From a virus (Duplodnaviria; Caudoviricetes): a stretch of 64,000 nt of DNA. Of this stretch, positions 1 to 64,000 are shown in pieces. Positions within the stretch are counted from its first letter, which is position 1. Every line of letters starts with the position of its first letter. Under the pieces are notes generated by a model. The model saw only the letters and a program-made list of their open reading frames with translations. It did no database searches and was not told the DNA's origin. The stretch lies in IMG/VR virus record IMGVR_UViG_3300042010_000129, positions 192,001 to 256,000 of that record, one strand, 5' to 3'. A program made the translations under genes and the position numbers.

Positions 1-24
1 GCTGGCATAATCAGCCCCTCGTAT

Positions 25-34
25 TATTTACAGT
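25..34 (-). promoter_or_regulatory. ACTGTAAATA motif (candidate phage-specific promoter)
   Basis: CAGATACTGTAAATA is identical to 38081-38095; it is followed by a GAGG SD and an ATG at 8..6 (gene runs off the window). Confidence 0.6.
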
Positions 35-50
35 ATCTGAGTTCACTGCA

Positions 51-74
51 AAGGGCACCATTCTAGATGCCCTT
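51..74 (-). other. GCAUC-loop-GGUGC intergenic hairpin
   Basis: AAGGGCATC-TAGAAT-GGTGCCCTT just after the stop of 85..477. Confidence 0.65.
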
Positions 75-84
75 CACCAGTTGA

Positions 85-477
85 TCAGTAGGTGATTTCG
101 TTGAGGTCTTTGCCTTCGAGTTCCCATTCGTTCACGCGGTCTTCACCGTACTCGCGAATCAGGTCTTGGCGTCGGCGCCCGTACAGAATTGTTTTGTATT
201 CTTCGCGGGTCAGAATTAATTCCTGCCCCATTTCATCCAGCAGCTGGCCGACCGTGGAACCCCACGTGTAATTGCTGTTGGAATTCGTACCCGGCTCGCC
301 CACATGACGGACGATGGATTCGCCAATCGCGTGAATCGACAGTTCGCCCAAAACTTCACGAATTTCGTAAACAGTATTCCGTTCGAAAAACGCGTGCCGT
401 CGAAACGCAGCACCGATTATCAAACCGTCTGTGTCGTCGCAGCCTCGGAAAACAAATCGCCCTAGTGCATTGATCAT
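85..477 (-). CDS. hypothetical protein
   Basis: ORF; start moved to MINALG (ATGA overlap with the upstream stop). Confidence 0.7.
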   Translation of the reverse strand: MINALGRFVFRGCDDTDGLIIGAAFRRHAFFERNTVYEIREVLGELSIHAIGESIVRHVGEPGTNSNSNYTWGSTVGQLLDEMGQELILTREEYKTILYGRRRQDLIREYGEDRVNEWELEGKDLNEITY

Positions 478-749
478 GTTGTCGCGGCCTCCGAATGAAA
501 CCAGCGCTGGTGAATCCACGTAGCGCTAACAATTGAAAACGCAGCAGCCGTGCCGTTGATAAAGCAGTACCACCACGTCCCTTGCATAAAGATCGTGGCG
601 TAGGTGCCAGCGGCCACAAATTCAAACGTGCCCTGCACATACGAAGTGGCGAACATGCTCCACCACTTGTTGTGCTGAATATTCTTGAACTGAAAACCTT
701 TCAGGAAAATCGCGATGAACGTCACACAAAATGCTGTCACGTAAATCAT
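474..749 (-). CDS. small membrane protein
   Basis: 91 aa, 2-3 hydrophobic segments; ATGA overlaps. Confidence 0.7.
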   Translation of the reverse strand: MIYVTAFCVTFIAIFLKGFQFKNIQHNKWWSMFATSYVQGTFEFVAAGTYATIFMQGTWWYCFINGTAAAFSIVSATWIHQRWFHSEAATT

Positions 750-940
750 GCGCGCTTTGCCTCTTTCCTGAATTTCTTCAAGTGGCGGCGGAAACGTTTC
801 TCTACCTTGCGCGCCAGCAGATCGAGTTCGTCATATACCTGCACGTTGAGGATGATATCGCGACTACTGCTGATTACGTCGCGACGGCCCTGCAAAGCTT
901 CCCCTCGAAAGCTCGACAAATTGCATTGGATAATATCCAT
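746..940 (-). CDS. hypothetical protein
   Basis: 64 aa, SD GAGGAAGT, basic C-terminus. Confidence 0.7.
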   Translation of the reverse strand: MDIIQCNLSSFRGEALQGRRDVISSSRDIILNVQVYDELDLLARKVEKRFRRHLKKFRKEAKRA

Positions 941-962
941 CTTTCACTTCCTCGACTTCCGT

Positions 963-1133
963 CTACTTTTGTTGCGGTGGTGCGTCGTCGAATTCCCAGT
1001 TTTTCAACAGCCATTCCAATTCGGGATCGTCGCGCTTGTAGCCCTGCGCTTCCATCAGTTCCAGAAAGCGCGCCTGATTGTAATTGCAGAGTTCGTAACA
1101 CGTGTCAGCTGCGATTTGCATTTCACGCTTCAT
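963..1133 (-). CDS. hypothetical protein
   Basis: 56 aa from MKREMQ, GAGG SD. Confidence 0.6.
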   Translation of the reverse strand: MKREMQIAADTCYELCNYNQARFLELMEAQGYKRDDPELEWLLKNWEFDDAPPQQK

Positions 1134-1800
1134 CTTTCGGTGCCTCGACAATCGTGAAGTCGTACCAGCCGCCCAAGTGTTTCATGGCGCCGTTTTTGTC
1201 TTCGTACATGTGAGGTTCTTCGATAATCGACAGGCCGGTCTGTTTACCGAATTCACCGAGGATATATTCGAACCATGCGCGCAATTTTGCAGCACGTGGC
1301 AAATCAGGTTCCGAGGTCTGGCCGAAATAACCTTCGCCCGTTTCCATCGTGTGCAGTTCCCGGCGAATCTCGCGCAGTTCGTGCGTAACGCGTGCCATCG
1401 AAACCGGCCCCGGTGCAGTGCCGCGCAGACTGCCGTTCGATTCATTCATCCAGTCCAGCACCGTGCGCCCTTCTACGCATTTGCTGCTGATTTCGAACAT
1501 GTGGTCGAGGCCACCAGACGTTTGCCCGCCCAACGCCGCGCAAGGGTATTGGTTGTGCCACACGCTGCCTTTCGAATCGGTAAGGATATAACCGTCGTAT
1601 GCAGGTTCCGCATCTTTGTCGTCGTATTCGCCCCGCACCATGTGATGCTCGGCAACAGTCAGTTCACGAAATTGCACAGCAGGAAAATCGCTCGGTTGCA
1701 TTTCTGCGAACTTGCGCAACTTCGTGTAGAACGGATACATGAAACCGTCTTCAATGTCGGCCCACAGTACCCAAATCTTTTCACCAATTTGATGGCGCAT
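1123..1800 (-). CDS. hypothetical protein
   Basis: 225-aa ORF, tightly packed. Confidence 0.75.
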   Translation of the reverse strand: MRHQIGEKIWVLWADIEDGFMYPFYTKLRKFAEMQPSDFPAVQFRELTVAEHHMVRGEYDDKDAEPAYDGYILTDSKGSVWHNQYPCAALGGQTSGGLDHMFEISSKCVEGRTVLDWMNESNGSLRGTAPGPVSMARVTHELREIRRELHTMETGEGYFGQTSEPDLPRAAKLRAWFEYILGEFGKQTGLSIIEEPHMYEDKNGAMKHLGGWYDFTIVEAPKDEA

Positions 1801-2238
1801 TTAATTTTTCCTTTTGATGGTGAACGAGCGCGGCGCGTTCAGTTTGTCCCACTTACGTTTTTCGAAGTGCGTGAATTGTTTCGCTTCCATCCGGCGCAAA
1901 TAAGCGTCGGCTGCTTCACGTGTCAGAAACGTGCAGTGCATGTTGTAGGTGTTCTGGATAATGCCGCAATCACGCATCGACATTTGACCTTCAAACCCGC
2001 TGACTTTTCCGTCACGCACCGAACGATATGTGAACATCGGTACAGGGCCACCAGACAGCCCTACAACACGCGGCATGTCCTTAACCAGAACTTCAGCCAC
2101 GTATGCCTTTGCAACGTCTGGTGCAGGCGCATAGGCCACGTACAAACGAAAGCCCGGCAGAACGTTGTGAGGCAAAGCGCGCTGGCACATTTCGCTCACG
2201 TTGTCCGGGCGCTTGTGAAATCCGACGACGATTCCCAT
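1801..2238 (-). CDS. hypothetical protein
   Basis: 145-aa ORF abutting neighbours. Confidence 0.7.
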   Translation of the reverse strand: MGIVVGFHKRPDNVSEMCQRALPHNVLPGFRLYVAYAPAPDVAKAYVAEVLVKDMPRVVGLSGGPVPMFTYRSVRDGKVSGFEGQMSMRDCGIIQNTYNMHCTFLTREAADAYLRRMEAKQFTHFEKRKWDKLNAPRSFTIKRKN

Positions 2239-2948
2239 TACTGAATCCCCTGTTTGCCGTAGCGGGGATCACGTTCAATTTCAGCGGCGAACCACGCCAG
2301 CTTTTCGTCGAAACGATCAGCAATCTTTTTCACGCATTCCAGAAGGCGGGAATAATCGTCGCCGGTTGGCCGGGCCGATTGATCTTCAGCTTCGTTAAAT
2401 TCGAAACCGAGTTCGTGGTAAGAAAATGCCATGGCAAAATCGTTGCGGTAATGCACGTGCAAATTCGTGTCGAGTAAAATCACCTTCGTGACTTCCCACA
2501 ACGAATGCAGACGGAAAGTGTCACGTTCGGAAATCAGGTGGCCGTATGAGCCGCGTTGTTCGAACAAAATAACCTGCGCCATTCGTGCAAACATTTGCGA
2601 GTCTGCACGCTCTTCAGGAAAGCGACCGGGCCACACAATGCGATAGCAACGGATTATCTGTTCACCACGGTCGATGGCTTCCACGATGCTCCCTACGTCG
2701 CGCTGCGTGTGTTCATCCTCATAATTGCGGGCGAACAGATCGAGGAATGTTTTCAATTCTTCGGCGGTGCCTTCGATGAACGCAGAACCGAACAGCTGGC
2801 CGTGCGGGTAGCCGGTGAAATTCGGCGCTTTAAGCAGCAGGTTCTTTTTAATGTCGTACATGTGCGCGATGTTCGAACTTAACCAGCTGACAACTTCGCC
2901 GTCTTTCTTGTAGCCACCACACGAAAGATCCACAATTATTTTAGGCAT
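2238..2948 (-). CDS. hypothetical protein
   Basis: 236-aa ORF. Confidence 0.75.
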   Translation of the reverse strand: MPKIIVDLSCGGYKKDGEVVSWLSSNIAHMYDIKKNLLLKAPNFTGYPHGQLFGSAFIEGTAEELKTFLDLFARNYEDEHTQRDVGSIVEAIDRGEQIIRCYRIVWPGRFPEERADSQMFARMAQVILFEQRGSYGHLISERDTFRLHSLWEVTKVILLDTNLHVHYRNDFAMAFSYHELGFEFNEAEDQSARPTGDDYSRLLECVKKIADRFDEKLAWFAAEIERDPRYGKQGIQ

Positions 2949-3267
2949 CGCCCTGTTCCCATTCGAGGACTTCGGTTCCTGAAATGCCGCTGCGTGTCAG
3001 CGAATCAATCAGGATCATTACCAGCAAACCAGCTTGATGCAATTGCACCTTTTCCGACAACTGATCGCGATGTTCGAAATCACGAATGATGCGGATGTGA
3101 ATATCGCCCAACTGATCGACGCATTTATTCAGCGTCAGGTAAATCGGCCTTTCATCAACCGGGAACATCAGCGGGTGATTGGCCGGTGCGAATTTCTGCA
3201 CCAGCGAAAATTGCTCGGCAGTCCACGAACCAATATCGTGACCGACTTTTGCACATGACAGCATCAT
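2941..3267 (-). CDS. hypothetical protein
   Basis: 108-aa ORF. Confidence 0.7.
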   Translation of the reverse strand: MMLSCAKVGHDIGSWTAEQFSLVQKFAPANHPLMFPVDERPIYLTLNKCVDQLGDIHIRIIRDFEHRDQLSEKVQLHQAGLLVMILIDSLTRSGISGTEVLEWEQGDA

Positions 3268-3272
3268 TTTGT

Positions 3273-3779
3273 TTATTCCTCGCTTTCCGTCTTGATCCGG
3301 GTAATTACGTTCGCATGCGCCGGGTGTTCTACGACCGTGCGCGTGGTGGTGTTTACTGGCGGGTCAATGTCGTAATGTTTTTTCACGTACATTGCTGCCA
3401 CGGCCATAATTGTCTGGCGCATGATTTTCGCGTGATGAACCATGTACGCTTTGTTCTGCGGCAATTCTGCTTCCGCTTCGAATTCGTGCGTGCTGGCTTT
3501 CAGCGTTTTTCCGTCGCGGGAAACGTCGATGCTCATACGCAGATAAGCAGCAACCATCATTGCGTCGGTGCCGTCGTCATACGGCGTAAAGTCGATGGGA
3601 CAAACACCGTTGTAACCGTCCACGTCGATCATGGGCCGGTACAGGCCTTTTACGCCGTTCTCGCCCAGCGGTTCAAACCGTCCGTTGCGGTAAGGCTCAT
3701 AACCCAGCAGACGCGCAAACTGCGCAGTGATTCCGTTGGTTTCGGTTGTCTTGATTACCACCAGACTTACGTTCGACAT
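3273..3779 (-). CDS. hypothetical protein
   Basis: 168-aa ORF, CAGGA SD. Confidence 0.75.
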   Translation of the reverse strand: MSNVSLVVIKTTETNGITAQFARLLGYEPYRNGRFEPLGENGVKGLYRPMIDVDGYNGVCPIDFTPYDDGTDAMMVAAYLRMSIDVSRDGKTLKASTHEFEAEAELPQNKAYMVHHAKIMRQTIMAVAAMYVKKHYDIDPPVNTTTRTVVEHPAHANVITRIKTESEE

Positions 3780-3881
3780 AAATGATCCTGCATTTCGCTA
3801 GGCCGGAAATTCCGACGCAAATAAAAAACATGGCAGCACCCGCCAACTGCATTTGATACGAAAACGACGGGGCGCCGATTG

Positions 3882-3909
3882 AAAAACCTAACAAGCAAAT
3901 TGCTAGGTT
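3882..3909 (-). terminator. putative intrinsic terminator
   Basis: AACCTAGCAA-TTTGC-TTGTTAGGTT followed by TTT. Confidence 0.45.
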
Positions 3910-3936
3910 ACGAAACAATAAATGAATCAGCAGCAT

Positions 3937-4191
3937 TCAGGACTTTGCCACCAAATAATGCTCACAGGTTTTCGGGTTGTACTCGGTGCGCATCGCATTA
4001 TCGACGGCCTCTTCGAAACTCTGCCCGGTGGCGTTCAACCATGCGCCCCGTGGATCATGCCAAACAACGCGGTGTTCTCTGTAAACGCCGCCCCGGTCAA
4101 AATCCACATGCACGCTGGCCCAACGTTCGCGAACCGTCAGCCATTCCATGCGCCGAAGATTTTCCACATCGGTTTTGAATTGATCAGCCAT
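3937..4191 (-). CDS. hypothetical protein
   Basis: 84 aa from MADQFK, CAGGA SD. Confidence 0.7.
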   Translation of the reverse strand: MADQFKTDVENLRRMEWLTVRERWASVHVDFDRGGVYREHRVVWHDPRGAWLNATGQSFEEAVDNAMRTEYNPKTCEHYLVAKS

Positions 4192-4999
4192 TTTGTTTTT
4201 CCTGTTGTGCTTTGCGGCGACGGTCGAATTCCGGAATGGAGATTTTGCTACCACGGGCCGAGTGCAATGCCGCCAGACGATCCGACAGCACTTTGTGATC
4301 GTGTTCGACCAGTGCAAAGATTGCATCGTCTTCAGCGTCCCACACGGTGCGTTTGTCGCGTTCTACGAAACGGGTCATGTGGTCAAACTTTGCAGAAGCC
4401 TTCGCCAGATCGTCGGGGGTCATTTCCAATTCACGCACAGGGCCGCTTCCAAAGCCGATTTTGGCGGCGACAGGAACCGGGGCCTTAGCTCCGTTAGGAT
4501 CGTACCGCGCCGAGCCGTCAGAGAGTGCGCAGGCGACGCGATACAGCTGCTTGCCTTTCGTGGTCAGTGCCTTGTAATGCTCACGGGTAAAACCGCTGTG
4601 CGTTCCGGCATACACGCCGAAATAAATCGCCAGCATTTCAATTGCGAAATCGAAATCCTTTTCCTTCAATTTGTTGTAATGCTGGCGAGCGGTTTCCCAA
4701 TCGACGGGATCAAGGCCTTCCGCTTTACGGTCAACGTTAAACGCCCACTGAAAGTCACCGACGCCTTTGTACTGACCGATTTCCGCGAACGCAGTAAAAA
4801 CCGGAACGTCGGATTTCTTTTTCGGGCTGCGGGTAATGCACACCACAACCTTCGTCGCCTGTAAATTCACCGACGCCACAACGTCATTAGAATTAGGGGC
4901 GTAGACTGTGAGGAATTTTTCACCGAACTCCAAATCTTTGGCAAGCGAGAATTTCAGTTTGTGGTTAGGGAACAATGCGCGGGCGTCAGTCTGTTTCAT
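4184..4999 (-). CDS. hypothetical protein
   Basis: 271-aa ORF, AAGGA SD. Confidence 0.8.
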   Translation of the reverse strand: MKQTDARALFPNHKLKFSLAKDLEFGEKFLTVYAPNSNDVVASVNLQATKVVVCITRSPKKKSDVPVFTAFAEIGQYKGVGDFQWAFNVDRKAEGLDPVDWETARQHYNKLKEKDFDFAIEMLAIYFGVYAGTHSGFTREHYKALTTKGKQLYRVACALSDGSARYDPNGAKAPVPVAAKIGFGSGPVRELEMTPDDLAKASAKFDHMTRFVERDKRTVWDAEDDAIFALVEHDHKVLSDRLAALHSARGSKISIPEFDRRRKAQQEKQNG

Positions 5000-5045
5000 G
5001 ATTTAATTCCTTTACGGTTAGGATTGTGGCTGCTGATTTATCTGC

Positions 5046-5071
5046 AATGCGCACCAATCTAGATGCGCATT
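5046..5071 (-). other. GCAUC-loop-GGUGC intergenic hairpin
   Basis: AATGCGCATC-TAGATT-GGTGCGCATT after the stop at 5076. Confidence 0.65.
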
Positions 5072-5075
5072 AAAG

Positions 5076-5474
5076 TTAATCGACAGGGTGAAAGTGATTC
5101 CACTCGGCTTGTTCCTGCGAGCGTTCCCACTGTGCCATTGCTTCGGCGCTGCATTCATGACAATCAGAAAACTCAATGTCATGTTTGCAATATTCCGTCT
5201 GGTCGCATTCTACATCCATGCGCCGTTCGTGTTCTTCTTCGCAATCTGCACAGCCTTCGCCGTATGGGAAACCATGCGAGCATTTCGGCGGCGGGCTGCA
5301 AATTTCACAGCCGTTGATTTCCTCGCCGTGCTGGCAGTTATTGCAGTGGTCACAGCCTGTGCATTTATTGCTTTCGCAATTCTTGTACAGGGCATTCGAC
5401 ATTACCGCTTCGATTTCATCTTCGAGCGTACACACGTTGCACAGGCCACACGGGTTTTCGTTCGTGCATTCCAT
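5076..5474 (-). CDS. Cys/His-rich putative multi-zinc-binding protein
   Basis: 132 aa from MECTN (GGAGG SD), 18 Cys; three C-x-H-(G/D)-x5/6-C-x2-C repeats. Confidence 0.7.
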   Translation of the reverse strand: MECTNENPCGLCNVCTLEDEIEAVMSNALYKNCESNKCTGCDHCNNCQHGEEINGCEICSPPPKCSHGFPYGEGCADCEEEHERRMDVECDQTEYCKHDIEFSDCHECSAEAMAQWERSQEQAEWNHFHPVD

Positions 5475-5494
5475 TACATAAACCTCCGGGTGAA

Positions 5495-5516
5495 GGGGCA
5501 CCGTTTCAGATGCCCC
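5495..5516 (-). other. GCAUC-loop-GGUGC intergenic hairpin
   Basis: GGGGCATC-TGAAAC-GGTGCCCC after the stop at 5524. Confidence 0.6.
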
Positions 5517-5523
5517 CGGTTAA

Positions 5524-6105
5524 TTATTCGCTGACCTTTACCATTTTCAGGAGAACCGGCGCCAGCGGAACGATGGTGAAGTCAGTCGCGAATTTTTCCG
5601 CGAATGTTTGGCCGACCTGAAACGCGCCGTGCAACATATTCGGCGCCCATACCTGAAGCTGACATTCCTTTTCTTCAGGCGTGCCGGGATCGAACGTGAC
5701 GGCGAAATTGAAATCACGACCTTCCGGCGTCGGTGCGTCGGAATATTCGATACCGTCATCTTCCTTTTCTTCGACCGTGGGCGCGGTGCCTTCTACTTCG
5801 TCACACCAGTGCTGGATATCGTTCCATGCAGTCACCAGCAGCAGATAAACCGGATCGACGAATTCAGCAGGCACCACGCTTGCCACGGCTTCGCGCTCGT
5901 TCATGGTGTAGAACCGGGAGTGATCAACGATGCAGTAGTGCGTCGGTTCACCACGGGCCGCACATTCGGCGCGCTTGATATCCATCGCGGCGCTAGCAGC
6001 GTCAGAGGCCGCTTTGTCGAATGAATTTTCGCGTGCTGCCATTGATGCGCGAATCCATTTTGCGAATTGTACTTTGTCCATTTTCATACTTTCCTTTCTG
6101 TCCAT
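5524..6105 (-). CDS. hypothetical protein
   Basis: 193 aa, SD GAGGAAGT. Confidence 0.75.
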   Translation of the reverse strand: MDRKESMKMDKVQFAKWIRASMAARENSFDKAASDAASAAMDIKRAECAARGEPTHYCIVDHSRFYTMNEREAVASVVPAEFVDPVYLLLVTAWNDIQHWCDEVEGTAPTVEEKEDDGIEYSDAPTPEGRDFNFAVTFDPGTPEEKECQLQVWAPNMLHGAFQVGQTFAEKFATDFTIVPLAPVLLKMVKVSE

Positions 6106-6120
6106 CTTTCACTTCCTCAG

Positions 6121-6315
6121 TTAAAAACGAGTGCCGACCAGTTTTGCAATAAGCGCTGGCGGGCTAATGGTTACGGTCAGCTTGCAGTAACCGCAATCGA
6201 CTTTCCACGTTGGCGGCATTGTGTGCTGCTCGCGAAAATCGCTTTCGTCACCTTGGCACGTCGCCCCGCATTTGGGGCAGGTGAAAATTAAAGGCGGTGC
6301 GGATAAAACTTTCAT
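6121..6315 (-). CDS. zinc-ribbon protein
   Basis: CPKC ... CGYC in 64 aa. Confidence 0.7.
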   Translation of the reverse strand: MKVLSAPPLIFTCPKCGATCQGDESDFREQHTMPPTWKVDCGYCKLTVTISPPALIAKLVGTRF

Positions 6316-6317
6316 TG

Positions 6318-6479
6318 CTACCTCACTTGGCCCCAGCGGTCACGAACCCTGTCGTGCCGTTTCGGTTCGCGTTTCAGTTTTTCAATTTGTTCCTGCTTGC
6401 GTTGTTCCCGCAAGTGTTCAGCAAATTGCTGGTCGGCCCTGTCGCGCTGTTCTTGGCGCATGTTGTCGTGCCAGAACAT
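6318..6479 (-). CDS. small charged protein (below ORF-track cutoff)
   Basis: Translated by hand: MFWHDNMRQEQRDRADQQFAEHLREQRKQEQIEKLKREPKRHDRVRDRWGQVR; fills the gap exactly. Confidence 0.6.
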   Translation of the reverse strand: MFWHDNMRQEQRDRADQQFAEHLREQRKQEQIEKLKREPKRHDRVRDRWGQVR

Positions 6480-6481
6480 AA

Positions 6482-7720
6482 TTAAACCCTCGATGTGATA
6501 ATTGCAAAGTCACTCGGATTCAAATCTGTGTTCTGTGCAAATTTAACCAGTTCGGTAAAACCGAATCGGCCCGCCAGTTCGTCGATGATTTCGATCCGGC
6601 GTTTCAGGCCCGACAATTCGTAAACTGCGGAGTCTTCCAAATCGTGACGGCCTGTACCCACTACAGTATTGAACAGGGCCACCAGACCGGGCGTGGAAAG
6701 ATCCGACAGCTTATCCACGGTTTCATCGTCTGGCTCTGCGTAGATTTCTTCGTCGTCGAATGAGTCCGGTTCTTCCTCTTCGTCGTCTTCCGGGTCACGG
6801 AAAGAAGAACCGATGCTGTAGCAACTGCGGCGGCACGGATGAACCGATCCGAGCATTTCGTGAAACACACGCAGCACGTCAGATTGAGCATGCGCCACGA
6901 CGTTTTCACTTTCGTAAATGTCGAAAACCCGATCAGCGATTTTCAATTCGAACGCGCTTTGCAAACTGAACAATTGCTGCGTCGTGTCTTTGCCGTTGTA
7001 CAGGTGCTGCATATACCGCAGCGATTTTTTCACGCAGGCCACATAACGCACGATTACAGAAACCAGCCATTCGTCTAGGCGCTTTGGCATTGCAGCGCCA
7101 GCCAACCGCGCCATATCGCACAGGGCCAGAATATGCGACTCGGAACCGACGTTGTGATCAATCACCAGCATTTCACCGACGTACAAACGGAAGCCGTTAA
7201 AGCCTTCGCTGATTTCCACGACAGCGCGGGCGAACGTGGTAGAAGTCGGCACGTTGCACAGGTGTACTGCGCCATCGCTGTGAATCTGCATAACGAAACC
7301 GGCAGTAGCTTTTGTGGGCGCCAATTTCTTTTCGAGGTCGCCCATGATCAGCGACAGATTGTGCGGACGGCTGTTTTGGAATCTAACCGGCTCGCCCATT
7401 TCCTTTGCCATTTTCACCACAACCTTTTTCGGTTGGGCTGCAAGCGGCGCCGAATCCATCGGTTCATGATTCGCGATATACATTTCGATATCCGCGACTG
7501 TTTTCCAACCACTCGAACCGCCGCCCGGAATTTCGATTTCGAATTCCTCTTCAAGATCCATGACGATTTCGCCAAGATCCATTGAGTCGATTTTCAGGGA
7601 ATGTCTGAGCGTGTCTGCCGAATCAATCGGGTGCCCGATTTTCATGCCCATGTGATCAGTAATGACGCGGCGGATGCGATTCATTTGATCAGCAGAAACT
7701 TTCTTGTTCGACTTAGCCAT
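6482..7720 (-). CDS. acyl carrier protein (ACP) domain fused to an unknown C-terminal domain
   Basis: N-terminal LKIDSMDLGEIVMDLEEEFEIEIP...WKTVADIEMYI matches the ACP helix II-IV pattern (E. coli [24 protein letters not shown]...ITTVQAAIDYI); 412 aa from MAKSNK. Confidence 0.8.
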   Translation of the reverse strand: MAKSNKKVSADQMNRIRRVITDHMGMKIGHPIDSADTLRHSLKIDSMDLGEIVMDLEEEFEIEIPGGGSSGWKTVADIEMYIANHEPMDSAPLAAQPKKVVVKMAKEMGEPVRFQNSRPHNLSLIMGDLEKKLAPTKATAGFVMQIHSDGAVHLCNVPTSTTFARAVVEISEGFNGFRLYVGEMLVIDHNVGSESHILALCDMARLAGAAMPKRLDEWLVSVIVRYVACVKKSLRYMQHLYNGKDTTQQLFSLQSAFELKIADRVFDIYESENVVAHAQSDVLRVFHEMLGSVHPCRRSCYSIGSSFRDPEDDEEEEPDSFDDEEIYAEPDDETVDKLSDLSTPGLVALFNTVVGTGRHDLEDSAVYELSGLKRRIEIIDELAGRFGFTELVKFAQNTDLNPSDFAIITSRV

Positions 7721-7785
7721 GGTGCGAATTCCTTGATAAAGGTCAGTTTGATTTACTACTGACAAAACCCGCACATGGCGGGCTT
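7721..7785 (-). repeat. CCCGC-hairpin/GTAGT/CCTTTATCAAGGAA leader cassette (copy A)
   Basis: AGCCCGCCATGTGCGGGTTTTGTCAGTAGTAAATCAAACTGACCTTTATCAAGGAA before ATG 7720. Confidence 0.8.
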
Positions 7786-7801
7786 GTCTTTGTGGTGGGA
7801 A

Positions 7802-8266
7802 TTAATCCTCCCTGAACTGGCCGCGAATATCGCACGGCATGTACAGGGTGCGTTTCTCGCCTTTGTCGTCCGTCACCTTTTTAGCGCGGAGAACTTTGTA
7901 CGGGTCGAGGCCGTACACGAAATTGTCAACGCGGTAATGAATGCGCGCCCATGCAGAACCCGGCGAATATTCTTCCCACGCCACAATCGCGTCACGCAGC
8001 GATGCAAAGTCGTCGCTGTATTTGCAACTTTCCTCGCCGTCGCTTTCGTACTTGCCGGTAACGACGCCGTAAGGAAAAGCAGCGTCTGCAAATTGCGCCA
8101 GCGTTTCGGCAGGCAACGCATTGTGACGGCTCGCCAAGTCGATCAACTTTTTGAGGTATTCGGTTTCCGTTACCAAACCATCCTGCAATTGCGTGTGCAG
8201 TTGGTTTGCTTCGGCGCCAGTGGCGATATTGAATTGCAGAACGGCCAACAGGTTCAGGTTGAACAT
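7802..8266 (-). CDS. hypothetical protein
   Basis: 154 aa, first gene behind promoter cassette P1. Confidence 0.8.
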   Translation of the reverse strand: MFNLNLLAVLQFNIATGAEANQLHTQLQDGLVTETEYLKKLIDLASRHNALPAETLAQFADAAFPYGVVTGKYESDGEESCKYSDDFASLRDAIVAWEEYSPGSAWARIHYRVDNFVYGLDPYKVLRAKKVTDDKGEKRTLYMPCDIRGQFRED

Positions 8267-8357
8267 TTTTAACTTCCTCTATTGCGTGAGTGTGTGAATC
8301 GTGGGCGCAACTTGCCCGACTGGATTTCATTGTACCTATGCACCGACGAACGGTCAA
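8267..8357 (-). promoter_or_regulatory. sigma70 promoter-stem-loop-leader cassette P1
   Basis: TTGACC-17-TACAAT, GGGC/GCCC hairpin, ACACTCACGCAATAGAGGAAGTT, ATG. Confidence 0.85.
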
Positions 8358-8363
8358 CAAACG

Positions 8364-8384
8364 AAAACAGCCCCTACAGGGGCC
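8364..8384 (-). terminator. putative intrinsic terminator
   Basis: GCCCC-TGTA-GGGGC then TGTTTT, immediately upstream of P1. Confidence 0.55.
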
Positions 8385-8730
8385 GCTTGCACTCGCTACA
8401 GCATCGTTTGAGCTTGAGGCCGATTCGACCTTGCGCCCATTGCAGGAACAGCCCTTTACGCTCGCCAAGGCCCGATAGCACTTCCGTTGTGTCGTGGGTT
8501 GCACTGGCGGCAACAGCGAGCGCCTTTGCTTCGTCAGCAGTCACCGGGTCAGGGCGCAACACAACGTCGGCGTTTGCGCGGGCCTTTGCATCGGCGCGCA
8601 ATCGTTCCATTGTCGCGGCTGCTGATTTGTACCCGTAACGTTTCAGGTCATCAATGCAGCGCGCCAACTGGTAAGCCGAGATTTCGTGAATCACTGCGTA
8701 ATCGTGAATTGTCGAGAAATAATATTTCAC
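8374..8730 (-). CDS. hypothetical protein
   Basis: 118 aa, GTG start with GGAGG SD, C-terminal CxxC. Confidence 0.7.
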   Translation of the reverse strand: MKYYFSTIHDYAVIHEISAYQLARCIDDLKRYGYKSAAATMERLRADAKARANADVVLRPDPVTADEAKALAVAASATHDTTEVLSGLGERKGLFLQWAQGRIGLKLKRCCSECKRPL

Positions 8731-9416
8731 GCCGCCTCCTTTGGAATTTTGAAAGCCAGATGGTCACTGCCAATCCACGTGCCGTTCGTGGCCGACAGAT
8801 ATTCGATGGTGTTGTATTTGCCGTCGATCAACTGGCGCGGATTTACCACCACGACATAATCTAGGCCGGGCATGTAATAGTTTACAGTTTTGAACATCCG
8901 CTGAAGGTCGAAGCCGAGAACGGATTCCATGACCGGCGATTCTGGATAAAGAAACATCACCCGGTAAAATCCATCCTGCCCCAAAATGCCGGGCAGCGTA
9001 GCAATCGAACAATCCAGCGTTTCGTTTACTTGCAGGTCTACGCCATCCTTTAAAACGTCGAGGCGCATAATCGTGCGACCGTTGCGAAGTGCGGTTGCCA
9101 ATTGATCAAGCCACGGCTCGTTTTGTGTCACGGTGTTGTGCGTGCCGGTGCGATAGTGGAATGACATATCAGGACTGCGCAGCGTCACGCGGTAATCGTT
9201 ATGTTCCATCCATGCACAGAAAATGTGCCGGGGCGCTTTGGCCCAAATTGGCGCCGTGTCGATTCCGTACAATTTCGCAATACGCAGATGCGCACGGAAA
9301 CCAAACAGCGCAGCAACCAAACCCAGCAACGCAGGCAGCACATATTTAATGAAAACGAAAAGCAGGGCAGCAGTGCCCAAAACTTTTAGGATCGTGGACA
9401 TAATCTCGGTGGTCAT
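8727..9416 (-). CDS. N-terminally membrane-anchored protein
   Basis: 229 aa, hydrophobic residues ~8-40, SD GAGGAAGT. Confidence 0.75.
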   Translation of the reverse strand: MTTEIMSTILKVLGTAALLFVFIKYVLPALLGLVAALFGFRAHLRIAKLYGIDTAPIWAKAPRHIFCAWMEHNDYRVTLRSPDMSFHYRTGTHNTVTQNEPWLDQLATALRNGRTIMRLDVLKDGVDLQVNETLDCSIATLPGILGQDGFYRVMFLYPESPVMESVLGFDLQRMFKTVNYYMPGLDYVVVVNPRQLIDGKYNTIEYLSATNGTWIGSDHLAFKIPKEAA

Positions 9417-9454
9417 CTTCTACTTCCTCAGTTGTGAATCGGATTTCATCCCGT

Positions 9455-9480
9455 TGCACACTCTAGCCTCAGAATGTGCA
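9455..9480 (-). other. intergenic hairpin without U-tract
   Basis: TGCACATTCT-GAGGCT-AGAGTGTGCA after the stop at 9488. Confidence 0.55.
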
Positions 9481-9487
9481 GCAGTGA

Positions 9488-9940
9488 TTAGTCCAACACG
9501 ATGGCTTTAATGTACCAGTCCGGCGCCGAAGCGGCGTTGTTGTATTTCAGGTTGTACGCAACACACCACGCATCACGTTCTTCTGCCGTGTCGAATTCCA
9601 ACAGGTCGTCGCGCTTGTTGCCCCAGCCGCGTTCGAATTCCCGCGTTTCCGCGTAGAATTTTCCAGCGGTGCGTTCCGTCACAACTTTACGCGTGCCGGG
9701 AGTTTCCAGAATCGAAACCGGGGCGGGAATGGTCGCCACTACCGAAGCTTCGTCCTTTTCTTTGTCGAGCATGGATTGCGTTTTAAAAGCATCCCATTCT
9801 TTTTCCTCGACCACGCGGGCGCCGCTGTTGATTTCTTTTACGGCGTCGTCAGGCCACAGAATGGATTTCGCTTTGGTCACATCGTTGACCAGCAGCACCA
9901 TACCTTTGAACGTGCCTTTTTTAATCGTGTTGAGGGTCAT
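9488..9940 (-). CDS. hypothetical protein
   Basis: 150 aa, AAGGAG SD. Confidence 0.75.
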   Translation of the reverse strand: MTLNTIKKGTFKGMVLLVNDVTKAKSILWPDDAVKEINSGARVVEEKEWDAFKTQSMLDKEKDEASVVATIPAPVSILETPGTRKVVTERTAGKFYAETREFERGWGNKRDDLLEFDTAEERDAWCVAYNLKYNNAASAPDWYIKAIVLD

Positions 9941-10142
9941 GGCGTTTCTCCTTCGGTTTTAATTTCCGTGCGTGCTGCATGTGTGCCACACGGTCAATTT
10001 TATATTCGTAAGCGGCCATCAGAAAACCGTTACGCATGGCGTTTAAGAAATGACGCTGTGAATAACGCGCCCAGTCAACAGCACTTTGAAAACTTTGTGC
10101 CTCGACAAATTCCGCGTCGGCCACATAATCAGTTTTGTACAT
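9921..10142 (-). CDS. hypothetical protein
   Basis: 73 aa, fills the gap with short overlaps. Confidence 0.5.
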   Translation of the reverse strand: MYKTDYVADAEFVEAQSFQSAVDWARYSQRHFLNAMRNGFLMAAYEYKIDRVAHMQHARKLKPKEKRHDPQHD

Positions 10143-10389
10143 GACTCAGAGCCTTCCGCTTGAACGGGGTTTCCGCGTCCTGCGAGTTGAACCATTCCAG
10201 CAGAGCGGAACGGCGGTAACGCCCCACAATGACGACAGAGCCAAAGCGGGAATCAATGCGGCCTGTTTGCGTCTGACTTGCGGAGTCAGGAACAGGAACC
10301 AATTTTGCGCGCTCACGCAAAGCGCTTTCGGTTACGTGAGTGTGACCGGCCAAATCTTTAAGTGACCACAAAGGTTCGCGTGCTTTCAT
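10129..10389 (-). CDS. winged-HTH protein, excisionase/MerR-like
   Basis: LWSLKDLAGHTHVTESALRERAK ... RYRRSALLEWF pattern. Confidence 0.55.
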   Translation of the reverse strand: MKAREPLWSLKDLAGHTHVTESALRERAKLVPVPDSASQTQTGRIDSRFGSVVIVGRYRRSALLEWFNSQDAETPFKRKALSHVQN

Positions 10390-10775
10390 ATATCTGCGTC
10401 CATAGCTGCTTTACGTTTTGCCGCCGCTTGCTGTGCGTTCCACTTCTTGCCAGCAGCGCGGGTAAATGTCTTGCGGAAACTCCAGCGGAAAATGCCGCTC
10501 CAGCTTGATTCGTTGTTGCTGGTGTTCTCGACGCCCGAATTAAGCAGGCCCCATACAAACAAATCCACGAACACCGCACGCACGAAACGCTTGAACACAC
10601 GCCACATGGAAATGCCGCATTTGTAGAACACGACAGTTTCATACAGGCCGTAACTCAAACCGCGTAGCAACGGGCGAGCCGCAATAAAAGTCATAACTGG
10701 CAAAATCACAAAGCCCGTCATAAAGCAGGCCGCGATGTACCAGTGCGGAAACCAACCCAAAAATGATTCCATCAT
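10386..10775 (-). CDS. membrane-anchored hypothetical protein
   Basis: 129 aa, hydrophobic N-terminus. Confidence 0.7.
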   Translation of the reverse strand: MMESFLGWFPHWYIAACFMTGFVILPVMTFIAARPLLRGLSYGLYETVVFYKCGISMWRVFKRFVRAVFVDLFVWGLLNSGVENTSNNESSWSGIFRWSFRKTFTRAAGKKWNAQQAAAKRKAAMDADI

Positions 10776-11005
10776 GTCTTAATCCCCACAGTGTGTTGAA
10801 CGACCGCGTATTCCGGTTCAGGATTTGCGCGAGTTGGATTTTGGTAGGCAGTTACACGCCCCCAGTAATTTTCCCCGAAATAATCACGCGCTTCAGGATC
10901 GTCCTGAAACACAAAATCGTATTCGAGGGTAAAACCGTCTTCGTCAAAATGCAGTGCAACGTAAGTCGAATCGCCGTGGCGCCCGACCGAGAAATTATTG
11001 AACAT
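10772..11005 (-). CDS. hypothetical protein
   Basis: 77-aa acidic ORF. Confidence 0.7.
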   Translation of the reverse strand: MFNNFSVGRHGDSTYVALHFDEDGFTLEYDFVFQDDPEARDYFGENYWGRVTAYQNPTRANPEPEYAVVQHTVGIKT

Positions 11006-11008
11006 GAT

Positions 11009-11221
11009 TTATTCCACCATTGATTGACAGGTCGTACAGCGCTGCGTGCGTGGAAAGATTTCCAAGCGTGCAGGAAGTATCGGTCTGTCGCAGTCTATGC
11101 AATCGGTGCGCGGTTCCCCTTCTGACGCTTCGAGGTTAATCCGTGCCCGCCTAATTTCGAGGGCGATAATGTTTTCACTTTCTTTTTCCGTGTCGCCCTC
11201 ACGCGCCCAACCTACAGCCAT
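11009..11221 (-). CDS. TraR/DksA C4-type zinc finger protein (YbiI-like)
   Basis: MAVGWA...IRRAR...CIDCDRPILPARLEIFPRTQRCTTCQ parallels E. coli YbiI (MASGWA...ARAR...CEECGAPIPQARREAIPGVRLCIHCQ). Confidence 0.85.
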   Translation of the reverse strand: MAVGWAREGDTEKESENIIALEIRRARINLEASEGEPRTDCIDCDRPILPARLEIFPRTQRCTTCQSMVE

Positions 11222-11279
11222 TTATTTGCCTCCCGTGTTTCATCCTGTTACGCACTCCCAAAGAAATGCGCACCAGCGA

Positions 11280-11552
11280 TTATTCCACCTTGAGTTCCAG
11301 ATGCAGCAGACCTTCCGCTTTCAGCACTTGCGCGAATTCGTGTTCGCCAATGCCTACGTGTTTGCGGGAACCATGAACGGTGGTCAGAATAAAATAATCG
11401 TCATCGTCCACGGTGAACGTGCAGATCAAAACGTTTTTACCGCCCAACACAGTTTCCACGCTGAACAGCCGAGCGTTCGCAAACTGGTTAACGTGTGCCA
11501 CGTGATGCTCGGCAGAGAAAAAACCTTTTATGGTTGAGACAGAGTTGAACAT
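11280..11552 (-). CDS. hypothetical protein
   Basis: 90 aa, GAGGA SD. Confidence 0.7.
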   Translation of the reverse strand: MFNSVSTIKGFFSAEHHVAHVNQFANARLFSVETVLGGKNVLICTFTVDDDDYFILTTVHGSRKHVGIGEHEFAQVLKAEGLLHLELKVE

Positions 11553-11588
11553 TTTTAAATCCTCGTTGGGGCGTCAGTTTCGTCACGC

Positions 11589-11616
11589 CTGCGCACCCAT
11601 GTAAGCCGATGCGCAG
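11589..11616 (-). other. GCAUC-loop-GGUGC intergenic hairpin (long loop)
   Basis: CTGCGCATC-GGCTTACATG-GGTGCGCAG after the stop at 11630. Confidence 0.6.
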
Positions 11617-11629
11617 AATCAACTAGCTG

Positions 11630-12034
11630 TTATTCAGCAACGGGTTTCAAACCGTAGTGTTCGCTTTTACCTTTCTGGAACACTTCCAGCAGCACACCGT
11701 TCATTTCCATTTTCTGGCCCGGCACCAAAAGAATGAGCGTTCCTTTTGGTTGCTTCGACGATGTAATCATCGCGCCGCAATTGTTGATCCAGTATTTTTC
11801 ATGACCGAACTTGTCACACCGTGCCTCGGCTTCGACCGGGCATTCGTTGTACTGCTGCGCGTAGTAGGCAGCACAGCCCGGCGCGACTTCCGGGTACAGC
11901 GTGTCGATACGTGTTTCTTTCGCTACGCAAAATTTCAGGCCGGTGAAGTTGTCCGTCTGTTCGCGGGTCAGAGTAATCACGTCTTGTTCGAGGTCGATAA
12001 TGTCGAAAGCTGGGAAAGAGGCGACGATTTTCAT
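11630..12034 (-). CDS. hypothetical protein
   Basis: 134 aa, AAGGA SD. Confidence 0.75.
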   Translation of the reverse strand: MKIVASFPAFDIIDLEQDVITLTREQTDNFTGLKFCVAKETRIDTLYPEVAPGCAAYYAQQYNECPVEAEARCDKFGHEKYWINNCGAMITSSKQPKGTLILLVPGQKMEMNGVLLEVFQKGKSEHYGLKPVAE

Positions 12035-12075
12035 TTTTGAATTCCTTTACTGTCAGGAGAATGTTTTGCAGCGGT

Positions 12076-12219
12076 TTAGATTTTGGTAGCGCCACGCGGT
12101 TTCGGTGCGTTGCGTTTGGCGCGGCGTTCGAAGTAAACGAAGGTGCCCATGATCGCCAGTACACCAGCCAAGACAGCGATTTCTTTTACGTGGCCGATTG
12201 CGGTAGTAGCGTATTCCAT
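12076..12219 (-). CDS. small single-pass membrane protein (below cutoff)
   Basis: MEYATTAIGHVKEIAVLAGVLAIMGTFVYFERRAKRNAPKPRGATKI. Confidence 0.65.
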   Translation of the reverse strand: MEYATTAIGHVKEIAVLAGVLAIMGTFVYFERRAKRNAPKPRGATKI

Positions 12220-12230
12220 TTCCGTGTTCC

Positions 12231-12458
12231 TTATGCGTTGACGTTTACAGAGTTGATTGTGACTTCGATGTACTTCTGTTCATCGCGGGCGTAGAACGTG
12301 CTGACCACCATGCCCGGCGTCGAACCGTCGTTGCACTTTTCAATTGCTGCCTCTTCCGATTCAGCAACAACGGTGCGCGTAATGTTTTTGGTCAGCTTGG
12401 TATCCAGCAGCACATTAAACAGCGTCACGTTGATAATGCATTTGTAGGCGCGTTTCAT
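12231..12458 (-). CDS. hypothetical protein
   Basis: 75-aa ORF. Confidence 0.7.
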   Translation of the reverse strand: MKRAYKCIINVTLFNVLLDTKLTKNITRTVVAESEEAAIEKCNDGSTPGMVVSTFYARDEQKYIEVTINSVNVNA

Positions 12459-12467
12459 TTTCTGACC

Positions 12468-12611
12468 TCAGATGGATTTGCGAAAGCGGCGAGCGGCTTC
12501 GGTGATTTGTTTTTCGCGGGCTTCTTGTTCCATGCGAATTTGCATGTCCCATTTCCAAGAAGGCTGTTTAGCGGTTTCGGTTTTGCGACGTGCAGTAGTT
12601 GCGTAGGCCAT
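12468..12611 (-). CDS. small basic protein (below cutoff), first gene behind P2
   Basis: MAYATTARRKTETAKQPSWKWDMQIRMEQEAREKQITEAARRFRKSI, preceded by AAGGAAGT. Confidence 0.7.
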   Translation of the reverse strand: MAYATTARRKTETAKQPSWKWDMQIRMEQEAREKQITEAARRFRKSI

Positions 12612-12704
12612 GATTCAAACTTCCTTAATTGCGTGAGTGGCTTTTCTGCGGGCAGCAGAAGCCCGATTGAGGCCAAAGGTATCAAAGGCCCCTATAGGCG
12701 TCAA
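12612..12704 (-). promoter_or_regulatory. sigma70 promoter-stem-loop-leader cassette P2
   Basis: TTGACG-17-TACCTT (TGn extension), CGGGC/GCCCG hairpin, CCACTCACGCAATTAAGGAAGTTTGA. Confidence 0.85.
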
Positions 12705-12781
12705 CAAGTTTCTGCAAAGGCCCCATAACGCCACAGGAACCACGCGCACGCGTATAGAGGAAGAACCGAACGCCAGAAACG

Positions 12782-12815
12782 ACAAAGGCCCCGCCAGCGT
12801 GAACTGGGGAGCCTT
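12782..12815 (-). terminator. putative intrinsic terminator
   Basis: GGC(T)CCCC...GGGGCC then TTTGTCGTTTCTGGC (tail shared with copy F at 23911). Confidence 0.5.
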
Positions 12816-12824
12816 GAGGTTGTG

Positions 12825-13130
12825 CTACGGGTCTACTGTCACGATGCGGGATGCAAACCATTGCCCGGTCTTCTTGCTTTGGTAAATCTCCTTATAGCTG
12901 CCTTCGTACACCGTTCCGTAATCGCCCCGGCTGGCGCGATCCATGTTCCGGTCTTTTTCCATCTGGTAACGAAGCGTGCGGTTTTCGTTTTCCAAATGTA
13001 CGGCGTGCAATTCAGCAGCCATTAACTTTCGGCGCAGTGTGGCAGTCGAACCTAAAAGCTTGAGCGCCAGAATTGCCATGCCTGCAAAACCGAGCGCCAT
13101 CATAAAAGCGGGAATCAGGTCTGGTTCCAT
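12825..13130 (-). CDS. membrane-anchored coiled-coil protein
   Basis: 101 aa, N-terminal hydrophobic helix. Confidence 0.7.
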   Translation of the reverse strand: MEPDLIPAFMMALGFAGMAILALKLLGSTATLRRKLMAAELHAVHLENENRTLRYQMEKDRNMDRASRGDYGTVYEGSYKEIYQSKKTGQWFASRIVTVDP

Positions 13131-13140
13131 GGGCGCCCCC

Positions 13141-13536
13141 TTACGAATGGCAGTCGATTTTTATTTTCGTGCCTGTATCCCGTGCGGCGGTTTCCAAACT
13201 CGGACGCATGTAGTCTGCGTTTTTCGCACACATCGGGGCCGCGCTTTCTTTGCCGTAGAAATCTGCCAGCGGGAAAGTACCGCATTCGCCAGCAGACATT
13301 TTTGTAGCCGGGGTGCAGATTTCAAACTTGAGTGCGGCCAGCGATGCGAACTGGCTCACAGGCAAACCAGATTTGCATTCGAACGTACCGGCGCGCTTTT
13401 CAAGCTTTGCCTGTTCCATCATTCCGTCGCGGTTGAAGCTGCACATAAAGGATGCTTGCGCCGAGTAGAAATCCGCGACTCGAATTTCCTTGCACGGCTG
13501 CCCTGCCAAACACAATTTTAACATCAGCGAAAACAT
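13141..13536 (-). CDS. Cys-containing protein with an internal tandem duplication
   Basis: Two copies of L..C...C....ADFY....MC..N. Confidence 0.7.
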   Translation of the reverse strand: MFSLMLKLCLAGQPCKEIRVADFYSAQASFMCSFNRDGMMEQAKLEKRAGTFECKSGLPVSQFASLAALKFEICTPATKMSAGECGTFPLADFYGKESAAPMCAKNADYMRPSLETAARDTGTKIKIDCHS

Positions 13537-13545
13537 GGTCGTTCC

Positions 13546-14064
13546 TTATTTCTTGATTTCGATTTTGGTGCCCATTTCGTCAGACGCCCATTTCAGCGCC
13601 TCTTTGACGTAGCGGGTTAATTCTGGCACCGATTCACAATCGTGATAGCCACGGTCGTTTTGAATGGGGAACGCTTGACGGCCCTTCGGACGGAAAAACC
13701 ATTGGTGCGAAAGCGGCACGTCGTAAACTTCTGGTTCGTAGCAACGCGCAAACTGGAATTCCAATTTGTGCCCGCCGACGCAATGCAGAATCAGCGTCCA
13801 GTTGTAGGCGGTGCGGCCCATTGAACCATCTTCGAGCTTACCGACCGTTACACGCCCGCCGTTGCGCTTCACGTAGTCACACAGCCGGGTCATGATTTTA
13901 TCCTGCCGAATTTTCTCGACTTGGATAAGGCGCTGCAATTCTTCCGGCGAAACGTTGCGCTCTTTTGCCGCTTTCAGATAATCGAGCGTTTCGCGGGTAG
14001 TCTTGAACAGGTCTTGCAGCGACTGGAAATTTAATTCGTGCGCTTCATTCCATGCAGTGGTCAT
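13546..14064 (-). CDS. hypothetical protein
   Basis: 172 aa from MTTAWN (ATGA overlap, GGAGG SD). Confidence 0.75.
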   Translation of the reverse strand: MTTAWNEAHELNFQSLQDLFKTTRETLDYLKAAKERNVSPEELQRLIQVEKIRQDKIMTRLCDYVKRNGGRVTVGKLEDGSMGRTAYNWTLILHCVGGHKLEFQFARCYEPEVYDVPLSHQWFFRPKGRQAFPIQNDRGYHDCESVPELTRYVKEALKWASDEMGTKIEIKK

Positions 14065-14600
14065 TGTTCGTCCTCCGGTTCGACGTAGCGCACAAGGTCG
14101 CATTTGTAATAATCGCCGTCAGCGCGCTTTTCAGAACGGCGGTGATCTTTGTAGCCACCGGAATAAATCCAGCCTTCATCGGTCAGAGACTTTTTCAACT
14201 TCGGTTCGGCGTCGTAGGCAAGGCGCGGCTGTTCCTTGATCCACACTTGTTTCGTTTCTTTGAGCAGGCCGATCAATTCGGCGCTGTCTTCGAAAACTAA
14301 CGCGGCTTTTATTTCTGCGCGGTTGCCTAGTGCAGCCATAAGTCCGCCACCGGAAATTATCACAGTGGCGAACGAACGGTTGTTTGCACCATCGCGCAAA
14401 TTGATGTGCAGGTCGAATTCTTCGTTGCAGTCATGATCAGCACGGCGCTGATCGAATTCGACTTCACGGCGGTTTACGTTTACCCGGATCGGGTAAAGTT
14501 TGCCGGGCTTCGTGCGTAGCCACAGGCCGCTAGCCTTTTCAGGAATCATAAAAGCCTCACAGGTAAGCGAACGTTTCCAGTTCTGGTGGACGTTCTTCAT
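14061..14600 (-). CDS. hypothetical protein
   Basis: 179-aa ORF; start may be 14549. Confidence 0.7.
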   Translation of the reverse strand: MKNVHQNWKRSLTCEAFMIPEKASGLWLRTKPGKLYPIRVNVNRREVEFDQRRADHDCNEEFDLHINLRDGANNRSFATVIISGGGLMAALGNRAEIKAALVFEDSAELIGLLKETKQVWIKEQPRLAYDAEPKLKKSLTDEGWIYSGGYKDHRRSEKRADGDYYKCDLVRYVEPEDEQ

Positions 14601-15192
14601 TTTTCAATTTACGCATGGCCCACAACGCTGTGCGCTTGCGGCCTTCGTCGTGCAACAGATTCAGCGGGAAAATATCTTTCGGTGGAGAATAAAAACGGCG
14701 CAGGGCATCCATCGGGTTCCGCGATTTAGGCGGCGTGTAGATTACCTGCACTTCGTGGCTTGCCATAATAAAGCGAATGACAAAACCGTGCTTCATCATC
14801 GACAAAGTAAATTCGTCGTAAGTATCGCCGTCACAAGGGAAGCCTTCAAAGTTCGGATAATCAAACTTTGGTTTCACTTCCACATTTACAGTATCGGGAT
14901 TCGATTTTGGCACGTCTTGCAATTCGATGGCTTCGGCATTTGCCTTGGCCCGTGCCTCTTCACGTTCTGCACGCGTAAAAGGAATGTCGCGTACAGGAAC
15001 AGCAGGTGTTGCGTTACTCCAAAATCCGCCCGGCTCTTTCGGTGCCGAAAAGGCGTCATCCGGCAATTGCAGATCGGCGCTAGCTTCTAGCTTTCCGCTG
15101 GCGCGTGCCCCGAAGGTCATACGATACAGCACCACAAGGCACAGAACGATGCCTAGCACGCATACAGCCAGTACATACTCTATATAGTCCAT
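14557..15192 (-). CDS. N-terminally membrane-anchored protein
   Basis: 211 aa from MDYIEYVLAVCVLGIVLCLVVLY, AGGAGG SD. Confidence 0.75.
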   Translation of the reverse strand: MDYIEYVLAVCVLGIVLCLVVLYRMTFGARASGKLEASADLQLPDDAFSAPKEPGGFWSNATPAVPVRDIPFTRAEREEARAKANAEAIELQDVPKSNPDTVNVEVKPKFDYPNFEGFPCDGDTYDEFTLSMMKHGFVIRFIMASHEVQVIYTPPKSRNPMDALRRFYSPPKDIFPLNLLHDEGRKRTALWAMRKLKNEERPPELETFAYL

Positions 15193-15232
15193 GCTAAATA
15201 CCCTCCTTAGCATTTGTGAGAAAACAGAAGGC

Positions 15233-15278
15233 GAAAAATAACCCCCTTTGCATTTACGCGCCGGGGGTGTTTCGGTAC
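15233..15278 (-). terminator. putative intrinsic terminator
   Basis: CCCCC...GGGGG then TTATTTTT after the stop at 15293. Confidence 0.5.
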
Positions 15279-15292
15279 AGCGCCCTTTTTTA

Positions 15293-16810
15293 TTACAGGG
15301 CGCGGAATTCATCGGCAGTAATTTTGCCGGTGAAAGTTGGTTGACCATCAAAGGACATGATCAGGCTGTACGGCAGTGCGCCTTTGTTCTCGGTCACGGC
15401 CACCAGTTGATCGTCACGGGTAACGATGCGAATCACGTTAACCATTTTTTCCTTGCTGCCTTTGATTACACGCACGCCCACGGTTTTGACTTGATCGCGG
15501 GTTGGCTTTTCCGAAACAACCTGCTTGGCAGCTTTTGGCGCCTTTTCAGCTTTTTCGAAATTCAGTTTTGCAGCCTTGCCGTTTACAGTCTTGCGGGTGT
15601 TTTCAGCAGGCTTTGCAGCCGGGGCCGATGCAGCGGTTTTGCCAGCCTTCGACGGAACTTCATGCAGGTCAGCAACGCGGAACTTGCCTTTGACCAAAAC
15701 AATCGACAGCAAAGGAACACGCTTGCCGCTGGTGGTCACTACAACGCGTTCCTGAGTTTCTTTTACGCGAACGATGCTCTGTACGGTTTCGTGTTTACGA
15801 CCGTCCATGAAACCCTCGGCGCGCAATGCGGTAGTGCTGATTTCAGCAACCGGCGCAGCGGCTTTCGGTGCAGCAGTTTTTGCAGCAGGTTTAACCGCAA
15901 CGGTTTTCACCGGGGCTTTTTCGCTGGCGGCGTGTGCAGCTTGCGAAGCGGCCATTTTGTGGTTTTTAACCATTTTGCCTTTCTTGTCGTGGGCGATGTG
16001 CGACGAGAAATGTTTCCACGGCTGCGCCGATTGTTCGAATGCGCGAACTTCGCTCAGTGCAACGCCTTCGTATGCCCACACGGCGGCGTCTTTCAGAGTC
16101 ACGAACAGGGTTTTCGTGTTGCGGTCGTACTCGGCACCGGTCAACTGGGTGCTGGTTTTGATGTTCAGGACGCGAATCGGGAACACACGGCCACCGGCAG
16201 CGGCTGGGGTTTCTTCTGGCAAATCTTCCTGTTCAACGGCAGCAGGTTTTTTGCCGGTGGCTTTCGGTGCAGCAGCGGCTTTTACAGGCGCCGAAGTTTC
16301 AGCAGGGGCGGTGTATTTTTCCACCATATCCAGTTTCACACGCAGCGCGCCGCGATTGTTGAATTCCAGATCGGCAACGGCGATTTTGCTGCCCTTGTCG
16401 GTTACGACGGTGCGCACGTCGTTGATTTTGGAAATGCGCAGAACGTTTTCCTTGGCGCGACCGATCATCACCACGCCCGCTTCACGAATGGCGCCCGATT
16501 TCAGTTCTTCGGCAACCGGTGCAGTTTTCGCGGCAGCAGTTGCTTTCGGTGCAGCAGTTGCTTTCGGTGCAGCAGCGGCTTTTGCAGCGGCAGGCTTAAC
16601 AGATGCAGCAGCCGGTTTCGAAGCGTCGGCCTGTTTAGCGGCAAACTCTTTGCGCCAGTTTTTCAGGTCACGCAGTTTTACGCCGGGGGAAACTTCGGTG
16701 CCGATGCCGGGCACTTCCACGCCCGCTTTTTTAGCGGCGGAGATTTGCGCGGTCAGAGCGTCAACAGCAGCAACCAGCAGAGCAGTGGTGTTCAGAGTAG
16801 TGTTAGTCAT
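15293..16810 (-). CDS. KTSC-domain protein with Ala/Lys/Pro-rich (histone H1/AlgP-like) linkers and three repeated beta domains
   Basis: TSTQLTGAEYDRNTKTLFVTLKDAAVWAYEGVALSEVRAFEQSAQPWKHFSSHI fits the KTSC pattern; KPAA/APKA repeats. Confidence 0.75.
   Translation of the reverse strand: MTNTTLNTTALLVAAVDALTAQISAAKKAGVEVPGIGTEVSPGVKLRDLKNWRKEFAAKQADASKPAAASVKPAAAKAAAAPKATAAPKATAAAKTAPVAEELKSGAIREAGVVMIGRAKENVLRISKINDVRTVVTDKGSKIAVADLEFNNRGALRVKLDMVEKYTAPAETSAPVKAAAAPKATGKKPAAVEQEDLPEETPAAAGGRVFPIRVLNIKTSTQLTGAEYDRNTKTLFVTLKDAAVWAYEGVALSEVRAFEQSAQPWKHFSSHIAHDKKGKMVKNHKMAASQAAHAASEKAPVKTVAVKPAAKTAAPKAAAPVAEISTTALRAEGFMDGRKHETVQSIVRVKETQERVVVTTSGKRVPLLSIVLVKGKFRVADLHEVPSKAGKTAASAPAAKPAENTRKTVNGKAAKLNFEKAEKAPKAAKQVVSEKPTRDQVKTVGVRVIKGSKEKMVNVIRIVTRDDQLVAVTENKGALPYSLIMSFDGQPTFTGKITADEFRAL
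16533..16568. repeat. 18-bp coding tandem repeat (2 exact copies plus a partial)
   Basis: gcagcagttgctttcggt x2, encodes APKATA. Confidence 0.85.
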
Positions 16811-16903
16811 TTTCGAAACTTCCTAAATAGTGTGAGTGTGATACTGCGTCGGCGTGATTGCCGATTGGATTTCAGAATGCCATTACAGGCGCCAAGGTGT
16901 CAA
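16811..16903 (-). promoter_or_regulatory. sigma70 promoter-stem-loop-leader cassette P3
   Basis: TTGACA-18-CATTCT, TCGGC/GCCGA hairpin, ACACTCACACTATTTAGGAAGTTT. Confidence 0.8.
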
Positions 16904-17178
16904 CTGCTTTTGCGGTGGCTTTCGTTTAGTACCGGGTAGTTCTGGCCGTGGCCGAAAAACTTTCCTGCGGCGTCGAGCCGTGTTTCCGGGGTTACGTGCC
17001 AAACCTGCATATGGTTTTGCAGCCGGGTACGTTTCCCGCCCGGAATCTTTTCCAGCGCCTCTTTAACCGTGGAACCGAAACCCCAATCCCCGAAGTCCAC
17101 GACGATAAAGTGGGTCAGTGCAGGATTCAGATTTTCCGGTTTCGCGATTTCGCTGGCCGCGTCTAATTTGCGAGCCAT
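16900..17178 (-). CDS. hypothetical protein (paralog of 21608..21883)
   Basis: 92 aa from MARKLD, AAGGAG SD; LTHFI..G.WG.G...EA...Q.W..TPE.R motif. Confidence 0.75.
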   Translation of the reverse strand: MARKLDAASEIAKPENLNPALTHFIVVDFGDWGFGSTVKEALEKIPGGKRTRLQNHMQVWHVTPETRLDAAGKFFGHGQNYPVLNESHRKSS

Positions 17179-17220
17179 AGTTTTTATCTCCTTTCGATTT
17201 TGGGGTTTCAGTACAACCAG

Positions 17221-17246
17221 CATGCGCACCGTTCTAGATGCGCATG
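17221..17246 (-). other. GCAUC-loop-GGUGC intergenic hairpin
   Basis: CATGCGCATC-TAGAAC-GGTGCGCATG after the stop at 17261. Confidence 0.65.
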
Positions 17247-17260
17247 AGGGTTTATCTGAA

Positions 17261-17683
17261 TCAAGAAAGCGGGTGCGGCTTCCGCATGTGCGGTGGTGGC
17301 ACAGGATCAATATGCGCCGCTACGTCACGATCTAAAACCGTCGCCAGAAGTTCAGCGGCAGAATTTGCAGCGTGACGATAAACGCCGTCGCCTTTTTCCC
17401 ACGTCGCGAAATACGTCGAGCCTTCTAGGCACTCGGCCAGCACTTCGCCCTGTTCTTCGGTTTCGATATAAACCGCCAGCAGTGCGCCGGGGCTGCTGCT
17501 GAAACTCACGTACAGCTTTTCAATCGCGTCATATAGGCGCTGGGGGTCTAACTGCTGTTCGCGGTCTTCGTCTTCGAAGAGTTCAACCACGTCGTCATTG
17601 TGCAGGCCCCACAAATGTTCTAGGCGGTGCAGAATTACGGCGCGCTGCTGTTTGGTCAGAATGATTTTCTGCGGAAACGGCAT
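17261..17683 (-). CDS. hypothetical protein
   Basis: 140 aa from MPFPQK. Confidence 0.7.
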   Translation of the reverse strand: MPFPQKIILTKQQRAVILHRLEHLWGLHNDDVVELFEDEDREQQLDPQRLYDAIEKLYVSFSSSPGALLAVYIETEEQGEVLAECLEGSTYFATWEKGDGVYRHAANSAAELLATVLDRDVAAHIDPVPPPHMRKPHPLS

Positions 17684-17684
17684 T

Positions 17685-17966
17685 TCACTTACTCCCATCG
17701 AGTGGTGGTATCGGGGGCACGTTCCAGTCAAGAATCAAAGGCGCCCACAAAATGACAAGGTACAGCCACACGCAAAAGCCAACGAAAAACTTCCAGCGCC
17801 ACGGCATACGTTTCATGCCGTTATAAAGGTTGGCGCTCTTTTTATCCGTCGCGTGAGTCTGGCACACGTAGTAGGTCATGAGGGCGGCAAACACGAAACC
17901 CAAAATTAAATACAGGGCAACGGCAACCGCCAGCACATAACCTAAAGCCAAAAACATTTCGTTCAC
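17685..17966 (-). CDS. two-TM membrane protein
   Basis: 93 aa, two hydrophobic helices. Confidence 0.7.
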   Translation of the reverse strand: MNEMFLALGYVLAVAVALYLILGFVFAALMTYYVCQTHATDKKSANLYNGMKRMPWRWKFFVGFCVWLYLVILWAPLILDWNVPPIPPLDGSK

Positions 17967-18313
17967 TCGGCCTCCTTTGGCAGTCCGGCGAAAATACCGG
18001 GGCCAGTTGTATGTGGTTCCAAACGCAGACCATGCTGACGTGCATAATCCAGTTCACGCGGCGAATATGTGCGCTCTTCGTAATCCTGCCCAAAGGCAAC
18101 CGATTTGCGAACGGTGATTCCGCCGTCGCTGTTCACACGAAACGCCTGTTTACCGAAAACGGGAAAACCGATCAGGGCGCGTTGAGTTTTTGCGTCGAGG
18201 CGGATTTCTTTGTTTTCCAAATCCTGCACGGCGATGGTTTCGAAGAACGAAAGAACGCCTGCGTGATTAGGAACGGCCCAGCTTTCGATTTCGGTGAATT
18301 GCATCCGGCTCAT
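17963..18313 (-). CDS. hypothetical protein, first gene behind P4
   Basis: 116 aa from MSRMQF. Confidence 0.75.
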   Translation of the reverse strand: MSRMQFTEIESWAVPNHAGVLSFFETIAVQDLENKEIRLDAKTQRALIGFPVFGKQAFRVNSDGGITVRKSVAFGQDYEERTYSPRELDYARQHGLRLEPHTTGPGIFAGLPKEAE

Positions 18314-18402
18314 TGTCAAACTTCCTTAATTGCGTGAGTGTCTAAATCGCAGGCACAGTTTGCCCGCCACCAAAGAATCTCAAAACCGGGTTCCGGTGTC
18401 AA
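18314..18402 (-). promoter_or_regulatory. sigma70 promoter-stem-loop-leader cassette P4
   Basis: TTGACA-17-GATTCT (TGn extension), GGGCA/TGCCT hairpin, ACACTCACGCAATTAAGGAAGTTTGA. Confidence 0.8.
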
Positions 18403-18590
18403 CTGGTTTCGTTTTCGGTTTCCGGTTTTGGTTTTGGGTTCAGCTTTTGTTCTAGCTCGCGTTGGGCGCGCTCATAAGGGTTTTCCCCGTGGTACTGGCG
18501 CCAAAGCTCTACGCACACGCCTACAACCAGAATCGCACCACAGGCGTATTGCACAAGCTCTAGGATCATTCCCCAAAAGTCGAGGGTCAT
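18399..18590 (-). CDS. small membrane protein
   Basis: 63 aa, one TM helix. Confidence 0.65.
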   Translation of the reverse strand: MTLDFWGMILELVQYACGAILVVGVCVELWRQYHGENPYERAQRELEQKLNPKPKPETENETS

Positions 18591-18608
18591 GGTTTGCGTC
18601 TCCTATAG

Positions 18609-18640
18609 AAAGCAGAAAGCCGGGAACTGCCCCCGGCTTC
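18609..18640 (-). terminator. putative intrinsic terminator
   Basis: GAAGCCGGG...CCCGGCTTTC then TGCTTT. Confidence 0.55.
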
Positions 18641-18655
18641 GTTTTTGGTTCGCGG

Positions 18656-19093
18656 TTACTGCGCCGGGAAATCAACCAGCGGTTTTACTTTGCGCACACC
18701 GATTTTGCAAAGCTGGCGAATCTTGGAACTGTTATCGACGGTAGGCGACGGTTCGAAATCGTTGGTGACAGTGAACAGCCATTTGTCAGCAGTACACACC
18801 GTTTGAAAAAGCGGATCGGTTTCCAGCAGCCCGACAAAAAGATCGTCGTTCGCATCCATGATCGTTTTTCCGAAACCACGGCGACCGGTCAAAGGCGACA
18901 CGATATAAAAACGATCCAGCAATTCCACGATCAGCGAGCCGTCACCTTCCACAGTTGTGAACAGGTGATTTAATTCTGCATCGCCCCACGAAGTTTGGCC
19001 GGGTTCTTCGCCGTCCGGTTGCGGGATCTTGCAAACCATTTCGTGAACGGTGCGCCCGGCTGGAATTACGAAGTGCGTTAATTTGCGTCCCAT
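18656..19093 (-). CDS. hypothetical protein
   Basis: 145-aa ORF. Confidence 0.75.
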   Translation of the reverse strand: MGRKLTHFVIPAGRTVHEMVCKIPQPDGEEPGQTSWGDAELNHLFTTVEGDGSLIVELLDRFYIVSPLTGRRGFGKTIMDANDDLFVGLLETDPLFQTVCTADKWLFTVTNDFEPSPTVDNSSKIRQLCKIGVRKVKPLVDFPAQ

Positions 19094-19096
19094 TAT

Positions 19097-19321
19097 TTAT
19101 TCCTCGGGGTTTTTTGGTTCGTTGGGTTTATCCAGCGCTTTCAAAACAGCGACCGTCAGAAAGGCCGCTGCTAATTGTGCGTCGAATGCTTTACGGCGAC
19201 TGTCGTAGTAGCGCTTGACCGACAGGGCCTTGGAAATTTCGCACCACGCGAAAATAACCATGCCCAGCAGAATTGCGCCCATGATAATTCGCAGCCACCA
19301 GATCGGTTCTATTTCGTTCAC
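19097..19321 (-). CDS. small membrane protein
   Basis: 74 aa, TM helix. Confidence 0.65.
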   Translation of the reverse strand: MNEIEPIWWLRIIMGAILLGMVIFAWCEISKALSVKRYYDSRRKAFDAQLAAAFLTVAVLKALDKPNEPKNPEE

Positions 19322-19872
19322 GCTGCTTTTTCCTGACTGGCGATGAATTCTGAGTGCGTGATAGTGAAGCGCAGGTACTCACACGGCACGGCGGTATCGT
19401 CACCGAAATGGCCTGCGGTCTTCAACATGCAGTCTTCCTTCAGAATGGCGAAGAATGCGATGGCGCCCACCACATCATAATTGCGCAGCGCCACACGTTC
19501 GAAAAACAAATCGACATAAGGAGTGCCGTTGCCACCTTTTGCAAAAACGTAATTCGGTTCCTGTGTGCTGGTGTTGTAAGTCTCACACCACGAATAATTC
19601 GTGACGTAGGCAATGCGCAGGCGGTAGCCGCGTGGGATCGAATGTGAGCGCCCGTTGCAGTCGATATATTTTTCGACCGCCATCGGAATCGGTGCATCCC
19701 ATTCGTCTTCTGGCGAAAGATAACGGCGCTCGCTTTTCACCGGCTCGGTGATTTGATGCAGCAGGTCGATATTCAGTTGGTCGATTACGGCCTGCACATC
19801 GTGGTCGGCGTCGTTCACGTCGATAATTGCTTGGGCCAACAATTTGGTAATCGCTTTCTTTGCAGGGGTCAT
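19318..19872 (-). CDS. hypothetical protein
   Basis: 184-aa ORF. Confidence 0.75.
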   Translation of the reverse strand: MTPAKKAITKLLAQAIIDVNDADHDVQAVIDQLNIDLLHQITEPVKSERRYLSPEDEWDAPIPMAVEKYIDCNGRSHSIPRGYRLRIAYVTNYSWCETYNTSTQEPNYVFAKGGNGTPYVDLFFERVALRNYDVVGAIAFFAILKEDCMLKTAGHFGDDTAVPCEYLRFTITHSEFIASQEKAA

Positions 19873-20369
19873 GGTTTCGTTCCTTCTATGACTTTAAAAT
19901 TGGCACGGTTGCCCAACGCAAAACAATTGCGCAGTTCACCGGGCGGCACGTCGCGCATAATCAGCATGCCGTTACCGGTGCTGGTGATGTGCTGTTCGAG
20001 TTCTGAATATTCCACGTCGTCGAGCATGGCGAGCAATGCCGCTTCAATATCCGGCTGCTGGAATTTCAGACGTTGCTTTGTGTGTTCTTCGTTGTGCTGT
20101 TCTTTCGTGAGGTTGTGCAGCACAACAATTGTCAGGTGTTCGTATTCCAGTTCCTCAGTGCCGCGCATTAATTTCACGGCGTACATATACGGGCGCAGTT
20201 TCAAATGTTCGAACGCCACAGAACTGCGCACGTCCACATTGATTTTGAAAAGGTCAGGGTCGGTCATATGCCCGCTGACTTTTTCAGCTAGTTCTGGATT
20301 CTGCCCAACGAGGGGCCACACGTCCGCTTTCGTGGGAACCGTGGGCGACAGCACGGCAATATAAAACAT
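19869..20369 (-). CDS. hypothetical protein
   Basis: 166 aa, behind cassette B. Confidence 0.75.
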   Translation of the reverse strand: MFYIAVLSPTVPTKADVWPLVGQNPELAEKVSGHMTDPDLFKINVDVRSSVAFEHLKLRPYMYAVKLMRGTEELEYEHLTIVVLHNLTKEQHNEEHTKQRLKFQQPDIEAALLAMLDDVEYSELEQHITSTGNGMLIMRDVPPGELRNCFALGNRANFKVIEGTKP

Positions 20370-20425
20370 GGTTTCAATTCCTTGATAAAGGTCACTACCG
20401 ACAAACCCCGCACAGGGCGGGGTAG
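20370..20425 (-). repeat. CCCGC-hairpin cassette (copy B)
   Basis: TACCCCGCCCTGTGCGGGGTTTGTCGGTAGTGACCTTTATCAAGGAATT. Confidence 0.8.
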
Positions 20426-20437
20426 TGGTGCAGCTAT

Positions 20438-20809
20438 TTAGGCGCGGCGAACTTTGCCCTTACGCGGATATTTGTTTTTCGTTTTCTTCGCCCGCGTGAA
20501 AAGCAGCGCCATGTTTTCCGGCTGCGACTTTATATAGCTGTCGTGCCACAGGGCATTGCGCAGCGTGCGCAGATCGCACGGGCCTATATCATCCTTGCCC
20601 GGTGTAACGAGCATGCAGCCATTACCTTCGTGTGGAATCACGATGGTGGCGCGGGTGAAAATGAACTGGCAAATATCAATCGCCAGATGATCCGCTTCCT
20701 GCCGGGTTTTCAATTCGAACACAGTGTCGAGCGGCCCCGGCACAATGTGCGGGTTAGGTGCGAACAGCGCTTGAATTTGGGGCAGTTGCGAAAGCATGGA
20801 ATTTTGCAT
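20438..20809 (-). CDS. hypothetical protein
   Basis: 123 aa, basic C-terminus. Confidence 0.7.
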   Translation of the reverse strand: MQNSMLSQLPQIQALFAPNPHIVPGPLDTVFELKTRQEADHLAIDICQFIFTRATIVIPHEGNGCMLVTPGKDDIGPCDLRTLRNALWHDSYIKSQPENMALLFTRAKKTKNKYPRKGKVRRA

Positions 20810-20824
20810 GGTCAGATCCTCAGA

Positions 20825-21028
20825 TTAAAGTTTAATTCGTTTCACTTTCACGGTCGGGCACTTCGTACAGTGCATCGTGAAGCTGCGGTGATGGATTACA
20901 CCCGCGTGCGCCATATCAACATCAATAATGCGACCATACTGATCAGAACGCCATGCCACATTTTTGATATGCACCACTTTATAATTGTGGTCGCACAGAC
21001 CAAGAAGCCAACGCAGAATTTTAATCAC
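20825..21028 (-). CDS. small Zn-binding protein (CxH ... CxxC)
   Basis: LLGLCDHNY ... HCTKC. Confidence 0.65.
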   Translation of the reverse strand: MIKILRWLLGLCDHNYKVVHIKNVAWRSDQYGRIIDVDMAHAGVIHHRSFTMHCTKCPTVKVKRIKL

Positions 21029-21531
21029 TTGGCTTTCTCCACGACAGCAACGCGTTTGTGTTCACGGCGGGCGTTACCGGTTACGCAGCGTTTGTCTTTA
21101 GCGCCTGCCATCCAAACAAATGCAGGCGTGATACGAACCACGTAATGGCAATAAAGCGTCGATCCGCTGCAATCCCCGTAGGCCACCAAATCACCGAGGC
21201 CGATTTCCACGCCGCGCACGTCACACGGTGCTTTCTCTTTTGCAACGCCTTTCTTTTTTGCCAACGCCTCTTTTCTCGGCATGGACTTATCGTGGCGTGC
21301 AGGTTTCGAGGTCTGCTCTTCCTGCGCAACTTCCCGCGTGTCTTTCAACCTGCAAATCGCCGCCAGTTCTTCAACGGTCGAAATCGACATGTCAGCCACG
21401 GAAAGGAAATCCATGAATTCCGGCGCGTTTCCAGAAATGTCGAACAACGCGTGCCCGCTGCCGTAGCAACGAATTTTCATGTTGTTGGGTTTCAGGCGGC
21501 GGTTCACTTTGGCGATGTTGTTCGGGGTCAT
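21025..21531 (-). CDS. hypothetical protein
   Basis: 168 aa, behind cassette C. Confidence 0.75.
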   Translation of the reverse strand: MTPNNIAKVNRRLKPNNMKIRCYGSGHALFDISGNAPEFMDFLSVADMSISTVEELAAICRLKDTREVAQEEQTSKPARHDKSMPRKEALAKKKGVAKEKAPCDVRGVEIGLGDLVAYGDCSGSTLYCHYVVRITPAFVWMAGAKDKRCVTGNARREHKRVAVVEKAK

Positions 21532-21596
21532 GGTTTTGTTCCTTGATAAAGGTCGATTTGGTTTACTACTGACAAAGCCCGCACATGGCGGGCTAA
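21532..21596 (-). repeat. CCCGC-hairpin cassette (copy C)
   Basis: AGCCCGCCATGTGCGGGCTTTGTCAGTAGTAAACCAAATCGACCTTTATCAAGGAA. Confidence 0.8.
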
Positions 21597-21607
21597 GTGT
21601 TCAGGTT

Positions 21608-21883
21608 TTAATTAATTCGCACTGCGGGCTTCTGCCCCATCTTGCAAACCAGCGAACCGTTTTCGTTGATGCGCGATTCTGGCGTACACATCCAGATTTG
21701 CACATTCTTGGAACGGGTAGGGCCACCACGCTGTTTATCCGACTCGGCAATTGCTTCGTCGAGATTCGCGCCCTTGCCCCAGTAACCGGAATCGCACGCG
21801 AAAATGAAATGCGTCAGCGACTGGTCAACGGTGGCCGGATCAACGCGCAATTCGAATTTACCCATTTTCAATTTGTTCGCCAT
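21608..21883 (-). CDS. hypothetical protein (paralog of 16900..17178)
   Basis: 91 aa, shared motif. Confidence 0.75.
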   Translation of the reverse strand: MANKLKMGKFELRVDPATVDQSLTHFIFACDSGYWGKGANLDEAIAESDKQRGGPTRSKNVQIWMCTPESRINENGSLVCKMGQKPAVRIN

Positions 21884-21885
21884 TT

Positions 21886-22146
21886 TTAATTTCCTTGTCC
21901 GTGGTCACGATTCAGAACCGCTTCGATACGAATTCTGAGTGGGTCTTGCATTGGTTTCGAACGGGTGTAGCACTGCGCAATTGTTTCGCGCAGCAATTCC
22001 CGCAACTCTTCAACTTCGGTCAACGCTTTGGCCGGGGCGCCGCGTGGATCTAATCGACCGCACGCCAAGCATTCACCGTAGTACGGATCGGCTTCAGTTA
22101 CATCGCTGCACGCCGGGCAATATTCGTCATCGTGTTGGTCGCACAT
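21886..22146 (-). CDS. zinc-finger-containing protein
   Basis: CPAC ... CLAC. Confidence 0.65.
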   Translation of the reverse strand: MCDQHDDEYCPACSDVTEADPYYGECLACGRLDPRGAPAKALTEVEELRELLRETIAQCYTRSKPMQDPLRIRIEAVLNRDHGQGN

Positions 22147-22149
22147 TGT

Positions 22150-22635
22150 TCAGCCCTCAAAACCGTTTGCTTTGTCTTCCGCGAAAAACGCATGGGGGAA
22201 TTTGCTGCGATCAAAATTCCCACCTTCCGGATGCGTGGCGAGATAAAATTGTGCGCGGCGTTCTGCTTCCATGCCCCGGCGAATAGTTTCTTCCAGATCC
22301 CACAATTCTTGCATTTCGTGTTTGTGGATATATTCACCGCTTGGCTTGCGGCTCAACTCTTCGCGGCGGGCCTGCAATTTGCGGATCATTTCGAAACCCG
22401 GCTGTTCTGGCTTGGGTTCCATTTTCGCAACCAGTTCACGACCTTCAGCAACCCACTGATCGAAACCCAAATGGTTCAAGGCGCAAACCACGACGCTGTG
22501 CGTTTCGTACAGGCCTTTCGGTTGGTTGTCGTAGGAGAAATAATAGTAGCCTTCACCTTTGTGCAAATTCAGGTGGTCGCAGCCGATGGCTTTCATAATG
22601 GCGGCAGTGGTAATGCGTTTGGTGGTCGTGGTCAT
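22150..22635 (-). CDS. hypothetical protein
   Basis: 161 aa, behind cassette D. Confidence 0.75.
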   Translation of the reverse strand: MTTTTKRITTAAIMKAIGCDHLNLHKGEGYYYFSYDNQPKGLYETHSVVVCALNHLGFDQWVAEGRELVAKMEPKPEQPGFEMIRKLQARREELSRKPSGEYIHKHEMQELWDLEETIRRGMEAERRAQFYLATHPEGGNFDRSKFPHAFFAEDKANGFEG

Positions 22636-22700
22636 TTTTGCATTCCTTGATAAAGGGCGATTTGTTTTACTACCGACAAACCCCGCACAGGGCGGGGGCT
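22636..22700 (-). repeat. CCCGC-hairpin cassette (copy D)
   Basis: AGCCCCCGCCCTGTGCGGGGTTTGTCGGTAGTAAAACAAATCGCCCTTTATCAAGGAA. Confidence 0.8.
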
Positions 22701-22707
22701 ATTTGTA

Positions 22708-23034
22708 TCAGTCGTTCGACCAATTTACATCGGTTTCAACACCGTGGCGGTTGATGATTTTCAACGCACGGGGTTTCCTGTTTTCCTCTTCAACCGCTTT
22801 GTATGCGTCGGAGGCCTGCACAGAAGTTTTCCCGGCGATGTAATCTTTCAGGAAAATCATTTCCAGTTCACCGCCACGATAAACCTCACGGCCCAGCAGC
22901 GATTCGGTTTCGGTCAGCCACTGTTCATAAGCGGCACGTTCGTCGTGAGTCACAGGATGGCCGAACATTTCAGCCAACCACTTTTCAAATGCGGCGCGTT
23001 GCTTCACAGGTATTTTGCTATTGAAGTCTGTCAT
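22708..23034 (-). CDS. hypothetical protein
   Basis: 108 aa, AGGAG SD. Confidence 0.75.
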   Translation of the reverse strand: MTDFNSKIPVKQRAAFEKWLAEMFGHPVTHDERAAYEQWLTETESLLGREVYRGGELEMIFLKDYIAGKTSVQASDAYKAVEEENRKPRALKIINRHGVETDVNWSND

Positions 23035-23061
23035 TCGAATTTCTCCTAAGCACGAAATGTG

Positions 23062-23097
23062 CTACTACCTACAAACCCCGCACAGGGCGGGGTAGTT
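23062..23097 (-). repeat. CCCGC-hairpin cassette (copy E, partial)
   Basis: CTACCCCGCCCTGTGCGGGGTTTGTAGGTAGTAG. Confidence 0.75.
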
Positions 23098-23099
23098 GG

Positions 23100-23387
23100 T
23101 TAATGCATTGTCAGGACTTCTACAATCTCACCGCCGAAAACGCCAGTGCTGCGTATTCGTTCGCTGTCGTGATTCCATCGTGGCTGGTGCTTTTCCATCG
23201 GCGCATAAACCGTGTCAGCATCCATATCAACGCACATCGTGTCAGGTGCATTTACCCAACGCAGAACTTCGGTGACGGTGCCTGTACCGGTCGAACCGTG
23301 ACGGCTTTTAATTCGTACACGCGTGCCTTTCTGAATCTTGCGGCCTTCGTGGGTAATGAAATACGGGATTGCGTTTTTGTGTCCCAT
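23100..23387 (-). CDS. hypothetical protein (possible SH3/KOW-like barrel)
   Basis: 95 aa, GTRVRIKS..G.TGTGTVTEV. Confidence 0.65.
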   Translation of the reverse strand: MGHKNAIPYFITHEGRKIQKGTRVRIKSRHGSTGTGTVTEVLRWVNAPDTMCVDMDADTVYAPMEKHQPRWNHDSERIRSTGVFGGEIVEVLTMH

Positions 23388-23397
23388 GCTACTGACC

Positions 23398-23775
23398 TCA
23401 GAAATTAACCATGCGGTTGGAACCGGTGCGGCCCATCTTCAAAATAGCGCCGTCTTTATAGTAGACAGCGATATTCGTTTCCAGACCTTCGCGGCTGTAG
23501 CAATAGAAGTCGATCACGGCGCGACCGTCTTCGGTCAATGGAACGCCAGCACGGAAACCAGCCCACGAAATAAAATCGTTCAGGTCTGTGTCCTGCCAGT
23601 CTTCCGTTTTTGCAACCAGCGCAATGTTCAACGACTGTTCAATTGTGCCGTCTTGCAGATTGATACGCGTGCCGCCTTCCATTCGAGTAAGGCCCCGGAC
23701 TTCGCGTTTGGTGAAGTCGCGAATCCGTTTGCATTCGTCGGCGGTCGGTTTCCATACGTTGTGTTTAGCGGCCAT
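23398..23775 (-). CDS. hypothetical protein, first gene behind P5
   Basis: 125 aa from MAAKHN. Confidence 0.75.
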   Translation of the reverse strand: MAAKHNVWKPTADECKRIRDFTKREVRGLTRMEGGTRINLQDGTIEQSLNIALVAKTEDWQDTDLNDFISWAGFRAGVPLTEDGRAVIDFYCYSREGLETNIAVYYKDGAILKMGRTGSNRMVNF

Positions 23776-23867
23776 TTCAAACTTCCCTAATTGCGTGAGT
23801 GTTAGATTAGCGGACACAGAAAGTCCGTTGAGGCCCCAAAGGTATCAAAGCACCTATAGAACGTCAA
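23776..23867 (-). promoter_or_regulatory. sigma70 promoter-stem-loop-leader cassette P5
   Basis: TTGACG-17-TACCTT, CGGAC/GTCCG hairpin, ACACTCACGCAATTAGGGAAGTTTGA. Confidence 0.85.
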
Positions 23868-23910
23868 ACGGTTTCGGAAACGGCCCGGAAACCAAACCGG
23901 GGGCCAGAAA

Positions 23911-23937
23911 CGACAAAGCCCGCACAGGGCGGGCTAA
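23911..23937 (-). repeat. CCCGC-hairpin cassette (copy F), terminator-like
   Basis: TAGCCCGCCCTGTGCGGGCTTTGTCG. Confidence 0.75.
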
Positions 23938-23984
23938 GTGGTTGCTATATAGAGAACGTGGCGCTACGGGCGCAGGGCGGGCAT

Positions 23985-24494
23985 CTAGGCTGCTTCGTTT
24001 AGCACAAGCTGCATCGCCTGCCGATCCGGGTAGAACGTGGCGACGTGGCGCATGATCGAAAGCGGACGGCCCCACAGTTCCAGATTGCGGCCCCGGTCGA
24101 AATACACGGTGCAAAGTTTTTCACCGGGCAACGGGCCTTTGACAAAACGCAAACCGTCAGCGATTCGCATATGGGCCAATGCCTGTTCTTTTTTCGCCTG
24201 ATAGAAATCCGTCGTCGTGTCGGTATCGGTCAGCGTTTGCAACCCGGCAATAAATCCGTGCGTGCTTGTGTTTCGTTTTGCGGCGTCAACCGCAATGTCA
24301 CTCATTGGCGTGTGGTCGAAATACGCCAGCGCCTTGCTTAGAAATTCGAGCAATTCGTTTTTGTGCGGCACGTACTGCTGATTTTCGAGCAACTGCAATT
24401 GCTCCTTTGTAATGCACACGTATGCGGCAAGGTCAGCTTGACCAATGGCGAGGCGTTTGCGCCAGACTTGAATTTTGCGGCCTGATAGTTTCAT
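23985..24494 (-). CDS. XRE/Cro-family HTH protein with a C-terminal extension
   Basis: IQVWRKRLAIGQADLAAYVCITKEQLQLLENQQYVP fits the HTH_3 pattern. Confidence 0.75.
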   Translation of the reverse strand: MKLSGRKIQVWRKRLAIGQADLAAYVCITKEQLQLLENQQYVPHKNELLEFLSKALAYFDHTPMSDIAVDAAKRNTSTHGFIAGLQTLTDTDTTTDFYQAKKEQALAHMRIADGLRFVKGPLPGEKLCTVYFDRGRNLELWGRPLSIMRHVATFYPDRQAMQLVLNEAA

Positions 24495-24520
24495 GCGTGA
24501 AGTCCATTTTATTCGGGCAT

Positions 24521-24548
24521 AAAAAAGCCCCGCACAGGGCGAGGCTTT
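24521..24548 (-). terminator. intrinsic terminator (CCCGC-hairpin family copy G)
   Basis: AAAAGCCTCGCCCTGTGCGGGGCTTTTTT. Confidence 0.75.
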
Positions 24549-24562
24549 TCCGTTACGGGGTT

Positions 24563-24997
24563 TTACTGCTGGTGATTGGCGAACAGTTCCTGCATAAGCG
24601 CAGCAGCCTTCACCGGATCGGCATCAGCAGGAATTTCCACGCTGACCATTTGTTTCTTTGCTTTGTTGCGAACGGTCGTGTTGTAAAACAGATTGCGGGC
24701 AGTGTCGCTAACCGACTGCGGTTCGCCCGGCGCGGCCAAACGAGTCAGTACCCAAATCTCACATTCGTATTCGCACGCAACCCAGTCGCCATACTTCTTG
24801 TGGAAACCGGAACCCGTCAGTTGATCGCAGATTTGTTCCGCGAACTGAGTACGGGTCAGCTTGGAAAATTTCATCGCGCTGAACATTGCACGAATGTCGA
24901 AGAAAACCGTTGTCTTGCTGGCGACCTTCGCAGCATCCACCATCGAGAGAACTTGGGTTTCAACTTTTGTAATGTCAGCAGGATCGTACTTAGCCAT
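24563..24997 (-). CDS. hypothetical protein
   Basis: 144 aa, AAGGA SD. Confidence 0.75.
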   Translation of the reverse strand: MAKYDPADITKVETQVLSMVDAAKVASKTTVFFDIRAMFSAMKFSKLTRTQFAEQICDQLTGSGFHKKYGDWVACEYECEIWVLTRLAAPGEPQSVSDTARNLFYNTTVRNKAKKQMVSVEIPADADPVKAAALMQELFANHQQ

Positions 24998-25085
24998 CGT
25001 TTTGTTTCCTTTGCCAACCTATATGAATGCACCGGGCGCCATGCCGGTCAGCAGTAGCCAGCGCCTAGTGTTTGTTGCTCTGTAG

Positions 25086-25095
25086 TATTTACAGT
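25086..25095 (-). promoter_or_regulatory. ACTGTAAATA motif
   Basis: Intergenic, about 90 nt upstream of ATG 24997. Confidence 0.6.
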
Positions 25096-25102
25096 TTTTC
25101 GA

Positions 25103-25477
25103 TCACAGCAAAATGCCTGTGCGGATCAGGTGTACAAACCCGCCCGGATCGAAGCTGAAAGATTTCTGATTGATGCGGTATTTATTCAGCAGATTGAAAA
25201 AGCGGTTCTGCTGGTACTGGTCGGTTTCGTCCAGATATTTAACGTCGTCACAAACCGCCGCCTGTAGATAGGCAACGTCTTTGTCTGCGCGTTCGCTGTC
25301 CGGGCTTTTCGTCAGGTGGTTGACGTACACGTCTTCGAGCCGAACGATTGCATGCAGCAGCGGCAACGGCACGTCGGAAAGCGATGGAATGTAGAAGAAC
25401 GCAATTTCTTCCGGAATCTGCTCGTAACAAAGCAGAATGTTGTCGCGTTTGTGTTCGCTCAATGATTGTTCGCTCAT
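25103..25477 (-). CDS. hypothetical protein
   Basis: 124 aa, GGAG SD. Confidence 0.75.
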   Translation of the reverse strand: MSEQSLSEHKRDNILLCYEQIPEEIAFFYIPSLSDVPLPLLHAIVRLEDVYVNHLTKSPDSERADKDVAYLQAAVCDDVKYLDETDQYQQNRFFNLLNKYRINQKSFSFDPGGFVHLIRTGILL

Positions 25478-25490
25478 AGCGTCACTCCAA

Positions 25491-25694
25491 TTATTGTTTC
25501 ACGTAGACGGTAATATCGTCGTCCTGCAAAACATATTCGTCACGGGTTTGGCGGCAAACGTCCAGATCATCATCTGTTGCGATAATCACTTCGTTAACGT
25601 TTCCGTCCGGCATTCTACGAAGCACGGCGGCAGAGAAACCACTGATCATCATTGCGCCCAGTTTCAAACCCATAGAGGCCAGTGAATCGCTCAT
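25491..25694 (-). CDS. hypothetical protein, first gene behind P6
   Basis: 67 aa. Confidence 0.7.
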   Translation of the reverse strand: MSDSLASMGLKLGAMMISGFSAAVLRRMPDGNVNEVIIATDDDLDVCRQTRDEYVLQDDDITVYVKQ

Positions 25695-25783
25695 GGAAAA
25701 CTTCCCTTATTTCGTGAGTGTAGTTACGTCGGGCACAGGGGTGCCACGCTGCACAGTATGCACTTCTAGAGCGCTGGCGTCAA
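25695..25783 (-). promoter_or_regulatory. sigma70 promoter-stem-loop-leader cassette P6
   Basis: TTGACG-17-CATACT, GGCAC/GTGCC hairpin, ACACTCACGAAATAAGGGAAGTTT. Confidence 0.85.
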
Positions 25784-26140
25784 GGCTAGGCTGTCCAGCC
25801 ACATGCGCTTGACCGGGCTGTAATAGCGGCGCGAGACAGGGAAGTTAAATCCGCCCTTCAACGACACGAAATAATCGGAGGATGCAGGGGCGCGACCTAC
25901 TTCAATGATCGAATTCAAACGAACCAAAGTACCGCGATGGACTGGAATAAAATCCTCTTTGAAACGTTCGTCCGCAATCAACTGACGCAGCGATTCAGTC
26001 CAGATCGGACGATCCTTGTTATTGCGCAAAATAACTTCGACGTATTTGTCGGAAGCGTGAAACGCAACAATGTCTTCGCGGTTGAATTCGATCACACGCA
26101 AACCGAGGCGCGTGCTAAATTCGAAGGTCGTGCCCTGCAT
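25766..26140 (-). CDS. stand-alone LytTR DNA-binding domain protein
   Basis: DIVAFHASDKYV ... ESLRQL ... FIPVHRGTLV..SI ... L..G..FPVSRRY; no receiver domain. Confidence 0.85.
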   Translation of the reverse strand: MQGTTFEFSTRLGLRVIEFNREDIVAFHASDKYVEVILRNNKDRPIWTESLRQLIADERFKEDFIPVHRGTLVRLNSIIEVGRAPASSDYFVSLKGGFNFPVSRRYYSPVKRMWLDSLALTPAL

Positions 26141-26149
26141 GGTATTTCC

Positions 26150-26758
26150 TTATGTTTTGAGCAAAGCCAGCAAATCTTTCAGTTCGTCTTTGGAACGTTG
26201 AGCAACGCTGTCCTGAACTTTTTTGCTGCTGGATTTGAAATAGATCGCAACCGAAGAGCCGCGATAGTTTTGGACTTTCTCGATGAACTCTTTGTCAGTC
26301 CCTTTGAAGTTCGGGCCGAGTGCCTTGATGGTCAGGCTGGTGTTCGGCCCGTACTGAATCGAAACGCTCAGCACACATTCGCGCACCGCAACATGGCGGT
26401 CGTAAATGTCGATGTAGCTGGCCTTCAGTTTCGCGGCCTGCGGTTCGTAGTGCGTCGATGCGATGTACAGAAATTGGTTGGTCGCAAATTCGAGCGGTTT
26501 TTCTGCTGCGATTTTGTTGTAGACCTCGGTAAACGCTTTGGTGCCCGGTTCCAGACTGCCAAACGCTGCGCGGTAAGGCGCACCGAATTGCGAAGCGAGG
26601 TATTTCGCCATGGAACCATTTTTCGAAGCCAGTTGGTGCTTGCCGTAGCTCACACCGCCCGCGTCACCTTTGCCAGTGCTGACGGTTTTTACGCCACGGC
26701 CACCGGATTCATATTTACCAGCGATATCGCCGGTAATCTCACGTCGTGCATTAGTCAT
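26150..26758 (-). CDS. stand-alone muramidase (VgrG3 C-terminal-like lysozyme), endolysin candidate
   Basis: KYESGGRGVKTVSTGKGDAGGVSYGKHQLAS; clear homology to the domain in 44883..48401. Confidence 0.75.
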   Translation of the reverse strand: MTNARREITGDIAGKYESGGRGVKTVSTGKGDAGGVSYGKHQLASKNGSMAKYLASQFGAPYRAAFGSLEPGTKAFTEVYNKIAAEKPLEFATNQFLYIASTHYEPQAAKLKASYIDIYDRHVAVRECVLSVSIQYGPNTSLTIKALGPNFKGTDKEFIEKVQNYRGSSVAIYFKSSSKKVQDSVAQRSKDELKDLLALLKT

Positions 26759-26807
26759 AGTGACTTTTCCTTTCGGTTGGTTTCTATGACTAAATTACGA
26801 CGATCAA

Positions 26808-27323
26808 TTATTTACGTTCCGGATGTACAACATTTCCGGTTGGAACCAGCAGGCCGCTGAAGTTTGTCCACTCGGAACTGCTTTCGCAGCGTGGGCACTT
26901 GTGCTTGAATTTGTGGTCGCCCAAAACTTCCAACAACAAATCCTGTGCAGGTTCGTCAGTCAGAAACTTTTTGCAATTCGGACATTGCAAATCCAGTGGG
27001 CCACGGCTCACACCGTCGCGCCCCGACATACCGACGCAGCCCATAGCGCCCTGCATCCCCGGTGGCCCTTGAAAGATTTTCAACCAGCGCGCAAGCAGTG
27101 GCATCCACGTAACAATGCCCTGATAATCACGATAGTTTCCGACGTAGCGTTTTGCACAATCTTCTGCGACGCTGCGTGGATCAAGTTCGTTGTTGTAGCA
27201 GTCCAGTTTTTCGGACTCTTCTTCGAAAATCGTGTCGGAAATGTTGAACCATGTAGGCCACAACATCGGACGCATTTGCGGGATATAACTCCCGTCTTTG
27301 TAAAGCACTCGACTGTACATCAA
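26808..27323 (-). CDS. protein with a short collagen-like stretch and a zinc ribbon
   Basis: GPPGMQGAMGCVGMSGRDG; CPNC ... CPRC. Confidence 0.7.
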   Translation of the reverse strand: MMYSRVLYKDGSYIPQMRPMLWPTWFNISDTIFEEESEKLDCYNNELDPRSVAEDCAKRYVGNYRDYQGIVTWMPLLARWLKIFQGPPGMQGAMGCVGMSGRDGVSRGPLDLQCPNCKKFLTDEPAQDLLLEVLGDHKFKHKCPRCESSSEWTNFSGLLVPTGNVVHPERK

Positions 27324-27772
27324 ATACTCCCGTCTTCTTTTCGGAAAAATTTCAGATCAGATGCGGATTCCACAAGCGCCACAAATTCAGGACTCCATGG
27401 CGTGTTGTATGAACGGAAAAGGTTTGTCATTTTGTACGACGCCGGAATGCGTTCATCGACAATCAGAATGACGCGTGCGCCGGACGTTGGACACTGGATC
27501 GCGATCACGTCCAATGGGCCGAGGTCTTTTGCGGCTTCCTTGTAATTTTCCGCCCACATGTTCACTACGTTGTAAGCCAGACGGCCTTCGTCGATTTTCC
27601 GGATTTTGACGCCCATCGGCTGACCATCCAGTTCGTCGAAGTCATCCTGCAAAATGACGCTGAAATAATTGCCGTAGTTGGATGGTACACCCGGCTCTTT
27701 GAAAATGCCCACGCACGATTGCGAAAGCAGATACACCTTGCAATTCAGTTTACGGATCACAGTCGGCCCCAC
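27320..27772 (-). CDS. hypothetical protein
   Basis: 150-aa ORF. Confidence 0.7.
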   Translation of the reverse strand: MGPTVIRKLNCKVYLLSQSCVGIFKEPGVPSNYGNYFSVILQDDFDELDGQPMGVKIRKIDEGRLAYNVVNMWAENYKEAAKDLGPLDVIAIQCPTSGARVILIVDERIPASYKMTNLFRSYNTPWSPEFVALVESASDLKFFRKEDGSI

Positions 27773-27969
27773 GTTTGGTAATCGGCTTCGGTCATGTGCG
27801 AATCATCACGCATTTTCTTTTCGTATGTGCGCAAATCTTCGACATGGTTTTCACACGCTGCTTTGCTCAGTCCACCGAGTCCGCTTTTGCGAAAGCAGGC
27901 TGCAACTTTTTGCCCGGCTTCTTTGCACCACGTGCAGTTGTAAGGTTCATTTATTTTGACTTTTTTCAT
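27757..27969 (-). CDS. small Zn-binding protein
   Basis: CTWC ... AC..H. Confidence 0.65.
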   Translation of the reverse strand: MKKVKINEPYNCTWCKEAGQKVAACFRKSGLGGLSKAACENHVEDLRTYEKKMRDDSHMTEADYQTWGRL

Positions 27970-28271
27970 TTGGCGTCGGTGGCGTCAAACACGTGCCAAA
28001 TCAGACCGCCGTTTTCGGTGCTGACAGTGCCGATGAATTTGCCCGGTTCGGTTTGCGGTTCACCTTCGTAGGTGCTGCGATCTTTCGGAACTTTGTGACC
28101 GGTGCCGTAAATGTCGATAACTTTCGTGACGGTCGATTCAGTGCCGTAGTCGATCAGCGCGTACAGCACAACTTCGCCACGCTGTTCGATCACAGAAAGA
28201 ATTTGTGCCGGTGCCGGAATTTCCAACACTTGGCGGTCGGTTACATTCAGCACGTATTTGCCGATGATCAT
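27966..28271 (-). CDS. conserved phage protein
   Basis: I.KY.L...Q...P..A..LSV..Q...LYA.+D...IYGTG...FIGT...LIWHVF, a pattern common in tailed phages. Confidence 0.7.
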   Translation of the reverse strand: MIIGKYVLNVTDRQVLEIPAPAQILSVIEQRGEVVLYALIDYGTESTVTKVIDIYGTGHKVPKDRSTYEGEPQTEPGKFIGTVSTENGGLIWHVFDATDAK

Positions 28272-28681
28272 TCGTTGATTTCCATTTTGTTTACGTGGTC
28301 AGTGGGCGCCTGTACAAAAGGCACCAGACGGCCACGCTGCAAACCAGCAAATGGCGTCCACTTTTCATAACTGGCGTTGTACTTACACATGCCTGCAAGC
28401 AATGCGGCGCGTGACTGTTCCGCAACTTCGATACTGTCGGTTGGAACCGCGTAAAAGGCGAAGTAATTCGGATTGAGTTTGTGAATCGACTGATCAGGCC
28501 ACACCAAATGGCCGCGCCCGTCCGTACCGATTTGCCGGTGAATAATTCCGTAGGGTTCCCAACGCTGACTTTCTTCGTCAAAGGCTACGGCAAACCAGCA
28601 ATCGGCGGTGAATTTGAATTTAACGCGCTGTGAAGCCCGATGGCAGGTCGTAGTCAAACGTCCCTTCAAATTTGCTCGCAT
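28268..28681 (-). CDS. hypothetical protein
   Basis: 137 aa; start uncertain (62-nt overlap). Confidence 0.6.
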   Translation of the reverse strand: MRANLKGRLTTTCHRASQRVKFKFTADCWFAVAFDEESQRWEPYGIIHRQIGTDGRGHLVWPDQSIHKLNPNYFAFYAVPTDSIEVAEQSRAALLAGMCKYNASYEKWTPFAGLQRGRLVPFVQAPTDHVNKMEINE

Positions 28682-29000
28682 CTACTTTCATCCCCATTGA
28701 AAAACTATTCGGATGTTGCTGCTGTTCGATAGCCTCACGCAGGCGTTTCACCATCGCAGGATGTGCCACGATTTTCTGGCCGAACATCATCATTTGATCC
28801 GACGGTACTTTGAACGGAATACGATTGAAACGTTGTTCAGGTTTCCAGCGTTTGCGGTGCGACCATTTCCGCTCTTCGAGGTGATATTTAAGTTTCACCA
28901 TGCTCGGGTCTTCAATGATTTGGAAGCCTTGGCATCCCATTAAAGAACCGAGGCCCTCGATACCGGGGAACAAGTTCCCGTTTCGATCCGGATACGACAT
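28620..29000 (-). CDS. hypothetical protein
   Basis: 126 aa, GGAG SD. Confidence 0.7.
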   Translation of the reverse strand: MSYPDRNGNLFPGIEGLGSLMGCQGFQIIEDPSMVKLKYHLEERKWSHRKRWKPEQRFNRIPFKVPSDQMMMFGQKIVAHPAMVKRLREAIEQQQHPNSFSMGMKVDASKFEGTFDYDLPSGFTAR

Positions 29001-29328
29001 TGTTCACTTCTCCAAAAAGGCCGACTAATTTTCGCGATGCAATTTGCTGGCCTTCGGAAGCCAGTAATTCTTTGTAGGTGAAATCGCGCAGGCGGTGCCA
29101 GTGTTCAAAATATTCACGGCGGCTGCTGGTCTGGCGCAGAAGTGCAACGCGTTTCAACGGTTCGTGCATGCCGAACGCAGCATACAACACCCGATCAATA
29201 AACGGATCATCACGCTCAGATTTGCGCCCGTGGATTTGATCGAACGTAACTTCCTGCAAGACGCGACAGAAATCCCGATAGTCACCGCCACCGAAATTCG
29301 CAAATAAAATAAAAGCTTCGACTCGCAT
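28912..29328 (-). CDS. hypothetical protein
   Basis: 138 aa from MRVEAF; 89-nt overlap with the next gene. Confidence 0.6.
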   Translation of the reverse strand: MRVEAFILFANFGGGDYRDFCRVLQEVTFDQIHGRKSERDDPFIDRVLYAAFGMHEPLKRVALLRQTSSRREYFEHWHRLRDFTYKELLASEGQQIASRKLVGLFGEVNNVVSGSKRELVPRYRGPRFFNGMPRLPNH

Positions 29329-29340
29329 ATAGTTCCCCAA

Positions 29341-29358
29341 AGGGCCGTCCTTGGCCCA
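29341..29358 (-). terminator. putative terminator
   Basis: GGGCC-AAGGAC-GGCCC-TTT, near-identical to 33206-33230. Confidence 0.5.
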
Positions 29359-29364
29359 CTCGAA

Positions 29365-30342
29365 TTACTTAGAGATTTCTTCCATCTGAATAACGCGTTT
29401 CTTCGGCATTTTCTTTCCGTCGCCGCCACAGGTCGCGTGGTCAGGGCCGTCGTTGTAGTACGGCAGATGCGGGCGGATGGTGTCAGTGAACAATTTCCAC
29501 GCCACAACATCATGGATGCAAATATCACGATCCGAACCGACCTGATCCACGCTTTGGTAGGACTGCAAATCGTCCAGCATATTGCGGATCACATGCGGCG
29601 CGAATCGTGCGAAGTCTTCACCGAGGCGAATTGCATGCAGCATGGAGCGGTCGAACTCTTCACGCGGGTTGGAATACGAAGCGAAAGTTTTTGCAGGATC
29701 AAGAATCCATGGTGCGGACAGCATCGCCTCACCTTCGCCCAAAACTACTTCGAATTCACCTTCAAATCCGAGGTTGCGATTGCGTTTTTCGAGGTTCAAT
29801 GCAGACGTGATATACGAACGGGAAAACCGATTACGTTCGTCGTAGAAAAACCAGTGTTGCGGTCGCGCCGATTTCCAGATTTCGAAAAGGGCACCCAACA
29901 GGTTTTCCAGAATCTCGGTGCTAGGCACCAGCACGTGCATTTCGCAGCCGCTGCCGTGGCGGTCTACGTGCTTGCCGAGCATGTGAATCAGTTGCGAGAA
30001 AAGTTCGAAAGACATTTCACGCAAATACGAAACTTCCGGGCAGAAAATGACGTGCCCTGAAAAACTATACTGCGTCAAAATCTTTTGAGTTGCGTTCAGG
30101 TCAGAATCCGCACCAAAACATGCGATGTTATCCGGCTGCTGACCTTTGAAGCAATTGCGCACGCGTTGTTCTGCTGCGTCTTCAGTGGCGCCGATCACGA
30201 TCACGTTGATTGTGTGGTCAGACAGGCGCATGACGGCCTTCGTATCCTGATCGGGTACACCCAGTCCGTAACCGAACATGATGGAACGGGAAATCTTGTC
30301 AAACATTTGCGGTGTGTCGATAACGCTATGATGAAATTTCAT
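29365..30342 (-). CDS. hypothetical protein
   Basis: 325 aa, AAGGA SD; no family confidently recognised. Confidence 0.8.
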   Translation of the reverse strand: MKFHHSVIDTPQMFDKISRSIMFGYGLGVPDQDTKAVMRLSDHTINVIVIGATEDAAEQRVRNCFKGQQPDNIACFGADSDLNATQKILTQYSFSGHVIFCPEVSYLREMSFELFSQLIHMLGKHVDRHGSGCEMHVLVPSTEILENLLGALFEIWKSARPQHWFFYDERNRFSRSYITSALNLEKRNRNLGFEGEFEVVLGEGEAMLSAPWILDPAKTFASYSNPREEFDRSMLHAIRLGEDFARFAPHVIRNMLDDLQSYQSVDQVGSDRDICIHDVVAWKLFTDTIRPHLPYYNDGPDHATCGGDGKKMPKKRVIQMEEISK

Positions 30343-30421
30343 TCGATATTATTCCTTCGCGCTTTCCACGCGTAAGTAAAGGGCAGCACTATGTGCGCCG
30401 CCCAGTTGGTGCTGCACTGCT

Positions 30422-30431
30422 TATTTACAGT
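30422..30431 (-). promoter_or_regulatory. ACTGTAAATA motif
   Basis: Overlaps the stop of 30425..30754; followed by a GCAGCAC/GTGCTGC hairpin; about 80 nt upstream of ATG 30342. Confidence 0.55.
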
Positions 30432-30754
30432 TTGTCGCTGGTTTCGTCCAACAAGGTGTCGATGGCCGATGGCTGAATGCCGCTAGTGGTGTGGTTGAAG
30501 ACTTTGCGAATTTCCGCAATGCGCGACAGCAGGAAATTTTCCAGCCCGTCATCACCGAGATACATATTGTCGTTGCAGGTATCCCACAGATTGAAGCCGC
30601 AGAACTGCACACCGAATTCCCCGGCTGCGTAGCTGAACGACAGCAACGGAACCAAATGCTCCAGACGTTCCGGCAAACCTTCGTAAACGAGGTGGTCGTT
30701 GATCTTGTCCACAATGCGGACAATTTGATCGGGTGTACTTACGTCGAATTCCAT
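30425..30754 (-). CDS. hypothetical protein
   Basis: 109-aa acidic ORF. Confidence 0.7.
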   Translation of the reverse strand: MEFDVSTPDQIVRIVDKINDHLVYEGLPERLEHLVPLLSFSYAAGEFGVQFCGFNLWDTCNDNMYLGDDGLENFLLSRIAEIRKVFNHTTSGIQPSAIDTLLDETSDKL

Positions 30755-30760
30755 ACCGCC

Positions 30761-31189
30761 TCACTTTATATTTTTCAGTTTTTGCTCAGTACGTTTTACA
30801 TACTTGAGCAAATCTTTTTTGTTGAGTAGCGAAAGAGTTGCAATGCACGGTTTAGGCAGGTACTGACCACGCTTGATCAGTGCAATGTTGTAGCGCGCCT
30901 GTGCGTCTTCTGCCATTTCCAAAACGTCGCGGTAGACCATGCGGTTGATGGGCCAGACGATGCGCAGGTACACGAACGGCTTACCACTGCCGACCGTACC
31001 GCACCATTCGGATTTCCCTTTGCAGCGCCCGCATTTGAAAATGGAAACGTCTACGTTTTTCTGGATCACTTCCCAGCGGCGTTTCTGGAAAAAACCCATG
31101 CCTTTCAGGCCGTGATTACACACCGGACATTCTTCGATGCCGTAGGCGGTAATCGGTGCAACGAACCACGATTTGATCAGGGCAATCAT
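30761..31189 (-). CDS. zinc-ribbon protein
   Basis: CPVC ... CGRC. Confidence 0.7.
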   Translation of the reverse strand: MIALIKSWFVAPITAYGIEECPVCNHGLKGMGFFQKRRWEVIQKNVDVSIFKCGRCKGKSEWCGTVGSGKPFVYLRIVWPINRMVYRDVLEMAEDAQARYNIALIKRGQYLPKPCIATLSLLNKKDLLKYVKRTEQKLKNIK

Positions 31190-31506
31190 GGAATCTTGAT
31201 CCCAAGCAGATTTGCGGTGCGGATGATATCGGAGTACGTGCCGCCCGTTGGCAACGCATCCAATTCAGCGCGGATTTTTGCAGTCGGTTCCAACAGCTTT
31301 TCCATTTCCGCCAGAACGTCACTCAACGTTTCGGTCTTTGGAGTTTCGGACGGCGTGAAACGAATTGCTTTGTCAGGATTGCGCGAACATTCCAGACGGT
31401 GACGCAGACGATCCAGTTGCCCGCATGCCTTCAACAACGCAGCGCGTGCGTTCAAGTAGCGAATTTGATCCTGATCGGTGCAGCGGGTAATTTTGTGGTC
31501 GGTCAT
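31186..31506 (-). CDS. hypothetical protein
   Basis: 106-aa ORF. Confidence 0.7.
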   Translation of the reverse strand: MTDHKITRCTDQDQIRYLNARAALLKACGQLDRLRHRLECSRNPDKAIRFTPSETPKTETLSDVLAEMEKLLEPTAKIRAELDALPTGGTYSDIIRTANLLGIKIP

Positions 31507-32090
31507 CCGTAAAGTCCTTCGCGCATGAGTCGTTGTTTAATTGGATTGATATCGGTGCCGTAGCGGTCGATACGGGCCAGCACTTTTTTCATGTCGGGTT
31601 TATTGCGCAGATTGTAAATCGGGATATCAAATTCCCACGCAATCATAATCGCAACCCCGGTGCCGCCTGTACGCCCACGCAGATAACCGGATGGGCTGAC
31701 GCAACCGTCTGGCGTCCAGCACACTAAAAATTCGGATGGATCGGAATCTTCTACGCAGGTAGACAGGCCGACCACTTGAAAAGCATTGCGGCGAAACATT
31801 TTCATGTGTTGCTTATTCTGGATCACAATTGGATAAACTTTCTGTGCCAGATATTCGCCCCACATCGCTTGTTCTTCGGTGTACTGCCAGATGCCAGTTT
31901 GATGCCCACGAAACCCGCGATCAGGCAGATAAATTTCCGTGTGCTTGGCACCGTCCTCAAAAGCTTTGTCGGAGCCTTTCGCGGCCCCGGAGCGCATAAT
32001 AGAATTCGGCTTCGTCTGTGCAAACAACGTCTCAACCATGCAGACGCTTTCAGGTGTTTTCTGACTGCCGACGCCTGTCCACTTTTTCAC
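31503..32090 (-). CDS. DprA/Smf-like SLOG-fold protein
   Basis: WTGVGSQKTP, MRSGAAKGSDKAFEDG, IYLP, RNAFQVVG, FLVCWTPDG, GGTGVAI...IPIYNL. Confidence 0.8.
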   Translation of the reverse strand: MKKWTGVGSQKTPESVCMVETLFAQTKPNSIMRSGAAKGSDKAFEDGAKHTEIYLPDRGFRGHQTGIWQYTEEQAMWGEYLAQKVYPIVIQNKQHMKMFRRNAFQVVGLSTCVEDSDPSEFLVCWTPDGCVSPSGYLRGRTGGTGVAIMIAWEFDIPIYNLRNKPDMKKVLARIDRYGTDINPIKQRLMREGLYG

Positions 32091-32108
32091 GTTCCTTTTT
32101 CCATCGTG

Positions 32109-32390
32109 TCACCACTGGTTGATTTGAATGGGCGTTAGATTCATGTGGGTTGCATGCTTCACAACGCCGCGTAGAAAGTCACCGGAATAATCGTCAGAAA
32201 CGACTTGGTGCAAATAATGATTTCCGGAAAGGTGTGCGTAGGAAACAGATTCGCGGATCACGCCCCACGGCAGGAAAGGAAGAACCAAACGCACGGCACG
32301 CACTTGCATGATCGTGGTCAGATAGGCTGCTTGAAGCCCGGCCCGTTCTGCATGCTGATCGTCTGCAAACAAAACGATGTATTCATTCAT
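32109..32390 (-). CDS. hypothetical protein
   Basis: 93-aa ORF. Confidence 0.65.
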   Translation of the reverse strand: MNEYIVLFADDQHAERAGLQAAYLTTIMQVRAVRLVLPFLPWGVIRESVSYAHLSGNHYLHQVVSDDYSGDFLRGVVKHATHMNLTPIQINQW

Positions 32391-32875
32391 GGGAATATTT
32401 GCAAAGACGCTTGCTCAGGATGGAACCAGTCGCCAATCGGTCGGCCTTCGGAATTGAAATACCCGTCAGCCATCAGGTAGGCCATGATTTCCCAATTCGA
32501 TTTTACGACTTCCAGATTATCCGGATTATGGCCGGTGGAAATGCCGGTGGAATTCATCAGGAAGTTCGGGTTTTTCACACTGTGTTCGATACCCACCAGC
32601 TTCCAGCGGAAACACAGGTTGTACAGCGGCGTGCCGTCACAGTCGCGAGTGAAGTTCTGCACGAACAAACGCAAGCCTGCCATCGAACCGCTTTTGATTT
32701 CGACCAAAGTTAACAGTTGCAATTCGTGCTGTTTTTCCATGTTGCGTTCTTTGCGCGTGGTGCCGTCTTCCCCGACGATGTGGTGGCCGGTCACAAGCGA
32801 TCCGCGTTCATCGTTGAACACCACGCCTTCCGGGCGAACCAGCATGCCGCCAACTTCTACCGTTTCATTTGACAT
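32387..32875 (-). CDS. hypothetical protein
   Basis: 162-aa ORF. Confidence 0.7.
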   Translation of the reverse strand: MSNETVEVGGMLVRPEGVVFNDERGSLVTGHHIVGEDGTTRKERNMEKQHELQLLTLVEIKSGSMAGLRLFVQNFTRDCDGTPLYNLCFRWKLVGIEHSVKNPNFLMNSTGISTGHNPDNLEVVKSNWEIMAYLMADGYFNSEGRPIGDWFHPEQASLQIFP

Positions 32876-33191
32876 GGGATGGCTTCTCGATTTCGTAGAT
32901 TACGAAGTCCTCGTTTCCGTGTTCGATATGTTCGAGATTTCCACGGTCGTTGGTTTTGAATTCGCCCATTGGCAGAAAGCGACGTTTGAATTCGTCGTGC
33001 CACACACCGTATTCGGTTTTCTTGCCGTCGCGGTAGTGAGTCGGGCCGCACGCGCTGCACAGCATTTTCCCTTCGCGTTCTGGTGCATACGACCAGTCGA
33101 AAAGTTTACGCATGAAACTCAGTTTAAAACCTTGTGCAGCACATGCCGTATTTTCACAGCAGCCGCAATGTTCGCACTGAAACAAACTCAT
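32865..33191 (-). CDS. zinc-binding conserved phage protein
   Basis: MSLFQCEHCGCCENTA ... LCSAC. Confidence 0.7.
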   Translation of the reverse strand: MSLFQCEHCGCCENTACAAQGFKLSFMRKLFDWSYAPEREGKMLCSACGPTHYRDGKKTEYGVWHDEFKRRFLPMGEFKTNDRGNLEHIEHGNEDFVIYEIEKPSHVK

Positions 33192-33205
33192 AAAATTTCT
33201 CCCTA

Positions 33206-33230
33206 AAAGAAAAGGGCCTTCCTTGGCCCA
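33206..33230 (-). terminator. intrinsic terminator
   Basis: GGGCC-AAGGAA-GGCCC-TTTTCTTTT. Confidence 0.7.
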
Positions 33231-33237
33231 ATTTCAT

Positions 33238-33600
33238 TTACGCGTTGACAGGGGCCGCAGGTGCGTCCGGCTCTTCTTCCTCTTCTTCCTCTTCCTCTTC
33301 TTCCTCTTCCTCTTCTTCCTCTTCTTCCTCTTCTTCCTCTTCTTCCTCTTCGCCATCGTCAGGCATGCCGAAAGCGTATTGGAAAGCGCCGCTGGAAAAC
33401 GCGAGTTCTTCACCGAAGCCAACGAACGTGTCTACGTTCCCGGCGTGATGGCACAATTTCTGGCCGACGAAATACATGCACTCGACCTGATCGGCAACCT
33501 GTTCGCCTTCGATTTCGCGGTAGAAAACAGCGCTCACGGTCATGGCGATAGGGCTGTTTTTCGGTGCAGTCAGTGCGCCAACATATGGAACTTGGGACAT
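33238..33600 (-). CDS. acidic protein with a 27-Glu homopolymer tail
   Basis: 120 aa from MSQVPY (GGAG SD); 33271-33351 is 27 GAA/GAG codons. Confidence 0.75.
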   Translation of the reverse strand: MSQVPYVGALTAPKNSPIAMTVSAVFYREIEGEQVADQVECMYFVGQKLCHHAGNVDTFVGFGEELAFSSGAFQYAFGMPDDGEEEEEEEEEEEEEEEEEEEEEEEEEEEPDAPAAPVNA

Positions 33601-33613
33601 GGGAAAACTCCAG

Positions 33614-34483
33614 TTATTTGCGTTTCTTTTTCTTTCCAGCTTTTTGCTTTTTGCGCACAGCGGCTGCTGCTTGTGCAGAAAGCATTTGAACACTGTAGAA
33701 CGGTTCACGTCCTTCAGCGACCAATTCTTCGTTGAGCATTTCGACAATGGCTTCTTTGGAGAAATCCATTTCCATTTCTTCGATTTCTTTTCGGAACTGT
33801 TCGTCTTCGGCTGTGCGGATTTTACCCCAACCGTCACTGAACTGTTTTTCCAGTGGGTTGAGATTGGCACGCGCTTCGATTTCTTTTTTCCAACGTTCGT
33901 CCTCGGCTGCACACAGAGCATCAACGGCGTCGAGGGCCATTGCGCTTTCCAGTGTGGTCGGGAGGCCGTTTGCGTCGAGTTCCAGTTCAGGCGAAGGGAT
34001 CGAAATGTTCGCTTTGGTTTCGATTGGTTCCGGGCGAGCCGCGATCACCAGCGAATCAGCCAATTGCTTCAGGCCTTCCAGTTGTCCCGGCGAGTGTTGT
34101 TGCGAGAAAAACAGTGCAGCTTTTTCGTCGTGTGTTTTCGGCTGAACAAACTCAGAGTTTTCGGAGTTGAAATCCATCGGGATAAATTCCATGGCGCTAC
34201 CAGTGCGACCGCGAGTGTCCGTCCAGCTAAGGCCCGCGCCGATATCAGAGGATTCCGAAGTGTGGTGCGTGCTTTCGCCGCTCAGAAACGTATCGTCGAG
34301 CGGGATAAACACCGGCGTTTGCCCACGATTGCGAGACGGGCGGTGGATTTCTTGGCCGGGAATGTGAGACTGCGCACCAGCTTCGATTCCCTGCACCTTT
34401 TCACGGTACATTTCTACCGCTACTTCGCGGCAGTTTTCAGTGCCGTAATCGACGCAGACCACAACGGGTTTTTCTTCACTCAT
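33614..34483 (-). CDS. acidic hypothetical protein with a poly-Lys C-terminus
   Basis: 289 aa from MSEEKP (ATGA overlap); ends RKKQKAGKKKKRK. Confidence 0.75.
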   Translation of the reverse strand: MSEEKPVVVCVDYGTENCREVAVEMYREKVQGIEAGAQSHIPGQEIHRPSRNRGQTPVFIPLDDTFLSGESTHHTSESSDIGAGLSWTDTRGRTGSAMEFIPMDFNSENSEFVQPKTHDEKAALFFSQQHSPGQLEGLKQLADSLVIAARPEPIETKANISIPSPELELDANGLPTTLESAMALDAVDALCAAEDERWKKEIEARANLNPLEKQFSDGWGKIRTAEDEQFRKEIEEMEMDFSKEAIVEMLNEELVAEGREPFYSVQMLSAQAAAAVRKKQKAGKKKKRK

Positions 34484-34836
34484 TTCGATTCCTGCCATTT
34501 TTTCGTGTTCCCTTGCAGCTTCACGATGTAGGTATAGCCCACACCATTTGCCTCACGTTCGTAGCGCACAGCACGAACCGGGACGCGACACGGTTGATCA
34601 TCCAGCACCACGAAAAATTCCTGATCGAAATTGACTTTGCGTTGGTGCGTGAAAAACTCCACGACCAGCATCAGGTTTTCTTCGCGATCAGAACGGGTGC
34701 TGTGATGGAGATATTCGCACTGCTGGAAACCGCGCTCGGTGCAAAGCTTCACGTTGGAAATCGTGCCGTCTTTTTCACTGTCTTCGCGCATGCACAGAAG
34801 TGCAAGGTGGAAATTCTTTTCGTGTCCTTTGGTCAT
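34480..34836 (-). CDS. hypothetical protein
   Basis: 118 aa from MTKGHE (ATGA overlap). Confidence 0.65.
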   Translation of the reverse strand: MTKGHEKNFHLALLCMREDSEKDGTISNVKLCTERGFQQCEYLHHSTRSDREENLMLVVEFFTHQRKVNFDQEFFVVLDDQPCRVPVRAVRYEREANGVGYTYIVKLQGNTKKWQESK

Positions 34837-35390
34837 TGAGTAATTGCCCGATAGGCTGCACGCCATCCGAGTTTTGCCTTCACGTAAGCAATCGACTGAC
34901 GACGCTCGAATTCTTCATAAACTTCGTCCATGTGAATCGGACGCATGTTGATTTGTTCGAGCGAGCAATTGAAGTACCGACGATCACGCACAAGATGCCC
35001 ATGCAGGTGTCCGTGTAAGTTACGCTTGCCGCGCAAATGCTCAGGGTGCAGCGGGGCGTGCGTCATGATGATGCCGTGTTTATAACCGTACATGCTATGA
35101 ACACTATTTACAGTTTTCAGACCTGCAATAAATCCAGCGCTCACTTTCTCGGTGCAGTGGTTGCCGAGAATCACGACCTTACGACCGGGCAACGAATCTA
35201 CCTTCAGCCAACCCGCTTCGCTGAATGCAACGTCGCCCAAAATGTAGGTGGTATCGCGCTTGTTCGAACGCACGGTATCGGCCCAATTATCGCAGACGAA
35301 TTCGTCATGTTGTTCGACGCTTTCGTAACCGCGATAGATGTGAATACTTTCGTGGGCAATGTGCAAATCAGCGCAGAGGTATGCGGCCAT
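34833..35390 (-). CDS. calcineurin-like metallophosphoesterase
   Basis: DLH..H, GD, GNH, TH.P, HGHLH motifs. Confidence 0.85.
   Translation of the reverse strand: MAAYLCADLHIAHESIHIYRGYESVEQHDEFVCDNWADTVRSNKRDTTYILGDVAFSEAGWLKVDSLPGRKVVILGNHCTEKVSAGFIAGLKTVNSVHSMYGYKHGIIMTHAPLHPEHLRGKRNLHGHLHGHLVRDRRYFNCSLEQINMRPIHMDEVYEEFERRQSIAYVKAKLGWRAAYRAITQ
35105..35114 (-). promoter_or_regulatory. ACTGTAAATA motif (intragenic)
   Basis: Exact copy about 270 nt upstream of ATG 34836. Confidence 0.4.
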
Positions 35391-35740
35391 TATTCTGTCT
35401 CGACAAAGAAACTCAGGTAGGTGTCATAATCAGGAACTTCGAACGATTCCAAACCGGTTTCGTTTTCATCCGGAAAGAATTCTGCACCCTGTTTAAATTG
35501 CACGCCTTCCCACACGCAGGTCAGCGAACCGTCTTGCATGAGGTGACGGAGGGTTGCAGACGGTTCCGGATCGTTGAGGCCCATCACGATTTCGAAGCGC
35601 TTGTTTTTGTAATCGTGTGTGCCACAAAAGATGTGACAGATCGGGCGCTCGTTATTGATTTGCACGGGCACCGGCAGTTGCATCACGGCGCCGACTGCGT
35701 TGTACAGACGCTCACTTTCGGCGCGGGAAATCTTACTCAT
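35390..35740 (-). CDS. hypothetical protein
   Basis: 116 aa from MSKISR. Confidence 0.7.
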   Translation of the reverse strand: MSKISRAESERLYNAVGAVMQLPVPVQINNERPICHIFCGTHDYKNKRFEIVMGLNDPEPSATLRHLMQDGSLTCVWEGVQFKQGAEFFPDENETGLESFEVPDYDTYLSFFVETE

Positions 35741-36188
35741 TTTTGCCACCAGTTTTTGATCCGAGTTTGGGGAACGCTTGCAGAACCAGAGTGGTCAGCG
35801 TGGGTTCGATTCCTTGGTCGCGCAGTTGCTGGCGCGCTTCCGGAGTGTCGTAGCTTTTGTTCACGTTTTCCCACAACCGTTCATGACCGAAGCGCTTTTG
35901 AAAATGATCGCAGCCTTCTTGATAGTAGGCGTCGAATTCCGCAAGTTTTTCAGTGTCGTTTTGATCGAGGGCGGAACCGAACAATACCCAACGCAAACCA
36001 GACAGGCGCGGCGAGTATGCCATTTCCATCATCTGGTCAGCTATTGCCTTGCCCAGTGCATGCCACTGATCATCGGGTTTATCCGCCAGTTCACGAATCA
36101 GTTCACGGTCGTGGCTGTTTTGTTTTCCATCAGCGGCTTTCATCAAACGTTTTACTTGTTCCAACAATTCTTTCTTGTCGTCGCTCAT
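35733..36188 (-). CDS. hypothetical protein
   Basis: 151-aa ORF. Confidence 0.7.
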   Translation of the reverse strand: MSDDKKELLEQVKRLMKAADGKQNSHDRELIRELADKPDDQWHALGKAIADQMMEMAYSPRLSGLRWVLFGSALDQNDTEKLAEFDAYYQEGCDHFQKRFGHERLWENVNKSYDTPEARQQLRDQGIEPTLTTLVLQAFPKLGSKTGGKNE

Positions 36189-36195
36189 GGTTTTC

Positions 36196-36648
36196 TCACG
36201 CGGCTAAAACGTCGGTGAAATACTTCGAATCGTTCGCAGCTTTTTGCGCATCAGCTTTGTCGATACCCTTAGCAATTGCGTAGGCGCGGACGGCGCAGAA
36301 CATCGACCACTTTTGCCACGCCGGAACACCCAACACGCCCATGGCTTCGAGGAAGATCAGGTCGCCAGTTTTGCGCGTGACGTAAACGTTGATACCGTTC
36401 ATATTTACAGTTCTGTAGCTGCAAATATAATCGTGAATAACCGCTGCCTTTCCGTACTTGCCATTCGGCGGCAACAGCCAGCGAATCCACCACGGCACCG
36501 ATGCCAAATCAGTGCGATAACCGACTGGCACACTCACAACGATTCCAGATCCAAGCATGCCGATCAGGTAGGCGAAAACCTGCCAGATAACATAATGAAT
36601 TCCGTCGTCTTCAAATTCCGCTACAAGCGGGGAAGTAAAACTACTCAT
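36196..36648 (-). CDS. DUF1353-family protein
   Basis: VP.GYRTDLASVP...PP.GKY.KAAVIHDY...R...D.IF.EAM...GV...W.MF.AVR. Confidence 0.8.
   Translation of the reverse strand: MSSFTSPLVAEFEDDGIHYVIWQVFAYLIGMLGSGIVVSVPVGYRTDLASVPWWIRWLLPPNGKYGKAAVIHDYICSYRTVNMNGINVYVTRKTGDLIFLEAMGVLGVPAWQKWSMFCAVRAYAIAKGIDKADAQKAANDSKYFTDVLAA
36402..36411 (-). promoter_or_regulatory. ACTGTAAATA motif (intragenic)
   Basis: Exact copy about 210 nt upstream of ATG 36188. Confidence 0.4.
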
Positions 36649-36979
36649 AAAGCCTCATGTGTACAGTCCACAGATACAGACCGCGTTCGTTGGTTAGGAT
36701 TTCGATGGACTCTGCAAATTGCCACGTGAAAGTGCCGGGCGTCCGAATGGAAAATTCAGCTGCCTTGAAATGCATCAATTGGTCGATCACGCTGTTTTGC
36801 AGGCGCACCAGTTCTTTTGCTTCTGCTTGAATTTGAAACGACGCGTGCAGATAGCCATCGGCAACATCGGTGCCGAGGATCGCCGCGTCTGCTGTGTGGT
36901 TGTCGATGGAAACACGCACAGTTCCTTTGTGGTTCCGCACCGCATCCAAACGATCCCGTACTTCGTGAATGGTTGACAT
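36641..36979 (-). CDS. hypothetical protein
   Basis: 112 aa, AAGGA SD. Confidence 0.7.
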   Translation of the reverse strand: MSTIHEVRDRLDAVRNHKGTVRVSIDNHTADAAILGTDVADGYLHASFQIQAEAKELVRLQNSVIDQLMHFKAAEFSIRTPGTFTWQFAESIEILTNERGLYLWTVHMRLYE

Positions 36980-36987
36980 GAAAATCC

Positions 36988-37629
36988 TTATTTAAATGCC
37001 GCGAATTTTACGAAACGTTTTTTGTGGAGGGATTCAGCTTCACGCATCCGCCGATGCATGCCTTGCTTGGTGTCTGACGGAAGGGTGAACGTGATTTCAA
37101 ACGAAAGTTCCGGCAGGAATTTGCAGTCAATATCTGTCGCGTACCAATGCTGTCCGCAGATCAACGCACTCAACTCGTTGACCTGTTGGAAGTTGTCGCG
37201 CATGTATTGAAATTTCGCCATCAAAACTTTTTCGTCTTTGTGAATTACTTTTGCGCGCAGCGTAATGTGTGGTGGAGCCGTTGGGTAACGCTGAGTCACG
37301 CCGAACCACACCACGTCTGTGTACGCCAGATCCTGCTGCGCATGCATAGGCTCCAACACAAAAGTTTCGGTGCCCAAACGAACGCACAGCAATTTCTTTT
37401 TCGGCTGGCTCTTCGCACCGATTTCAAACTGAGGGAAAAGGCCGGTCAGTTCGCGAACAAACTTCTGAAATTTACGGTCGTATTTGAAATAACGCAGGCG
37501 GTCGGCCAGTGCAACAGGTGGCGAAGCCGGGTAGTATTTTGGTTTGGGCGGTGGCTCTTCGAAGTAGCCAAACTCGTAGCCAAACTCTTCCAGTTCATCT
37601 TCCGTTTCTTCGTATAATTCTTCACACAT
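36988..37629 (-). CDS. hypothetical protein
   Basis: 213 aa, acidic N-terminus. Confidence 0.75.
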   Translation of the reverse strand: MCEELYEETEDELEEFGYEFGYFEEPPPKPKYYPASPPVALADRLRYFKYDRKFQKFVRELTGLFPQFEIGAKSQPKKKLLCVRLGTETFVLEPMHAQQDLAYTDVVWFGVTQRYPTAPPHITLRAKVIHKDEKVLMAKFQYMRDNFQQVNELSALICGQHWYATDIDCKFLPELSFEITFTLPSDTKQGMHRRMREAESLHKKRFVKFAAFK

Positions 37630-37631
37630 TT

Positions 37632-38057
37632 TTAGATCCCCCTTGCCCCGAGATTCAAATCAACGAACAGACGGTCGTCGCCATGCAACGCAAACGCAGT
37701 CATGAGAAAATTGTGCCCTACAAATTTTACATGCAGCGGATGATCACACGTGTAACGCCTCGAATAAAGTTTTTGATCATATACGCGGGATTCGTCCATC
37801 TGCCGCTTGAGGCTTTCGTACAGCGAATCAAAAACTTTGCACCCGCTACGTTCGATCATCAGTTGCACCGCAGGGAATGTTACCCGGCCCGCGCAATTAT
37901 GTTCAGGCAACCACGTACAGCGTGCATCGTCCGTCAGTTCTGTTTTGTTGTACACGAAAGCGTGAACAGCATGGCCGAAAAGGAGAAACGCGTAAGTCAT
38001 GCCTTCCTTCGACAGCATCTGATAGACGCTGTTGATATCGTTCTTTTCCATGGGCAA
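37632..38057 (-). CDS. hypothetical protein
   Basis: 141 aa; start may be 38051. Confidence 0.7.
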   Translation of the reverse strand: MPMEKNDINSVYQMLSKEGMTYAFLLFGHAVHAFVYNKTELTDDARCTWLPEHNCAGRVTFPAVQLMIERSGCKVFDSLYESLKRQMDESRVYDQKLYSRRYTCDHPLHVKFVGHNFLMTAFALHGDDRLFVDLNLGARGI

Positions 38058-38080
38058 ATTCCTGTATGGAGCATGCCCTA

Positions 38081-38090
38081 TATTTACAGT
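38081..38090 (-). promoter_or_regulatory. ACTGTAAATA motif
   Basis: Intergenic, between a terminator and an RBS; 15-mer identical to 25-39. Confidence 0.65.
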
Positions 38091-38103
38091 ATCTGCCCCA
38101 ATG

Positions 38104-38137
38104 AAAAAGCCCCTGAATCCAAAAGGAAACAGGGGCC
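38104..38137 (-). terminator. intrinsic terminator
   Basis: GGCCCCTG...CAGGGGC then TTTTT. Confidence 0.75.
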
Positions 38138-38141
38138 ATGG

Positions 38142-38948
38142 TCAAACGTACACCAAAGTTTTTGCAACGAAGTTTTCGAACTTATGCAGCAGTGCGAAAG
38201 TCGCCCAATTGGTCGTGGTGTATACCGCATCACTGGTCAGCATCGCGCCATCGGCCAAGTCAACGGCTTCTGCATCGAGCATCACAATGTTGAATTCCCA
38301 TCCGTTTTTAAACACGGCGAAAATCGGAGCATCTGCAAACGTCGCAGAAACCACAACGCACTTATTCGTCTGGTCGTACCAGCACCCGCTGACCGCAAGG
38401 CCTTCGAGTTCGGAACTGCCTTCAGAAATCAGTGCTTCCACCGGCCCACGGAAAGTTTCCAGCTGATCGCCGTTGTGCAAAACAACACGGAAATCTGTTG
38501 AAGAATTCGTCAGCCAAACATTCCCTTCGCCCACCGTTACAGTGTGCCATTCTGGCCCAATCAAGATCGTTCCCTGATCAGTACCGAACGCAGGGCCACC
38601 GATATTTCTGGCGCAAATAAAATTGCCAGTAAACTCATGAACAAGCGTCCAGTCTTCATCGAGTGCGTAAATCCCCACGCCATCAACACAAGCGTAAAAC
38701 TTGTCTGCGAAAACAACGTGAGAAAACACTAAATCAACATCCATTGGTGTCCATTCGATTTTATCAACCGATTCGAACACACCGGAACCCACTGCAATGT
38801 AACGACCGTTTCCGGAAGCAACAGAAACAATGGACGCCGCAACGGACGCAGGTACGAAACCAGTAGACTGAACGAATAAACCGTTTCCATCATGGTCTGT
38901 ACCTGAACCACCGACAACATACGAACGTCGCGGAACAGGTTTTACGAC
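38142..38948 (-). CDS. beta-propeller-like domain, probably the -1 frameshift extension of 38942..39865
   Basis: Frame stays open 52 codons upstream of the ORF-track GTG (38792) with no start codon; contains SIVSVASGNGRYIAVGSGVFESVDKIEW, and the GTG falls inside this motif. Confidence 0.7.
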   Translation of the reverse strand, partial: VVKPVPRRSYVVGGSGTDHDGNGLFVQSTGFVPASVAASIVSVASGNGRYIAVGSGVFESVDKIEWTPMDVDLVFSHVVFADKFYACVDGVGIYALDEDWTLVHEFTGNFICARNIGGPAFGTDQGTILIGPEWHTVTVGEGNVWLTNSSTDFRVVLHNGDQLETFRGPVEALISEGSSELEGLAVSGCWYDQTNKCVVVSATFADAPIFAVFKNGWEFNIVMLDAEAVDLADGAMLTSDAVYTTTNWATFALLHKFENFVAKTLVYV

Positions 38949-38954
38949 TTTTTT
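38901..38954 (-). other. putative programmed -1 ribosomal frameshift signal
   Basis: In-frame A_AAA_AAG (38954-38948), 7-nt spacer, stem-loop ACCTG...CAGGT (38940-38901). Confidence 0.75.
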
Positions 38955-39865
38955 GCGATTGTCGCCAACACTTCAACCGAAACAGCATCGCCGGTTTGCA
39001 GACGTGGACGCGCTTCCAGTTTCAGAGTGTAGAGGCCCAGCGGCACACCGTCTTCGGTACGTTCAACCGATGCCGGAAGCATGTGGTCGATGTACGGGAA
39101 AGTGTATTGCTGAATCATTTGGGTTACGCGATGGTCAGCATCGGTTGCCGAGTCGCTAACAACGCGAATACCTTGACTGTACCACGTGTAATTTTTGCCT
39201 TTGCCGTCTGGCGTTGGCGTGTTCTGCAAATCCCATTTGACGGGTGCAGCATCGCCGTCCGGATCTACGTCGAGGTAAAGGGAAATGTCGTACATTTCCG
39301 TAATGTCGTTTACGCCTGTCAGCAGCGAACCAGCCGTAACGGCAAAAGTCCAACGCTCGCCCGGTTCCAGTTCGATTTCAAAACCACCAGCGCCATCACC
39401 GAAGTATTCGCTGTTGTTGTATTTACGCACGGCCAAACCGAGTTCGATATTCGCGTTTTTACCAATCACGAAATCATCAGCCGGATTGCCTACGCCTGCC
39501 AGCATGTAATTGACGCCGCCAACTTCACGAACAAAAGTGGTTTCTGCTTTCGGCGTTTCGGTCAGTGGAGCATAAACGATTGCAGCCAGCGGGCCAGTTG
39601 CCGACCACGGGCCGAGGCAGATAAGAACATCACCGAAATAAAACGAAATGATCTTGCCGTCATTGCCTGCTTCGATTTGCGTCAGCACCGGAACTTCGGA
39701 AGAGCCGTAATGGGACGCAACGGTTTTGCGAAATGCGCCCGATTGTACAACCTCTTCCATTTCAGCTTCGGTCAGTTGAATGCGGCGGATCTTCGAGGGA
39801 TCGCCTTTGTCCTGCAAGGCTTCAATAATCTCGGCCCATACGCCCGAGTAGTTCTGGACATTCAT
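38942..39865 (-). CDS. beta-rich protein, possibly virion-associated; short product of the frameshift gene
   Basis: 307 aa, AAGGA SD; ends ATIAKKS at the slippery site. Confidence 0.8.
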   Translation of the reverse strand: MNVQNYSGVWAEIIEALQDKGDPSKIRRIQLTEAEMEEVVQSGAFRKTVASHYGSSEVPVLTQIEAGNDGKIISFYFGDVLICLGPWSATGPLAAIVYAPLTETPKAETTFVREVGGVNYMLAGVGNPADDFVIGKNANIELGLAVRKYNNSEYFGDGAGGFEIELEPGERWTFAVTAGSLLTGVNDITEMYDISLYLDVDPDGDAAPVKWDLQNTPTPDGKGKNYTWYSQGIRVVSDSATDADHRVTQMIQQYTFPYIDHMLPASVERTEDGVPLGLYTLKLEARPRLQTGDAVSVEVLATIAKKS

Positions 39866-39929
39866 TAAAGAATTCCTTTATTGGTGGAAAACATGTGCAA
39901 AACATCTGCACGGAATACCTACCATTAAA

Positions 39930-40184
39930 TTACCCTTTAAAGGCAGAAATATCTCGAATGATTCCGCGTGTTAGCCGATAGCCATCACGCAGAGTTGAGG
40001 CACCGAGATAAACGACCAGCATTGCGGCCACGCTGAATGCAATGCTGTGCCGATTCATTTCGTGTTCACGCATCCAGAACCAACCTGCCAGCGCTTTGTG
40101 CGACAGCAGTACAATCAACGCCACCATGATTGCCATAGACAGAGGAATTAACACCAGCGAGCAACGTAGAACGAAAAGACGCAT
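39930..40184 (-). CDS. two-TM membrane protein
   Basis: 84 aa from MRLFVL. Confidence 0.6.
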   Translation of the reverse strand: MRLFVLRCSLVLIPLSMAIMVALIVLLSHKALAGWFWMREHEMNRHSIAFSVAAMLVVYLGASTLRDGYRLTRGIIRDISAFKG

Positions 40185-40441
40185 TAAAAGAAATCCGGTA
40201 AGTTTGGTTCGCGTTTGAATAGGCGACACACCGCCCATTTGAGAGTGACAAGGCAAACAGAAACCATGAATGCCAAAAAGAAAAGCGGAATGATCGACGC
40301 GACAGTGTAAGTGCCGAAAAGTTCAATGTAACGATTGTCTGCCTGACGCCACAACGTCATAAGCAGAATGCCCGCATGACAGAAACCAATTGCGGCCAAG
40401 CTACTGCACAAGCAAGCAATCCAAATATAGAGCGCACGCAT
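40184..40441 (-). CDS. two-TM membrane protein
   Basis: 85 aa, AAGGA SD. Confidence 0.65.
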   Translation of the reverse strand: MRALYIWIACLCSSLAAIGFCHAGILLMTLWRQADNRYIELFGTYTVASIIPLFFLAFMVSVCLVTLKWAVCRLFKREPNLPDFF

Positions 40442-40471
40442 CAGGCCAATCCTTTTATGTTTTTATCCCAC

Positions 40472-40507
40472 AAAAAACGGGATCTACCGCAAGGCAAATC
40501 CCGTTCG
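40472..40507 (-). terminator. intrinsic terminator
   Basis: AACGGGAT...ATCCCGTT then TTTT. Confidence 0.7.
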
Positions 40508-40509
40508 TT

Positions 40510-40683
40510 TTATTTCAGTTCACAAACCAGCTGGCAATAGCGGGTGTGCGCTTGCTGCATGGTCGATCCGTAACGGGCGTAGTAGCCCAGCCAGCTATAC
40601 GCCATGAATTCGCCGCTGTTCAGGCAACGAATACGAACTTTATTTTTGCGAGCTTTGGTTTCGCGGTTATCGTGCGGCGCCAT
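40510..40683 (-). CDS. small protein (below cutoff)
   Basis: MAPHDNRETKARKNKVRIRCLNSGEFMAYSWLGYYARYGSTMQQAHTRYCQLVCELK; TAATG overlap. Confidence 0.6.
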   Translation of the reverse strand: MAPHDNRETKARKNKVRIRCLNSGEFMAYSWLGYYARYGSTMQQAHTRYCQLVCELK

Positions 40684-41027
40684 TATTCGATCCTTTCGAA
40701 GTCGTCAATCATGCCGTTAGGAACCGACAGGATTTCACCGTTCGGTCGATTGAAAATAACGTGTGTGCTGATCGAAACATTCACCACCAAAACATCGTCG
40801 GTCGTTACGTTGTCCCACCACTCGTTTTCTTTCACGCGCCATTTCGTACCGGCTTCGAAACCTTCCAGAAAAGGAGTCGTTTTCAGTTCCGTGATTTTCT
40901 CAGCAGACAGTGGGGCACTGGTTGCGGCAGAGGAAACTGAAGAGGACGCAGAACCCCACGTCAGCATTTCAATAACTTCACCGACCAGTTCCGCAGCGCC
41001 TTCAAACAAACCATCGAAATCGTCCAT
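40683..41027 (-). CDS. hypothetical protein
   Basis: 114-aa acidic ORF, GAGG SD. Confidence 0.7.
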   Translation of the reverse strand: MDDFDGLFEGAAELVGEVIEMLTWGSASSSVSSAATSAPLSAEKITELKTTPFLEGFEAGTKWRVKENEWWDNVTTDDVLVVNVSISTHVIFNRPNGEILSVPNGMIDDFERIE

Positions 41028-41033
41028 GGTGCC

Positions 41034-41777
41034 TCACAGCATTTTCGGAGAGACTGGAACCGACGCCTGATTCATGTATTTTCCTTTGCGATCCGCATAG
41101 GAAATTTCACACTCTTCGTCGGAGCCGAGGAACAGAATTTGTGCGCAGCCTTCGCCCGCATAAATCTTCGCAGGCAACGGCGTTGTGTTGGAAAATTCCA
41201 ACGTCAACGAACCTTTCCATTCAGGTTCCAGCGGCGTGACGTTTACGATGATGCCGCAACGGGCATACGTCGATTTGCCGAGGCAGATAACCAGCGTATC
41301 GCGGTCGATGTTGAATTGCTCAGGCGTGTTTGCCAGCGCGAAAGAATTCGGCGGAATGATGATCGCATCGCCGTCATCTACATGCTTGGATACGAAGTTC
41401 GCGTCGGTGAAGTTTTTCGGATCGACGACAGTGTTGTTGATGTTGGTGAAAATCTTGAATTCGTTACCGCAACGAATGTCGTAGCCGTAGGAACTCAGGC
41501 CGTAAGGAATGATGCTGCGAACCGAACGTTCACCGTCACCGTCGCCAATGGCCTTGTATTCGACAGACGAAATTTGTTTGTCAGAAAAAGGCGAAATCAT
41601 CGGAGTGTGTTCGATGAAACGTTTGCTGATCACACGCGAGCCGGTAGGAGGCAGGGCCAGCAAGTCGAAGGCACGGTGCGAACCAACCCACGCATAGAAT
41701 CCACCGTTAACCATATACGCTTCACGCGTCGGCTGGCACATCCGCTTGATCCAGCGATCCGACTTAATTCCCGACAT
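41034..41777 (-). CDS. dcd: dCTP deaminase with an N-terminal insertion
   Basis: [87 protein letters not shown]. Confidence 0.95.
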
Positions 41778-41994
41778 TTTCTTTTTCCTCTACCTGCTCA
41801 GTTTTTGGCAACAGCGCTTTGATGTGGACGCGGCCACCGATGAAATGCCAATCGACACGGACGCCAAGCGTCTGAGAAAAAGCCTGACAGATATGTTCTG
41901 CCGTGTGCTTTGGAATGTCGAAAAAGCCGACGCTGACGCCATGATCATATACTTCCTGATTGCATGGCGGTAATTCGTTGGAAGTTTCGTGCAT
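41764..41994 (-). CDS. hypothetical protein
   Basis: 76 aa, GAGG SD. Confidence 0.65.
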
Positions 41995-42001
41995 AACGAC
42001 C

Positions 42002-42343
42002 TCAGTTGGCAGTCACGGGATTGTTGATGTTTTGAATGGCGGCAAGAAATCTCTTCGTCACCAAACTGGAATACATTTTGTCAGAATCGAGTGCGCACGC
42101 GGTGCCTTGCAATTCAGTCAGGAGGTTGGTCAGCAATTGAACCGACTGCGCATTTTGAAGCGCAATCTGGTTTGCTGCATAGCGCTGTGCGTGTCGCGCC
42201 ACCATCTGAACCACGGCGTCACGCTGCAAATAATTCCCGGCGAATTGCCCGGAAAGAACCAGCGGAGTCATCGCGTTGCAAATATCGTCCAGCAAGGGAT
42301 CGAACGGGCCACCGCCCGGAATTCCCGGTTCACCTTTATTCAT
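42002..42343 (-). CDS. hypothetical protein
   Basis: 113-aa ORF. Confidence 0.7.
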   Translation of the reverse strand: MNKGEPGIPGGGPFDPLLDDICNAMTPLVLSGQFAGNYLQRDAVVQMVARHAQRYAANQIALQNAQSVQLLTNLLTELQGTACALDSDKMYSSLVTKRFLAAIQNINNPVTAN

Positions 42344-42531
42344 TTCTCACCCGCTTTGCGCACGTGCATAATATCCAGTGCGTACAATGGTTCGATACCG
42401 ATAGCGCCATGCAAATAAACGCAGCTTACGCTATCGGCGTGTTCAAACTTTATGACCTGTATTCCTAGCTTATTTACAGTTTCTTCCACGTGGCTAGGTT
42501 GGTCGTGGTTGTCGATATAGACTTCGATCAT
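42340..42531 (-). CDS. hypothetical protein
   Basis: 63-aa ORF, overlaps on both sides. Confidence 0.6.
   Translation of the reverse strand: MIEVYIDNHDQPSHVEETVNKLGIQVIKFEHADSVSCVYLHGAIGIEPLYALDIMHVRKAGEK
42471..42480 (-). promoter_or_regulatory. ACTGTAAATA motif (intragenic)
   Basis: Exact copy about 130 nt upstream of ATG 42343. Confidence 0.45.
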
Positions 42532-43805
42532 TAGGTGAAGTTTCGGCTGCTTGTGTTGACGCCGGAAGTCGATGCGCTTCCAGTCTTCTTGGGTGCTGAC
42601 GTGCCCGCCGGATTACCCGCTTCAGTGAGGAACGGACGATACAAATAAAACAGTTCTGCGTATTTCTTCCCGCCCTTCACCATGATCGTTTTACCGCCGA
42701 CGACATAACGCCCGGCGATATCGTTTGGTGTTGGTGCAGCAGGGCCTTTTGCACCCGCGCCCTGTTGGTAATCAATCGACTGAAACGTTTGAATTTCCGT
42801 TGCAGTATCCGACAGGGCAATCACGCTTTCGCTGAACATGGAAAGCAGCCGAACGTTTTGATAATAAGCGCGTTCGTATTTTTCGTGAATGTTGAAACCT
42901 TCGTCGGGGCCAGTGCCCGGATCGAGGCCGCTGTAGGTCACACGGGCGCCGCGTTCTTTTAACTCCGCTGCCACTTCCATATTCACCGGAACACCAGCAG
43001 CGCCGGGCGCCGTAATGTCCATGGATTCAATGGAGAATGTTCCGTTATCATCCGAACCGAAATCGTGCCCGAACAATTTGTGTCCGTAGTTGATGTAGTG
43101 AGAAAACAGACCGGAATAACTTCGGTCTTTTGCTGCACGAACGTCAACCGATTTACCGCTGGCACCGGCACCGTCTTTATTGTGAACCAATGTGTTTTTC
43201 GGTTCTTCTTTTAGGACTGCCATCAGGTCTTTATAAACCAATGTGCCGTCCATGCGCACAATGCGCGCCATGCAACTTTCATCGCTCATGTATCCGCGCA
43301 TCGCCACGTCTTCCGAAAACGACATGCGGGTCTGGCTCACGTTTAGCCAAACCTGTGTGTCTTTCGGTGCGCCGGTCGGGCCTTCAAAACGCAGACCGGA
43401 ACGTTCCGCAATTTGTTGCAGAACATTTGCAGTGTGTCCCTCGAAAGATTCCGTCATGGAACCTGCACCGAATTTCGGTGAATCGAGAATGCACGCGACG
43501 TGAATAACTTTACCGCTGGAGTTCCTTGGTCGGCCCCAACCGAATACGCGAAATTTCATTTCCGGCGCAGTGTCGGCGGTTTTTCCCAAGCGAATAGAAA
43601 TCGTGGTGCCTTCCTTGAGATTGAGGTCACGGCTCAAGGTTTCTTTTTCGTCGTACAGACTAAGTTTCATAGTCGGTAGACCCATACCGAAACCTTCCAT
43701 GATCCAGATATTTTCGATCATGTTCATGGAAGGGGGCATGGGGCTTCCCGCAATATCCAGCGTGCAAAACGCCATGCCTTCAATGTTTAGGGACGCTTGA
43801 GCCAT
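42531..43805 (-). CDS. baseplate hub/tail protein (T4 gp27/gpD-like)
   Basis: 424 aa; position after the lysin and LysM-like genes; hub-like layout (I.I.EG.G..LP..KL.L.D ... S..G...VL.QIA). Confidence 0.55.
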   Translation of the reverse strand: MAQASLNIEGMAFCTLDIAGSPMPPSMNMIENIWIMEGFGMGLPTMKLSLYDEKETLSRDLNLKEGTTISIRLGKTADTAPEMKFRVFGWGRPRNSSGKVIHVACILDSPKFGAGSMTESFEGHTANVLQQIAERSGLRFEGPTGAPKDTQVWLNVSQTRMSFSEDVAMRGYMSDESCMARIVRMDGTLVYKDLMAVLKEEPKNTLVHNKDGAGASGKSVDVRAAKDRSYSGLFSHYINYGHKLFGHDFGSDDNGTFSIESMDITAPGAAGVPVNMEVAAELKERGARVTYSGLDPGTGPDEGFNIHEKYERAYYQNVRLLSMFSESVIALSDTATEIQTFQSIDYQQGAGAKGPAAPTPNDIAGRYVVGGKTIMVKGGKKYAELFYLYRPFLTEAGNPAGTSAPKKTGSASTSGVNTSSRNFT

Positions 43806-43823
43806 ATCCTTTTTCTCTTTTGT

Positions 43824-44153
43824 TTACAGGGTTACGACGACGCTGGAATTAGCGCCCGTTTTCGCCCGTTGCAGGCGCGTACTCATTTCGTTGATATCTG
43901 GAATTTTGATCTTCGTATTTTCTACGATTTCCCAAATGTCCATGTACCCGTTGTAAATCATGATCGCTTTCCACCACTTCGCATTCCGGTACACGTTGTA
44001 TGCGATCAGGGCAGGGTTGAATTGCTCTGTAGCATTTACAGTATATTGGCGATACGAAGTGGTGCCTTCGATTGCTTCGTAGGAGGGATCAAGCAGTGGG
44101 TCAACGCCGTATTCATCCACAATCACAAATTCACGCTGATCATAAACCGGCAT
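43824..44153 (-). CDS. baseplate wedge protein (T4 gp53/LysM-like)
   Basis: P.LIAY.VY....WW..IM.YNG..D...+......KIP. Confidence 0.7.
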   Translation of the reverse strand: MPVYDQREFVIVDEYGVDPLLDPSYEAIEGTTSYRQYTVNATEQFNPALIAYNVYRNAKWWKAIMIYNGYMDIWEIVENTKIKIPDINEMSTRLQRAKTGANSSVVVTL

Positions 44154-44165
44154 ACGTCACTTCCT

Positions 44166-44882
44166 TTAAAGCATGGTGAAGAATTTATCGAGGTCTTCTT
44201 TCGTGGTTGTCCAGAAAGCTTCGAACTCAACGTTAACAGTTGCCGCAATCGGGTTGCCCGCTTGGTCAAACTGCGAATCGAAAGTCGTGTGTACGCTGTT
44301 GATAATACACGGCGTAAATTTCAGAAACCTTCCGACGCGCAAAGTGATTTCGTCACCGCCCAATTGCACACCACCCGAGAAGTCACCGGCCAGAAGCGCA
44401 GTGGTGTTTCCCACGTGCGGCCCCGGCGCAACCAAAGTACCCGCCGCACTTTCTGAAGGCGCGGCAAGTTGCGTCAGCTTTTTGATTTTATCAGTAACTT
44501 CGAAATAGGCACTGTCGTGTGCAACGATCACAAACGGAATCGAAATGGTCATCGCAGAACCCGACGACCAAACCGAACCCGAAAGATATTTCATAATCGA
44601 CGTTACGCCCGTGGACGCACGCAGCACGTCTTCTGCTGTACCTGCTGCGCCGCCCATGCCCGCTGAATCACCGGCAATCTGAGAAAGCGGTTTTGCAAAC
44701 GGACGGTCGTAAGTAGAAGCCAAGGAAAAGCCGAAGTTTTCAGGCAACGGCGTATCCAGTGTTAAGTAGCTCGCCCCTTCGCGGCGCACGTCCAGTTGAA
44801 TCGTGTAGATACTGGAAATTTCCGGTTTGGATCGTGAGCCGCTGGGGATTTTTGGGTTGTACGGATTTGCGATAATTCCCAT
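44166..44882 (-). CDS. tail tube initiator/baseplate cap-like protein
   Basis: 238 aa; position and C-terminal F..CII.SV...FD...D..G.PI.A.V.V.F pattern. Confidence 0.5.
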   Translation of the reverse strand: MGIIANPYNPKIPSGSRSKPEISSIYTIQLDVRREGASYLTLDTPLPENFGFSLASTYDRPFAKPLSQIAGDSAGMGGAAGTAEDVLRASTGVTSIMKYLSGSVWSSGSAMTISIPFVIVAHDSAYFEVTDKIKKLTQLAAPSESAAGTLVAPGPHVGNTTALLAGDFSGGVQLGGDEITLRVGRFLKFTPCIINSVHTTFDSQFDQAGNPIAATVNVEFEAFWTTTKEDLDKFFTML

Positions 44883-47800
44883 TTAAACCATTCCCATATT
44901 TACGAACAAAAGTCCGAAGTCATCCATCATCGCCGGAACGTCGTCGATTTGGGGCATTTCGTTTTTCGCACCACCGCTACTGCCGCCACCAGAACCACCA
45001 CCGCCCGCTGCTGCACCGGCACCGCCGTCAGCTTGCGGAACATCAGTGGAAGCAATCGAAACTTTTTGCACACCGTCAAAAGTATTTCTTTCAACAGATT
45101 CCGGTGCGGGAGTCGAGACTGCTTGTGCAGGTGCAGACATTGGCGAAATCGGAGTAGCACCCGCAGCTTTTGTAACTACTGGCGCATCGTTGTTGTAATA
45201 CGTTGGACTCGCTGGCGACATTGCTGCCACTGGCGCATTCAACGAAGAAACACCGATTTGATCCGTGGAAGTTACGGCAGGCCCGGTGTATGTAACTTTT
45301 TGTCCGCCCATTACTTTCGGACGTTCCGAATACGGTACGGTTTCCGCAGGAGGTTCATCACCACCGAAGAAACTACCGATTTTATCGGCTGCACCATTCA
45401 CAAGTTTTCCGAAACTCGGCAGGCCCGAAGACAAGCGCGGAATTTGCGGCAAACCCGGAATACGCGAAAGCTCACGCAGACCCGGAACCTTGTTGAAAAC
45501 ACCTTGTACTTTCGAATCAACGCCGCGCAATGCACCGTCAACGCCGGGCGCCATAGAACCGAAAGAACCGAGGCCATAAACGCTACCGATTTTCGTAATG
45601 GCTCCAGTTACCGCACGACCGGTTTGTGTTTGCGAAACAGGGCGCGCACGTTGGGAATATCCGGGGGAACCCGGCGAACCCATTGTTTGACCCATTTGCC
45701 CGTGCTGCTGCGACCACGTTGGTTTTCCGTTTGCACCAACAGCAGGTTTCCCCGTTGCAGCTGTGCCCGGCACCGTTACTGGCGTGCCGTTCATCACGTT
45801 AACGGATGGCGGAATTGCTTCCGTTTTTATTTGGTGCGTTTCTGGATTTGTACCGCCCTCAGTAACTGGCGTATCACCCATAACGTTAACGGATGGTGGA
45901 ATTGCTTCCGTTTTTATTTCGTGCGTTTCCGGCCCTTCCTCTTTTTCGTCTACCTCTTCCTCTTCTTCCTCTTCCTCGATTAAATCTTTGCTACCGGCCA
46001 CACCAGATTTAGCAACCGTGCCGCCACCAGCTTCGTCGGCGCCAGATGTTGTGGCTTTTCCACTAGCGGGTGTCGCACCTTTCGTGTTTTCTTCAGCGGA
46101 ATTTGTCGCTACAGCAGCCGCTGCTTTATCCATTTCCTGCGCAGCGCCTTGCATCAATTGTGGTGCAACACCAGCAGCTTTCGTTTCTGGTGTACCGCCA
46201 CCTTTACCGGCGCCGATCATTTCAACGTGCCAAGGCTCGTTGGAAAGTGGACGATGGAAACCGTATTTCTTGAACAGGCCTTTGCCTTCCATTGCCGAAG
46301 CAGAATTGCGATCAATGTCGATTGCAAAACCAGATTCGTGTCGCGACGTACCGGGACGTGCAACGCGTTTGGTATTGCGACCGTATTTAATCCACAATTG
46401 TTCCTGTTCTGCACGGGTACGGAAAGCCGACGCAACTTTAACCTGCGTGCCGCCCTGATTCTGAACCCAATCGCCAACCATGGTAAAAAATGCTTGCTTG
46501 AATTTGCTATTCAAACCGGACATGTTTACCGAGTTGTCATTCGGGATCGTATTCTTTTGGCCGAGTGCATAAAGCGCACCGTCACCGGGACTAAGTTCTG
46601 CCGCAGCAGTACCGCCGCCCGCTTCGTCGCCTGCACCAGTTGTTGCGCCACCACCGCCAGAAGTCGGAGCCATAACGCCGACAGTGCCATTCGACGCAGC
46701 GCCTGTGCCAGCGGCGCCCGATGGTTGACCACCGTAAGCACCGATCATTTTCTGCGAATATTGCGCACCAATTCCGGAACCATCTTTTGCAGCAGAACCC
46801 GGCCCGGCTTTTTCTTCGTTGAGCATTCCCAACAGCGCAGCTTTTTCAGTACCCGCACGTTTGTAAACGGCTTCCTGCGTTGCTTTGTCGCTGGAACGGA
46901 AACGAGTCGAAACCGTGTTGGCCCGTGTTTCTTGGATATAGTCGATCAGTGTTGCATCGTCCATTTCCGCGATATCACGGTTGCCGAATGCATCGCCCAA
47001 AACAGATTTACCGGTAGAAACACCGTACTGAACCGACACGGAATAAAGCGCTTCTTTCAAAGCACGCGAACGCTTATCCAGATCGACGCCGTATTGTTTG
47101 GTGAACCACTGCGCCAGCGGATCGTAGTGCGATTTGGTTGTGAATTTTTGTTGCGCTTTGTCGAAGTTTTCACCATCACGGCCAGCGACTTCTTTGTACT
47201 TCGCGTCGAACTCTTTCGAGCCGGGCGCCAGTCCTCGGAAATCATTGTAATATTGCTGACCTTCCTCAGAACGTAGGAACGCGGTCATGGTGCCAGCTTT
47301 CGAACTCAGCTGGTGTTTACCGTAGGAAACGCCGCCGTTATCACCCTTACCGCTGGAAACGGTGCCGACGCCTTTTCCGCCAGATTCAAACGCAGCACTA
47401 ACCGAACCGAAATCTTGATGGCGTGCTTTTTCGCCAATCATTTTTCCTTGTGCGGCGCGTCCGTCTTGGCGTGCAAAATTATCGCTTGGCGAATTGCCTT
47501 GATCGGGACGGAATTTATCTTGCAGCCAATCGTTACCCGACTGCCAGCCTTTGCGCATTGTACCCGCTTCGCTTTTTTCAAACGTTGCGTTGTCGTACAT
47601 TGCATCCATGGCTTTGCCGCCATAGTACGCAGTTGCCAGCGCCAGAATTGGCCCAAGCGCAGCAGCACCCATACCAGCAGCACGGCCACCGAAACCACCG
47701 AGGCCACCGGGCATTCCTGCACCGCCGCCCATACCCGGAACGCCACCGCCAATGCGTTGCAATTTCGGGCCGTTGCGTTTGAAGCGACCGAGTTTATCGC

Positions 47801-48401
47801 GTTCCTGTTTCGACGCACGTTCGCGCTGCTGATCACGACGCTTTTCACGGATATCATCCATGATTGTGCGACGGCGTTCCTGTGCAGCCAATTGTTTGTC
47901 ATTTACGCGGCTGAATTCGCCTTCGTAAGTGTTGCCCTGAATTTTCGGCTCAGGTTTGGTCGCTTGCTTCTGCATGAATTCAGAAAGGCGCGTGATTACA
48001 TCCGACACGTCTTGAAGGGCGCCCAACTGATCCTGCATCAAACCGGATTGCTGTTGCAGCAAATTCGATTGTTTATTCGACGCCATTACCTGCGTGCGGA
48101 TAACTTGCGTTTGTCCGTCGATGGCGTCGGCGTTCGAACGATCCTGCGATTGATTTGGTTGCGTGCGAACCGCAGGAACATTCGATTTATTTTGCTGATT
48201 TTGTTTCTGATCAGCGCGACCGGTGCGTGCGTAGGAATGGCGTTTCTGCCCCGACAATTTCACGTCATCATCTTGCGCAACGTGAGAGTGCTGCATCAGT
48301 CGCGGTTTGGTTTCAGTCCGACGCTTTGGCCCAACTTCGCGTTCGTTCTTTTCTGTCGCGTGTTTATCGACAATTTCGTTTAATTGGTCTAGAGCAGCCA
48401 T
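44883..48401 (-). CDS. tape-measure-position tail protein with muramidase and M15 peptidase domains
   Basis: N-terminal coiled coil; FESGGKGVGTVSSGKGDNGGVSYGKHQLSS (~46820-47411); SAFRTRAEQ...VARPGTSRHESGFAIDI...EPWHVE (~46220-46535). Confidence 0.8.
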   Translation of the reverse strand: MAALDQLNEIVDKHATEKNEREVGPKRRTETKPRLMQHSHVAQDDDVKLSGQKRHSYARTGRADQKQNQQNKSNVPAVRTQPNQSQDRSNADAIDGQTQVIRTQVMASNKQSNLLQQQSGLMQDQLGALQDVSDVITRLSEFMQKQATKPEPKIQGNTYEGEFSRVNDKQLAAQERRRTIMDDIREKRRDQQRERASKQERDKLGRFKRNGPKLQRIGGGVPGMGGGAGMPGGLGGFGGRAAGMGAAALGPILALATAYYGGKAMDAMYDNATFEKSEAGTMRKGWQSGNDWLQDKFRPDQGNSPSDNFARQDGRAAQGKMIGEKARHQDFGSVSAAFESGGKGVGTVSSGKGDNGGVSYGKHQLSSKAGTMTAFLRSEEGQQYYNDFRGLAPGSKEFDAKYKEVAGRDGENFDKAQQKFTTKSHYDPLAQWFTKQYGVDLDKRSRALKEALYSVSVQYGVSTGKSVLGDAFGNRDIAEMDDATLIDYIQETRANTVSTRFRSSDKATQEAVYKRAGTEKAALLGMLNEEKAGPGSAAKDGSGIGAQYSQKMIGAYGGQPSGAAGTGAASNGTVGVMAPTSGGGGATTGAGDEAGGGTAAAELSPGDGALYALGQKNTIPNDNSVNMSGLNSKFKQAFFTMVGDWVQNQGGTQVKVASAFRTRAEQEQLWIKYGRNTKRVARPGTSRHESGFAIDIDRNSASAMEGKGLFKKYGFHRPLSNEPWHVEMIGAGKGGGTPETKAAGVAPQLMQGAAQEMDKAAAAVATNSAEENTKGATPASGKATTSGADEAGGGTVAKSGVAGSKDLIEEEEEEEEVDEKEEGPETHEIKTEAIPPSVNVMGDTPVTEGGTNPETHQIKTEAIPPSVNVMNGTPVTVPGTAATGKPAVGANGKPTWSQQHGQMGQTMGSPGSPGYSQRARPVSQTQTGRAVTGAITKIGSVYGLGSFGSMAPGVDGALRGVDSKVQGVFNKVPGLRELSRIPGLPQIPRLSSGLPSFGKLVNGAADKIGSFFGGDEPPAETVPYSERPKVMGGQKVTYTGPAVTSTDQIGVSSLNAPVAAMSPASPTYYNNDAPVVTKAAGATPISPMSAPAQAVSTPAPESVERNTFDGVQKVSIASTDVPQADGGAGAAAGGGGSGGGSSGGAKNEMPQIDDVPAMMDDFGLLFVNMGMV
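45775..45932. repeat. 87-bp-period coding direct repeat
   Basis: PETH(E/Q)IKTEAIPPSVNVM..TPVT twice. Confidence 0.85.
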
Positions 48402-48407
48402 GCGGTT

Positions 48408-49376
48408 TTACCTTCTTCTGGTGCCCATCACAGGTTTACCACCGTTCTGTTGTGCTTTTGCTTTTTGTTCCGCTTCGCGCCGGTCAGCAGCCAAAGTGGA
48501 ATGGTGATAGAGGAACATACGCACCGGCATATTCATATCAGGCATAACCCCGAATTGTGACATGAGGTTGTAGCACATTACATAAACGTCTTTGTCGGAA
48601 TTATCCGCAAAGAAGCTCAGCATTGATGGACTCGATTCGTGGAACATTACGTGGTTGCATTGACCGCAACGCAGCCGCACTTTTTCCGTGACGCCGTGAA
48701 ACCATTTCGTTTTTACTTTCTCGATTTCTTGAAAGAGTTCCATGTCCGGCTGTGCCATCAGATAGGCCAGCTTTGCCCGGTATGTTTTACCCTGCTTGAC
48801 CCAACGCGCAATGTCGCCCACATATTTGTAATGCGGGAAATCTGAAACGTGTTCGTAGTAGTCGGTCAGGGTGCCCACGCGAGGCAAAGAAATCTTCGGA
48901 TGGACAAGACGGTTATTGTCATCGTCCAAAGTGTTCAGCTTGATTTCAGTTTGTGGAACAATTTCCGACTGCGTGAAGCCGCACGGTTGCAGCTTAAACC
49001 CCAACCGTTTTGCATCCTTGGCCGTCACGCCGAAACCGATATTGTTTTTGCTGTTCACGTACACCATGTTGTTGCAGGTGTATTGCGCACGAACAGGAAA
49101 ATCAGGGAAAGAACTTTTGCGCAGGCGGGCCATGATGTACATGAAATCGCCGTCTGTTAATTCGTTTACGTCGATGTTGCAGCACATTTGCACCGCACGA
49201 ATAATGTGCTGGTGGGGCCGCGTCTTCGCCGTCATACCAGTGTGCAGCAGCGGCAATTCTTTCAGGACAAATTGCCGCAAATAAATGCGATCAAAACTAT
49301 AGAAGTCATCCAGCGCGGGGTTGCCAGTCAGTAAGTCCCCGACTTCGATAGAGAGCGCGTCCAGATCGTCGCTCAT
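48408..49376 (-). CDS. baseplate hub assembly chaperone-like protein (T4 gp26/gp51-like)
   Basis: Paralog of 49376..50158 (DGDF.YI.A.LR, PRV, GKT, CxxC); position before the tape-measure-position gene. Confidence 0.55.
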   Translation of the reverse strand: MSDDLDALSIEVGDLLTGNPALDDFYSFDRIYLRQFVLKELPLLHTGMTAKTRPHQHIIRAVQMCCNIDVNELTDGDFMYIMARLRKSSFPDFPVRAQYTCNNMVYVNSKNNIGFGVTAKDAKRLGFKLQPCGFTQSEIVPQTEIKLNTLDDDNNRLVHPKISLPRVGTLTDYYEHVSDFPHYKYVGDIARWVKQGKTYRAKLAYLMAQPDMELFQEIEKVKTKWFHGVTEKVRLRCGQCNHVMFHESSPSMLSFFADNSDKDVYVMCYNLMSQFGVMPDMNMPVRMFLYHHSTLAADRREAEQKAKAQQNGGKPVMGTRRR

Positions 49377-50158
49377 TACACGAAGAACGAATGTGCATCG
49401 ACCGTTACATCGAACGCGTGTTCACGTGCGCATTTCTTGCACTTTTTGTGAATGCGTTGCAGCACGCCGTGGTCAAACTGGAAATGTGCGCGGCTGGCTT
49501 TATCGAACAAATCCATGTCGATATTGTCGAGCGAGTTCAAACGTTCGTGCAGGGTTTTGCCTTCACGCAGATAACGCACGGGGCCAATCACTTTCTGATT
49601 GCGCACGTCGGCCCCCAGTTCCTTGTAGGCCACCAGATCGCGCACGCGTGGATAATCCAGCGCCGGATCGAGTTCGGATTCATCCATATATTTCAGGGTG
49701 AATTCTTCGAACGAAACGGTTTGGTTATTGTATTCGTCGCAGTCGTGTTCGATCCAGCTGATCTTGCTCGGATCTTCCATGTGCGCTTCGGCTTCCGTGC
49801 CACGCGCTTCGAAGTATTGCTCGGTCATGCTGTCGATTTCTTCCATCGTGTACAGCTTGCCGCTTTCGTCGCCTTCGCGAGTGAAAACAATACCGGTGCA
49901 TTCCCATTCACAAAAGATCGGGAGGTCACGCGAATAAAAACGCAGCCACGCCAAGATGTAATAAAAATCACCATCGGTCAGCTGGTTTACATCGAAGTCC
50001 ATAACCTGCCCAACAGCTTCGATCATCGGCTTATCGTTTTGGGTCAGAATCGCTTCGGAAAGAAACGGCAAATGACGTGGACGAAAAGGATTGACCTCAA
50101 TTGTTTTGACAGCGTAAGGAATCCCACGGGACGGCAGATTAGAACTATCGAATTTCAT
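49376..50158 (-). CDS. baseplate hub assembly chaperone-like protein (T4 gp26-like)
   Basis: LPSRG.PY....I...PFRP N-terminus; C-terminal CKKC. Confidence 0.6.
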   Translation of the reverse strand: MKFDSSNLPSRGIPYAVKTIEVNPFRPRHLPFLSEAILTQNDKPMIEAVGQVMDFDVNQLTDGDFYYILAWLRFYSRDLPIFCEWECTGIVFTREGDESGKLYTMEEIDSMTEQYFEARGTEAEAHMEDPSKISWIEHDCDEYNNQTVSFEEFTLKYMDESELDPALDYPRVRDLVAYKELGADVRNQKVIGPVRYLREGKTLHERLNSLDNIDMDLFDKASRAHFQFDHGVLQRIHKKCKKCAREHAFDVTVDAHSFFV

Positions 50159-50658
50159 TCGTATGTCACCCTATCAATTGCAAAGTTTTGTTGAATCTTG
50201 ATTGCTTGACCGCCGTTGTTCACTAAGCCGATGGGGCTTGTGGTGGTAGGCCAAACGTCTTCCAGCGTTACAGTCATGATCGGCGTGTCTGTCGTGCGCC
50301 CATCAGTCAGAGCAAATTTCATGTTGCGTTTGTAATTCCCCGGCAGGTAATAATAACCTTCCGTTGGATGCATTACACGATTGCGCCAGTCGTCCACGTA
50401 TTTAAAACTGCGCATCGAAACGTCTTCGTAAAAAGTAATGTCGAATGCACCCAATTCACGAAAGCCGGGATATTGCGCAAAACGACCAGCCATGAAAACG
50501 GGTTTCATGTTGATCGACGGAACTGGCAGCGTTACCGTTTCGACATACGACGGATCGAGGTCGAAAGGCAGTTCAACGCAGTACCAATAAAAATCCAGCA
50601 TCGGGCTTCTGTCGCCCGAACGTTTTTCTATAAATTCTTCGAGCGTAAGGATCGGCAT
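50155..50658 (-). CDS. tail tube-like protein (gp19/gp54 fold)
   Basis: 167 aa from MPILTL; TV.LP...F.ITFYED...W...YK..+....D....L..VWP. Confidence 0.65.
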   Translation of the reverse strand: MPILTLEEFIEKRSGDRSPMLDFYWYCVELPFDLDPSYVETVTLPVPSINMKPVFMAGRFAQYPGFRELGAFDITFYEDVSMRSFKYVDDWRNRVMHPTEGYYYLPGNYKRNMKFALTDGRTTDTPIMTVTLEDVWPTTTSPIGLVNNGGQAIKIQQNFAIDRVTYE

Positions 50659-50677
50659 TTTCAGACTCCACACAAGC

Positions 50678-50713
50678 GAAAAAAGCCCAATGGAAAAAAT
50701 CCACCGGGCTTTT
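50678..50713 (-). terminator. intrinsic terminator
   Basis: AAAAGCCC...GGGCTTTTTT after the tube gene. Confidence 0.75.
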
Positions 50714-50719
50714 CGCGAA

Positions 50720-51229
50720 TCAGATAATGCGCTCTACATAGCCGTAGGCGAAGGTTGCATCCTGACGCAATGCTTGACCACCCGCACCTTCAAAGGCGTA
50801 TTCGGAAATTTCGGTCGGGAACATCCGGTGAATATTCCACGCCGCCGCATCCGCGCCAGTCTGGTCGAACACAGTCAGTTGCGCGGTACGCATGTACGCA
50901 TCGTGGAAACCACCGGTTTGCGTTTGCGTTGCGCGACCAACAGCCGCCCAGTCTTTCAGAGCCTGATAAGTGCGCGCATCGTAAACTTCGTGCAGCGCCA
51001 CGGTCATGCTATGGCTGAAGGTTTTACGTGCAGCAAAAATCAGTTTGTGGCCGAACAATTCGACCTCAACAGTTTGCAGACTGGCGCCGGGCAGGGAAGC
51101 ACCCAAGCACTGAATCCGCAATTGACGACCGTCGCCACCGCCCGGAATGTCAGTGAACAAAAGTTCAAAGTTGTCATTCAGCATCGGGTCGAGCAGGCTA
51201 TACGCTTCGTCCAACGTTACTTTAGGCAT
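50720..51229 (-). CDS. major tail tube protein (T4 gp19-like)
   Basis: 169 aa directly after the sheath; C..ASLPG...W...Y.....V.D..G......FP..IS....F.Y. Confidence 0.8.
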   Translation of the reverse strand: MPKVTLDEAYSLLDPMLNDNFELLFTDIPGGGDGRQLRIQCLGASLPGASLQTVEVELFGHKLIFAARKTFSHSMTVALHEVYDARTYQALKDWAAVGRATQTQTGGFHDAYMRTAQLTVFDQTGADAAAWNIHRMFPTEISEYAFEGAGGQALRQDATFAYGYVERII

Positions 51230-51256
51230 AAATCACCTTTTTTCCATGTTGGATAA

Positions 51257-52849
51257 TTAAGCCGCGATTTGTTCCACGGCGGTACTGAGTTGGCCGGTAG
51301 CCGCAACGGTCGTGGTGAATTTAATCCGCTTCGCATAACGAGTCGGCTGAATCACGTAAACCAGTGCAACGTCACCGTTTGCAATCTGCGATTTCGGGTT
51401 GGTATTCTTGTCGCAATACACCGCCGAGTAATACAAACCGCGTTGGCCTTTGATCGGCGTCAGGATGCGTTCCACGATGCCTTTCAATTGCGCCCACAGG
51501 AATTCATCGTTCGGATCGAACAGGCCGACCAGAACGTCATATTTCGCAGTGGTTTCGATCAAGTTGATCAGACGACGAACCGGAACATCTTGCAGCGCAG
51601 ATTTTTGCGATTGCAAAGTCTGTGCGCCCCACACGCAATAACCGTAACCGGCTTGCTTGTGGATCATGTTGATTTGGTTTTGGTCGAGGATGTTCCGCTC
51701 AGGCAGCGAGTAACGGTGACGCGTGCCGCTGATTTCGGTAATCACACCACGAACAACACCAGCCGGTGCCCAAAACACATCCCGCGCTTCGTCAGACTGT
51801 GCGAACACAGCAGCGACAGCACCGGAACACGGCACGTAGACTTCTTGGTTGTCGTCGGTAACTTCCAGAATATCCGAGCAATAAAGCGCGGCGAAACTGG
51901 TGTTCGTGTTCAGAACGTTACGGCGGTAATTCACCGCACGCGTTACCGTTTGTTGATCGGATGGAATGTCGAGGATCGCGAAACAATCCCGGCGAGTTTC
52001 CGCCAGCTGAATCATTTCTTGATGGATACCCGCGTCGGCGTAACCGGCGTTGATCAGCAAACGAATTTCGAAATCATCTTCGTTTTCGAATGCGCCCCAA
52101 CCTTCGATGATATCGCCAGTGTTTGCCACACGACCGTTATCGCCGTAGGACAAATCGACTTCCACGATTGCGTTGATCAACCGTTTTGCGCCGCCCGAAT
52201 TCACGTACTCAGGATGGTTCACGTTCGGTTTGAAACGAATGCGCGATTCGAGGTTTTCCAACTGGTACGCGATGCTCAGTTGACGACGTTGGCCGTCCAC
52301 TTTTTCACGCAGAGTGCCACGGTAGGTTTCGACCGGGACGCTCATGTTGGTTTCGAAAACTTGCAAAACAAATTGCTCGTTGTCGATATCGTTCACGTCC
52401 GGATACATCAAGACGCGAAGCTGGTTGTTCCACGTGCCGGGATCGGCGCCGTAAATAAAACCGATTTCATCAGGCAGTTGATTGTGTTCGGTTGCCGGAT
52501 CGAGATAGCCTTGCGTTGCCGCTTTGGCAGTCGCAAAACCGTCTTTCGTAACAACAGAACCGGAACCATAATTGGCTTCGGTATCAACGCGATAAAACCA
52601 AAGACGCTGCGCTTTTTTCAGGAAGCGTTCAGCGGCGAAATGGCCGAAGGTAAGCGATGCATCACGCAAGCCAAATTTGGCTCGGAAATCACCCACGCTA
52701 GTAACAAGCGTCGGTACTCCAACACGTCCGCGATTGGATTCACTTACCATGGCCCCCGTGGTCGGGTAGGTAGACGATGCGGATTGCGAGTTATCCACTT
52801 CACCGCCATACACACCCGCCGACGTATTACTGCCGTTTTGTAGGGTCAT
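51257..52849 (-). CDS. contractile tail sheath protein
   Basis: 530 aa from MTLQNG; RRDCFAILD, P.SG.VA.VFA.SD, WAPAG..RG, VWGAQTL...SAL.DV.VRRL. Confidence 0.92.
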   Translation of the reverse strand: MTLQNGSNTSAGVYGGEVDNSQSASSTYPTTGAMVSESNRGRVGVPTLVTSVGDFRAKFGLRDASLTFGHFAAERFLKKAQRLWFYRVDTEANYGSGSVVTKDGFATAKAATQGYLDPATEHNQLPDEIGFIYGADPGTWNNQLRVLMYPDVNDIDNEQFVLQVFETNMSVPVETYRGTLREKVDGQRRQLSIAYQLENLESRIRFKPNVNHPEYVNSGGAKRLINAIVEVDLSYGDNGRVANTGDIIEGWGAFENEDDFEIRLLINAGYADAGIHQEMIQLAETRRDCFAILDIPSDQQTVTRAVNYRRNVLNTNTSFAALYCSDILEVTDDNQEVYVPCSGAVAAVFAQSDEARDVFWAPAGVVRGVITEISGTRHRYSLPERNILDQNQINMIHKQAGYGYCVWGAQTLQSQKSALQDVPVRRLINLIETTAKYDVLVGLFDPNDEFLWAQLKGIVERILTPIKGQRGLYYSAVYCDKNTNPKSQIANGDVALVYVIQPTRYAKRIKFTTTVAATGQLSTAVEQIAA

Positions 52850-52896
52850 GGACTTTCTCCAGTAATCTCCCAAATCGTTTCGGGATTACTATTAAA

Positions 52897-54252
52897 TTAC
52901 GCTTTAATCAAAGTGCAGCGAACGACATTTTCAGACGTAAGCTTGATGGTTCCGGCAAAAGATCCATTCAAAAAGAATTGACCATTTACCGTCATTTTAA
53001 CCGGTGCGCTTTGAACGCCCGCATCCGGATCTTGTGTATCGGGTGCCGGACATTCCGCCATTGGGGGGCGAATCAATTCCAGCGTTTTCGTTACCGGTGT
53101 AATGCCCTGCGTGTATTCGATTACAACAGGCTGGCCCGGCAATCCGATGTGGTGAAACGTCGGAAAAGCAATGCCGTATTTGCCGCTGTAATTGAATTGC
53201 AATTCATCCAACGGATAGGTAAAAACTGCACCGGTGAATTGATTGCGGAACACTACGTTTTTCTGGCCGCGTGCGCTGTTGTCCGTGATTACCACAGAGA
53301 ACGGCTGCGTGATATCGACTTGCGTTACGGATTCGATTACAGCAGGTGGCGCAGGACTCACGGTTACATCAACAGAAATTTCCTGCAATTGACCGTAAAT
53401 ATCTTTGCCGAATGTCGTGACGCGAATCACGTCGTTGTCATTCACTGCGAGCGCTGTATCGCCGTCGTCGAAAGTCAATTCGATTGGAACGAATGCGCTG
53501 TGCAGAACTTGCTTTGTCGAACCGCTGCGCACGTTGGTGATTTGCGCATAAGGCTGTTGCGGATTACGCACCTTGAAATTCAGGAAACCACCAAACACAA
53601 CAGTGGCCGGAACTTCAATCGTGGTCGGTTCGAAATCCAGCGTCACAACCTGATCTTTCGTAATCACCCGCGATTTACCGGTGGCGTCGAATTGCTCTTC
53701 GTAAGTGAATCGCAAAATGTCGTCTTTGCGGCAGAACAGCATGCCGTCGAAATCAACACCGGTTGCATCATTGTTTTGCGTCTGCAAAAAGCTTTCGTAT
53801 ACGCCCTGCGAACTACGGATCAGCGACACTTCCTCAGTTTCACCAGTCCGCATATTCTGCACGGAAATAGTGATTGGAGCCGTGGTGAAAATGTCGGGGT
53901 CGGTGACTTTGCAGGTCACGAAACGGCTGGCGTTTGCCACACCGATTTCAATCGTCGCGTCGAAAAAGATTTGCTCGGATCGTACTTCAGGTTCAGGAAT
54001 CAAACCGAAGGCCACCATTTCAATCTGGATCGGATGCGGACACTGAATAGAAAGAATGTTATGCACATCCTTAATTGTGTACGGATTATCAGGGCCGATC
54101 GTGATATCTTTTTGCTCCAATGTTGCTTCCGTTACTTTGGTTGCGACACTGAATGCGTTAATGCCTGTGCGCCGGGTATTATCCACCAGAAACTGGCGCG
54201 TTTCTGTCACGACGGTGCGTGCTGGTGGCTTGTATATTTGAATCGGTTTCAT
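52897..54252 (-). CDS. structural protein with three Ig-like beta-sandwich repeats
   Basis: 451 aa; three ~100-aa units with V.V.D/N...N..TG...L....D.I...Y. Confidence 0.6.
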   Translation of the reverse strand: MKPIQIYKPPARTVVTETRQFLVDNTRRTGINAFSVATKVTEATLEQKDITIGPDNPYTIKDVHNILSIQCPHPIQIEMVAFGLIPEPEVRSEQIFFDATIEIGVANASRFVTCKVTDPDIFTTAPITISVQNMRTGETEEVSLIRSSQGVYESFLQTQNNDATGVDFDGMLFCRKDDILRFTYEEQFDATGKSRVITKDQVVTLDFEPTTIEVPATVVFGGFLNFKVRNPQQPYAQITNVRSGSTKQVLHSAFVPIELTFDDGDTALAVNDNDVIRVTTFGKDIYGQLQEISVDVTVSPAPPAVIESVTQVDITQPFSVVITDNSARGQKNVVFRNQFTGAVFTYPLDELQFNYSGKYGIAFPTFHHIGLPGQPVVIEYTQGITPVTKTLELIRPPMAECPAPDTQDPDAGVQSAPVKMTVNGQFFLNGSFAGTIKLTSENVVRCTLIKA

Positions 54253-54971
54253 ACGTCACCCGCCGTTTGAAGAATGGAGATTTCTTCGTCAGTAACATTG
54301 CCGTCAGGATTAACCACGACAGCGTTGAAAGTGACTTCCCCGCGATTGTTGATCTTGGAGATTTGTTTCTCGACGCCCGTCCACGTATTGGAAGTACACG
54401 AAAAAGTCAGATCAAAACCTTCAGGGTCAACTTCGTTTTCTTTGTCGGCCCGTGGGATTGTGATTTCTTTTGTGTCCATCACAATATCAACAAAGCTACT
54501 GGCCTTGCCGCTGGTGATACGCACGTTGAGGGCCTTGGAATCAATGAGAATCAGGGCCTCCCCGATAAAGCGAATTGCGTCCACGTAATCGTTGGTGATG
54601 TAGTGGAATTCGTAGCGAAGTTGGATAGGGAAATAATGCAGTCTGGTGATTTGGCTATTGCTGCCATCCAGAACATCCCCGACGCCGCGACGACGAATCG
54701 TAGGCGACAACAAATGCGCTTCAGTTTTTGCGATGCTGTTCACGCTCACGTATGCATACGGAAACGACGGTTCCATTTTGGAACGCAGAAGTTGCTTTAC
54801 ATCGTTGTTGTGAACGAACGGCAAATCTTGGAGCTTAAAATATCTTTTGAACGATGCGCGAATTGCAGCAAACGACGTGAACAAGTGCGTTTGCTTGAAA
54901 CTCTGATTGCCTAGTAGGTCACGACTTTTTAATGCGTCACGCAACTTTTCACGGGCTGGCGTATCAGTCAT
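54249..54971 (-). CDS. neck/tail terminator-like protein
   Basis: 240 aa from MTDTPA; position between capsid and sheath. Confidence 0.5.
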   Translation of the reverse strand: MTDTPAREKLRDALKSRDLLGNQSFKQTHLFTSFAAIRASFKRYFKLQDLPFVHNNDVKQLLRSKMEPSFPYAYVSVNSIAKTEAHLLSPTIRRRGVGDVLDGSNSQITRLHYFPIQLRYEFHYITNDYVDAIRFIGEALILIDSKALNVRITSGKASSFVDIVMDTKEITIPRADKENEVDPEGFDLTFSCTSNTWTGVEKQISKINNRGEVTFNAVVVNPDGNVTDEEISILQTAGDV

Positions 54972-54990
54972 TTTTTCTGCCTCCAAAAAC

Positions 54991-55027
54991 AAAAAAGGCC
55001 GTCGTGATTTCTCACAGCGGCCTTTTC
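54991..55027 (-). terminator. intrinsic terminator
   Basis: AAAAGGCCG...CGGCCTTTTTT. Confidence 0.75.
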
Positions 55028-55028
55028 G

Positions 55029-55565
55029 TTACAGCGGTATCCTGATACGGCCCGGAATTAGCGGTTGCATCGCTTGGGCTGGCGCTCGAATTACCAACGA
55101 TTCATCATCGTAGGGTTCAAGGTCAACCGAAGCAAAAGCCGATAGTTGTGGATCGAGGATAATTGTTTCGCCCTCTTCCAAATACTGCTTTTGTGCGTAG
55201 ACAGCGGAGGCCATCGACATAATCTGCCGAAGCGCCACGCTATCAGTTCCATGCAACGAAGGGTTGATGGAATTTTCCGAATTTGGAGCAGTACCGAATT
55301 TAGTAACGGTTGGCGAAGTTTCTTCAACGTAATCGACAAAACTGTCGAGTCCATCGACTTGCCCTTCGTTACCACCTTCAGCAAGCGGAACCGTCGAGCA
55401 TTGATTCTGTACCGGGGCGCAGGTCAATGCAGGAAGTAGCGAACTGTTCAGGATCGAAGAAAATTCATCGCAATTGCAAATCTGTTTAAGCACTTGCACT
55501 GCCAATTCGTCTCTTCCGTTTTTGCAACACAATGCCGCAAGTGAAAAAAGAGCCTGAATGTCCAT
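55029..55565 (-). CDS. hypothetical (head-associated?) protein
   Basis: 178 aa after the MCP, GGAG SD. Confidence 0.7.
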   Translation of the reverse strand: MDIQALFSLAALCCKNGRDELAVQVLKQICNCDEFSSILNSSLLPALTCAPVQNQCSTVPLAEGGNEGQVDGLDSFVDYVEETSPTVTKFGTAPNSENSINPSLHGTDSVALRQIMSMASAVYAQKQYLEEGETIILDPQLSAFASVDLEPYDDESLVIRAPAQAMQPLIPGRIRIPL

Positions 55566-55589
55566 CTTTTAATCTCCAGAAGAATCTGA

Positions 55590-55635
55590 CGCCGATCAAA
55601 ACTTAAAGGGGCGCTCCTTTTTATTTTAATCGGCG
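55590..55635 (-). other. long intergenic hairpin 3' of the major capsid gene
   Basis: CGCCGATTAAAAT...GTTTTGATCGGCG; no U-tract. Confidence 0.6.
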
Positions 55636-55645
55636 CGGAGATTAA

Positions 55646-56755
55646 TTAACGAACCAGACGCTTACCTTTCACGACGGAACGGTTGTTGGCGAGAACGAAC
55701 GAGAACGCTTCGGACAGCATCCAGCCTTTAGCGGTCGAACCTTCGTGCGCGTAGTCAACCGGACGGGATTGGATACCGCCGCGAGTCGAGTAGGCAGCGT
55801 GGTGTTCAGGGCTGGCAACAACGTAGATTTCGCCACGTTCCAGAACCTTTTGGTTCGGTGCGCGGAAACCATCGGTCAGCAGTTGCAGACCAACCAGCGT
55901 ACCCAGCTGGCCGTTCAGAGCCAAGTCGTACTTGGTGATCGGATCGAGCATGGTTGCGAAATCGTTCGAACCGATGATATCCGACCAGTAGTCGTTGGAA
56001 ATGATCGCGGTGGTTGCTGGCAGGTTCCAGTCGGTTACAGCGGTGCGCAGACGACCGAGGTTTTTGGTGGTCAGTTCGCCAGCGATGTATTCGATTGGGT
56101 TCATCATGCCAACGGTTGCGTCAGCAGCGATTTTCCACAGACGGTCTTCTTGAACCATCATGCTTTGCAGCGCGTCGTTGTAAGCGTGTTCCAGCAGATC
56201 GCCCGAAACCTGTTCCATGTCCAGCGCGTTTACGCGAACGTTGGCGATGATTTCGAATTCGGCAGGCAGGAATTGACGAGCGCGAATGTTCTGGTAGCCG
56301 ACGCCAGCAGGGCCGGTGGCAACAACTGCCATCGAATCGTGCGGAGGCATTGGAACGCGTTGAACTTCGCCCTGACGCAGAGTGTTACCTTGCGAAAGTT
56401 TACGCAGGAAACCATCACGCTCGGATTGCTCGTAAACCTGTTGCGCGATGTTCGCGCCCAGTGCTTGCCAGTTTTCGTCGGAAGCCATTGCTTCGCGCAT
56501 GATTTCGCGACGTTGTTCGCGTTGTTCTTTGCTCGAAGCGGTGGCGATTTGTTGTTCAGGAACAACGATGCCCTTTTGCACGGCGTCCATCAGACGACCG
56601 ATTTGTTGGGCGAGGTCTTTGCTGTCGGAGGCGTTGAATTCGCCAGTGGCGGAACTCAGAGCCAGCGAACCACCTTTCGAATAGCGCAGTTCGTCGAGCG
56701 GGGAACCGTCACGCAGAACCATCCGTGCGCCTTGAATTTTGTTTGGGGTGAACAT
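55646..56755 (-). CDS. major capsid protein
   Basis: 369 aa, optimal codons, GGAG SD, position after protease/scaffold/decoration; HK97-like layout inferred. Confidence 0.8.
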   Translation of the reverse strand: MFTPNKIQGARMVLRDGSPLDELRYSKGGSLALSSATGEFNASDSKDLAQQIGRLMDAVQKGIVVPEQQIATASSKEQREQRREIMREAMASDENWQALGANIAQQVYEQSERDGFLRKLSQGNTLRQGEVQRVPMPPHDSMAVVATGPAGVGYQNIRARQFLPAEFEIIANVRVNALDMEQVSGDLLEHAYNDALQSMMVQEDRLWKIAADATVGMMNPIEYIAGELTTKNLGRLRTAVTDWNLPATTAIISNDYWSDIIGSNDFATMLDPITKYDLALNGQLGTLVGLQLLTDGFRAPNQKVLERGEIYVVASPEHHAAYSTRGGIQSRPVDYAHEGSTAKGWMLSEAFSFVLANNRSVVKGKRLVR

Positions 56756-56792
56756 ATGTTATTTCTCCAAGAATTTTTCGAACGGTTCGCGA

Positions 56793-57533
56793 TTAAGCGT
56801 TGGTGATTTTGACGACCAGCGGGCCGTAGGAAGCTGCGTCTTGTACTGGGGTTTGCAGAACCAGAACAGTGTTCACGGTTTCGCCGGGGCCGGAAGTGGT
56901 GAACTTGCCATCAACGCCCAGTTTCGGACGCAGAGCGGTAGACCAGTCGGCAGCAGCGTCGTAGAAAGTGGTAGCGACTTGTTCAGCGCGGGTCAGGACG
57001 GCAATGCGGCCCAGTTCCGAACTCGACAGGCCACCGATTGGCGCATCACCGCGAATGGTTTTGGCTTCGGAAACGGTCGGTTCGTACATCATTTGCACGA
57101 ACAATTCTTTGCCGGTATCGCCCGGAACAGCGGCAGCGCCGCCATCGACGGCAGGAGTGCCGGTGAAGAAATACAGTTTGGTGCCGACGCTTTGCACTTT
57201 GCCTTCAACAGGCGCAGCAGCGGAAATTTCCAGAGTTTCGCCGCCGACTTTAACCAGCATTTGGCCGTTCAGTGGCAGGCGACCGAGGTCAACAACGCCG
57301 CTTTCCGGAACGATGGTGTCTGCAACGATTTTCGGCAGGAACGAAGGCGGGGTATTACGGTTAACCGAAATACCGGCGAAGATTTCGCCAACAACGCCTT
57401 GCGAAGGACGTACATAAGTACGGCCATTTACTTTCGAGAAAACGAGCGCTTGGCCGTCTTCACGCAGGTCGAGGCCGGGTTCAACGTCGCGGAATTCGGT
57501 GTTGAATGCGCGAGTGTATTTATCAACGATCAT
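56793..57533 (-). CDS. capsid decoration/cement-like structural protein
   Basis: 246 aa immediately upstream of the MCP, beta-rich. Confidence 0.55.
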   Translation of the reverse strand: MIVDKYTRAFNTEFRDVEPGLDLREDGQALVFSKVNGRTYVRPSQGVVGEIFAGISVNRNTPPSFLPKIVADTIVPESGVVDLGRLPLNGQMLVKVGGETLEISAAAPVEGKVQSVGTKLYFFTGTPAVDGGAAAVPGDTGKELFVQMMYEPTVSEAKTIRGDAPIGGLSSSELGRIAVLTRAEQVATTFYDAAADWSTALRPKLGVDGKFTTSGPGETVNTVLVLQTPVQDAASYGPLVVKITNA

Positions 57534-57550
57534 TGGGAGTTTCTCCGTTA

Positions 57551-59479
57551 TCAGAACAGTTTCAAGCCGGTCAGCTTGGTTTTGAAATCAGTTTGCGGTT
57601 GCTGTGCCGAAGCGGTTGCGACCACGTTTTCTTGTTGCACTTGCGCTGGAGTTTGCACCGGGCGACCGACCGAAAGCGAAGACGCGGTAGCCACGTTTTT
57701 CGGTTCGATTTGAGTCACGGCAACTGCCATCTGGTTTTGAACGACTTGTTCGAAGTTCATGATTTCGCCAGCCTTCGCCAAAATCGACGCATGGTATTCA
57801 GGCGAATGTTCGATGAACGCACGTTGCAGAAGTTCTTCAGCACCGGACAGACCAACAGCTTCCAGACTGGAAGCGAGCGCGGTCACAATCGGGTTGTTCA
57901 GGTCACGGAAATAACCGGTGTTAATACCGTGTGCAGCCGTCGCCAGAGCGGATTCGTAGCGGGTTGCGAGTTCCGATTTATCGCGTGCGGTTGCTTCAGC
58001 CAGCACGTTACCCTGTTCGGTAACTTGCGATTTGATTTGTTCCGCAACAACCTGTTCGATTTGCAGAACCGGTTTGATTTCTTCGAAACGCAGTTGTTGC
58101 AGCGCAGCAGGCACGCCCTGTTCGCTGGCAATTGCTTTGAAAGCACGGCCAATTGCTGGATCAGCAAAAGTAGCCGGATTTTCCGAAGCAGAAGCGATTG
58201 CTTTTGCGAAAGGAATACCGTTGTGGAATGCCATCCACGTAGGTTCGCCTTGGACGTTACCTACATAATTAACATCAACAGTATTTTCCTTCATGTCCGT
58301 AGACGCGATGGAAACGAACGATGCGGTTACTTCAACCGGGGCCACAACTTCAGGCGCAGCGGCCACAACAGGTGCGGCGGCAGCGGCTGGTTGTTCACCT
58401 GTGTTTTCTGCGTTGTTTTCAGCATTTGCAACGGCGGCATTTTGCTCGGCCAATTGCTCAGCTTCGGTTTTCGCGCTTGCGGTAGCCATTTCAGGTTTTA
58501 CCTTTTTACGAACGCCGCCTTTTTTCTTGCCTTTCGAAGCAGCGAGGCCCAAAGAAAGATCGTCGTCATCGTCTTCTTCTTCCTCTTCCTCTTCCTCTTC
58601 CTCGTCGTCTGGATCTTCTTCCTCTTCCTCTTCTTCCTCGAATTCTTCGTCGTCTTCTTCCTCTTCTTCGTCTTCGTCATCCGAAGCTTTGGCGAGGAAA
58701 TCGGCGGACGCCACAGCTTTTTGCTCGGCGCTCATGTCGTCTTCCGGATCAACCAGACCCATGTTGGTCACGGGGCAGAAAATCGGAGATTGGTTGCTGG
58801 CGACGATATGCATTTCCGGGCCTTCGTCAGAAGCAGTAACCAGATAATGCACTTTCATTTTGCCGTCTTCGGTGGCAGCGGATGCCACGGCGAGTTGTGG
58901 TACATAACCTTCAACTTTTTCCGCTTCGATATTCTTGTAAATGTCGAAGTTGATTGGTTGGTTGGAAATGACCATAACGTCATCGCATTTCGCGGCAAAA
59001 GTTTCGCCTTCGCCACTTGCCAGAGCGCGGAATGCTTCAACAGCAGAAACGCGATCAGTGGCAACTGCGAGCAGCAATTCTTTTGGTTGGTTGTTCTTTT
59101 TCAAGTCAGCGTCTTCCATTTGGGGGAGGTCGGAAGCGCAAGCCGGGCATTTATCCAACAGTTCGAGACTGTCGGTGATAACGTGTGCGCCGCAACCGCT
59201 GGAGCAGGCTTGATAGAACGCGTCCATATCCTCTTCAGTGTTCGAGGCTACGGCCACCATTTCATGCTTTTCGTCTTCCGGAACGGCAACCATTTCTTCA
59301 CCGTTCAACGGGTTCAGAAGTTGCAAATCGGATTGGGCGGTAGCAATGGCGAACGCGCCATCTTTACTTTCCAAAACGCGATAAGTACCCGAAGCGACAG
59401 CGCTGAAAAGTTCCACTGCTTGCTCTTGGTTATCAGCCATAACGACGATGCCGCGCAGGCGCGAATTTCGTTTCGACAT
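57551..59479 (-). CDS. prohead scaffold/core-like protein
   Basis: 642 aa, ~40-residue D/E tract (58562-58682), helical C-terminus, 14 A-x-A-S motifs, position between protease and MCP. Confidence 0.65.
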   Translation of the reverse strand: MSKRNSRLRGIVVMADNQEQAVELFSAVASGTYRVLESKDGAFAIATAQSDLQLLNPLNGEEMVAVPEDEKHEMVAVASNTEEDMDAFYQACSSGCGAHVITDSLELLDKCPACASDLPQMEDADLKKNNQPKELLLAVATDRVSAVEAFRALASGEGETFAAKCDDVMVISNQPINFDIYKNIEAEKVEGYVPQLAVASAATEDGKMKVHYLVTASDEGPEMHIVASNQSPIFCPVTNMGLVDPEDDMSAEQKAVASADFLAKASDDEDEEEEEDDEEFEEEEEEEEDPDDEEEEEEEEEEDDDDDLSLGLAASKGKKKGGVRKKVKPEMATASAKTEAEQLAEQNAAVANAENNAENTGEQPAAAAAPVVAAAPEVVAPVEVTASFVSIASTDMKENTVDVNYVGNVQGEPTWMAFHNGIPFAKAIASASENPATFADPAIGRAFKAIASEQGVPAALQQLRFEEIKPVLQIEQVVAEQIKSQVTEQGNVLAEATARDKSELATRYESALATAAHGINTGYFRDLNNPIVTALASSLEAVGLSGAEELLQRAFIEHSPEYHASILAKAGEIMNFEQVVQNQMAVAVTQIEPKNVATASSLSVGRPVQTPAQVQQENVVATASAQQPQTDFKTKLTGLKLF

Positions 59480-59548
59480 GGTTCACTCCATTTAAGAGTT
59501 TGTGGGTTTTTATACCTCACGTTTAAAAATTACAAAGTTCAGAAAACT

Positions 59549-59911
59549 TCAGAGTAGTTTCAACAGCAGCCCACGAACCTTACGGCAAATCGCTTGCACC
59601 GAATCGTGCGCGGTAAACCCTTCGTATTTCGTGTGTTCGCCATTAATATCCGTTTCACCCTCGTAATGCCAATTCGTTTCTTCAAGGGTGAATTGAATGC
59701 TACCCGTACCCATATCAGAAACAAAATCAACGCGAGCGCTGTGATGCGGTTTGCCGTTGCCTACGTTATCGTACTTGATATCGCATTTAATCAGACCCTT
59801 TCGGATTTCCTGAATGTTGTGCAATTGGTGTTTCAAGCTGCGAAGATCGAAGGTTTTCGGCTGGTGCATATCAGACAATGGCGAGGCTGCTAACGCGATA
59901 AATACTTCCAT
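59549..59911 (-). CDS. hypothetical protein (head module)
   Basis: 120 aa, AAGGAG SD. Confidence 0.7.
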   Translation of the reverse strand: MEVFIALAASPLSDMHQPKTFDLRSLKHQLHNIQEIRKGLIKCDIKYDNVGNGKPHHSARVDFVSDMGTGSIQFTLEETNWHYEGETDINGEHTKYEGFTAHDSVQAICRKVRGLLLKLL

Positions 59912-59965
59912 TAGCAGGCTCCTTGATGCTACATGTTTAAATTACCCCGAACAGAAATTTTGGAC

Positions 59966-60004
59966 AAAAAAAAGCCCATACAGGCGGGGGAACCTGTATG
60001 GGCT
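59966..60004 (-). terminator. intrinsic terminator
   Basis: AGCCCATACAGG-loop-CCTGTATGGGCT then TTTTTT. Confidence 0.85.
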
Positions 60005-60072
60005 AAATGCTGTGACATAAAGAGATACAACAAGCCTACCCTCGTAGACTATTAATAAATTAGTGACGTTTT

Positions 60073-60333
60073 TCAGATGTGTTTCAATGCGTATTCAAAC
60101 GATTCAATTGCCGCCAATTCATGCACGGTTACTTCGCCTTTCGAACGCCGAGGGTTTCCACACATCACGCAGTTTGATTGCCCGCAATTGAATGCATTCC
60201 GTTTATTCCATTTGTTCGATGGTTTAATACGGCTATCACGTTGCGGGTAATGGTTCCAATCAGCTACACGTTTCTTAATCACGCGTGCATCGTGGAACCG
60301 CTGCAATTGCTTCTGTTCTTTGTTTGAAGACAT
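60073..60333 (-). CDS. small basic Cys-containing protein
   Basis: 86 aa; CG..NC.MCGNPRR motif. Confidence 0.65.
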   Translation of the reverse strand: MSSNKEQKQLQRFHDARVIKKRVADWNHYPQRDSRIKPSNKWNKRNAFNCGQSNCVMCGNPRRSKGEVTVHELAAIESFEYALKHI

Positions 60334-60420
60334 TCGTTTAATCTACATTCGGCCCACCCCGGAATGGAATGGGCTATCGCATGTAGATCGTTTCGTTAAA
60401 TGCCTGCATTTAACTCCTCT

Positions 60421-61239
60421 TTAAACAGCTTTCGGATCGAGAATAATATCCCCGATTGCGGAAACGTAAGACGGATCACCGAAGCCCTGTTTGTAACCGT
60501 CTTGGCCGTGGCGACCGCCGACGTTTTCCAGCAGCGACAATTCGAAACCGGTGATATTCATGCAACGACGATAAGCCAAACGACCATCAGTCAATTGATA
60601 CGTCGGTTTGCCGGGGCGCGTATGGGAACACGGACTGCCAATCCCTTTACCGGCAATATGCCCGCAAATAGAACAGACATACGCGCTGTACATCATGCCC
60701 ATGGAATACGTGTTCAATTCGCGCTTTAAAACACGCGCACAACGAACCTGATCACGCGTGCGGTCGAGTGCCGCCAGCATTACCAGTTTCTGAATGTTTT
60801 TGAACTTCGTCGGGCGCATAAACGTACCGAAAATCAGACCACGAACCCATTCAGGTTTGTGCTGGTGTTCGATATACATTGGTCGGCCTTCCCACGTTTT
60901 ATAAGCCATGCGGGCGCACGGTTCATTCCACGCGGTGAATTGTTTCAGGTCTACCGAATCCCCGTTGGTATTGGGAATGCGCGTAACCATTGCAGGCACA
61001 GTGACCAGAATGTAATCGTTAATATTACGCGAAAGATTGTGATATTCCGCAGCACGTTGCAGCCACGTATTCGCTTCCAGTGTTTCCGCTTCACCAGTGC
61101 CCGAAATAGCGGCGCTGATTGGCAATTGACCGGATTCGTTCAGGCGTGCGCCGTTGAGTTCCACCGTGGAAATCGGCGTGCCGAGATTAAACCCGACCGC
61201 CATATTCCCAAGATCATTTCCATATTGATCAACAATCAT
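60421..61239 (-). CDS. prohead (maturation) protease, HK97/assemblin-like
   Basis: 272 aa from MIVDQY (ATGA overlap); PN.NGD, G.P...EH (His), YSMG (Ser), CSICG..C.H, FELS. Confidence 0.65.
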   Translation of the reverse strand: MIVDQYGNDLGNMAVGFNLGTPISTVELNGARLNESGQLPISAAISGTGEAETLEANTWLQRAAEYHNLSRNINDYILVTVPAMVTRIPNTNGDSVDLKQFTAWNEPCARMAYKTWEGRPMYIEHQHKPEWVRGLIFGTFMRPTKFKNIQKLVMLAALDRTRDQVRCARVLKRELNTYSMGMMYSAYVCSICGHIAGKGIGSPCSHTRPGKPTYQLTDGRLAYRRCMNITGFELSLLENVGGRHGQDGYKQGFGDPSYVSAIGDIILDPKAV

Positions 61240-61574
61240 TTTTTCTGGCCTCCAGTGTAATGATCGCGCACCCACTGGCGGGCGTCTGCAATTGCCAGTT
61301 TATTTGGATTATTCAGACTCAATAATCCTTCGTCGCTTTGCGCCACATGCACGTTTGGATTTTCTTCATCCAGTTCATGGTCATGGTCGAAAGGATCGAA
61401 TTGTTTGTGGTGGATTTTTGCAGTCCACATTGCGGTTTGGTGCGAACGGTTTGCGCTTTCGTCGGGCACAGCGGCAAGGGTTGCAATGCGTTTATCGCCA
61501 TCGCAAACCCAAACCTTCGTGCGCTCATGCATGGGCAAATGACGTTCGTCAGGATCACTCAAAAACGTGAGCAT
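61236..61574 (-). CDS. hypothetical protein
   Basis: 112 aa, GGAGG SD. Confidence 0.7.
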   Translation of the reverse strand: MLTFLSDPDERHLPMHERTKVWVCDGDKRIATLAAVPDESANRSHQTAMWTAKIHHKQFDPFDHDHELDEENPNVHVAQSDEGLLSLNNPNKLAIADARQWVRDHYTGGQKK

Positions 61575-61584
61575 TTATTGCCTC

Positions 61585-62790
61585 CTAAAGAACGGTACGG
61601 TAATCGAAATCACCGTCGTAACGAATGTAGAAATTGTTATCGAATTTGCCCAACGTTGCACGGCCTTTACCATTGTCGAAATGGTACGCAACCTGATCAC
61701 CATCTTCGGTGGCGCTGACCATGTAACCCATGCGTTTGAAAAGCTTTTCCAGCGTCGGATAACCGCCGTCACAACTGAACGAAACGCCATCGCCTTGCGG
61801 TGTGTAATCGCGGCAATGTGCATAGCTCAGCAGGTAACGCAATTCGGCAAATTCCGGCTTCAACGCAGATGCAGAGGCGCCTGCAAATACTTCGTCGCGT
61901 TGTTCTTGGAAATCTTTCACCGAATGGTATTTCAGCATATCCGTCACATGATCCAGAATCAGGCCGATGGTATCAGCATCAGACATTTCCGTGGATTCGT
62001 TCGGAGTAAATACCGAGGATGCAAAGGCTTGGGAATCGGCGCCATTTGCTTTACGTTCTGCACGACGTTTCTTTTCACGCGCAGCACGCAATTCATCAAT
62101 GTCATCGCGCAGGTTTTTACCGTGTTTGGAACCGGCCCACACGTTGAACAGAGTTGCACCCAACAGCACGCCGAGGGGCGCAGCAGCCATACCAGCAGCC
62201 AACACACCAGCACCCAACAGGGCCATGGTTGCAACACCGCCCAAAACGCGGTGCATTGCGTGTTTCTGCGTGGTACTCATATCGTCCGGATGTTGTTCAC
62301 CGGAAACCAAATCACGCACGGCGCCCAGCCCTTTTCCGTACATGTTAGGCAGTTTCTTTTGCTGCTGTTGCACAGCGGCCACGATATCCTTTTTGTTCTT
62401 CTGAATGTTGTCAGAAGCTTCGCGAAGGTGTTCGTCTTTTACGCTGTCGAGTGCCTGCAAAGAACTCGGGTTAATCACCGCGACATTCGATTTGTTGAAA
62501 TCGGAAATATCTTTGCGGGCTGCGATTCGCTGACGTTGCTTTTGAATTTCGTCTTCGTCTTTGAATCGCTTGGCGCCCGTTGGCGCAGGCGCTTTCTTTT
62601 CGATGTTGTCCGGATCTTCCTTTCCGGTCATGAGGAAACGATGGCTCGAATGCGGATAGAGTTTAATGTAACGCTCTTTTCCGCTCTTCGACAGTTTCAG
62701 AAATTCACCCTTACTCAGGCGTTTCTGCCACGTTGCCATTTCCTGCACGTGCGATTCGTCCTTGAACGCCCACGCTAGAGCAATAATCAT
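61585..62790 (-). CDS. hypothetical protein with a central hydrophobic hairpin (possible internal head/ejection protein)
   Basis: 401 aa; VLGGVATMALLGAGVLAAGMAAAPLGVLLGATLFNVW. Confidence 0.7.
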   Translation of the reverse strand: MIIALAWAFKDESHVQEMATWQKRLSKGEFLKLSKSGKERYIKLYPHSSHRFLMTGKEDPDNIEKKAPAPTGAKRFKDEDEIQKQRQRIAARKDISDFNKSNVAVINPSSLQALDSVKDEHLREASDNIQKNKKDIVAAVQQQQKKLPNMYGKGLGAVRDLVSGEQHPDDMSTTQKHAMHRVLGGVATMALLGAGVLAAGMAAAPLGVLLGATLFNVWAGSKHGKNLRDDIDELRAAREKKRRAERKANGADSQAFASSVFTPNESTEMSDADTIGLILDHVTDMLKYHSVKDFQEQRDEVFAGASASALKPEFAELRYLLSYAHCRDYTPQGDGVSFSCDGGYPTLEKLFKRMGYMVSATEDGDQVAYHFDNGKGRATLGKFDNNFYIRYDGDFDYRTVL

Positions 62791-63862
62791 AGAAGACTTC
62801 CTGAATTCGTTGGTTCAATTTCACAACGTCAGTTGCGATATCGACCGGAATATCACCGCCCAAATGCATGCTCAGCAAAATGTCGCGATGCTTTGCAGCG
62901 AAACGGTAATGTCCGAGTTGTTGGTAGCAGGCCATCAACATGTGATCGCACCATGTACCCGAATAATACAGATCCTCGAAAATCATATCGTAATCTGGTT
63001 TTTCGTAATCCATCGCGCTTTTCACACACGCCACGGCATGCTCATATTTCCCATTCTGGAAATAATACGAAGCGAGGTGACAGTACGGTTCGCGGATATT
63101 GTTGCAATGTTGAATTGCGTGACGATACCACCACTCGACTGTCTCAAAATCCTGCGACATACGCGCAATGCGCATGCAGCTATCAGCACGGAACGGCGCG
63201 AATGGCTCAAGTTCCACGTGCTGCTGGAAAAGTGGACTCGCCATAGAGAAATTACCCATCGCTTGATATTCGCGAGCGAGGTACGAAAGATTCCGTGCGT
63301 CGTTGGGGTTTTCTTCGTAGGCAAGTTTCAGCAAATCAATGTAGTGCCCCGGCGTTTTTTGTTCACCGTAATGCACGACCATGATCGGCAGGGTAGGCTT
63401 CTGTCCAGCTTCCTGCGCGATCAATATTTCGTGTACTGGATATTGCCATGCACAGGTATTGCGACGATGAATCGCCAGACGCGGATAGGACATTAAAATG
63501 TTCCCATGTTCGTCGTGCGAATAAACCAGCGTGTAGTTGGCCGTAGACATTTCTTCTGTGAATTGTGTTTCGATTACTTCCCGCCAATCGGGGGACAAAC
63601 GTTCATCGAAATCGAGAGAAATGCAAACGTCGTAGTCATTTGGAATATAAGACATTGCCTCATTACGGGCATGGTCGAACCGGAAAGGTTTACCGGTGTG
63701 CATCTGGTTGACTACAGCGCCGCCCGCTTCCAGCAGGCCTATTGTGGCGTCTTTGCTCCCAGTGTCCAGAACAAAGATGCCGTCTGCATCCTTCACATTT
63801 TCCAGCCAAGTTTCAATCTGGTTTTGTTCATCTTTCGCAATTGCGTACACGGCAATTTTCAT
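62711..63862 (-). CDS. GT2-family glycosyltransferase with TPR repeats
   Basis: IAVYAIAKDE, V.DTGS.D.T, FD.ARN, C.SLD.DE (DxD); C-terminal TPR-like helices (NPNDARNLSYLAREY, REPYCHLA). Confidence 0.85.
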   Translation of the reverse strand: MKIAVYAIAKDEQNQIETWLENVKDADGIFVLDTGSKDATIGLLEAGGAVVNQMHTGKPFRFDHARNEAMSYIPNDYDVCISLDFDERLSPDWREVIETQFTEEMSTANYTLVYSHDEHGNILMSYPRLAIHRRNTCAWQYPVHEILIAQEAGQKPTLPIMVVHYGEQKTPGHYIDLLKLAYEENPNDARNLSYLAREYQAMGNFSMASPLFQQHVELEPFAPFRADSCMRIARMSQDFETVEWWYRHAIQHCNNIREPYCHLASYYFQNGKYEHAVACVKSAMDYEKPDYDMIFEDLYYSGTWCDHMLMACYQQLGHYRFAAKHRDILLSMHLGGDIPVDIATDVVKLNQRIQEVFYDYCSSVGVQGRIARAGNGNVAETPE

Positions 63863-64000
63863 TTACTTAACTCGCTGTTGGTCGAAAGCCGAAATGCTTT
63901 CCATGATGGATTTGACAAGCCCGGTTGCGCCCTCCGCACTAGGCGGGAATTTAACGGCGTTCGGCCACTGCACACTGCGATAGTGGTTGTTCGTTTTCAC
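63863..64000 (-). CDS. partial CDS (C-terminal end)
   Basis: Open frame ...KSIMESISAFDQQRVK-stop abutting the GT2 start. Confidence 0.5.
   Translation of the reverse strand: MKTNNHYRSVQWPNAVKFPPSAEGATGLVKSIMESISAFDQQRVK

Follow-up and report, generated by a model that had tools for sequence, protein, structure and literature searches.

The 64-kb window, by which we mean the whole stretch of DNA that was analysed, is part of a Lu11/HRDY3-like jumbo phage, a Lu11-like giant Pseudomonas phage. It carries six copies of an expression cassette, all on the minus strand, in which a sigma70-type promoter is followed by a GC hairpin and by a rigid 22-nt unit that joins a leader box to the Shine-Dalgarno (SD) sequence. 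At a probability of roughly 0.55, our preferred reading is that these are early sigma70 cassettes with a standard leader, whose box/SD unit would work at the RNA level, at the ribosome-binding site.

Occurrence and anatomy of the cassettes

The six sites of the first-pass annotation were all confirmed at their positions, and the strand, which was missing there, is minus throughout. The elements follow in the order TTGAC, spacer, weak -10, GC hairpin, 8-11 nt, box/SD unit, 4-6 nt and ATG. The cassettes, and the terminator-like hairpins close to them, are:

c8267, 8264-8357, minus: covariance model 66 bits; -35 TTGACC 8357-8352, -10 TACAAT 8334-8329 without TG; stem GGGC 8317-8314 / GCCC 8306-8303; box 8292-8286, GGAAGTT 8277-8271, ATG 8266-8264; downstream gene, 154-aa ORF, 7802-8266
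8365-8388, minus: intrinsic-terminator-like hairpin with T-run, 10 pairs (6 GC), directly upstream of the c8267 -35
c12612, 12609-12704, minus: 78 bits; -35 TTGACG 12704-12699, TGA+TACCTT 12681-12676; stem CGGGC 12665-12661 / GCCCG 12653-12649; box 12639-12633, GGAAGTT 12624-12618, ATG 12611-12609; downstream gene, 47-aa basic ORF, 12468-12611
c16811, 16808-16903, minus: 61 bits; -35 TTGACA 16903-16898, 18-nt spacer, TGG+CATTCT 16879-16874; stem TCGGC 16864-16860 / GCCGA 16853-16849; box 16838-16832, GGAAGTT 16823-16817, ATG 16810-16808; downstream gene, 505-aa KTSC-domain protein (PF13619, 1.3e-8), 15293-16810
c18314, 18311-18402, minus: 87 bits, top match; -35 TTGACA 18402-18397, TGA+GATTCT 18379-18374; stem GCGGGCA 18367-18361 / TGCCTGC 18355-18349 with one G.U pair; box 18340-18334, GGAAGTT 18325-18319, ATG 18313-18311; downstream gene, 116-aa ORF, 17963-18313
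18616-18640, minus: intrinsic-terminator-like hairpin, 11 pairs, ~210 nt upstream of c18314
c23776, 23773-23867, minus: 78 bits; -35 TTGACG 23867-23862, TGA+TACCTT 23844-23839; stem CGGAC 23827-23823 / GTCCG 23815-23811; box 23801-23795, GGAAGTT 23786-23780, ATG 23775-23773; downstream gene, 125-aa ORF (phrog_19710), 23398-23775
23917-23935, minus: intrinsic-terminator-like hairpin with T-run, 7 pairs (6 GC), ~50 nt upstream of the c23776 -35
c25695, 25692-25783, minus: 52 bits; -35 TTGACG 25783-25778, CATACT 25760-25755; stem GGCAC 25745-25741 / GTGCC 25736-25732; box 25720-25714, GGAAGTT 25705-25699, ATG 25694-25692; downstream gene, 67-aa ORF, 25491-25694

The -35 is TTGAC(A/C/G) and lies 17 nt from the -10 in five of the six cassettes (18 nt in c16811). 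The -10 hexamers are TACAAT, TACCTT (twice), CATTCT, GATTCT and CATACT, and an extended -10 TG at -15/-14 is present in 4/6. Stems of 4-7 bp with loops of 4-7 nt begin 6-11 nt past the -10 and are separated from the box by 8-11 nt. The gap between box and GGAAGTT is exactly 8 nt in all six, and that between GGAAGTT and ATG is 4-6 nt. It had been claimed that the stem differs between copies while its pairing is kept. This holds for the clearly divergent stems of c16811 (TCGGC/GCCGA), c23776 (CGGAC/GTCCG) and c25695 (GGCAC/GTGCC), but most stems are variants of (C/T)GGGC...GCC(C/T)G.

The 22-nt composite CACTCAC-N8-GGAAGTT, searched as pattern CACTCACNNNATNNNGGAAGTT with a tolerance of up to 2 mismatches, gave 6 exact matches versus 0.03 expected from shuffles. 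CACTCAC by itself was not enriched in the window (8 seen versus 6.2 expected); the significance resides in the composite pattern and not in CACTCAC alone. With the covariance model R1 and filters off, six matches of 52-87 bits were obtained in the window. All of them are the six cassettes, and the best non-cassette match in the 64 kb reached 10 bits.

Inheritance and gene exchange among relatives

Lu11, HRDY3 and two metagenomic relatives of ~310 kb each carry about 9-12 cassette copies, in the same order and with the same downstream gene families. No cassette was found in PaBG, Dickeya AD1, NCTB or Motura, and in bacterial genomes it is not present above chance level. The c12612 cassette and its gene have orthologs in HRDY3, G002, G003, contig M and Lu11, and c16811 has orthologs in 5/5 relatives. 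The first-pass annotation had named lack of conservation of the box in relatives as a ground against its proposal. This test fails to refute it, because the box is conserved in Lu11, HRDY3 and the metagenomic relatives.

Cassette identity is 0.70 between orthologs, 0.54 between paralogs and 0.54 between unrelated pairs from different genomes. Leader identity is similar throughout (orthologs 0.73, paralogs 0.68, unrelated pairs 0.67), unlike promoter-spacer identity, which falls from 0.69 to 0.42. Around the invariant box, identity falls to ~65-70% in the flanking spacer, the loop and the coding DNA. The apparent invariance of the box is inflated, since the copies behind the conservation counts were found in part by means of the box. 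The order of the cassettes is kept all the way from the window to Lu11. Judging from these identities the cassettes are vertically inherited and not homogenised. Mobility of the cassettes was not borne out, with orthologs 70% identical, paralogs at the background of 54% and the order kept.

The exchange of genes falls exactly at the cassette ATG. In HRDY3, G002 and G003 the c23776 ortholog drives an unrelated 75-aa gene, so that one and the same cassette is followed by either the 125-aa or the 75-aa gene, not by both. Lu11 and G003 lack the 67-aa gene of c25695 and have the following gene joined to the same leader instead. The c8267 orthologs in HRDY3, G002 and G003 contain an extra terminator-like hairpin with a U-run that sequesters the SD: GGGAAGT is paired into it, and a separate SD follows. 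Such a structure is expected if a factor that binds the box/SD could switch it. In the window, c8267 is without this hairpin, and its gene follows the cassette SD directly.

Promoter, hairpin and leader

An alignment of 36 copies, drawn from at least six phages, shows TTGAC, the G of TGn and positions A2 and T6 of the -10 as the invariant promoter columns. Since these are the positions that sigma70 reads, the promoters appear to be of the host-RNAP type, and they are probably used early by the host RNAP with sigma70 and an extended -10. The TG is present in 31/36 copies. The five without it own the best hexamers (TACAAT, TATACT twice, CATAAT, CATACT), so a missing TG seems to be offset by a better hexamer, the classical compensation pattern. 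TTGAC combined with an extended -10 occurs in the window at cassette sites only, and the Lu11 record annotates two orthologous sites as early promoters. The surroundings of the cassettes are rich in ORFans without Pfam match; the search of the downstream genes, which had been proposed as host-takeover or anti-defence candidates, gave no informative family match, and the 44-54 kb stretch with the tail-sheath and spike genes is free of cassettes. A second motif, ACTGTAAATA, is present on the minus strand only in 7 exact copies and is annotated as 'middle/late promoter' in Lu11. The box was never found with these phage-specific promoters, which supports a separate class for the cassette promoters. 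The earlier proposal that sigma70-type promoters and a standard leader form a conserved module ahead of ORFan blocks is supported.

A hairpin was found in 46/46 distinct copies, with stems of 4-10 bp that begin 4-11 nt past the -10 and end mostly 7-10 nt ahead of the box. None of the 46 has a U-run after it. The hairpin was also considered as a terminator of the PeSL (promoter-early stem-loop) type and rejected, as it sits past the -10, would be part of the transcript and lacks a U-run. Stem pairing amounts to 70.7% versus 65.4+/-1.5% in shuffles (reached by 0/500) and drops to 56% and 43% when the partners are slid one column. Covariation is modest, with double changes at 3/6 pairs, no better than in shuffles. 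Because the stem sequence itself is fairly conserved, a palindrome acting at the DNA level is possible. Sense and antisense strands folded alike (25 versus 20 copies, p=0.2), with no preference for RNA.

In 45 distinct copies TCAC, the T and GGAAGTT are 100% conserved and no indels occur between box and SD, which gives the rigid 22-nt unit C-N-N-TCAC-N4-T-N3-GGAAGTT. Among the ~118 minus-strand genes, GGAAGTT serves as SD only behind cassettes, and ~110 other genes of the phage use ordinary SDs; GGAAGTT is not the general SD of the phage. This restriction upholds the view, taken in the first-pass annotation for the CACTCAC box, that box and GGAAGTT go beyond promoter or generic SD function; taken as a whole, the interpretation given there is partly supported. 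By inspection, base pairing between the 3' half of the unit (GGAAGU) and the anti-SD of the 16S 3' end covers 8/9 positions. The leader stretch is G-poor (13% G) and predicted to be mostly unpaired in centroid folds. Compared with shuffled leaders, neither the box (0.61 versus 0.54) nor the SD (0.49 versus 0.55) was more accessible. The cassette leader has no Rfam family match, and no candidate RNA-binding factor for the box was identified.

Readings of the leader unit and known systems

In the reading that we prefer, the cassettes would be host-RNAP promoters of an ORFan-rich, probably early, region, each opening one transcription unit, several just past a terminator. Transcription would be expected to start ~7 nt past the -10, which would place the GC hairpin 0-4 nt from the mRNA 5' end, where it would most likely shield the message from 5'-end-dependent decay, in analogy to the ompA-type 5' stem-loop. 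The rigid 22-nt unit would form one RNA recognition surface at the ribosome-binding site. It may be a dedicated translational enhancer of early messages or, in the more interesting version, a common operator or target by which a phage-encoded factor would handle all early mRNAs together, modelled on T4 RegA (a repressor) or RegB (an SD-cutting nuclease).

A DNA operator is rather unlikely. Here a phage DNA-binding protein bound to the box/GGAAGTT (about +35 to +55) or to the palindromic hairpin DNA (+1 to +25) would be a roadblock that turns the early promoters off. Candidates would be products of the same region: the stand-alone LytTR protein (25769-26140; match 9e-12), which is encoded directly upstream of c25695 and whose gene (25766-26140) is overlapped at its 3' end by the c25695 promoter, or the HTH regulators annotated at a syntenic place in HRDY3 and Lu11. 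The LytTR site has the core (A/C)(C/A)GTT, to which the invariant AAGTT is similar; the stems resemble GGGCA-N5-TGCCC palindromes, the strand folding showed no RNA preference, and the c8267 promoter spacer contains the AlgR-like site ACCGTTCGTC, an exact AlgR-type match kept in 4/5 orthologs. Operators normally overlap the promoter core, however, and the unit overlaps the SD instead, with a rigid spacing to the SD and a variable distance to the promoter. Box and GGAAGTT form neither direct nor good inverted repeats (6/11 symmetric positions, by inspection), and the three divergent stems with kept pairing, like the G.U pairs, argue against a base-specific reading of the hairpin. Rather unlikely, too, is that the leader is merely an optimised unstructured ribosome-loading region, a standby/S1 site with an extended SD and no dedicated trans-acting factor. 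The low G content, the mostly unpaired centroid folds and the anti-SD pairing fit such a region, but the leaders are no more accessible than shuffled ones, and a general need for accessibility leaves unexplained the invariant TCAC, the single T, the non-canonical A of GGAAGTT, the exact 8-nt spacing and the ordinary SDs elsewhere in the phage.

We regard as quite improbable a nut/rrn-like antitermination signal in boxB-boxA order, by which a factor loaded on RNAP would allow early read-through of internal terminators. Promoter, hairpin, a gap of 8-10 nt and a conserved linear box reproduce the rrn-leader layout, the region has an excess of terminator-like sites (53 versus 31.7 expected), and in one ortholog group the box is followed at once by a promoter-proximal terminator. 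The boxA consensus is UGCUCUUUAACAA, with which the box agrees at only ~4-6 positions; the lack of an Rfam match also counts against this signal, strong terminators lie immediately upstream of new cassettes, as if units end there, and such a signal does not need the rigid coupling of box and SD. Hardly credible is a PeSL-like recombination module, a repeated promoter block for gene shuffling whose box was kept through recent duplication or gene conversion. The switch of gene content exactly at the ATG, the 67-aa gene present or absent behind a retained leader, the mutually exclusive 125-aa and 75-aa genes and the ORFan-rich surroundings would suit it. It is largely refuted by the identity comparison, in which paralogs of one genome are as unlike as unrelated cassettes, and the kept order and the box invariant between diverged flanks also speak against it.

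The parallel to PeSLs that had been drawn is loose. In T4-type phages (Arbiol et al. 2010, PMC2839356; Comeau et al. 2014, PMC4122927), PeSLs share with the cassettes a repeated sigma70-like early promoter with GC stem-loop and SD/ATG ahead of ORFans in a plastic region, and gene indels or replacements at the cassette boundary. PeSL stem-loops are terminators within or around the promoter (PMC2839356), which terminate or attenuate upstream transcription from between or over the -35/-10, upstream of it, or just before the start site. The cassette hairpin, in contrast, lies 4-11 nt past the -10, would be transcribed and lacks a U-run, and separate terminators are found upstream. PeSL -10 boxes are near-consensus, whereas the cassette hexamers are weak and dependent on the extended -10 TG. 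PeSLs have no conserved leader box, the cassettes show no sign of homogenisation or mobility, and the PeSL phage lineage is unrelated to the present phage.

The Lu11 record JQ768459 describes two of the orthologous promoters, at 9922-9948 and at 11602-11632, as resembling the early promoter consensus, and lists a ACTGTAAATA-type site (11172-11187) as a putative middle/late promoter. The inspected part of that record spans 12.5 kb; no regulatory feature is given there for the cassettes at 48-143, 4440-4536 and 6249-6345, and hairpin and 22-nt leader box are both unannotated. Premature termination in 5'UTRs gives short RNAs in Pseudomonas phages (Putzeys et al. 2024, PMC10914365). The promoter-proximal terminator-like hairpin of the HRDY3, G002 and G003 c8267 orthologs resembles this, with a predicted short RNA of ~70 nt (an estimate) and read-through into the gene; it is known here from sequence alone and is absent in the window.

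With the ompA type the cassettes share a stable hairpin, predicted a few nt from the 5' end, a partly free stem sequence with kept pairing, and an accessible ribosome-binding region after it. For the ompA 5' UTR, Emory, Bouvet and Belasco reportedly described in 1992 hp1, a 5'-terminal stabilising stem-loop. The cassette stem is more conserved than a pure stabiliser needs, and its 5' end is a prediction. In T4, the operator of RegA has a loose definition, and the cleavage site of RegB is the canonical GGAG of early SDs; the cassette unit differs as a rigid 22-mer with a non-canonical GGAAG. Common to both cases is a feature at or next to the SD of many early mRNAs in a large virulent phage, which would permit post-transcriptional shut-off of the whole early class.

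Cassette anatomy and the two promoter classes

The first-pass annotation had claimed six copies of an expression cassette in the window, and these proved to be real. The composite box CACTCACNNNATNNNGGAAGTT has 6 exact matches in the 64 kb, where 0.03 were expected from dinucleotide shuffles; CACTCAC by itself occurs at chance level (8 against 6.2 expected in the window). A covariance model (R1) was built from 36 copies, and its search of the window, run without filters, returned exactly the six cassettes with 52-87 bits and a next match of 10 bits. All six (c8267, c12612, c16811, c18314, c23776 and c25695) are on the minus strand, which had not been stated before.

Each window cassette starts with a -35 element TTGAC(A/C/G), followed after 17 nt, or 18 nt in c16811, by the -10 hexamer TACAAT, TACCTT (twice), CATTCT, GATTCT or CATACT. 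Four of the six have a TG one base 5' of the hexamer. The GC stem of 4-7 bp begins 6-11 nt past the -10 and is separated from the box by 8-11 nt. The distance from CACTCAC to the GGAAGTT is exactly 8 nt in all cassettes, and the ATG follows 4-6 nt after the last base of GGAAGTT.

The promoter was analysed in the 36 aligned copies, where the spacer is 17 or 18 nt. The TTGAC, the G of the TG and the A2 and T6 of the -10 are invariant, and the other -10 positions and the spacer are free to vary. The TGn is present in 31 copies, and the five copies without it have the strongest -10 hexamers. Such invariant columns, together with the compensation between TGn and hexamer, are the signature of functional sigma70 promoters of the extended -10 type, to which the cassette promoters can be assigned with high confidence. 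No further TTGAC plus extended -10 site was found in the window. In the record of the Pseudomonas phage Lu11, two orthologous sites are already annotated as early-type promoters. The promoter type and the gene content suggest that the cassettes are expressed early. Phages of the Lu11 jumbo group have no RNA polymerase of their own and encode sigma-like factors (PMC7412058).

A second, phage-specific promoter motif, ACTGTAAATA, has seven exact copies in the window, all on the minus strand and mostly at 25-43 kb; with one mismatch or less, 10 copies are found where 1.95 are expected. The same motif is annotated in Lu11 as 'putative middle/late promoter' at 11172-11187. The leader box was never found with ACTGTAAATA, and the box therefore belongs to the host-type promoter class.

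Exact copies of ACTGTAAATA in the window
25-34, minus strand, exact match
25086-25095, minus strand, exact match
30422-30431, minus strand, exact match
35105-35114, minus strand, exact match
36402-36411, minus strand, exact match
38081-38090, minus strand, exact match
42471-42480, minus strand, exact match

The genes behind the cassettes gave few family matches. The cassette region at 8-26 kb encodes small ORFans without family matches; Pfam and PHROG searches with the first genes behind the cassettes yielded a KTSC domain, one phrog of unknown function and nothing else, and a family search with twenty more ORFs of the region yielded LytTR and VgrG3-like C-terminal domains only. Genes for tail sheath and spike/lysozyme proteins lie at 44-54 kb.

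Domain-bearing neighbours and the related tail gene
25766-26140, minus strand, stand-alone LytTR DNA-binding-domain protein of 124 aa (PF04397, 9e-12)
26150-26758, minus strand, stand-alone T6SS VgrG3-like C-terminal domain of 202 aa beside the LytTR gene (PF21277, E about 5e-54)
44883-48401, minus strand, T6SS VgrG3-like C-terminal domain with a VanY peptidase domain, 1172 aa, tail module (PF21277, E about 5e-54)

The LytTR gene lies directly upstream of c25695, whose -35 overlaps the gene end. Its syntenic gene is annotated as 'putative response regulator receiver protein' in Lu11 and as 'LytTr DNA-binding domain' protein in the Pseudomonas phage HRDY3. At the c8267 promoter (window 8343-8354, minus strand), the sequence of -35 and spacer is TTGACCGTTCGTCGG, within which lies the AlgR-type site ACCGTTCGTC. 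The orthologous promoters of HRDY3, of one metagenomic phage and of G002, a metagenomic relative of about 310 kb, have the same site; in G003, a second such relative, the variant is CCGTCTGTC, and the Lu11 cassette at L012 9939-10035 does not have the site. ACCGTTCGTC may be recognised by the phage LytTR protein or by host AlgR.

Pairing and position of the 5' hairpin

A GC-rich stem-loop is present between the -10 and the box in every distinct copy, with stems of 4-10 bp and loops mostly of 4-7 nt. It starts 4-11 nt past the -10 and ends mostly 7-10 nt 5' of the box. If transcription starts about 7 nt past the -10, the RNA would begin with the hairpin, and the core stems in the window would follow the expected start by about 0-4 nt. 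The tract 3' of the hairpin is A-rich and has no U-run, and the hairpin is therefore not an intrinsic terminator. Separate terminator-like hairpins lie upstream of three of the window cassettes.

Selection on the pairing was assessed with shuffled and slid controls. Paired cells amounted to 70.7%, against 65.4 +/- 1.5% in shuffles (0 of 500 reached the observed value), a count that understates the pairing because a short-loop subfamily stayed misaligned even in the covariance-model alignment. When the partners were slid by one column, the pairing dropped to 56% and 43%. RNAalifold on a MAFFT alignment gave no consensus structure, since the hairpins of different subfamilies do not line up, and the folding energy did not differ significantly between the sense and antisense strands (p=0.2). 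The earlier statement that the stem sequence differs while its pairing is kept holds for part of the copies. It applies to window stems such as CGGGC/GCCCG, TCGGC/GCCGA, CGGAC/GTCCG and GGCAC/GTGCC and to orthologs, for example an outer pair that is G-C in HRDY3 and G003 and A-T in Lu11, but most stems are variants of one sequence and double changes occur in 3 of the 6 pairs only. These results give modest support to selection on pairing, and a function of the hairpin at the RNA level is likely, though short of proof.

Conservation in relatives and gene exchange at the start codon

The closest matches to the window are HRDY3 and Lu11, whose matched pieces are identical to it at about 69% and about 65% of positions. 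As the first-pass annotation had asked of a functional box, it is kept in relatives: Lu11 has 9 matches to the box pattern, and two complete IMG/VR genomes of about 310 kb have 12 each, against 0 or 1 matches to a reversed control pattern; the covariance model detected 11 significant copies in HRDY3. No significant copy was detected in PaBG, Dickeya phage AD1, phage NCTB or Achromobacter phage Motura, and the nearest record, the 35-kb G001, contains no cassette. In all, 60 matches were gathered, 47 of them distinct. The order of the cassettes and the downstream gene families are the same in every cassette-bearing genome compared. Among 185,579 bacterial genomes, the box gave at least 120 scattered single matches, where we calculate several hundred by chance, and none among the matches listed had the cassette layout. 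Hence the element is no host motif but a feature confined to the Lu11 subclade. The sequencing runs that contain window 8000-17900 are metagenome DNA from rhizosphere, plant and soil, and also two wastewater runs, which were kept as contigs (5-6% share); no RNA run was among the runs listed.

The leader was compared between pair classes. Its identity is 0.73 for orthologs, 0.68 for paralogs of the same genome and 0.67 for unrelated pairs, whereas the promoter-spacer identity drops from 0.69 between orthologs to 0.42, indicating that selection holds the leader to a common consensus. Apart from the leader, the cassettes are vertically inherited. Concerted evolution or mobility was rejected, because paralogs share 0.54 identity against a background of 0.54.

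Gene content changes exactly behind the leader. The 67-aa gene following c25695 (window 25491-25694, minus strand) is also present in HRDY3 and G002; Lu11 and G003 lack it, and there the following gene takes its place behind the leader. The c23776-type cassette is followed in the window (23398-23775, minus strand), Lu11 and one metagenomic phage by a 125-aa gene, and in HRDY3, G002 and G003 by a 75-aa gene unrelated to it; the two genes exclude each other. Since gain, loss and replacement occur exactly at the start codon, the cassette boundary is a site of gene exchange while the cassettes stay put.

At c8267, the window gene directly adjoins the cassette SD. In the orthologs of HRDY3, G002 and G003, GGGAAGT pairs with an ACTTCCC past the box, followed by a U-run, and the orthologous gene has a separate GAGGA SD and ATG after this terminator-like hairpin.

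Terminator-like 5'UTR hairpins in HRDY3, G002 and G003
L001 9285-9388, minus strand
L059 3205-3305, plus strand
L013 5514-5650, plus strand

This hairpin looks like a promoter-proximal terminator or attenuator with the cassette SD as one arm, and any binder of the box/SD unit would block its formation. It is also a possible source of a short RNA, and short RNAs produced by 5'UTR terminators are a common finding in Pseudomonas phages (PMC10914365).

Two further arrangements were observed. G002, G003 and HRDY3 have in common two tandem cassettes about 170 nt apart (L052 7213-7483, minus strand; HRDY3 record 148290-148562, minus strand), of which the first has no ORF and the second has GCAAGTT instead of GGAAGTT, with a downstream GGAG as SD; they may give a non-coding early transcript. 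In G002 at about 268.2 kb (L008 3675-3804), an isolated box that has neither promoter nor ORF lies directly against the -35 of a divergent TTGACA-N17-TACCTT promoter, itself without hairpin and box. This may be a remnant of a rearrangement.

Possible roles of the box/SD leader and known systems

The sequence C-N-N-TCAC-N4-T-N3-GGAAGTT(T) is essentially invariant in 45 distinct copies, in part through their ascertainment by the box itself. No indels occur between box and SD, and the distances from hairpin to box and from SD to ATG vary. By inspection, pairing of GGAAGU with the 16S 3' end is possible at 8 of 9 positions, which identifies GGAAGTT as the SD. Among the about 118 minus-strand genes, it is used by cassette genes only and the remaining genes use AGGA, GGAG, GAGG or GGAGG, in agreement with the earlier view that SD function does not account for the box. 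Centroid folds leave the G-poor leader region mostly unpaired, and the accessibility of box and SD did not differ from that of shuffled leaders.

Several known targets were rejected. CsrA/RsmA targets have at least two A(N)GGA motifs, of which one covers the SD and one or more lie in a hairpin loop. The leaders have one GGA each, the three bases before it vary, and the loops of the 5' hairpins have no GGA. By inspection, an RNase E site (RNWUU), a CRP half-site and an ECF -35 formed by GGAAGTT match poorly or partially, and the box could pair with 16S rRNA only through ACUCAC with a GUGAGU in a buried helix. An Rfam search of the element gave nothing relevant.

The reading with the best support is that the cassette messages start from host sigma70, probably early, promoters, that the 5' hairpin would stabilise them, a role for which we have moderate confidence, and that the box/SD unit would act on the RNA at the ribosome-binding site. 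There it could be a dedicated enhancer, or an operator or target through which a phage factor acts on the whole class, as T4 RegA/RegB do; any role of the box is speculative. The boldest reading, to which we give a chance of about one in four, is that C-N-N-TCAC-N4-T-N3-GGAAGTT is an RNA operator common to all early host-polymerase messages of Lu11-like jumbo phages and read by one phage protein or nuclease. Such a factor would switch the early class off and, in the terminator-bearing variant, on.

Alternatives to the best-supported reading are that LytTR or HTH proteins encoded nearby use the cassette as a DNA operator, that the leader is nothing more than a standby site, or that it is an antitermination signal of the nut/rrn kind. 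The boxA of nut/rrn antiterminators has the consensus UGCUCUUUAACAA or CGCUCUUA and lies near a boxB hairpin, but the box matches it at about 4-6 of 13 positions by inspection, and Rfam gave no relevant match. A recombination module of the PeSL type (the promoter-early stem-loop cassettes of T4-type phages) would account for the gene turnover at the cassette ATG; it is largely excluded by the paralogs, which are not homogenised. If the box is merely a good ribosome-loading sequence, the cassettes are an ordinary early-promoter architecture.

The cassettes provide a sequence-defined map of host-dependent transcription units, about 9-12 per genome, in a poorly studied jumbo-phage clade in which nearly all genes are 'hypothetical', and this map sets these units cleanly apart from the phage-sigma (ACTGTAAATA) class. 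The invariant box beside a non-canonical SD is a short, mutable target that makes a possible class-wide post-transcriptional control of early mRNAs, and the factor behind it, testable. As compact promoter/5'UTR parts, the cassettes may serve for expression in hosts of the Pseudomonas putida group. In the literature and Rfam, we found no description of a hairpin-plus-box leader of Lu11-like phages, nothing on HRDY3 and, for Lu11 regulatory motifs, nothing beyond the GenBank annotation.

Promoter/stem-loop/SD cassettes are known from T4-type phages (PMC2839356, PMC4122927), and the first-pass annotation had drawn this parallel. It holds for the layout, a sigma70-like early promoter followed by the SD and start codon of an ORFan, with a weaker -10 here, and for the gene exchange at the boundary. 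It fails for the stem-loop, which in PeSL terminates upstream transcription and has its place inside or over the promoter core or just 5' of it (PMC2839356), whereas here it starts 4-11 nt past the -10, is followed by an A-rich tract and is accompanied by separate upstream terminators. The T4-type cassettes also have no leader box. The hairpin itself may be a 5' stabiliser of the ompA type, a stable stem-loop with at most about 2-4 unpaired 5' nucleotides that is conserved in pairing rather than in sequence; for the window, about 0-4 such nucleotides are predicted. A phage factor of the RegA/RegB type would bind or cut a shared SD site of early mRNAs, a possibility suggested here by the class-specific conservation; the RNA operator would then parallel the T4 control in a phage lineage unrelated to T4 and would have a sharply defined site.

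Follow-up and report, generated by a model that had tools for sequence, protein, structure and literature searches.

We conclude that ORF1, an open reading frame encoding 307 amino acids, and the frame that lies downstream of it in the −1 register (ORF2) very probably constitute one gene, from which proteins of 307 and 574 amino acids would be made by programmed −1 ribosomal frameshifting of the tandem-slippage type. The conclusion is drawn from sequence comparison, and we infer that it is the ribosome that slips. The gene lies within the window, by which we mean the whole 64,000-nt stretch of DNA that was analysed. The mechanism is a canonical, textbook one and nothing is changed about frameshifting itself; a literature search found no prior description of this frameshift.

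The slip site and the start-less −1 frame

A reading made earlier from the DNA sequence only had placed the end of ORF1 at an A_AAA_AAG heptamer (38954–38948), followed after 7 nt by a hairpin (38940–38901), and each of these elements was found where that reading had put it (Table 1). The last codons of ORF1 are ATC GCA AAA AAG TCG TAA. Starting at 38954, the −1 frame specifies 270 residues before a TGA at 38144–38142, that is, 268 new codons after two shared lysines; appended to ORF1 residues 1–306, the extension would give a trans-frame product of 574 amino acids with the junction ...TIAKK/VVKPVPR. The heptamer by itself is not above chance in the window, where it occurs 20 times against an expectation of 26. 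What is above chance is that one copy combines its register and its place next to the stop with a hairpin, a start-less −1 frame of 270 codons and conservation across 19 loci.

Table 1. Features of the ORF1–ORF2 locus, in window coordinates.
Feature	Position	Strand	Basis
Shine–Dalgarno-like AAGGA, 8 nt 5' of ORF1 ATG	39874–39878	minus	read from sequence
ORF1, zero frame, 307 aa (P0001)	38942–39865, TAA stop included	minus	read from sequence
ORF1 N-terminal small alpha/beta module, about residues 1–95	39581–39865	minus	AF2 model; PaBG match; BFVD match
ORF1 Ig-like beta-sandwich domain, about residues 96–307	38945–39580	minus	hhalign, Foldseek, VIA
Slippery heptamer A_AAA_AAG, X_XXY_YYZ register of ORF1	38948–38954	minus	sequence; identical in 19/19 ORF2-bearing loci
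7-nt spacer, heptamer to hairpin	38941–38947	minus	sequence; equal spacing in 19/19 loci
Zero-frame TAA stop, one codon past heptamer	38942–38944	minus	sequence; TAA in 19/19 loci
Predicted 3' stimulatory hairpin, ACCUG..CCGCGAC / GUCG.GUGG..CAGGU	38901–38940	minus	folding; pairing conservation; low synonymous entropy
−1 frame extension, 268 codons + TGA	38142–38948	minus	sequence; dN/dS
Pro/Gly-rich linker, predicted disordered, P0002 residues 1–35; also encodes hairpin	38850–38954	minus	pLDDT below 50
Beta-propeller domain, P0002 residues about 42–258	38181–38831	minus	AF2 model; Foldseek
Intrinsic terminator-like hairpin + U5, directly past ORF2 stop	38104–38137	minus	−21.8 kcal/mol, z −5.5

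The first ATG, GTG or TTG in the −1 frame is a GTG at 38792, 162 nt past the slip site, and no Shine–Dalgarno-like purine run is present in the 20 nt 5' of it. The sequence thus confirms the earlier description of a 268-codon frame open to 38142, with no start codon before a GTG that lacks a good Shine–Dalgarno sequence. All public annotations place two genes here, and the ORF2 products called in relatives range from 112 to 250 amino acids, so that the gene is indeed split and truncated by gene callers, as had been anticipated. If the annotations were right, ribosomes would begin ORF2 at an internal or non-canonical start codon or reinitiate once past the ORF1 stop, and the heptamer would be there by coincidence; some genomes do have a GTG or TTG within 36–130 nt of the slip site, which is compatible with this. 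However, the first possible start varies across genomes from +36 to +267 nt relative to the slip site, without a Shine–Dalgarno sequence, and a conserved start with its own Shine–Dalgarno sequence in homologues of the downstream domain, which had been named beforehand as evidence against frameshifting, was looked for and no conserved start was found. Moreover, the segment that precedes the first start is conserved: dN/dS in the −1 frame of the start-less codons 19–54 is 0.17–0.45, similar to the values for the remainder of ORF2 and for ORF1, whose frame is also under purifying selection, and the residues of this segment rank among the most conserved of ORF2. Judged by these substitution patterns, the start-less part of ORF2 is coding and under purifying selection. 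Given also that the heptamer occurs only together with ORF2, and that one orthologue (described below) fuses the two halves in frame exactly at the slip site, we regard two separate genes as very unlikely.

Conservation of the proposed frameshift signal

The 19 related loci that carry ORF2 come from Pseudomonas phages Lu11 and HRDY3 and from metagenomic contigs. The TAA falls 0 or 3 nt past the heptamer in all 19, and even where protein identity drops to 44% (ORF1) and 31% (ORF2), the loci retain the heptamer, the TAA and the hairpin at the same distance. Where a contig reaches the ORF2 stop, the −1 frame across the slip site is 263–283 codons long; in one short contig (L010) it is cut off at 201 codons. 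The codon preceding AAA varies between GCA, ACA, GTA and TCA, and so between four amino acids, with A as third base in 19/19 loci.

Two further relatives provide natural controls. L009 has an ORF1 homologue (43% identity) without ORF2 and without the heptamer, which leads directly into a terminator-like hairpin. L019, in a syntenic neighbourhood, encodes both halves in frame as a single ORF of 582 amino acids (P0029) in DNA without the heptamer; residues 1–305 of P0029 match ORF1 (44%, E 1e-78), residues 305–581 match ORF2 (34%, E 2e-39), and the point where the halves meet is exactly the slip-site KK. By these comparisons the signal is conserved among relatives and is coupled to the presence of ORF2 as a −1 frame. 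The ORF1 tree did not resolve which of the three states, frameshift, in-frame fusion or ORF1 alone, is ancestral.

The existence of a fused orthologue, and the fact that one extra A would restore one frame, could also be read as signs of a 574-aa gene broken in two, either through an error in sequencing the homopolymer or through a frameshift mutation that arose recently. Against this, the same A6 run recurs in 19 loci, each assembled independently, whose divergence at synonymous sites has reached saturation; contigs from three separate studies, with depths of 8.5–300, cross it without an indel; and purifying selection acts on both frames. We give artefact or decay almost no credence.

The 40-nt hairpin has a predicted minimum free energy of −16.1 kcal/mol (z = −3.8), and none of 200 shuffled sequences folds equally well; the wider 81-nt context around the slip site has a z of only −0.45 and folds no better than shuffles. 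A hairpin is predicted 7 nt past the heptamer in every one of the 19 loci (−12 to −23 kcal/mol), in four of them (L015, L023, L024 and L025) made of different stem sequences. Across 16 sequences, 94.8% of cells are paired, as against 15–53% once the pairing partners are shifted along. At ORF2 codons 1–20, synonymous codon entropy is 0.43 bits, compared with 1.07–1.15 elsewhere, and the signal region has the lowest value of 332 sliding windows (resampling p about 1e-5). Covariation within the hairpin, assessed by RNAalifold and by pair counting on a fixed alignment, was not significant, with no double compensatory changes and the shuffle control not exceeded; what speaks for the hairpin is therefore that it folds in the individual sequences, that its spacing is fixed and that synonymous change is suppressed there. 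Because the stem arms encode proline (CCN) and glycine (GGN) codons, the pairing and its conservation could partly come from the peptide.

The programmed −1 frameshift put forward in the sequence-only reading thus gains support from several sides: heptamer, stop and spacing are invariant in the 19 loci, with the heptamer identical and the hairpin at 7 nt throughout, which had been proposed as a check in relatives; the signal is lost in L009 and L019; the start-less segment is under purifying selection; and the signal is a stretch of reduced synonymous variation.

If RNA polymerase added one A to the A6 run in some transcripts and the fusion were then translated normally, the outcome would be an identical protein and an equally conserved A run. 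Transcriptional slippage of this kind is used by Thermus dnaX (PMC5009743). At our locus and its relatives, however, the context is C or T followed by AAAAAAG in 19/19 loci, with exactly six A and never a longer run. Productive transcriptional slippage in bacteria needs runs of about 8–9. Furthermore, the invariant G and the X_XXY_YYZ register matter to tRNA re-pairing only, and the same applies to the conserved hairpin at 7 nt with its suppressed synonymous change. We consider transcriptional slippage improbable, and ribosomal frameshifting the reading to be preferred.

The two halves of the predicted product

ORF1 is 306–309 amino acids long in 23/23 homologue clusters. Its N-terminal module has a stand-alone homologue in phage PaBG, with a match covering residues 1–88, and a BFVD match, S5VZG7. 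The Ig-like domain is homologous to residues 104–282 of gp9 from Sphingomonas phage PAU (hhalign probability 98.5%) and to PA5oct EST35_0383 (98.0%), at an identity of only about 28–34%. It has a BFVD Foldseek match at E 4.6e-15, and comparison with Ig-like domains in VIA-align gave Z-scores of up to 6.9, all of these being generic matches with Z below 7. Foldseek against the PDB returned nothing significant for ORF1, and searches of Pfam (at the Pfam threshold) and PHROGs gave no match for either half, ORF1 or the ORF2 product P0002. PAU gp9 is annotated as 'capsid decoration protein (banana)', and PA5oct EST35_0383 is a structural protein detected by ESI-MS/MS. This remote homology to the PAU and PA5oct proteins makes the ORF1 protein a candidate virion component and, if so, probably one that decorates the capsid.

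The AlphaFold2 model of P0002 is all-beta (pLDDT 77.5, pTM 0.77), and its Foldseek matches are propellers of the WD40/YCF48 type, a likeness that is generic at the level of the fold. Distant sequence relatives of ORF2 carry DUF6242, PSII_BNR or HVO_0234 propellers; P0002 itself gave no match above the gathering score to the Pfam families PSII_BNR, DUF6242 and Beta-prop_HVO_0234. The model supports the view that ORF2 encodes an autonomous beta-propeller domain that follows a flexible linker, and with its Foldseek matches it agrees with the beta-propeller extension proposed earlier. The propeller may have the receptor- or carbohydrate-binding role that had been suggested for it.

Proposed mechanism and relation to known systems

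We propose that the majority of ribosomes read GCA AAA AAG TCG and terminate at TAA, giving the 307-aa protein. A fraction would pause while AAA occupies the P site and AAG the A site, presumably held up by the hairpin, which at 7 nt downstream would lie at the entry channel for the mRNA. Both tRNA-Lys would then re-pair one base back, onto AAA AAA, and translation would continue in the −1 frame through the Pro/Gly-rich flexible linker of ∼35 residues into the beta-propeller of ∼230 residues, giving 574 amino acids. High shiftiness of AAG depends on a host with a single tRNA-Lys(UUU). Since the Ig-like sandwich of ORF1 is shared with virion-associated proteins of other jumbo phages, the carrier is likely to be a virion surface protein, and this suggests what the two forms are for: that protein, probably a capsid decoration protein, would be made with and without the propeller in a fixed ratio, and the propeller would serve as an exposed binding module. 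More tentatively, and with the odds against it, a beta-propeller may be tethered to a minority of decoration-protein copies and bind a glycan of the host or the environment, the frameshift setting the stoichiometry of a capsid-surface adhesin. If this is so, the propeller would be a head-borne binding module with a fold of a class new to phage decoration proteins, frameshift, in-frame fusion and absence of a propeller would be different solutions to dosage, and the conserved P-x-P...G-G-x-G linker peptide would be kept mainly for encoding the RNA hairpin.

The signal closely resembles those of E. coli dnaX and of the IS3-family elements IS911 and IS150, which use the same A_AAA_AAG, a 3' stem–loop 6–7 nt downstream and tandem tRNA-Lys slippage; this heptamer, the dnaX shift site, is the most shift-prone in E. 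coli (PMC5009743). In dnaX, though, the shifted product is a truncated one, whereas here it would be longer by 268 residues, and the proteins are unrelated. dnaX also has a Shine–Dalgarno-like upstream stimulator, whereas none was seen here.

There are well-documented cases of phage structural proteins whose C terminus is extended by frameshifting, an arrangement that interchanges with in-frame fusion (PMC5009743). T7 10A/10B, T3 gene 10, Lactobacillus phage A2 and the Listeria phages A118, A500 and PSA likewise make a short and a long form from one gene, and in frameshift-extended phage structural proteins the added part is a domain that folds on its own and is probably exposed at the surface, as it appears to be here. 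Relatives with Ig-like extensions interchange frameshift and in-frame fusion (PMC5009743), to which L019 may be compared. The known extensions are an Ig-like domain or a short tail, whereas the present one is predicted to be a whole ∼230-residue beta-propeller on a flexible linker, and its carrier is not a major capsid or tail protein but a jumbo-phage accessory protein that is a putative virion component. In PAU gp9 the shared Ig-like domain is followed in frame by a long C-terminal extension of ∼490 residues; a search of the PAU genome for ORF2 gave no match. PA5oct EST35_0383 has the shared Ig-like domain without an extension.

Lambda G/GT is another conserved −1 frameshift in a tailed phage that yields two products at a fixed ratio. 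Unlike the gene described here, it adjoins the tape-measure gene, upstream of it, and the products here are far larger. A tail assembly chaperone of the G/GT kind was considered for our gene and rejected: no tape-measure gene lies downstream, the products are of 307 and 574 amino acids, and ORF1 matches no PHROG or Pfam family, chaperone families included.

The frameshift corrects the annotation of a conserved gene of the Lu11/HRDY3 group of Pseudomonas jumbo phages, in which the start of ORF2 is currently arbitrary, and enlarges the small number of recoding sites known in jumbo phages by a well-supported one. The gene is shared with the many relatives of this group from soil, the rhizosphere and plant-associated sources. 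A beta-propeller that is probably surface-exposed, with a copy number set by translation, would bear on how large phages adhere to cells and matrices, and relatives that use frameshifting, in-frame fusion or ORF1 alone offer a natural experiment.

In the region 37500–40500 there are five terminator-like matches, compared with 4.3 expected by chance. None of them falls in the interval from the ORF1 stop to the first codon where ORF2 could start; one (38849–38834) is inside ORF2. The 64,000-nt window contains no tRNA genes. The neighbours of the gene are dCTP deaminase/dUTPase, DUF1353 and phosphatase genes, a setting of nucleotide metabolism and not a head module. The annotations of Lu11 and HRDY3 give neither half a structural role. 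The phage represented by the window is itself a Lu11-like Pseudomonas jumbo phage.

Slip site and conservation of the signal

The sequence-only reading had proposed that a 307-aa gene (ORF1) is extended by a programmed -1 frameshift at A_AAA_AAG into a downstream frame (ORF2). The end of ORF1, the heptamer, the TAA, the open -1 frame and the hairpin 7 nt past the heptamer all lie where it had placed them. The trans-frame product would comprise 306 + 268 = 574 aa (junction ...TIAKK/VVKPVPR). As also described there, the -1 frame has no ATG, GTG or TTG before a GTG; this GTG is at 38792, 162 nt past the slip site, and no SD-like sequence was seen ahead of it.

Features of the frameshift locus in the window
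Feature	Position	Strand	Details
ORF1 (P0001)	ATG at 39865 to TAA at 38944-38942	minus	307 aa
AAGGA	8 nt 5' of ORF1 ATG	minus	seen in sequence
A_AAA_AAG, X_XXY_YYZ register	38954-38948	minus	ORF1 final codons ATC GCA AAA AAG TCG TAA
-1 frame (ORF2, P0002)	from 38954 to TGA 38144-38142	minus	270 residues on translation
Hairpin, 40 nt	38940-38901	minus	7 nt 3' of heptamer; -16.1 kcal/mol
Terminator-like hairpin + U5 tail	38137-38104	minus	after ORF2 stop; -21.8 kcal/mol, z -5.5

The folding energy of the 40-nt hairpin was matched by 0/200 shuffles (z = -3.8); that of the 81-nt context round the slip site is ordinary (z -0.45). The heptamer alone is not special, occurring 20 times in the window against 26 expected. 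ORF1 and ORF2 should share one transcript, because the interval between them holds no terminator-like hairpin comparable to that after ORF2. On the upstream side of the ORF1 SD, a short hairpin, GTGCAGATGTTTTGCAC, is followed by a T-rich tract (39895-39911, minus strand). Directly past the TAA and overlapping the 40-nt hairpin, a 63-codon ATG ORF continues the ORF1 frame (38729-38920, minus strand); it is probably not a gene, since in relatives this frame is closed or far shorter (9-70 codons).

DNA and protein searches gave the Pseudomonas jumbo phages HRDY3 and Lu11 as nearest to the window, and metagenomes of soil, rhizosphere, plants and food (12 studies) contain DNA almost identical to it. 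We compared the 19 loci that carry both frames, namely the window, HRDY3 (L001), Lu11 (L002), IMG/VR contigs L003, L006 and L007, and metagenome and Logan contigs L010-L018 and L023-L026. ORF1 is 306-312 aa long throughout. The conservation in related jumbo phages by which the frameshift proposal can be judged was found for both elements: C or T followed by AAAAAAG lies within the last sense codons of ORF1, in unchanged register, at 19/19 loci, and a predicted hairpin (-12 to -23 kcal/mol) begins 7 nt past the heptamer in every one. The zero-frame stop is always TAA, abutting the heptamer in Lu11 and L018 and otherwise one codon on, and the -1 frame across the slip site spans 263-283 codons wherever the contig includes the ORF2 stop (the end of L010 cuts it at 201). 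The codon 5' of AAA is GCA, ACA, GTA or TCA, thus specifying four amino acids, with A as third base in all 19, which matches what a tandem slip requires. The signal is kept at 44% ORF1 identity (L025) and at 31% ORF2 identity (P0032, a divergent homologue).

Sequencing error is contradicted by the run of exactly six A in 19/19 assemblies and by contigs from three independent studies (depths 8.5, 21 and 300), which cross the junction with 0 inserted or deleted letters. Transcriptional slippage at the A run could also yield the fusion, but is unlikely because the run is never longer than A6 and conservation extends to the G, the register and the hairpin.

Constraint on ORF2 and on the hairpin

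Between genomes, the distance from the heptamer to the earliest canonical start in the -1 frame ranges from 36 to 267 nt, so that the downstream domain has no conserved start of its own. Because this position varies, gene callers report ORF2 products of 112, 199, 204, 212, 215, 216, 222, 225, 249 and 250 aa, splitting and truncating the gene as had been foreseen. Public records begin ORF2 at differing internal codons (L001:4265-4878 in HRDY3; L002:4031-4720 in Lu11), and in HRDY3 the end of ORF2 is further overlain by a short annotated antisense ORF (4735-4878). In both records the annotation should be corrected to one frameshifted gene.

The peptide right after the slip site, KKVVKPVPRRSLVVGGSGT..G.YVQS.GFVPAS, ranks among the best-conserved parts of ORF2. 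Codons 19-54, between the hairpin and the first start present in the window, gave pairwise dN/dS of 0.17-0.45, compared with 0.10-0.28 for the rest of ORF2 and 0.10-0.33 for ORF1. With 14 full-length loci aligned by codon, conserved residues had a synonymous codon entropy of 0.43 bits at ORF2 codons 1-20; the remainder of ORF2 gave 1.07-1.15 bits and ORF1 0.94-1.04 bits. Of 332 sliding windows over both ORFs, those with the six lowest values all fall on the heptamer-hairpin stretch (resampling p ~1e-5).

The stems in L015, L023, L024 and L025 are built from other sequences or registers. When 16 sequences were aligned, 94.8% of cells were paired, versus 15-53% with partners slid; formal covariation in these sequences is weak, with 0 double compensatory changes and a result no higher than in the column-shuffle control. 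The hairpin arms fall on Pro and Gly codons, so that some of the pairing may follow from the peptide sequence, or the peptide sequence may follow from the RNA.

Three states of the gene and known frameshifts

Related jumbo-phage contigs carry the gene in three states: frameshifted, as ORF1 only (L009) and as an in-frame 582-aa fusion (L019). In L009 (124-kb contig, 2501-3500) the ORF1 homologue P0025 (43% identity) is present without ORF2; it ends ...GAA CAG CCG TGA, without the heptamer, followed by a terminator-like hairpin of -25.6 kcal/mol. In L019 (115-kb contig, 4001-5749), where the flanking genes are unchanged (DCD family upstream, DUF1353 downstream), a single ORF encodes P0029. Its residues 1-305 align with ORF1 (44%, E 1e-78) and 305-581 with ORF2 residues 2-269 (34%, E 2e-39); the alignments meet exactly at the slip-site Lys-Lys, and inspection of the DNA showed no slippery heptamer at the joint. 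Together, these patterns mark the fusion as a genuine, selected product of this gene family, with the heptamer confined to loci that have to change frame. The ORF1 tree does not single out one of the states as ancestral.

Independent initiation of ORF2 is contradicted by these two loci and by the start-less yet coding segment of ORF2; gene decay is contradicted by the purifying dN/dS of that segment and by A6 in 19/19. We consider it very probable that the frames are joined by recoding, and nearly as probable that this recoding is ribosomal. Conservation at 19/19 loci, the L009 and L019 states and the constraint support the proposed frameshift with its two products, and on these comparisons we regard it as real, conserved and so far unannotated. 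The products are probably 307-aa and 574-aa forms of a candidate virion surface protein.

The mechanism is ordinary. As the sequence-only reading had stated, the signal is of the dnaX/IS type, here that of E. coli dnaX and IS3-family elements. In E. coli, A_AAA_AAG shifts more readily than any other heptamer, owing to the weak pairing of the only tRNA-Lys with AAG, and the shift is stimulated by a 3' stem-loop a few nucleotides downstream (PMC5009743). Frameshift-made C-terminal extensions of phage structural proteins occur in gene 10 of T7 and T3 and in A2, A118, A500 and PSA. Such domains can differ between phages in whether they lie in frame (PMC5009743), the pattern repeated here by the L019 fusion. 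Unlike the known cases, this locus has no SD-like upstream element, its extension is large and of another fold, a whole propeller on a linker, and this extension is borne by a jumbo-phage accessory protein. No description of this frameshift was found in the literature searched; it should help annotation and offer a system for experiments.

Protein folds and neighbouring genes

Neither ORF1 nor ORF2 had a match in Pfam or PHROGs searches. The AlphaFold2 model of ORF2 (10-sequence alignment; pLDDT 77.5, pTM 0.77) is all-beta, with residues 1-35 disordered, and matches WD40-/YCF48-type beta-propellers in the PDB and AlphaFold DB (E ~1e-5 to 1e-8, TM ~0.6), in agreement with the propeller originally suspected. 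By sequence, ORF2 is weakly related to multi-repeat surface proteins whose propellers are of the DUF6242, PSII_BNR and HVO_0234-like kinds; some of these proteins also carry SLH or Por-secretion domains.

In ORF1 (model pLDDT 80.4), the N-terminus is a small module whose PaBG homologue stands alone as a 93-aa protein (S5VZG7; KF147891.1 33647-33919) covering only the N-terminal ~90 residues, which suggests that this part is independent; it is possibly an anchoring module. Residues 96-307 are modelled as an Ig-like beta-sandwich, for which VIA gave generic matches with Z up to 6.9. Its homologues are residues 104-282 of gp9 from Sphingomonas phage PAU (768 aa; 'capsid decoration protein (banana)'; hhalign probability 98.5%), PA5oct EST35_0383 ('structural protein, ESI-MS/MS'; 98.0%) and, in Yersinia phage fHe-Yen9-04, 'possible surface proteins'. 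Further support for this homology comes from tblastn (E 7e-11 to 1e-5) and BFVD Foldseek (E 4.6e-15). Given these annotations, a virion-surface role for the ORF1 product is plausible. In the PAU capsid, the hexamers adjoining each vertex bear an unexplained, arch-shaped density (PMC5646251); going by the GenBank note, gp9 may form this arch.

The neighbours of the frameshift gene are nucleotide-metabolism genes. In a Lu11-like Logan contig (L011:1-1052) the upstream dCTP-deaminase (DCD) gene contains an intein, its product of at least 608 aa showing the Pfam order DCD, Intein_splicing, DCD; in other relatives DCD is plain and ~245 aa long.
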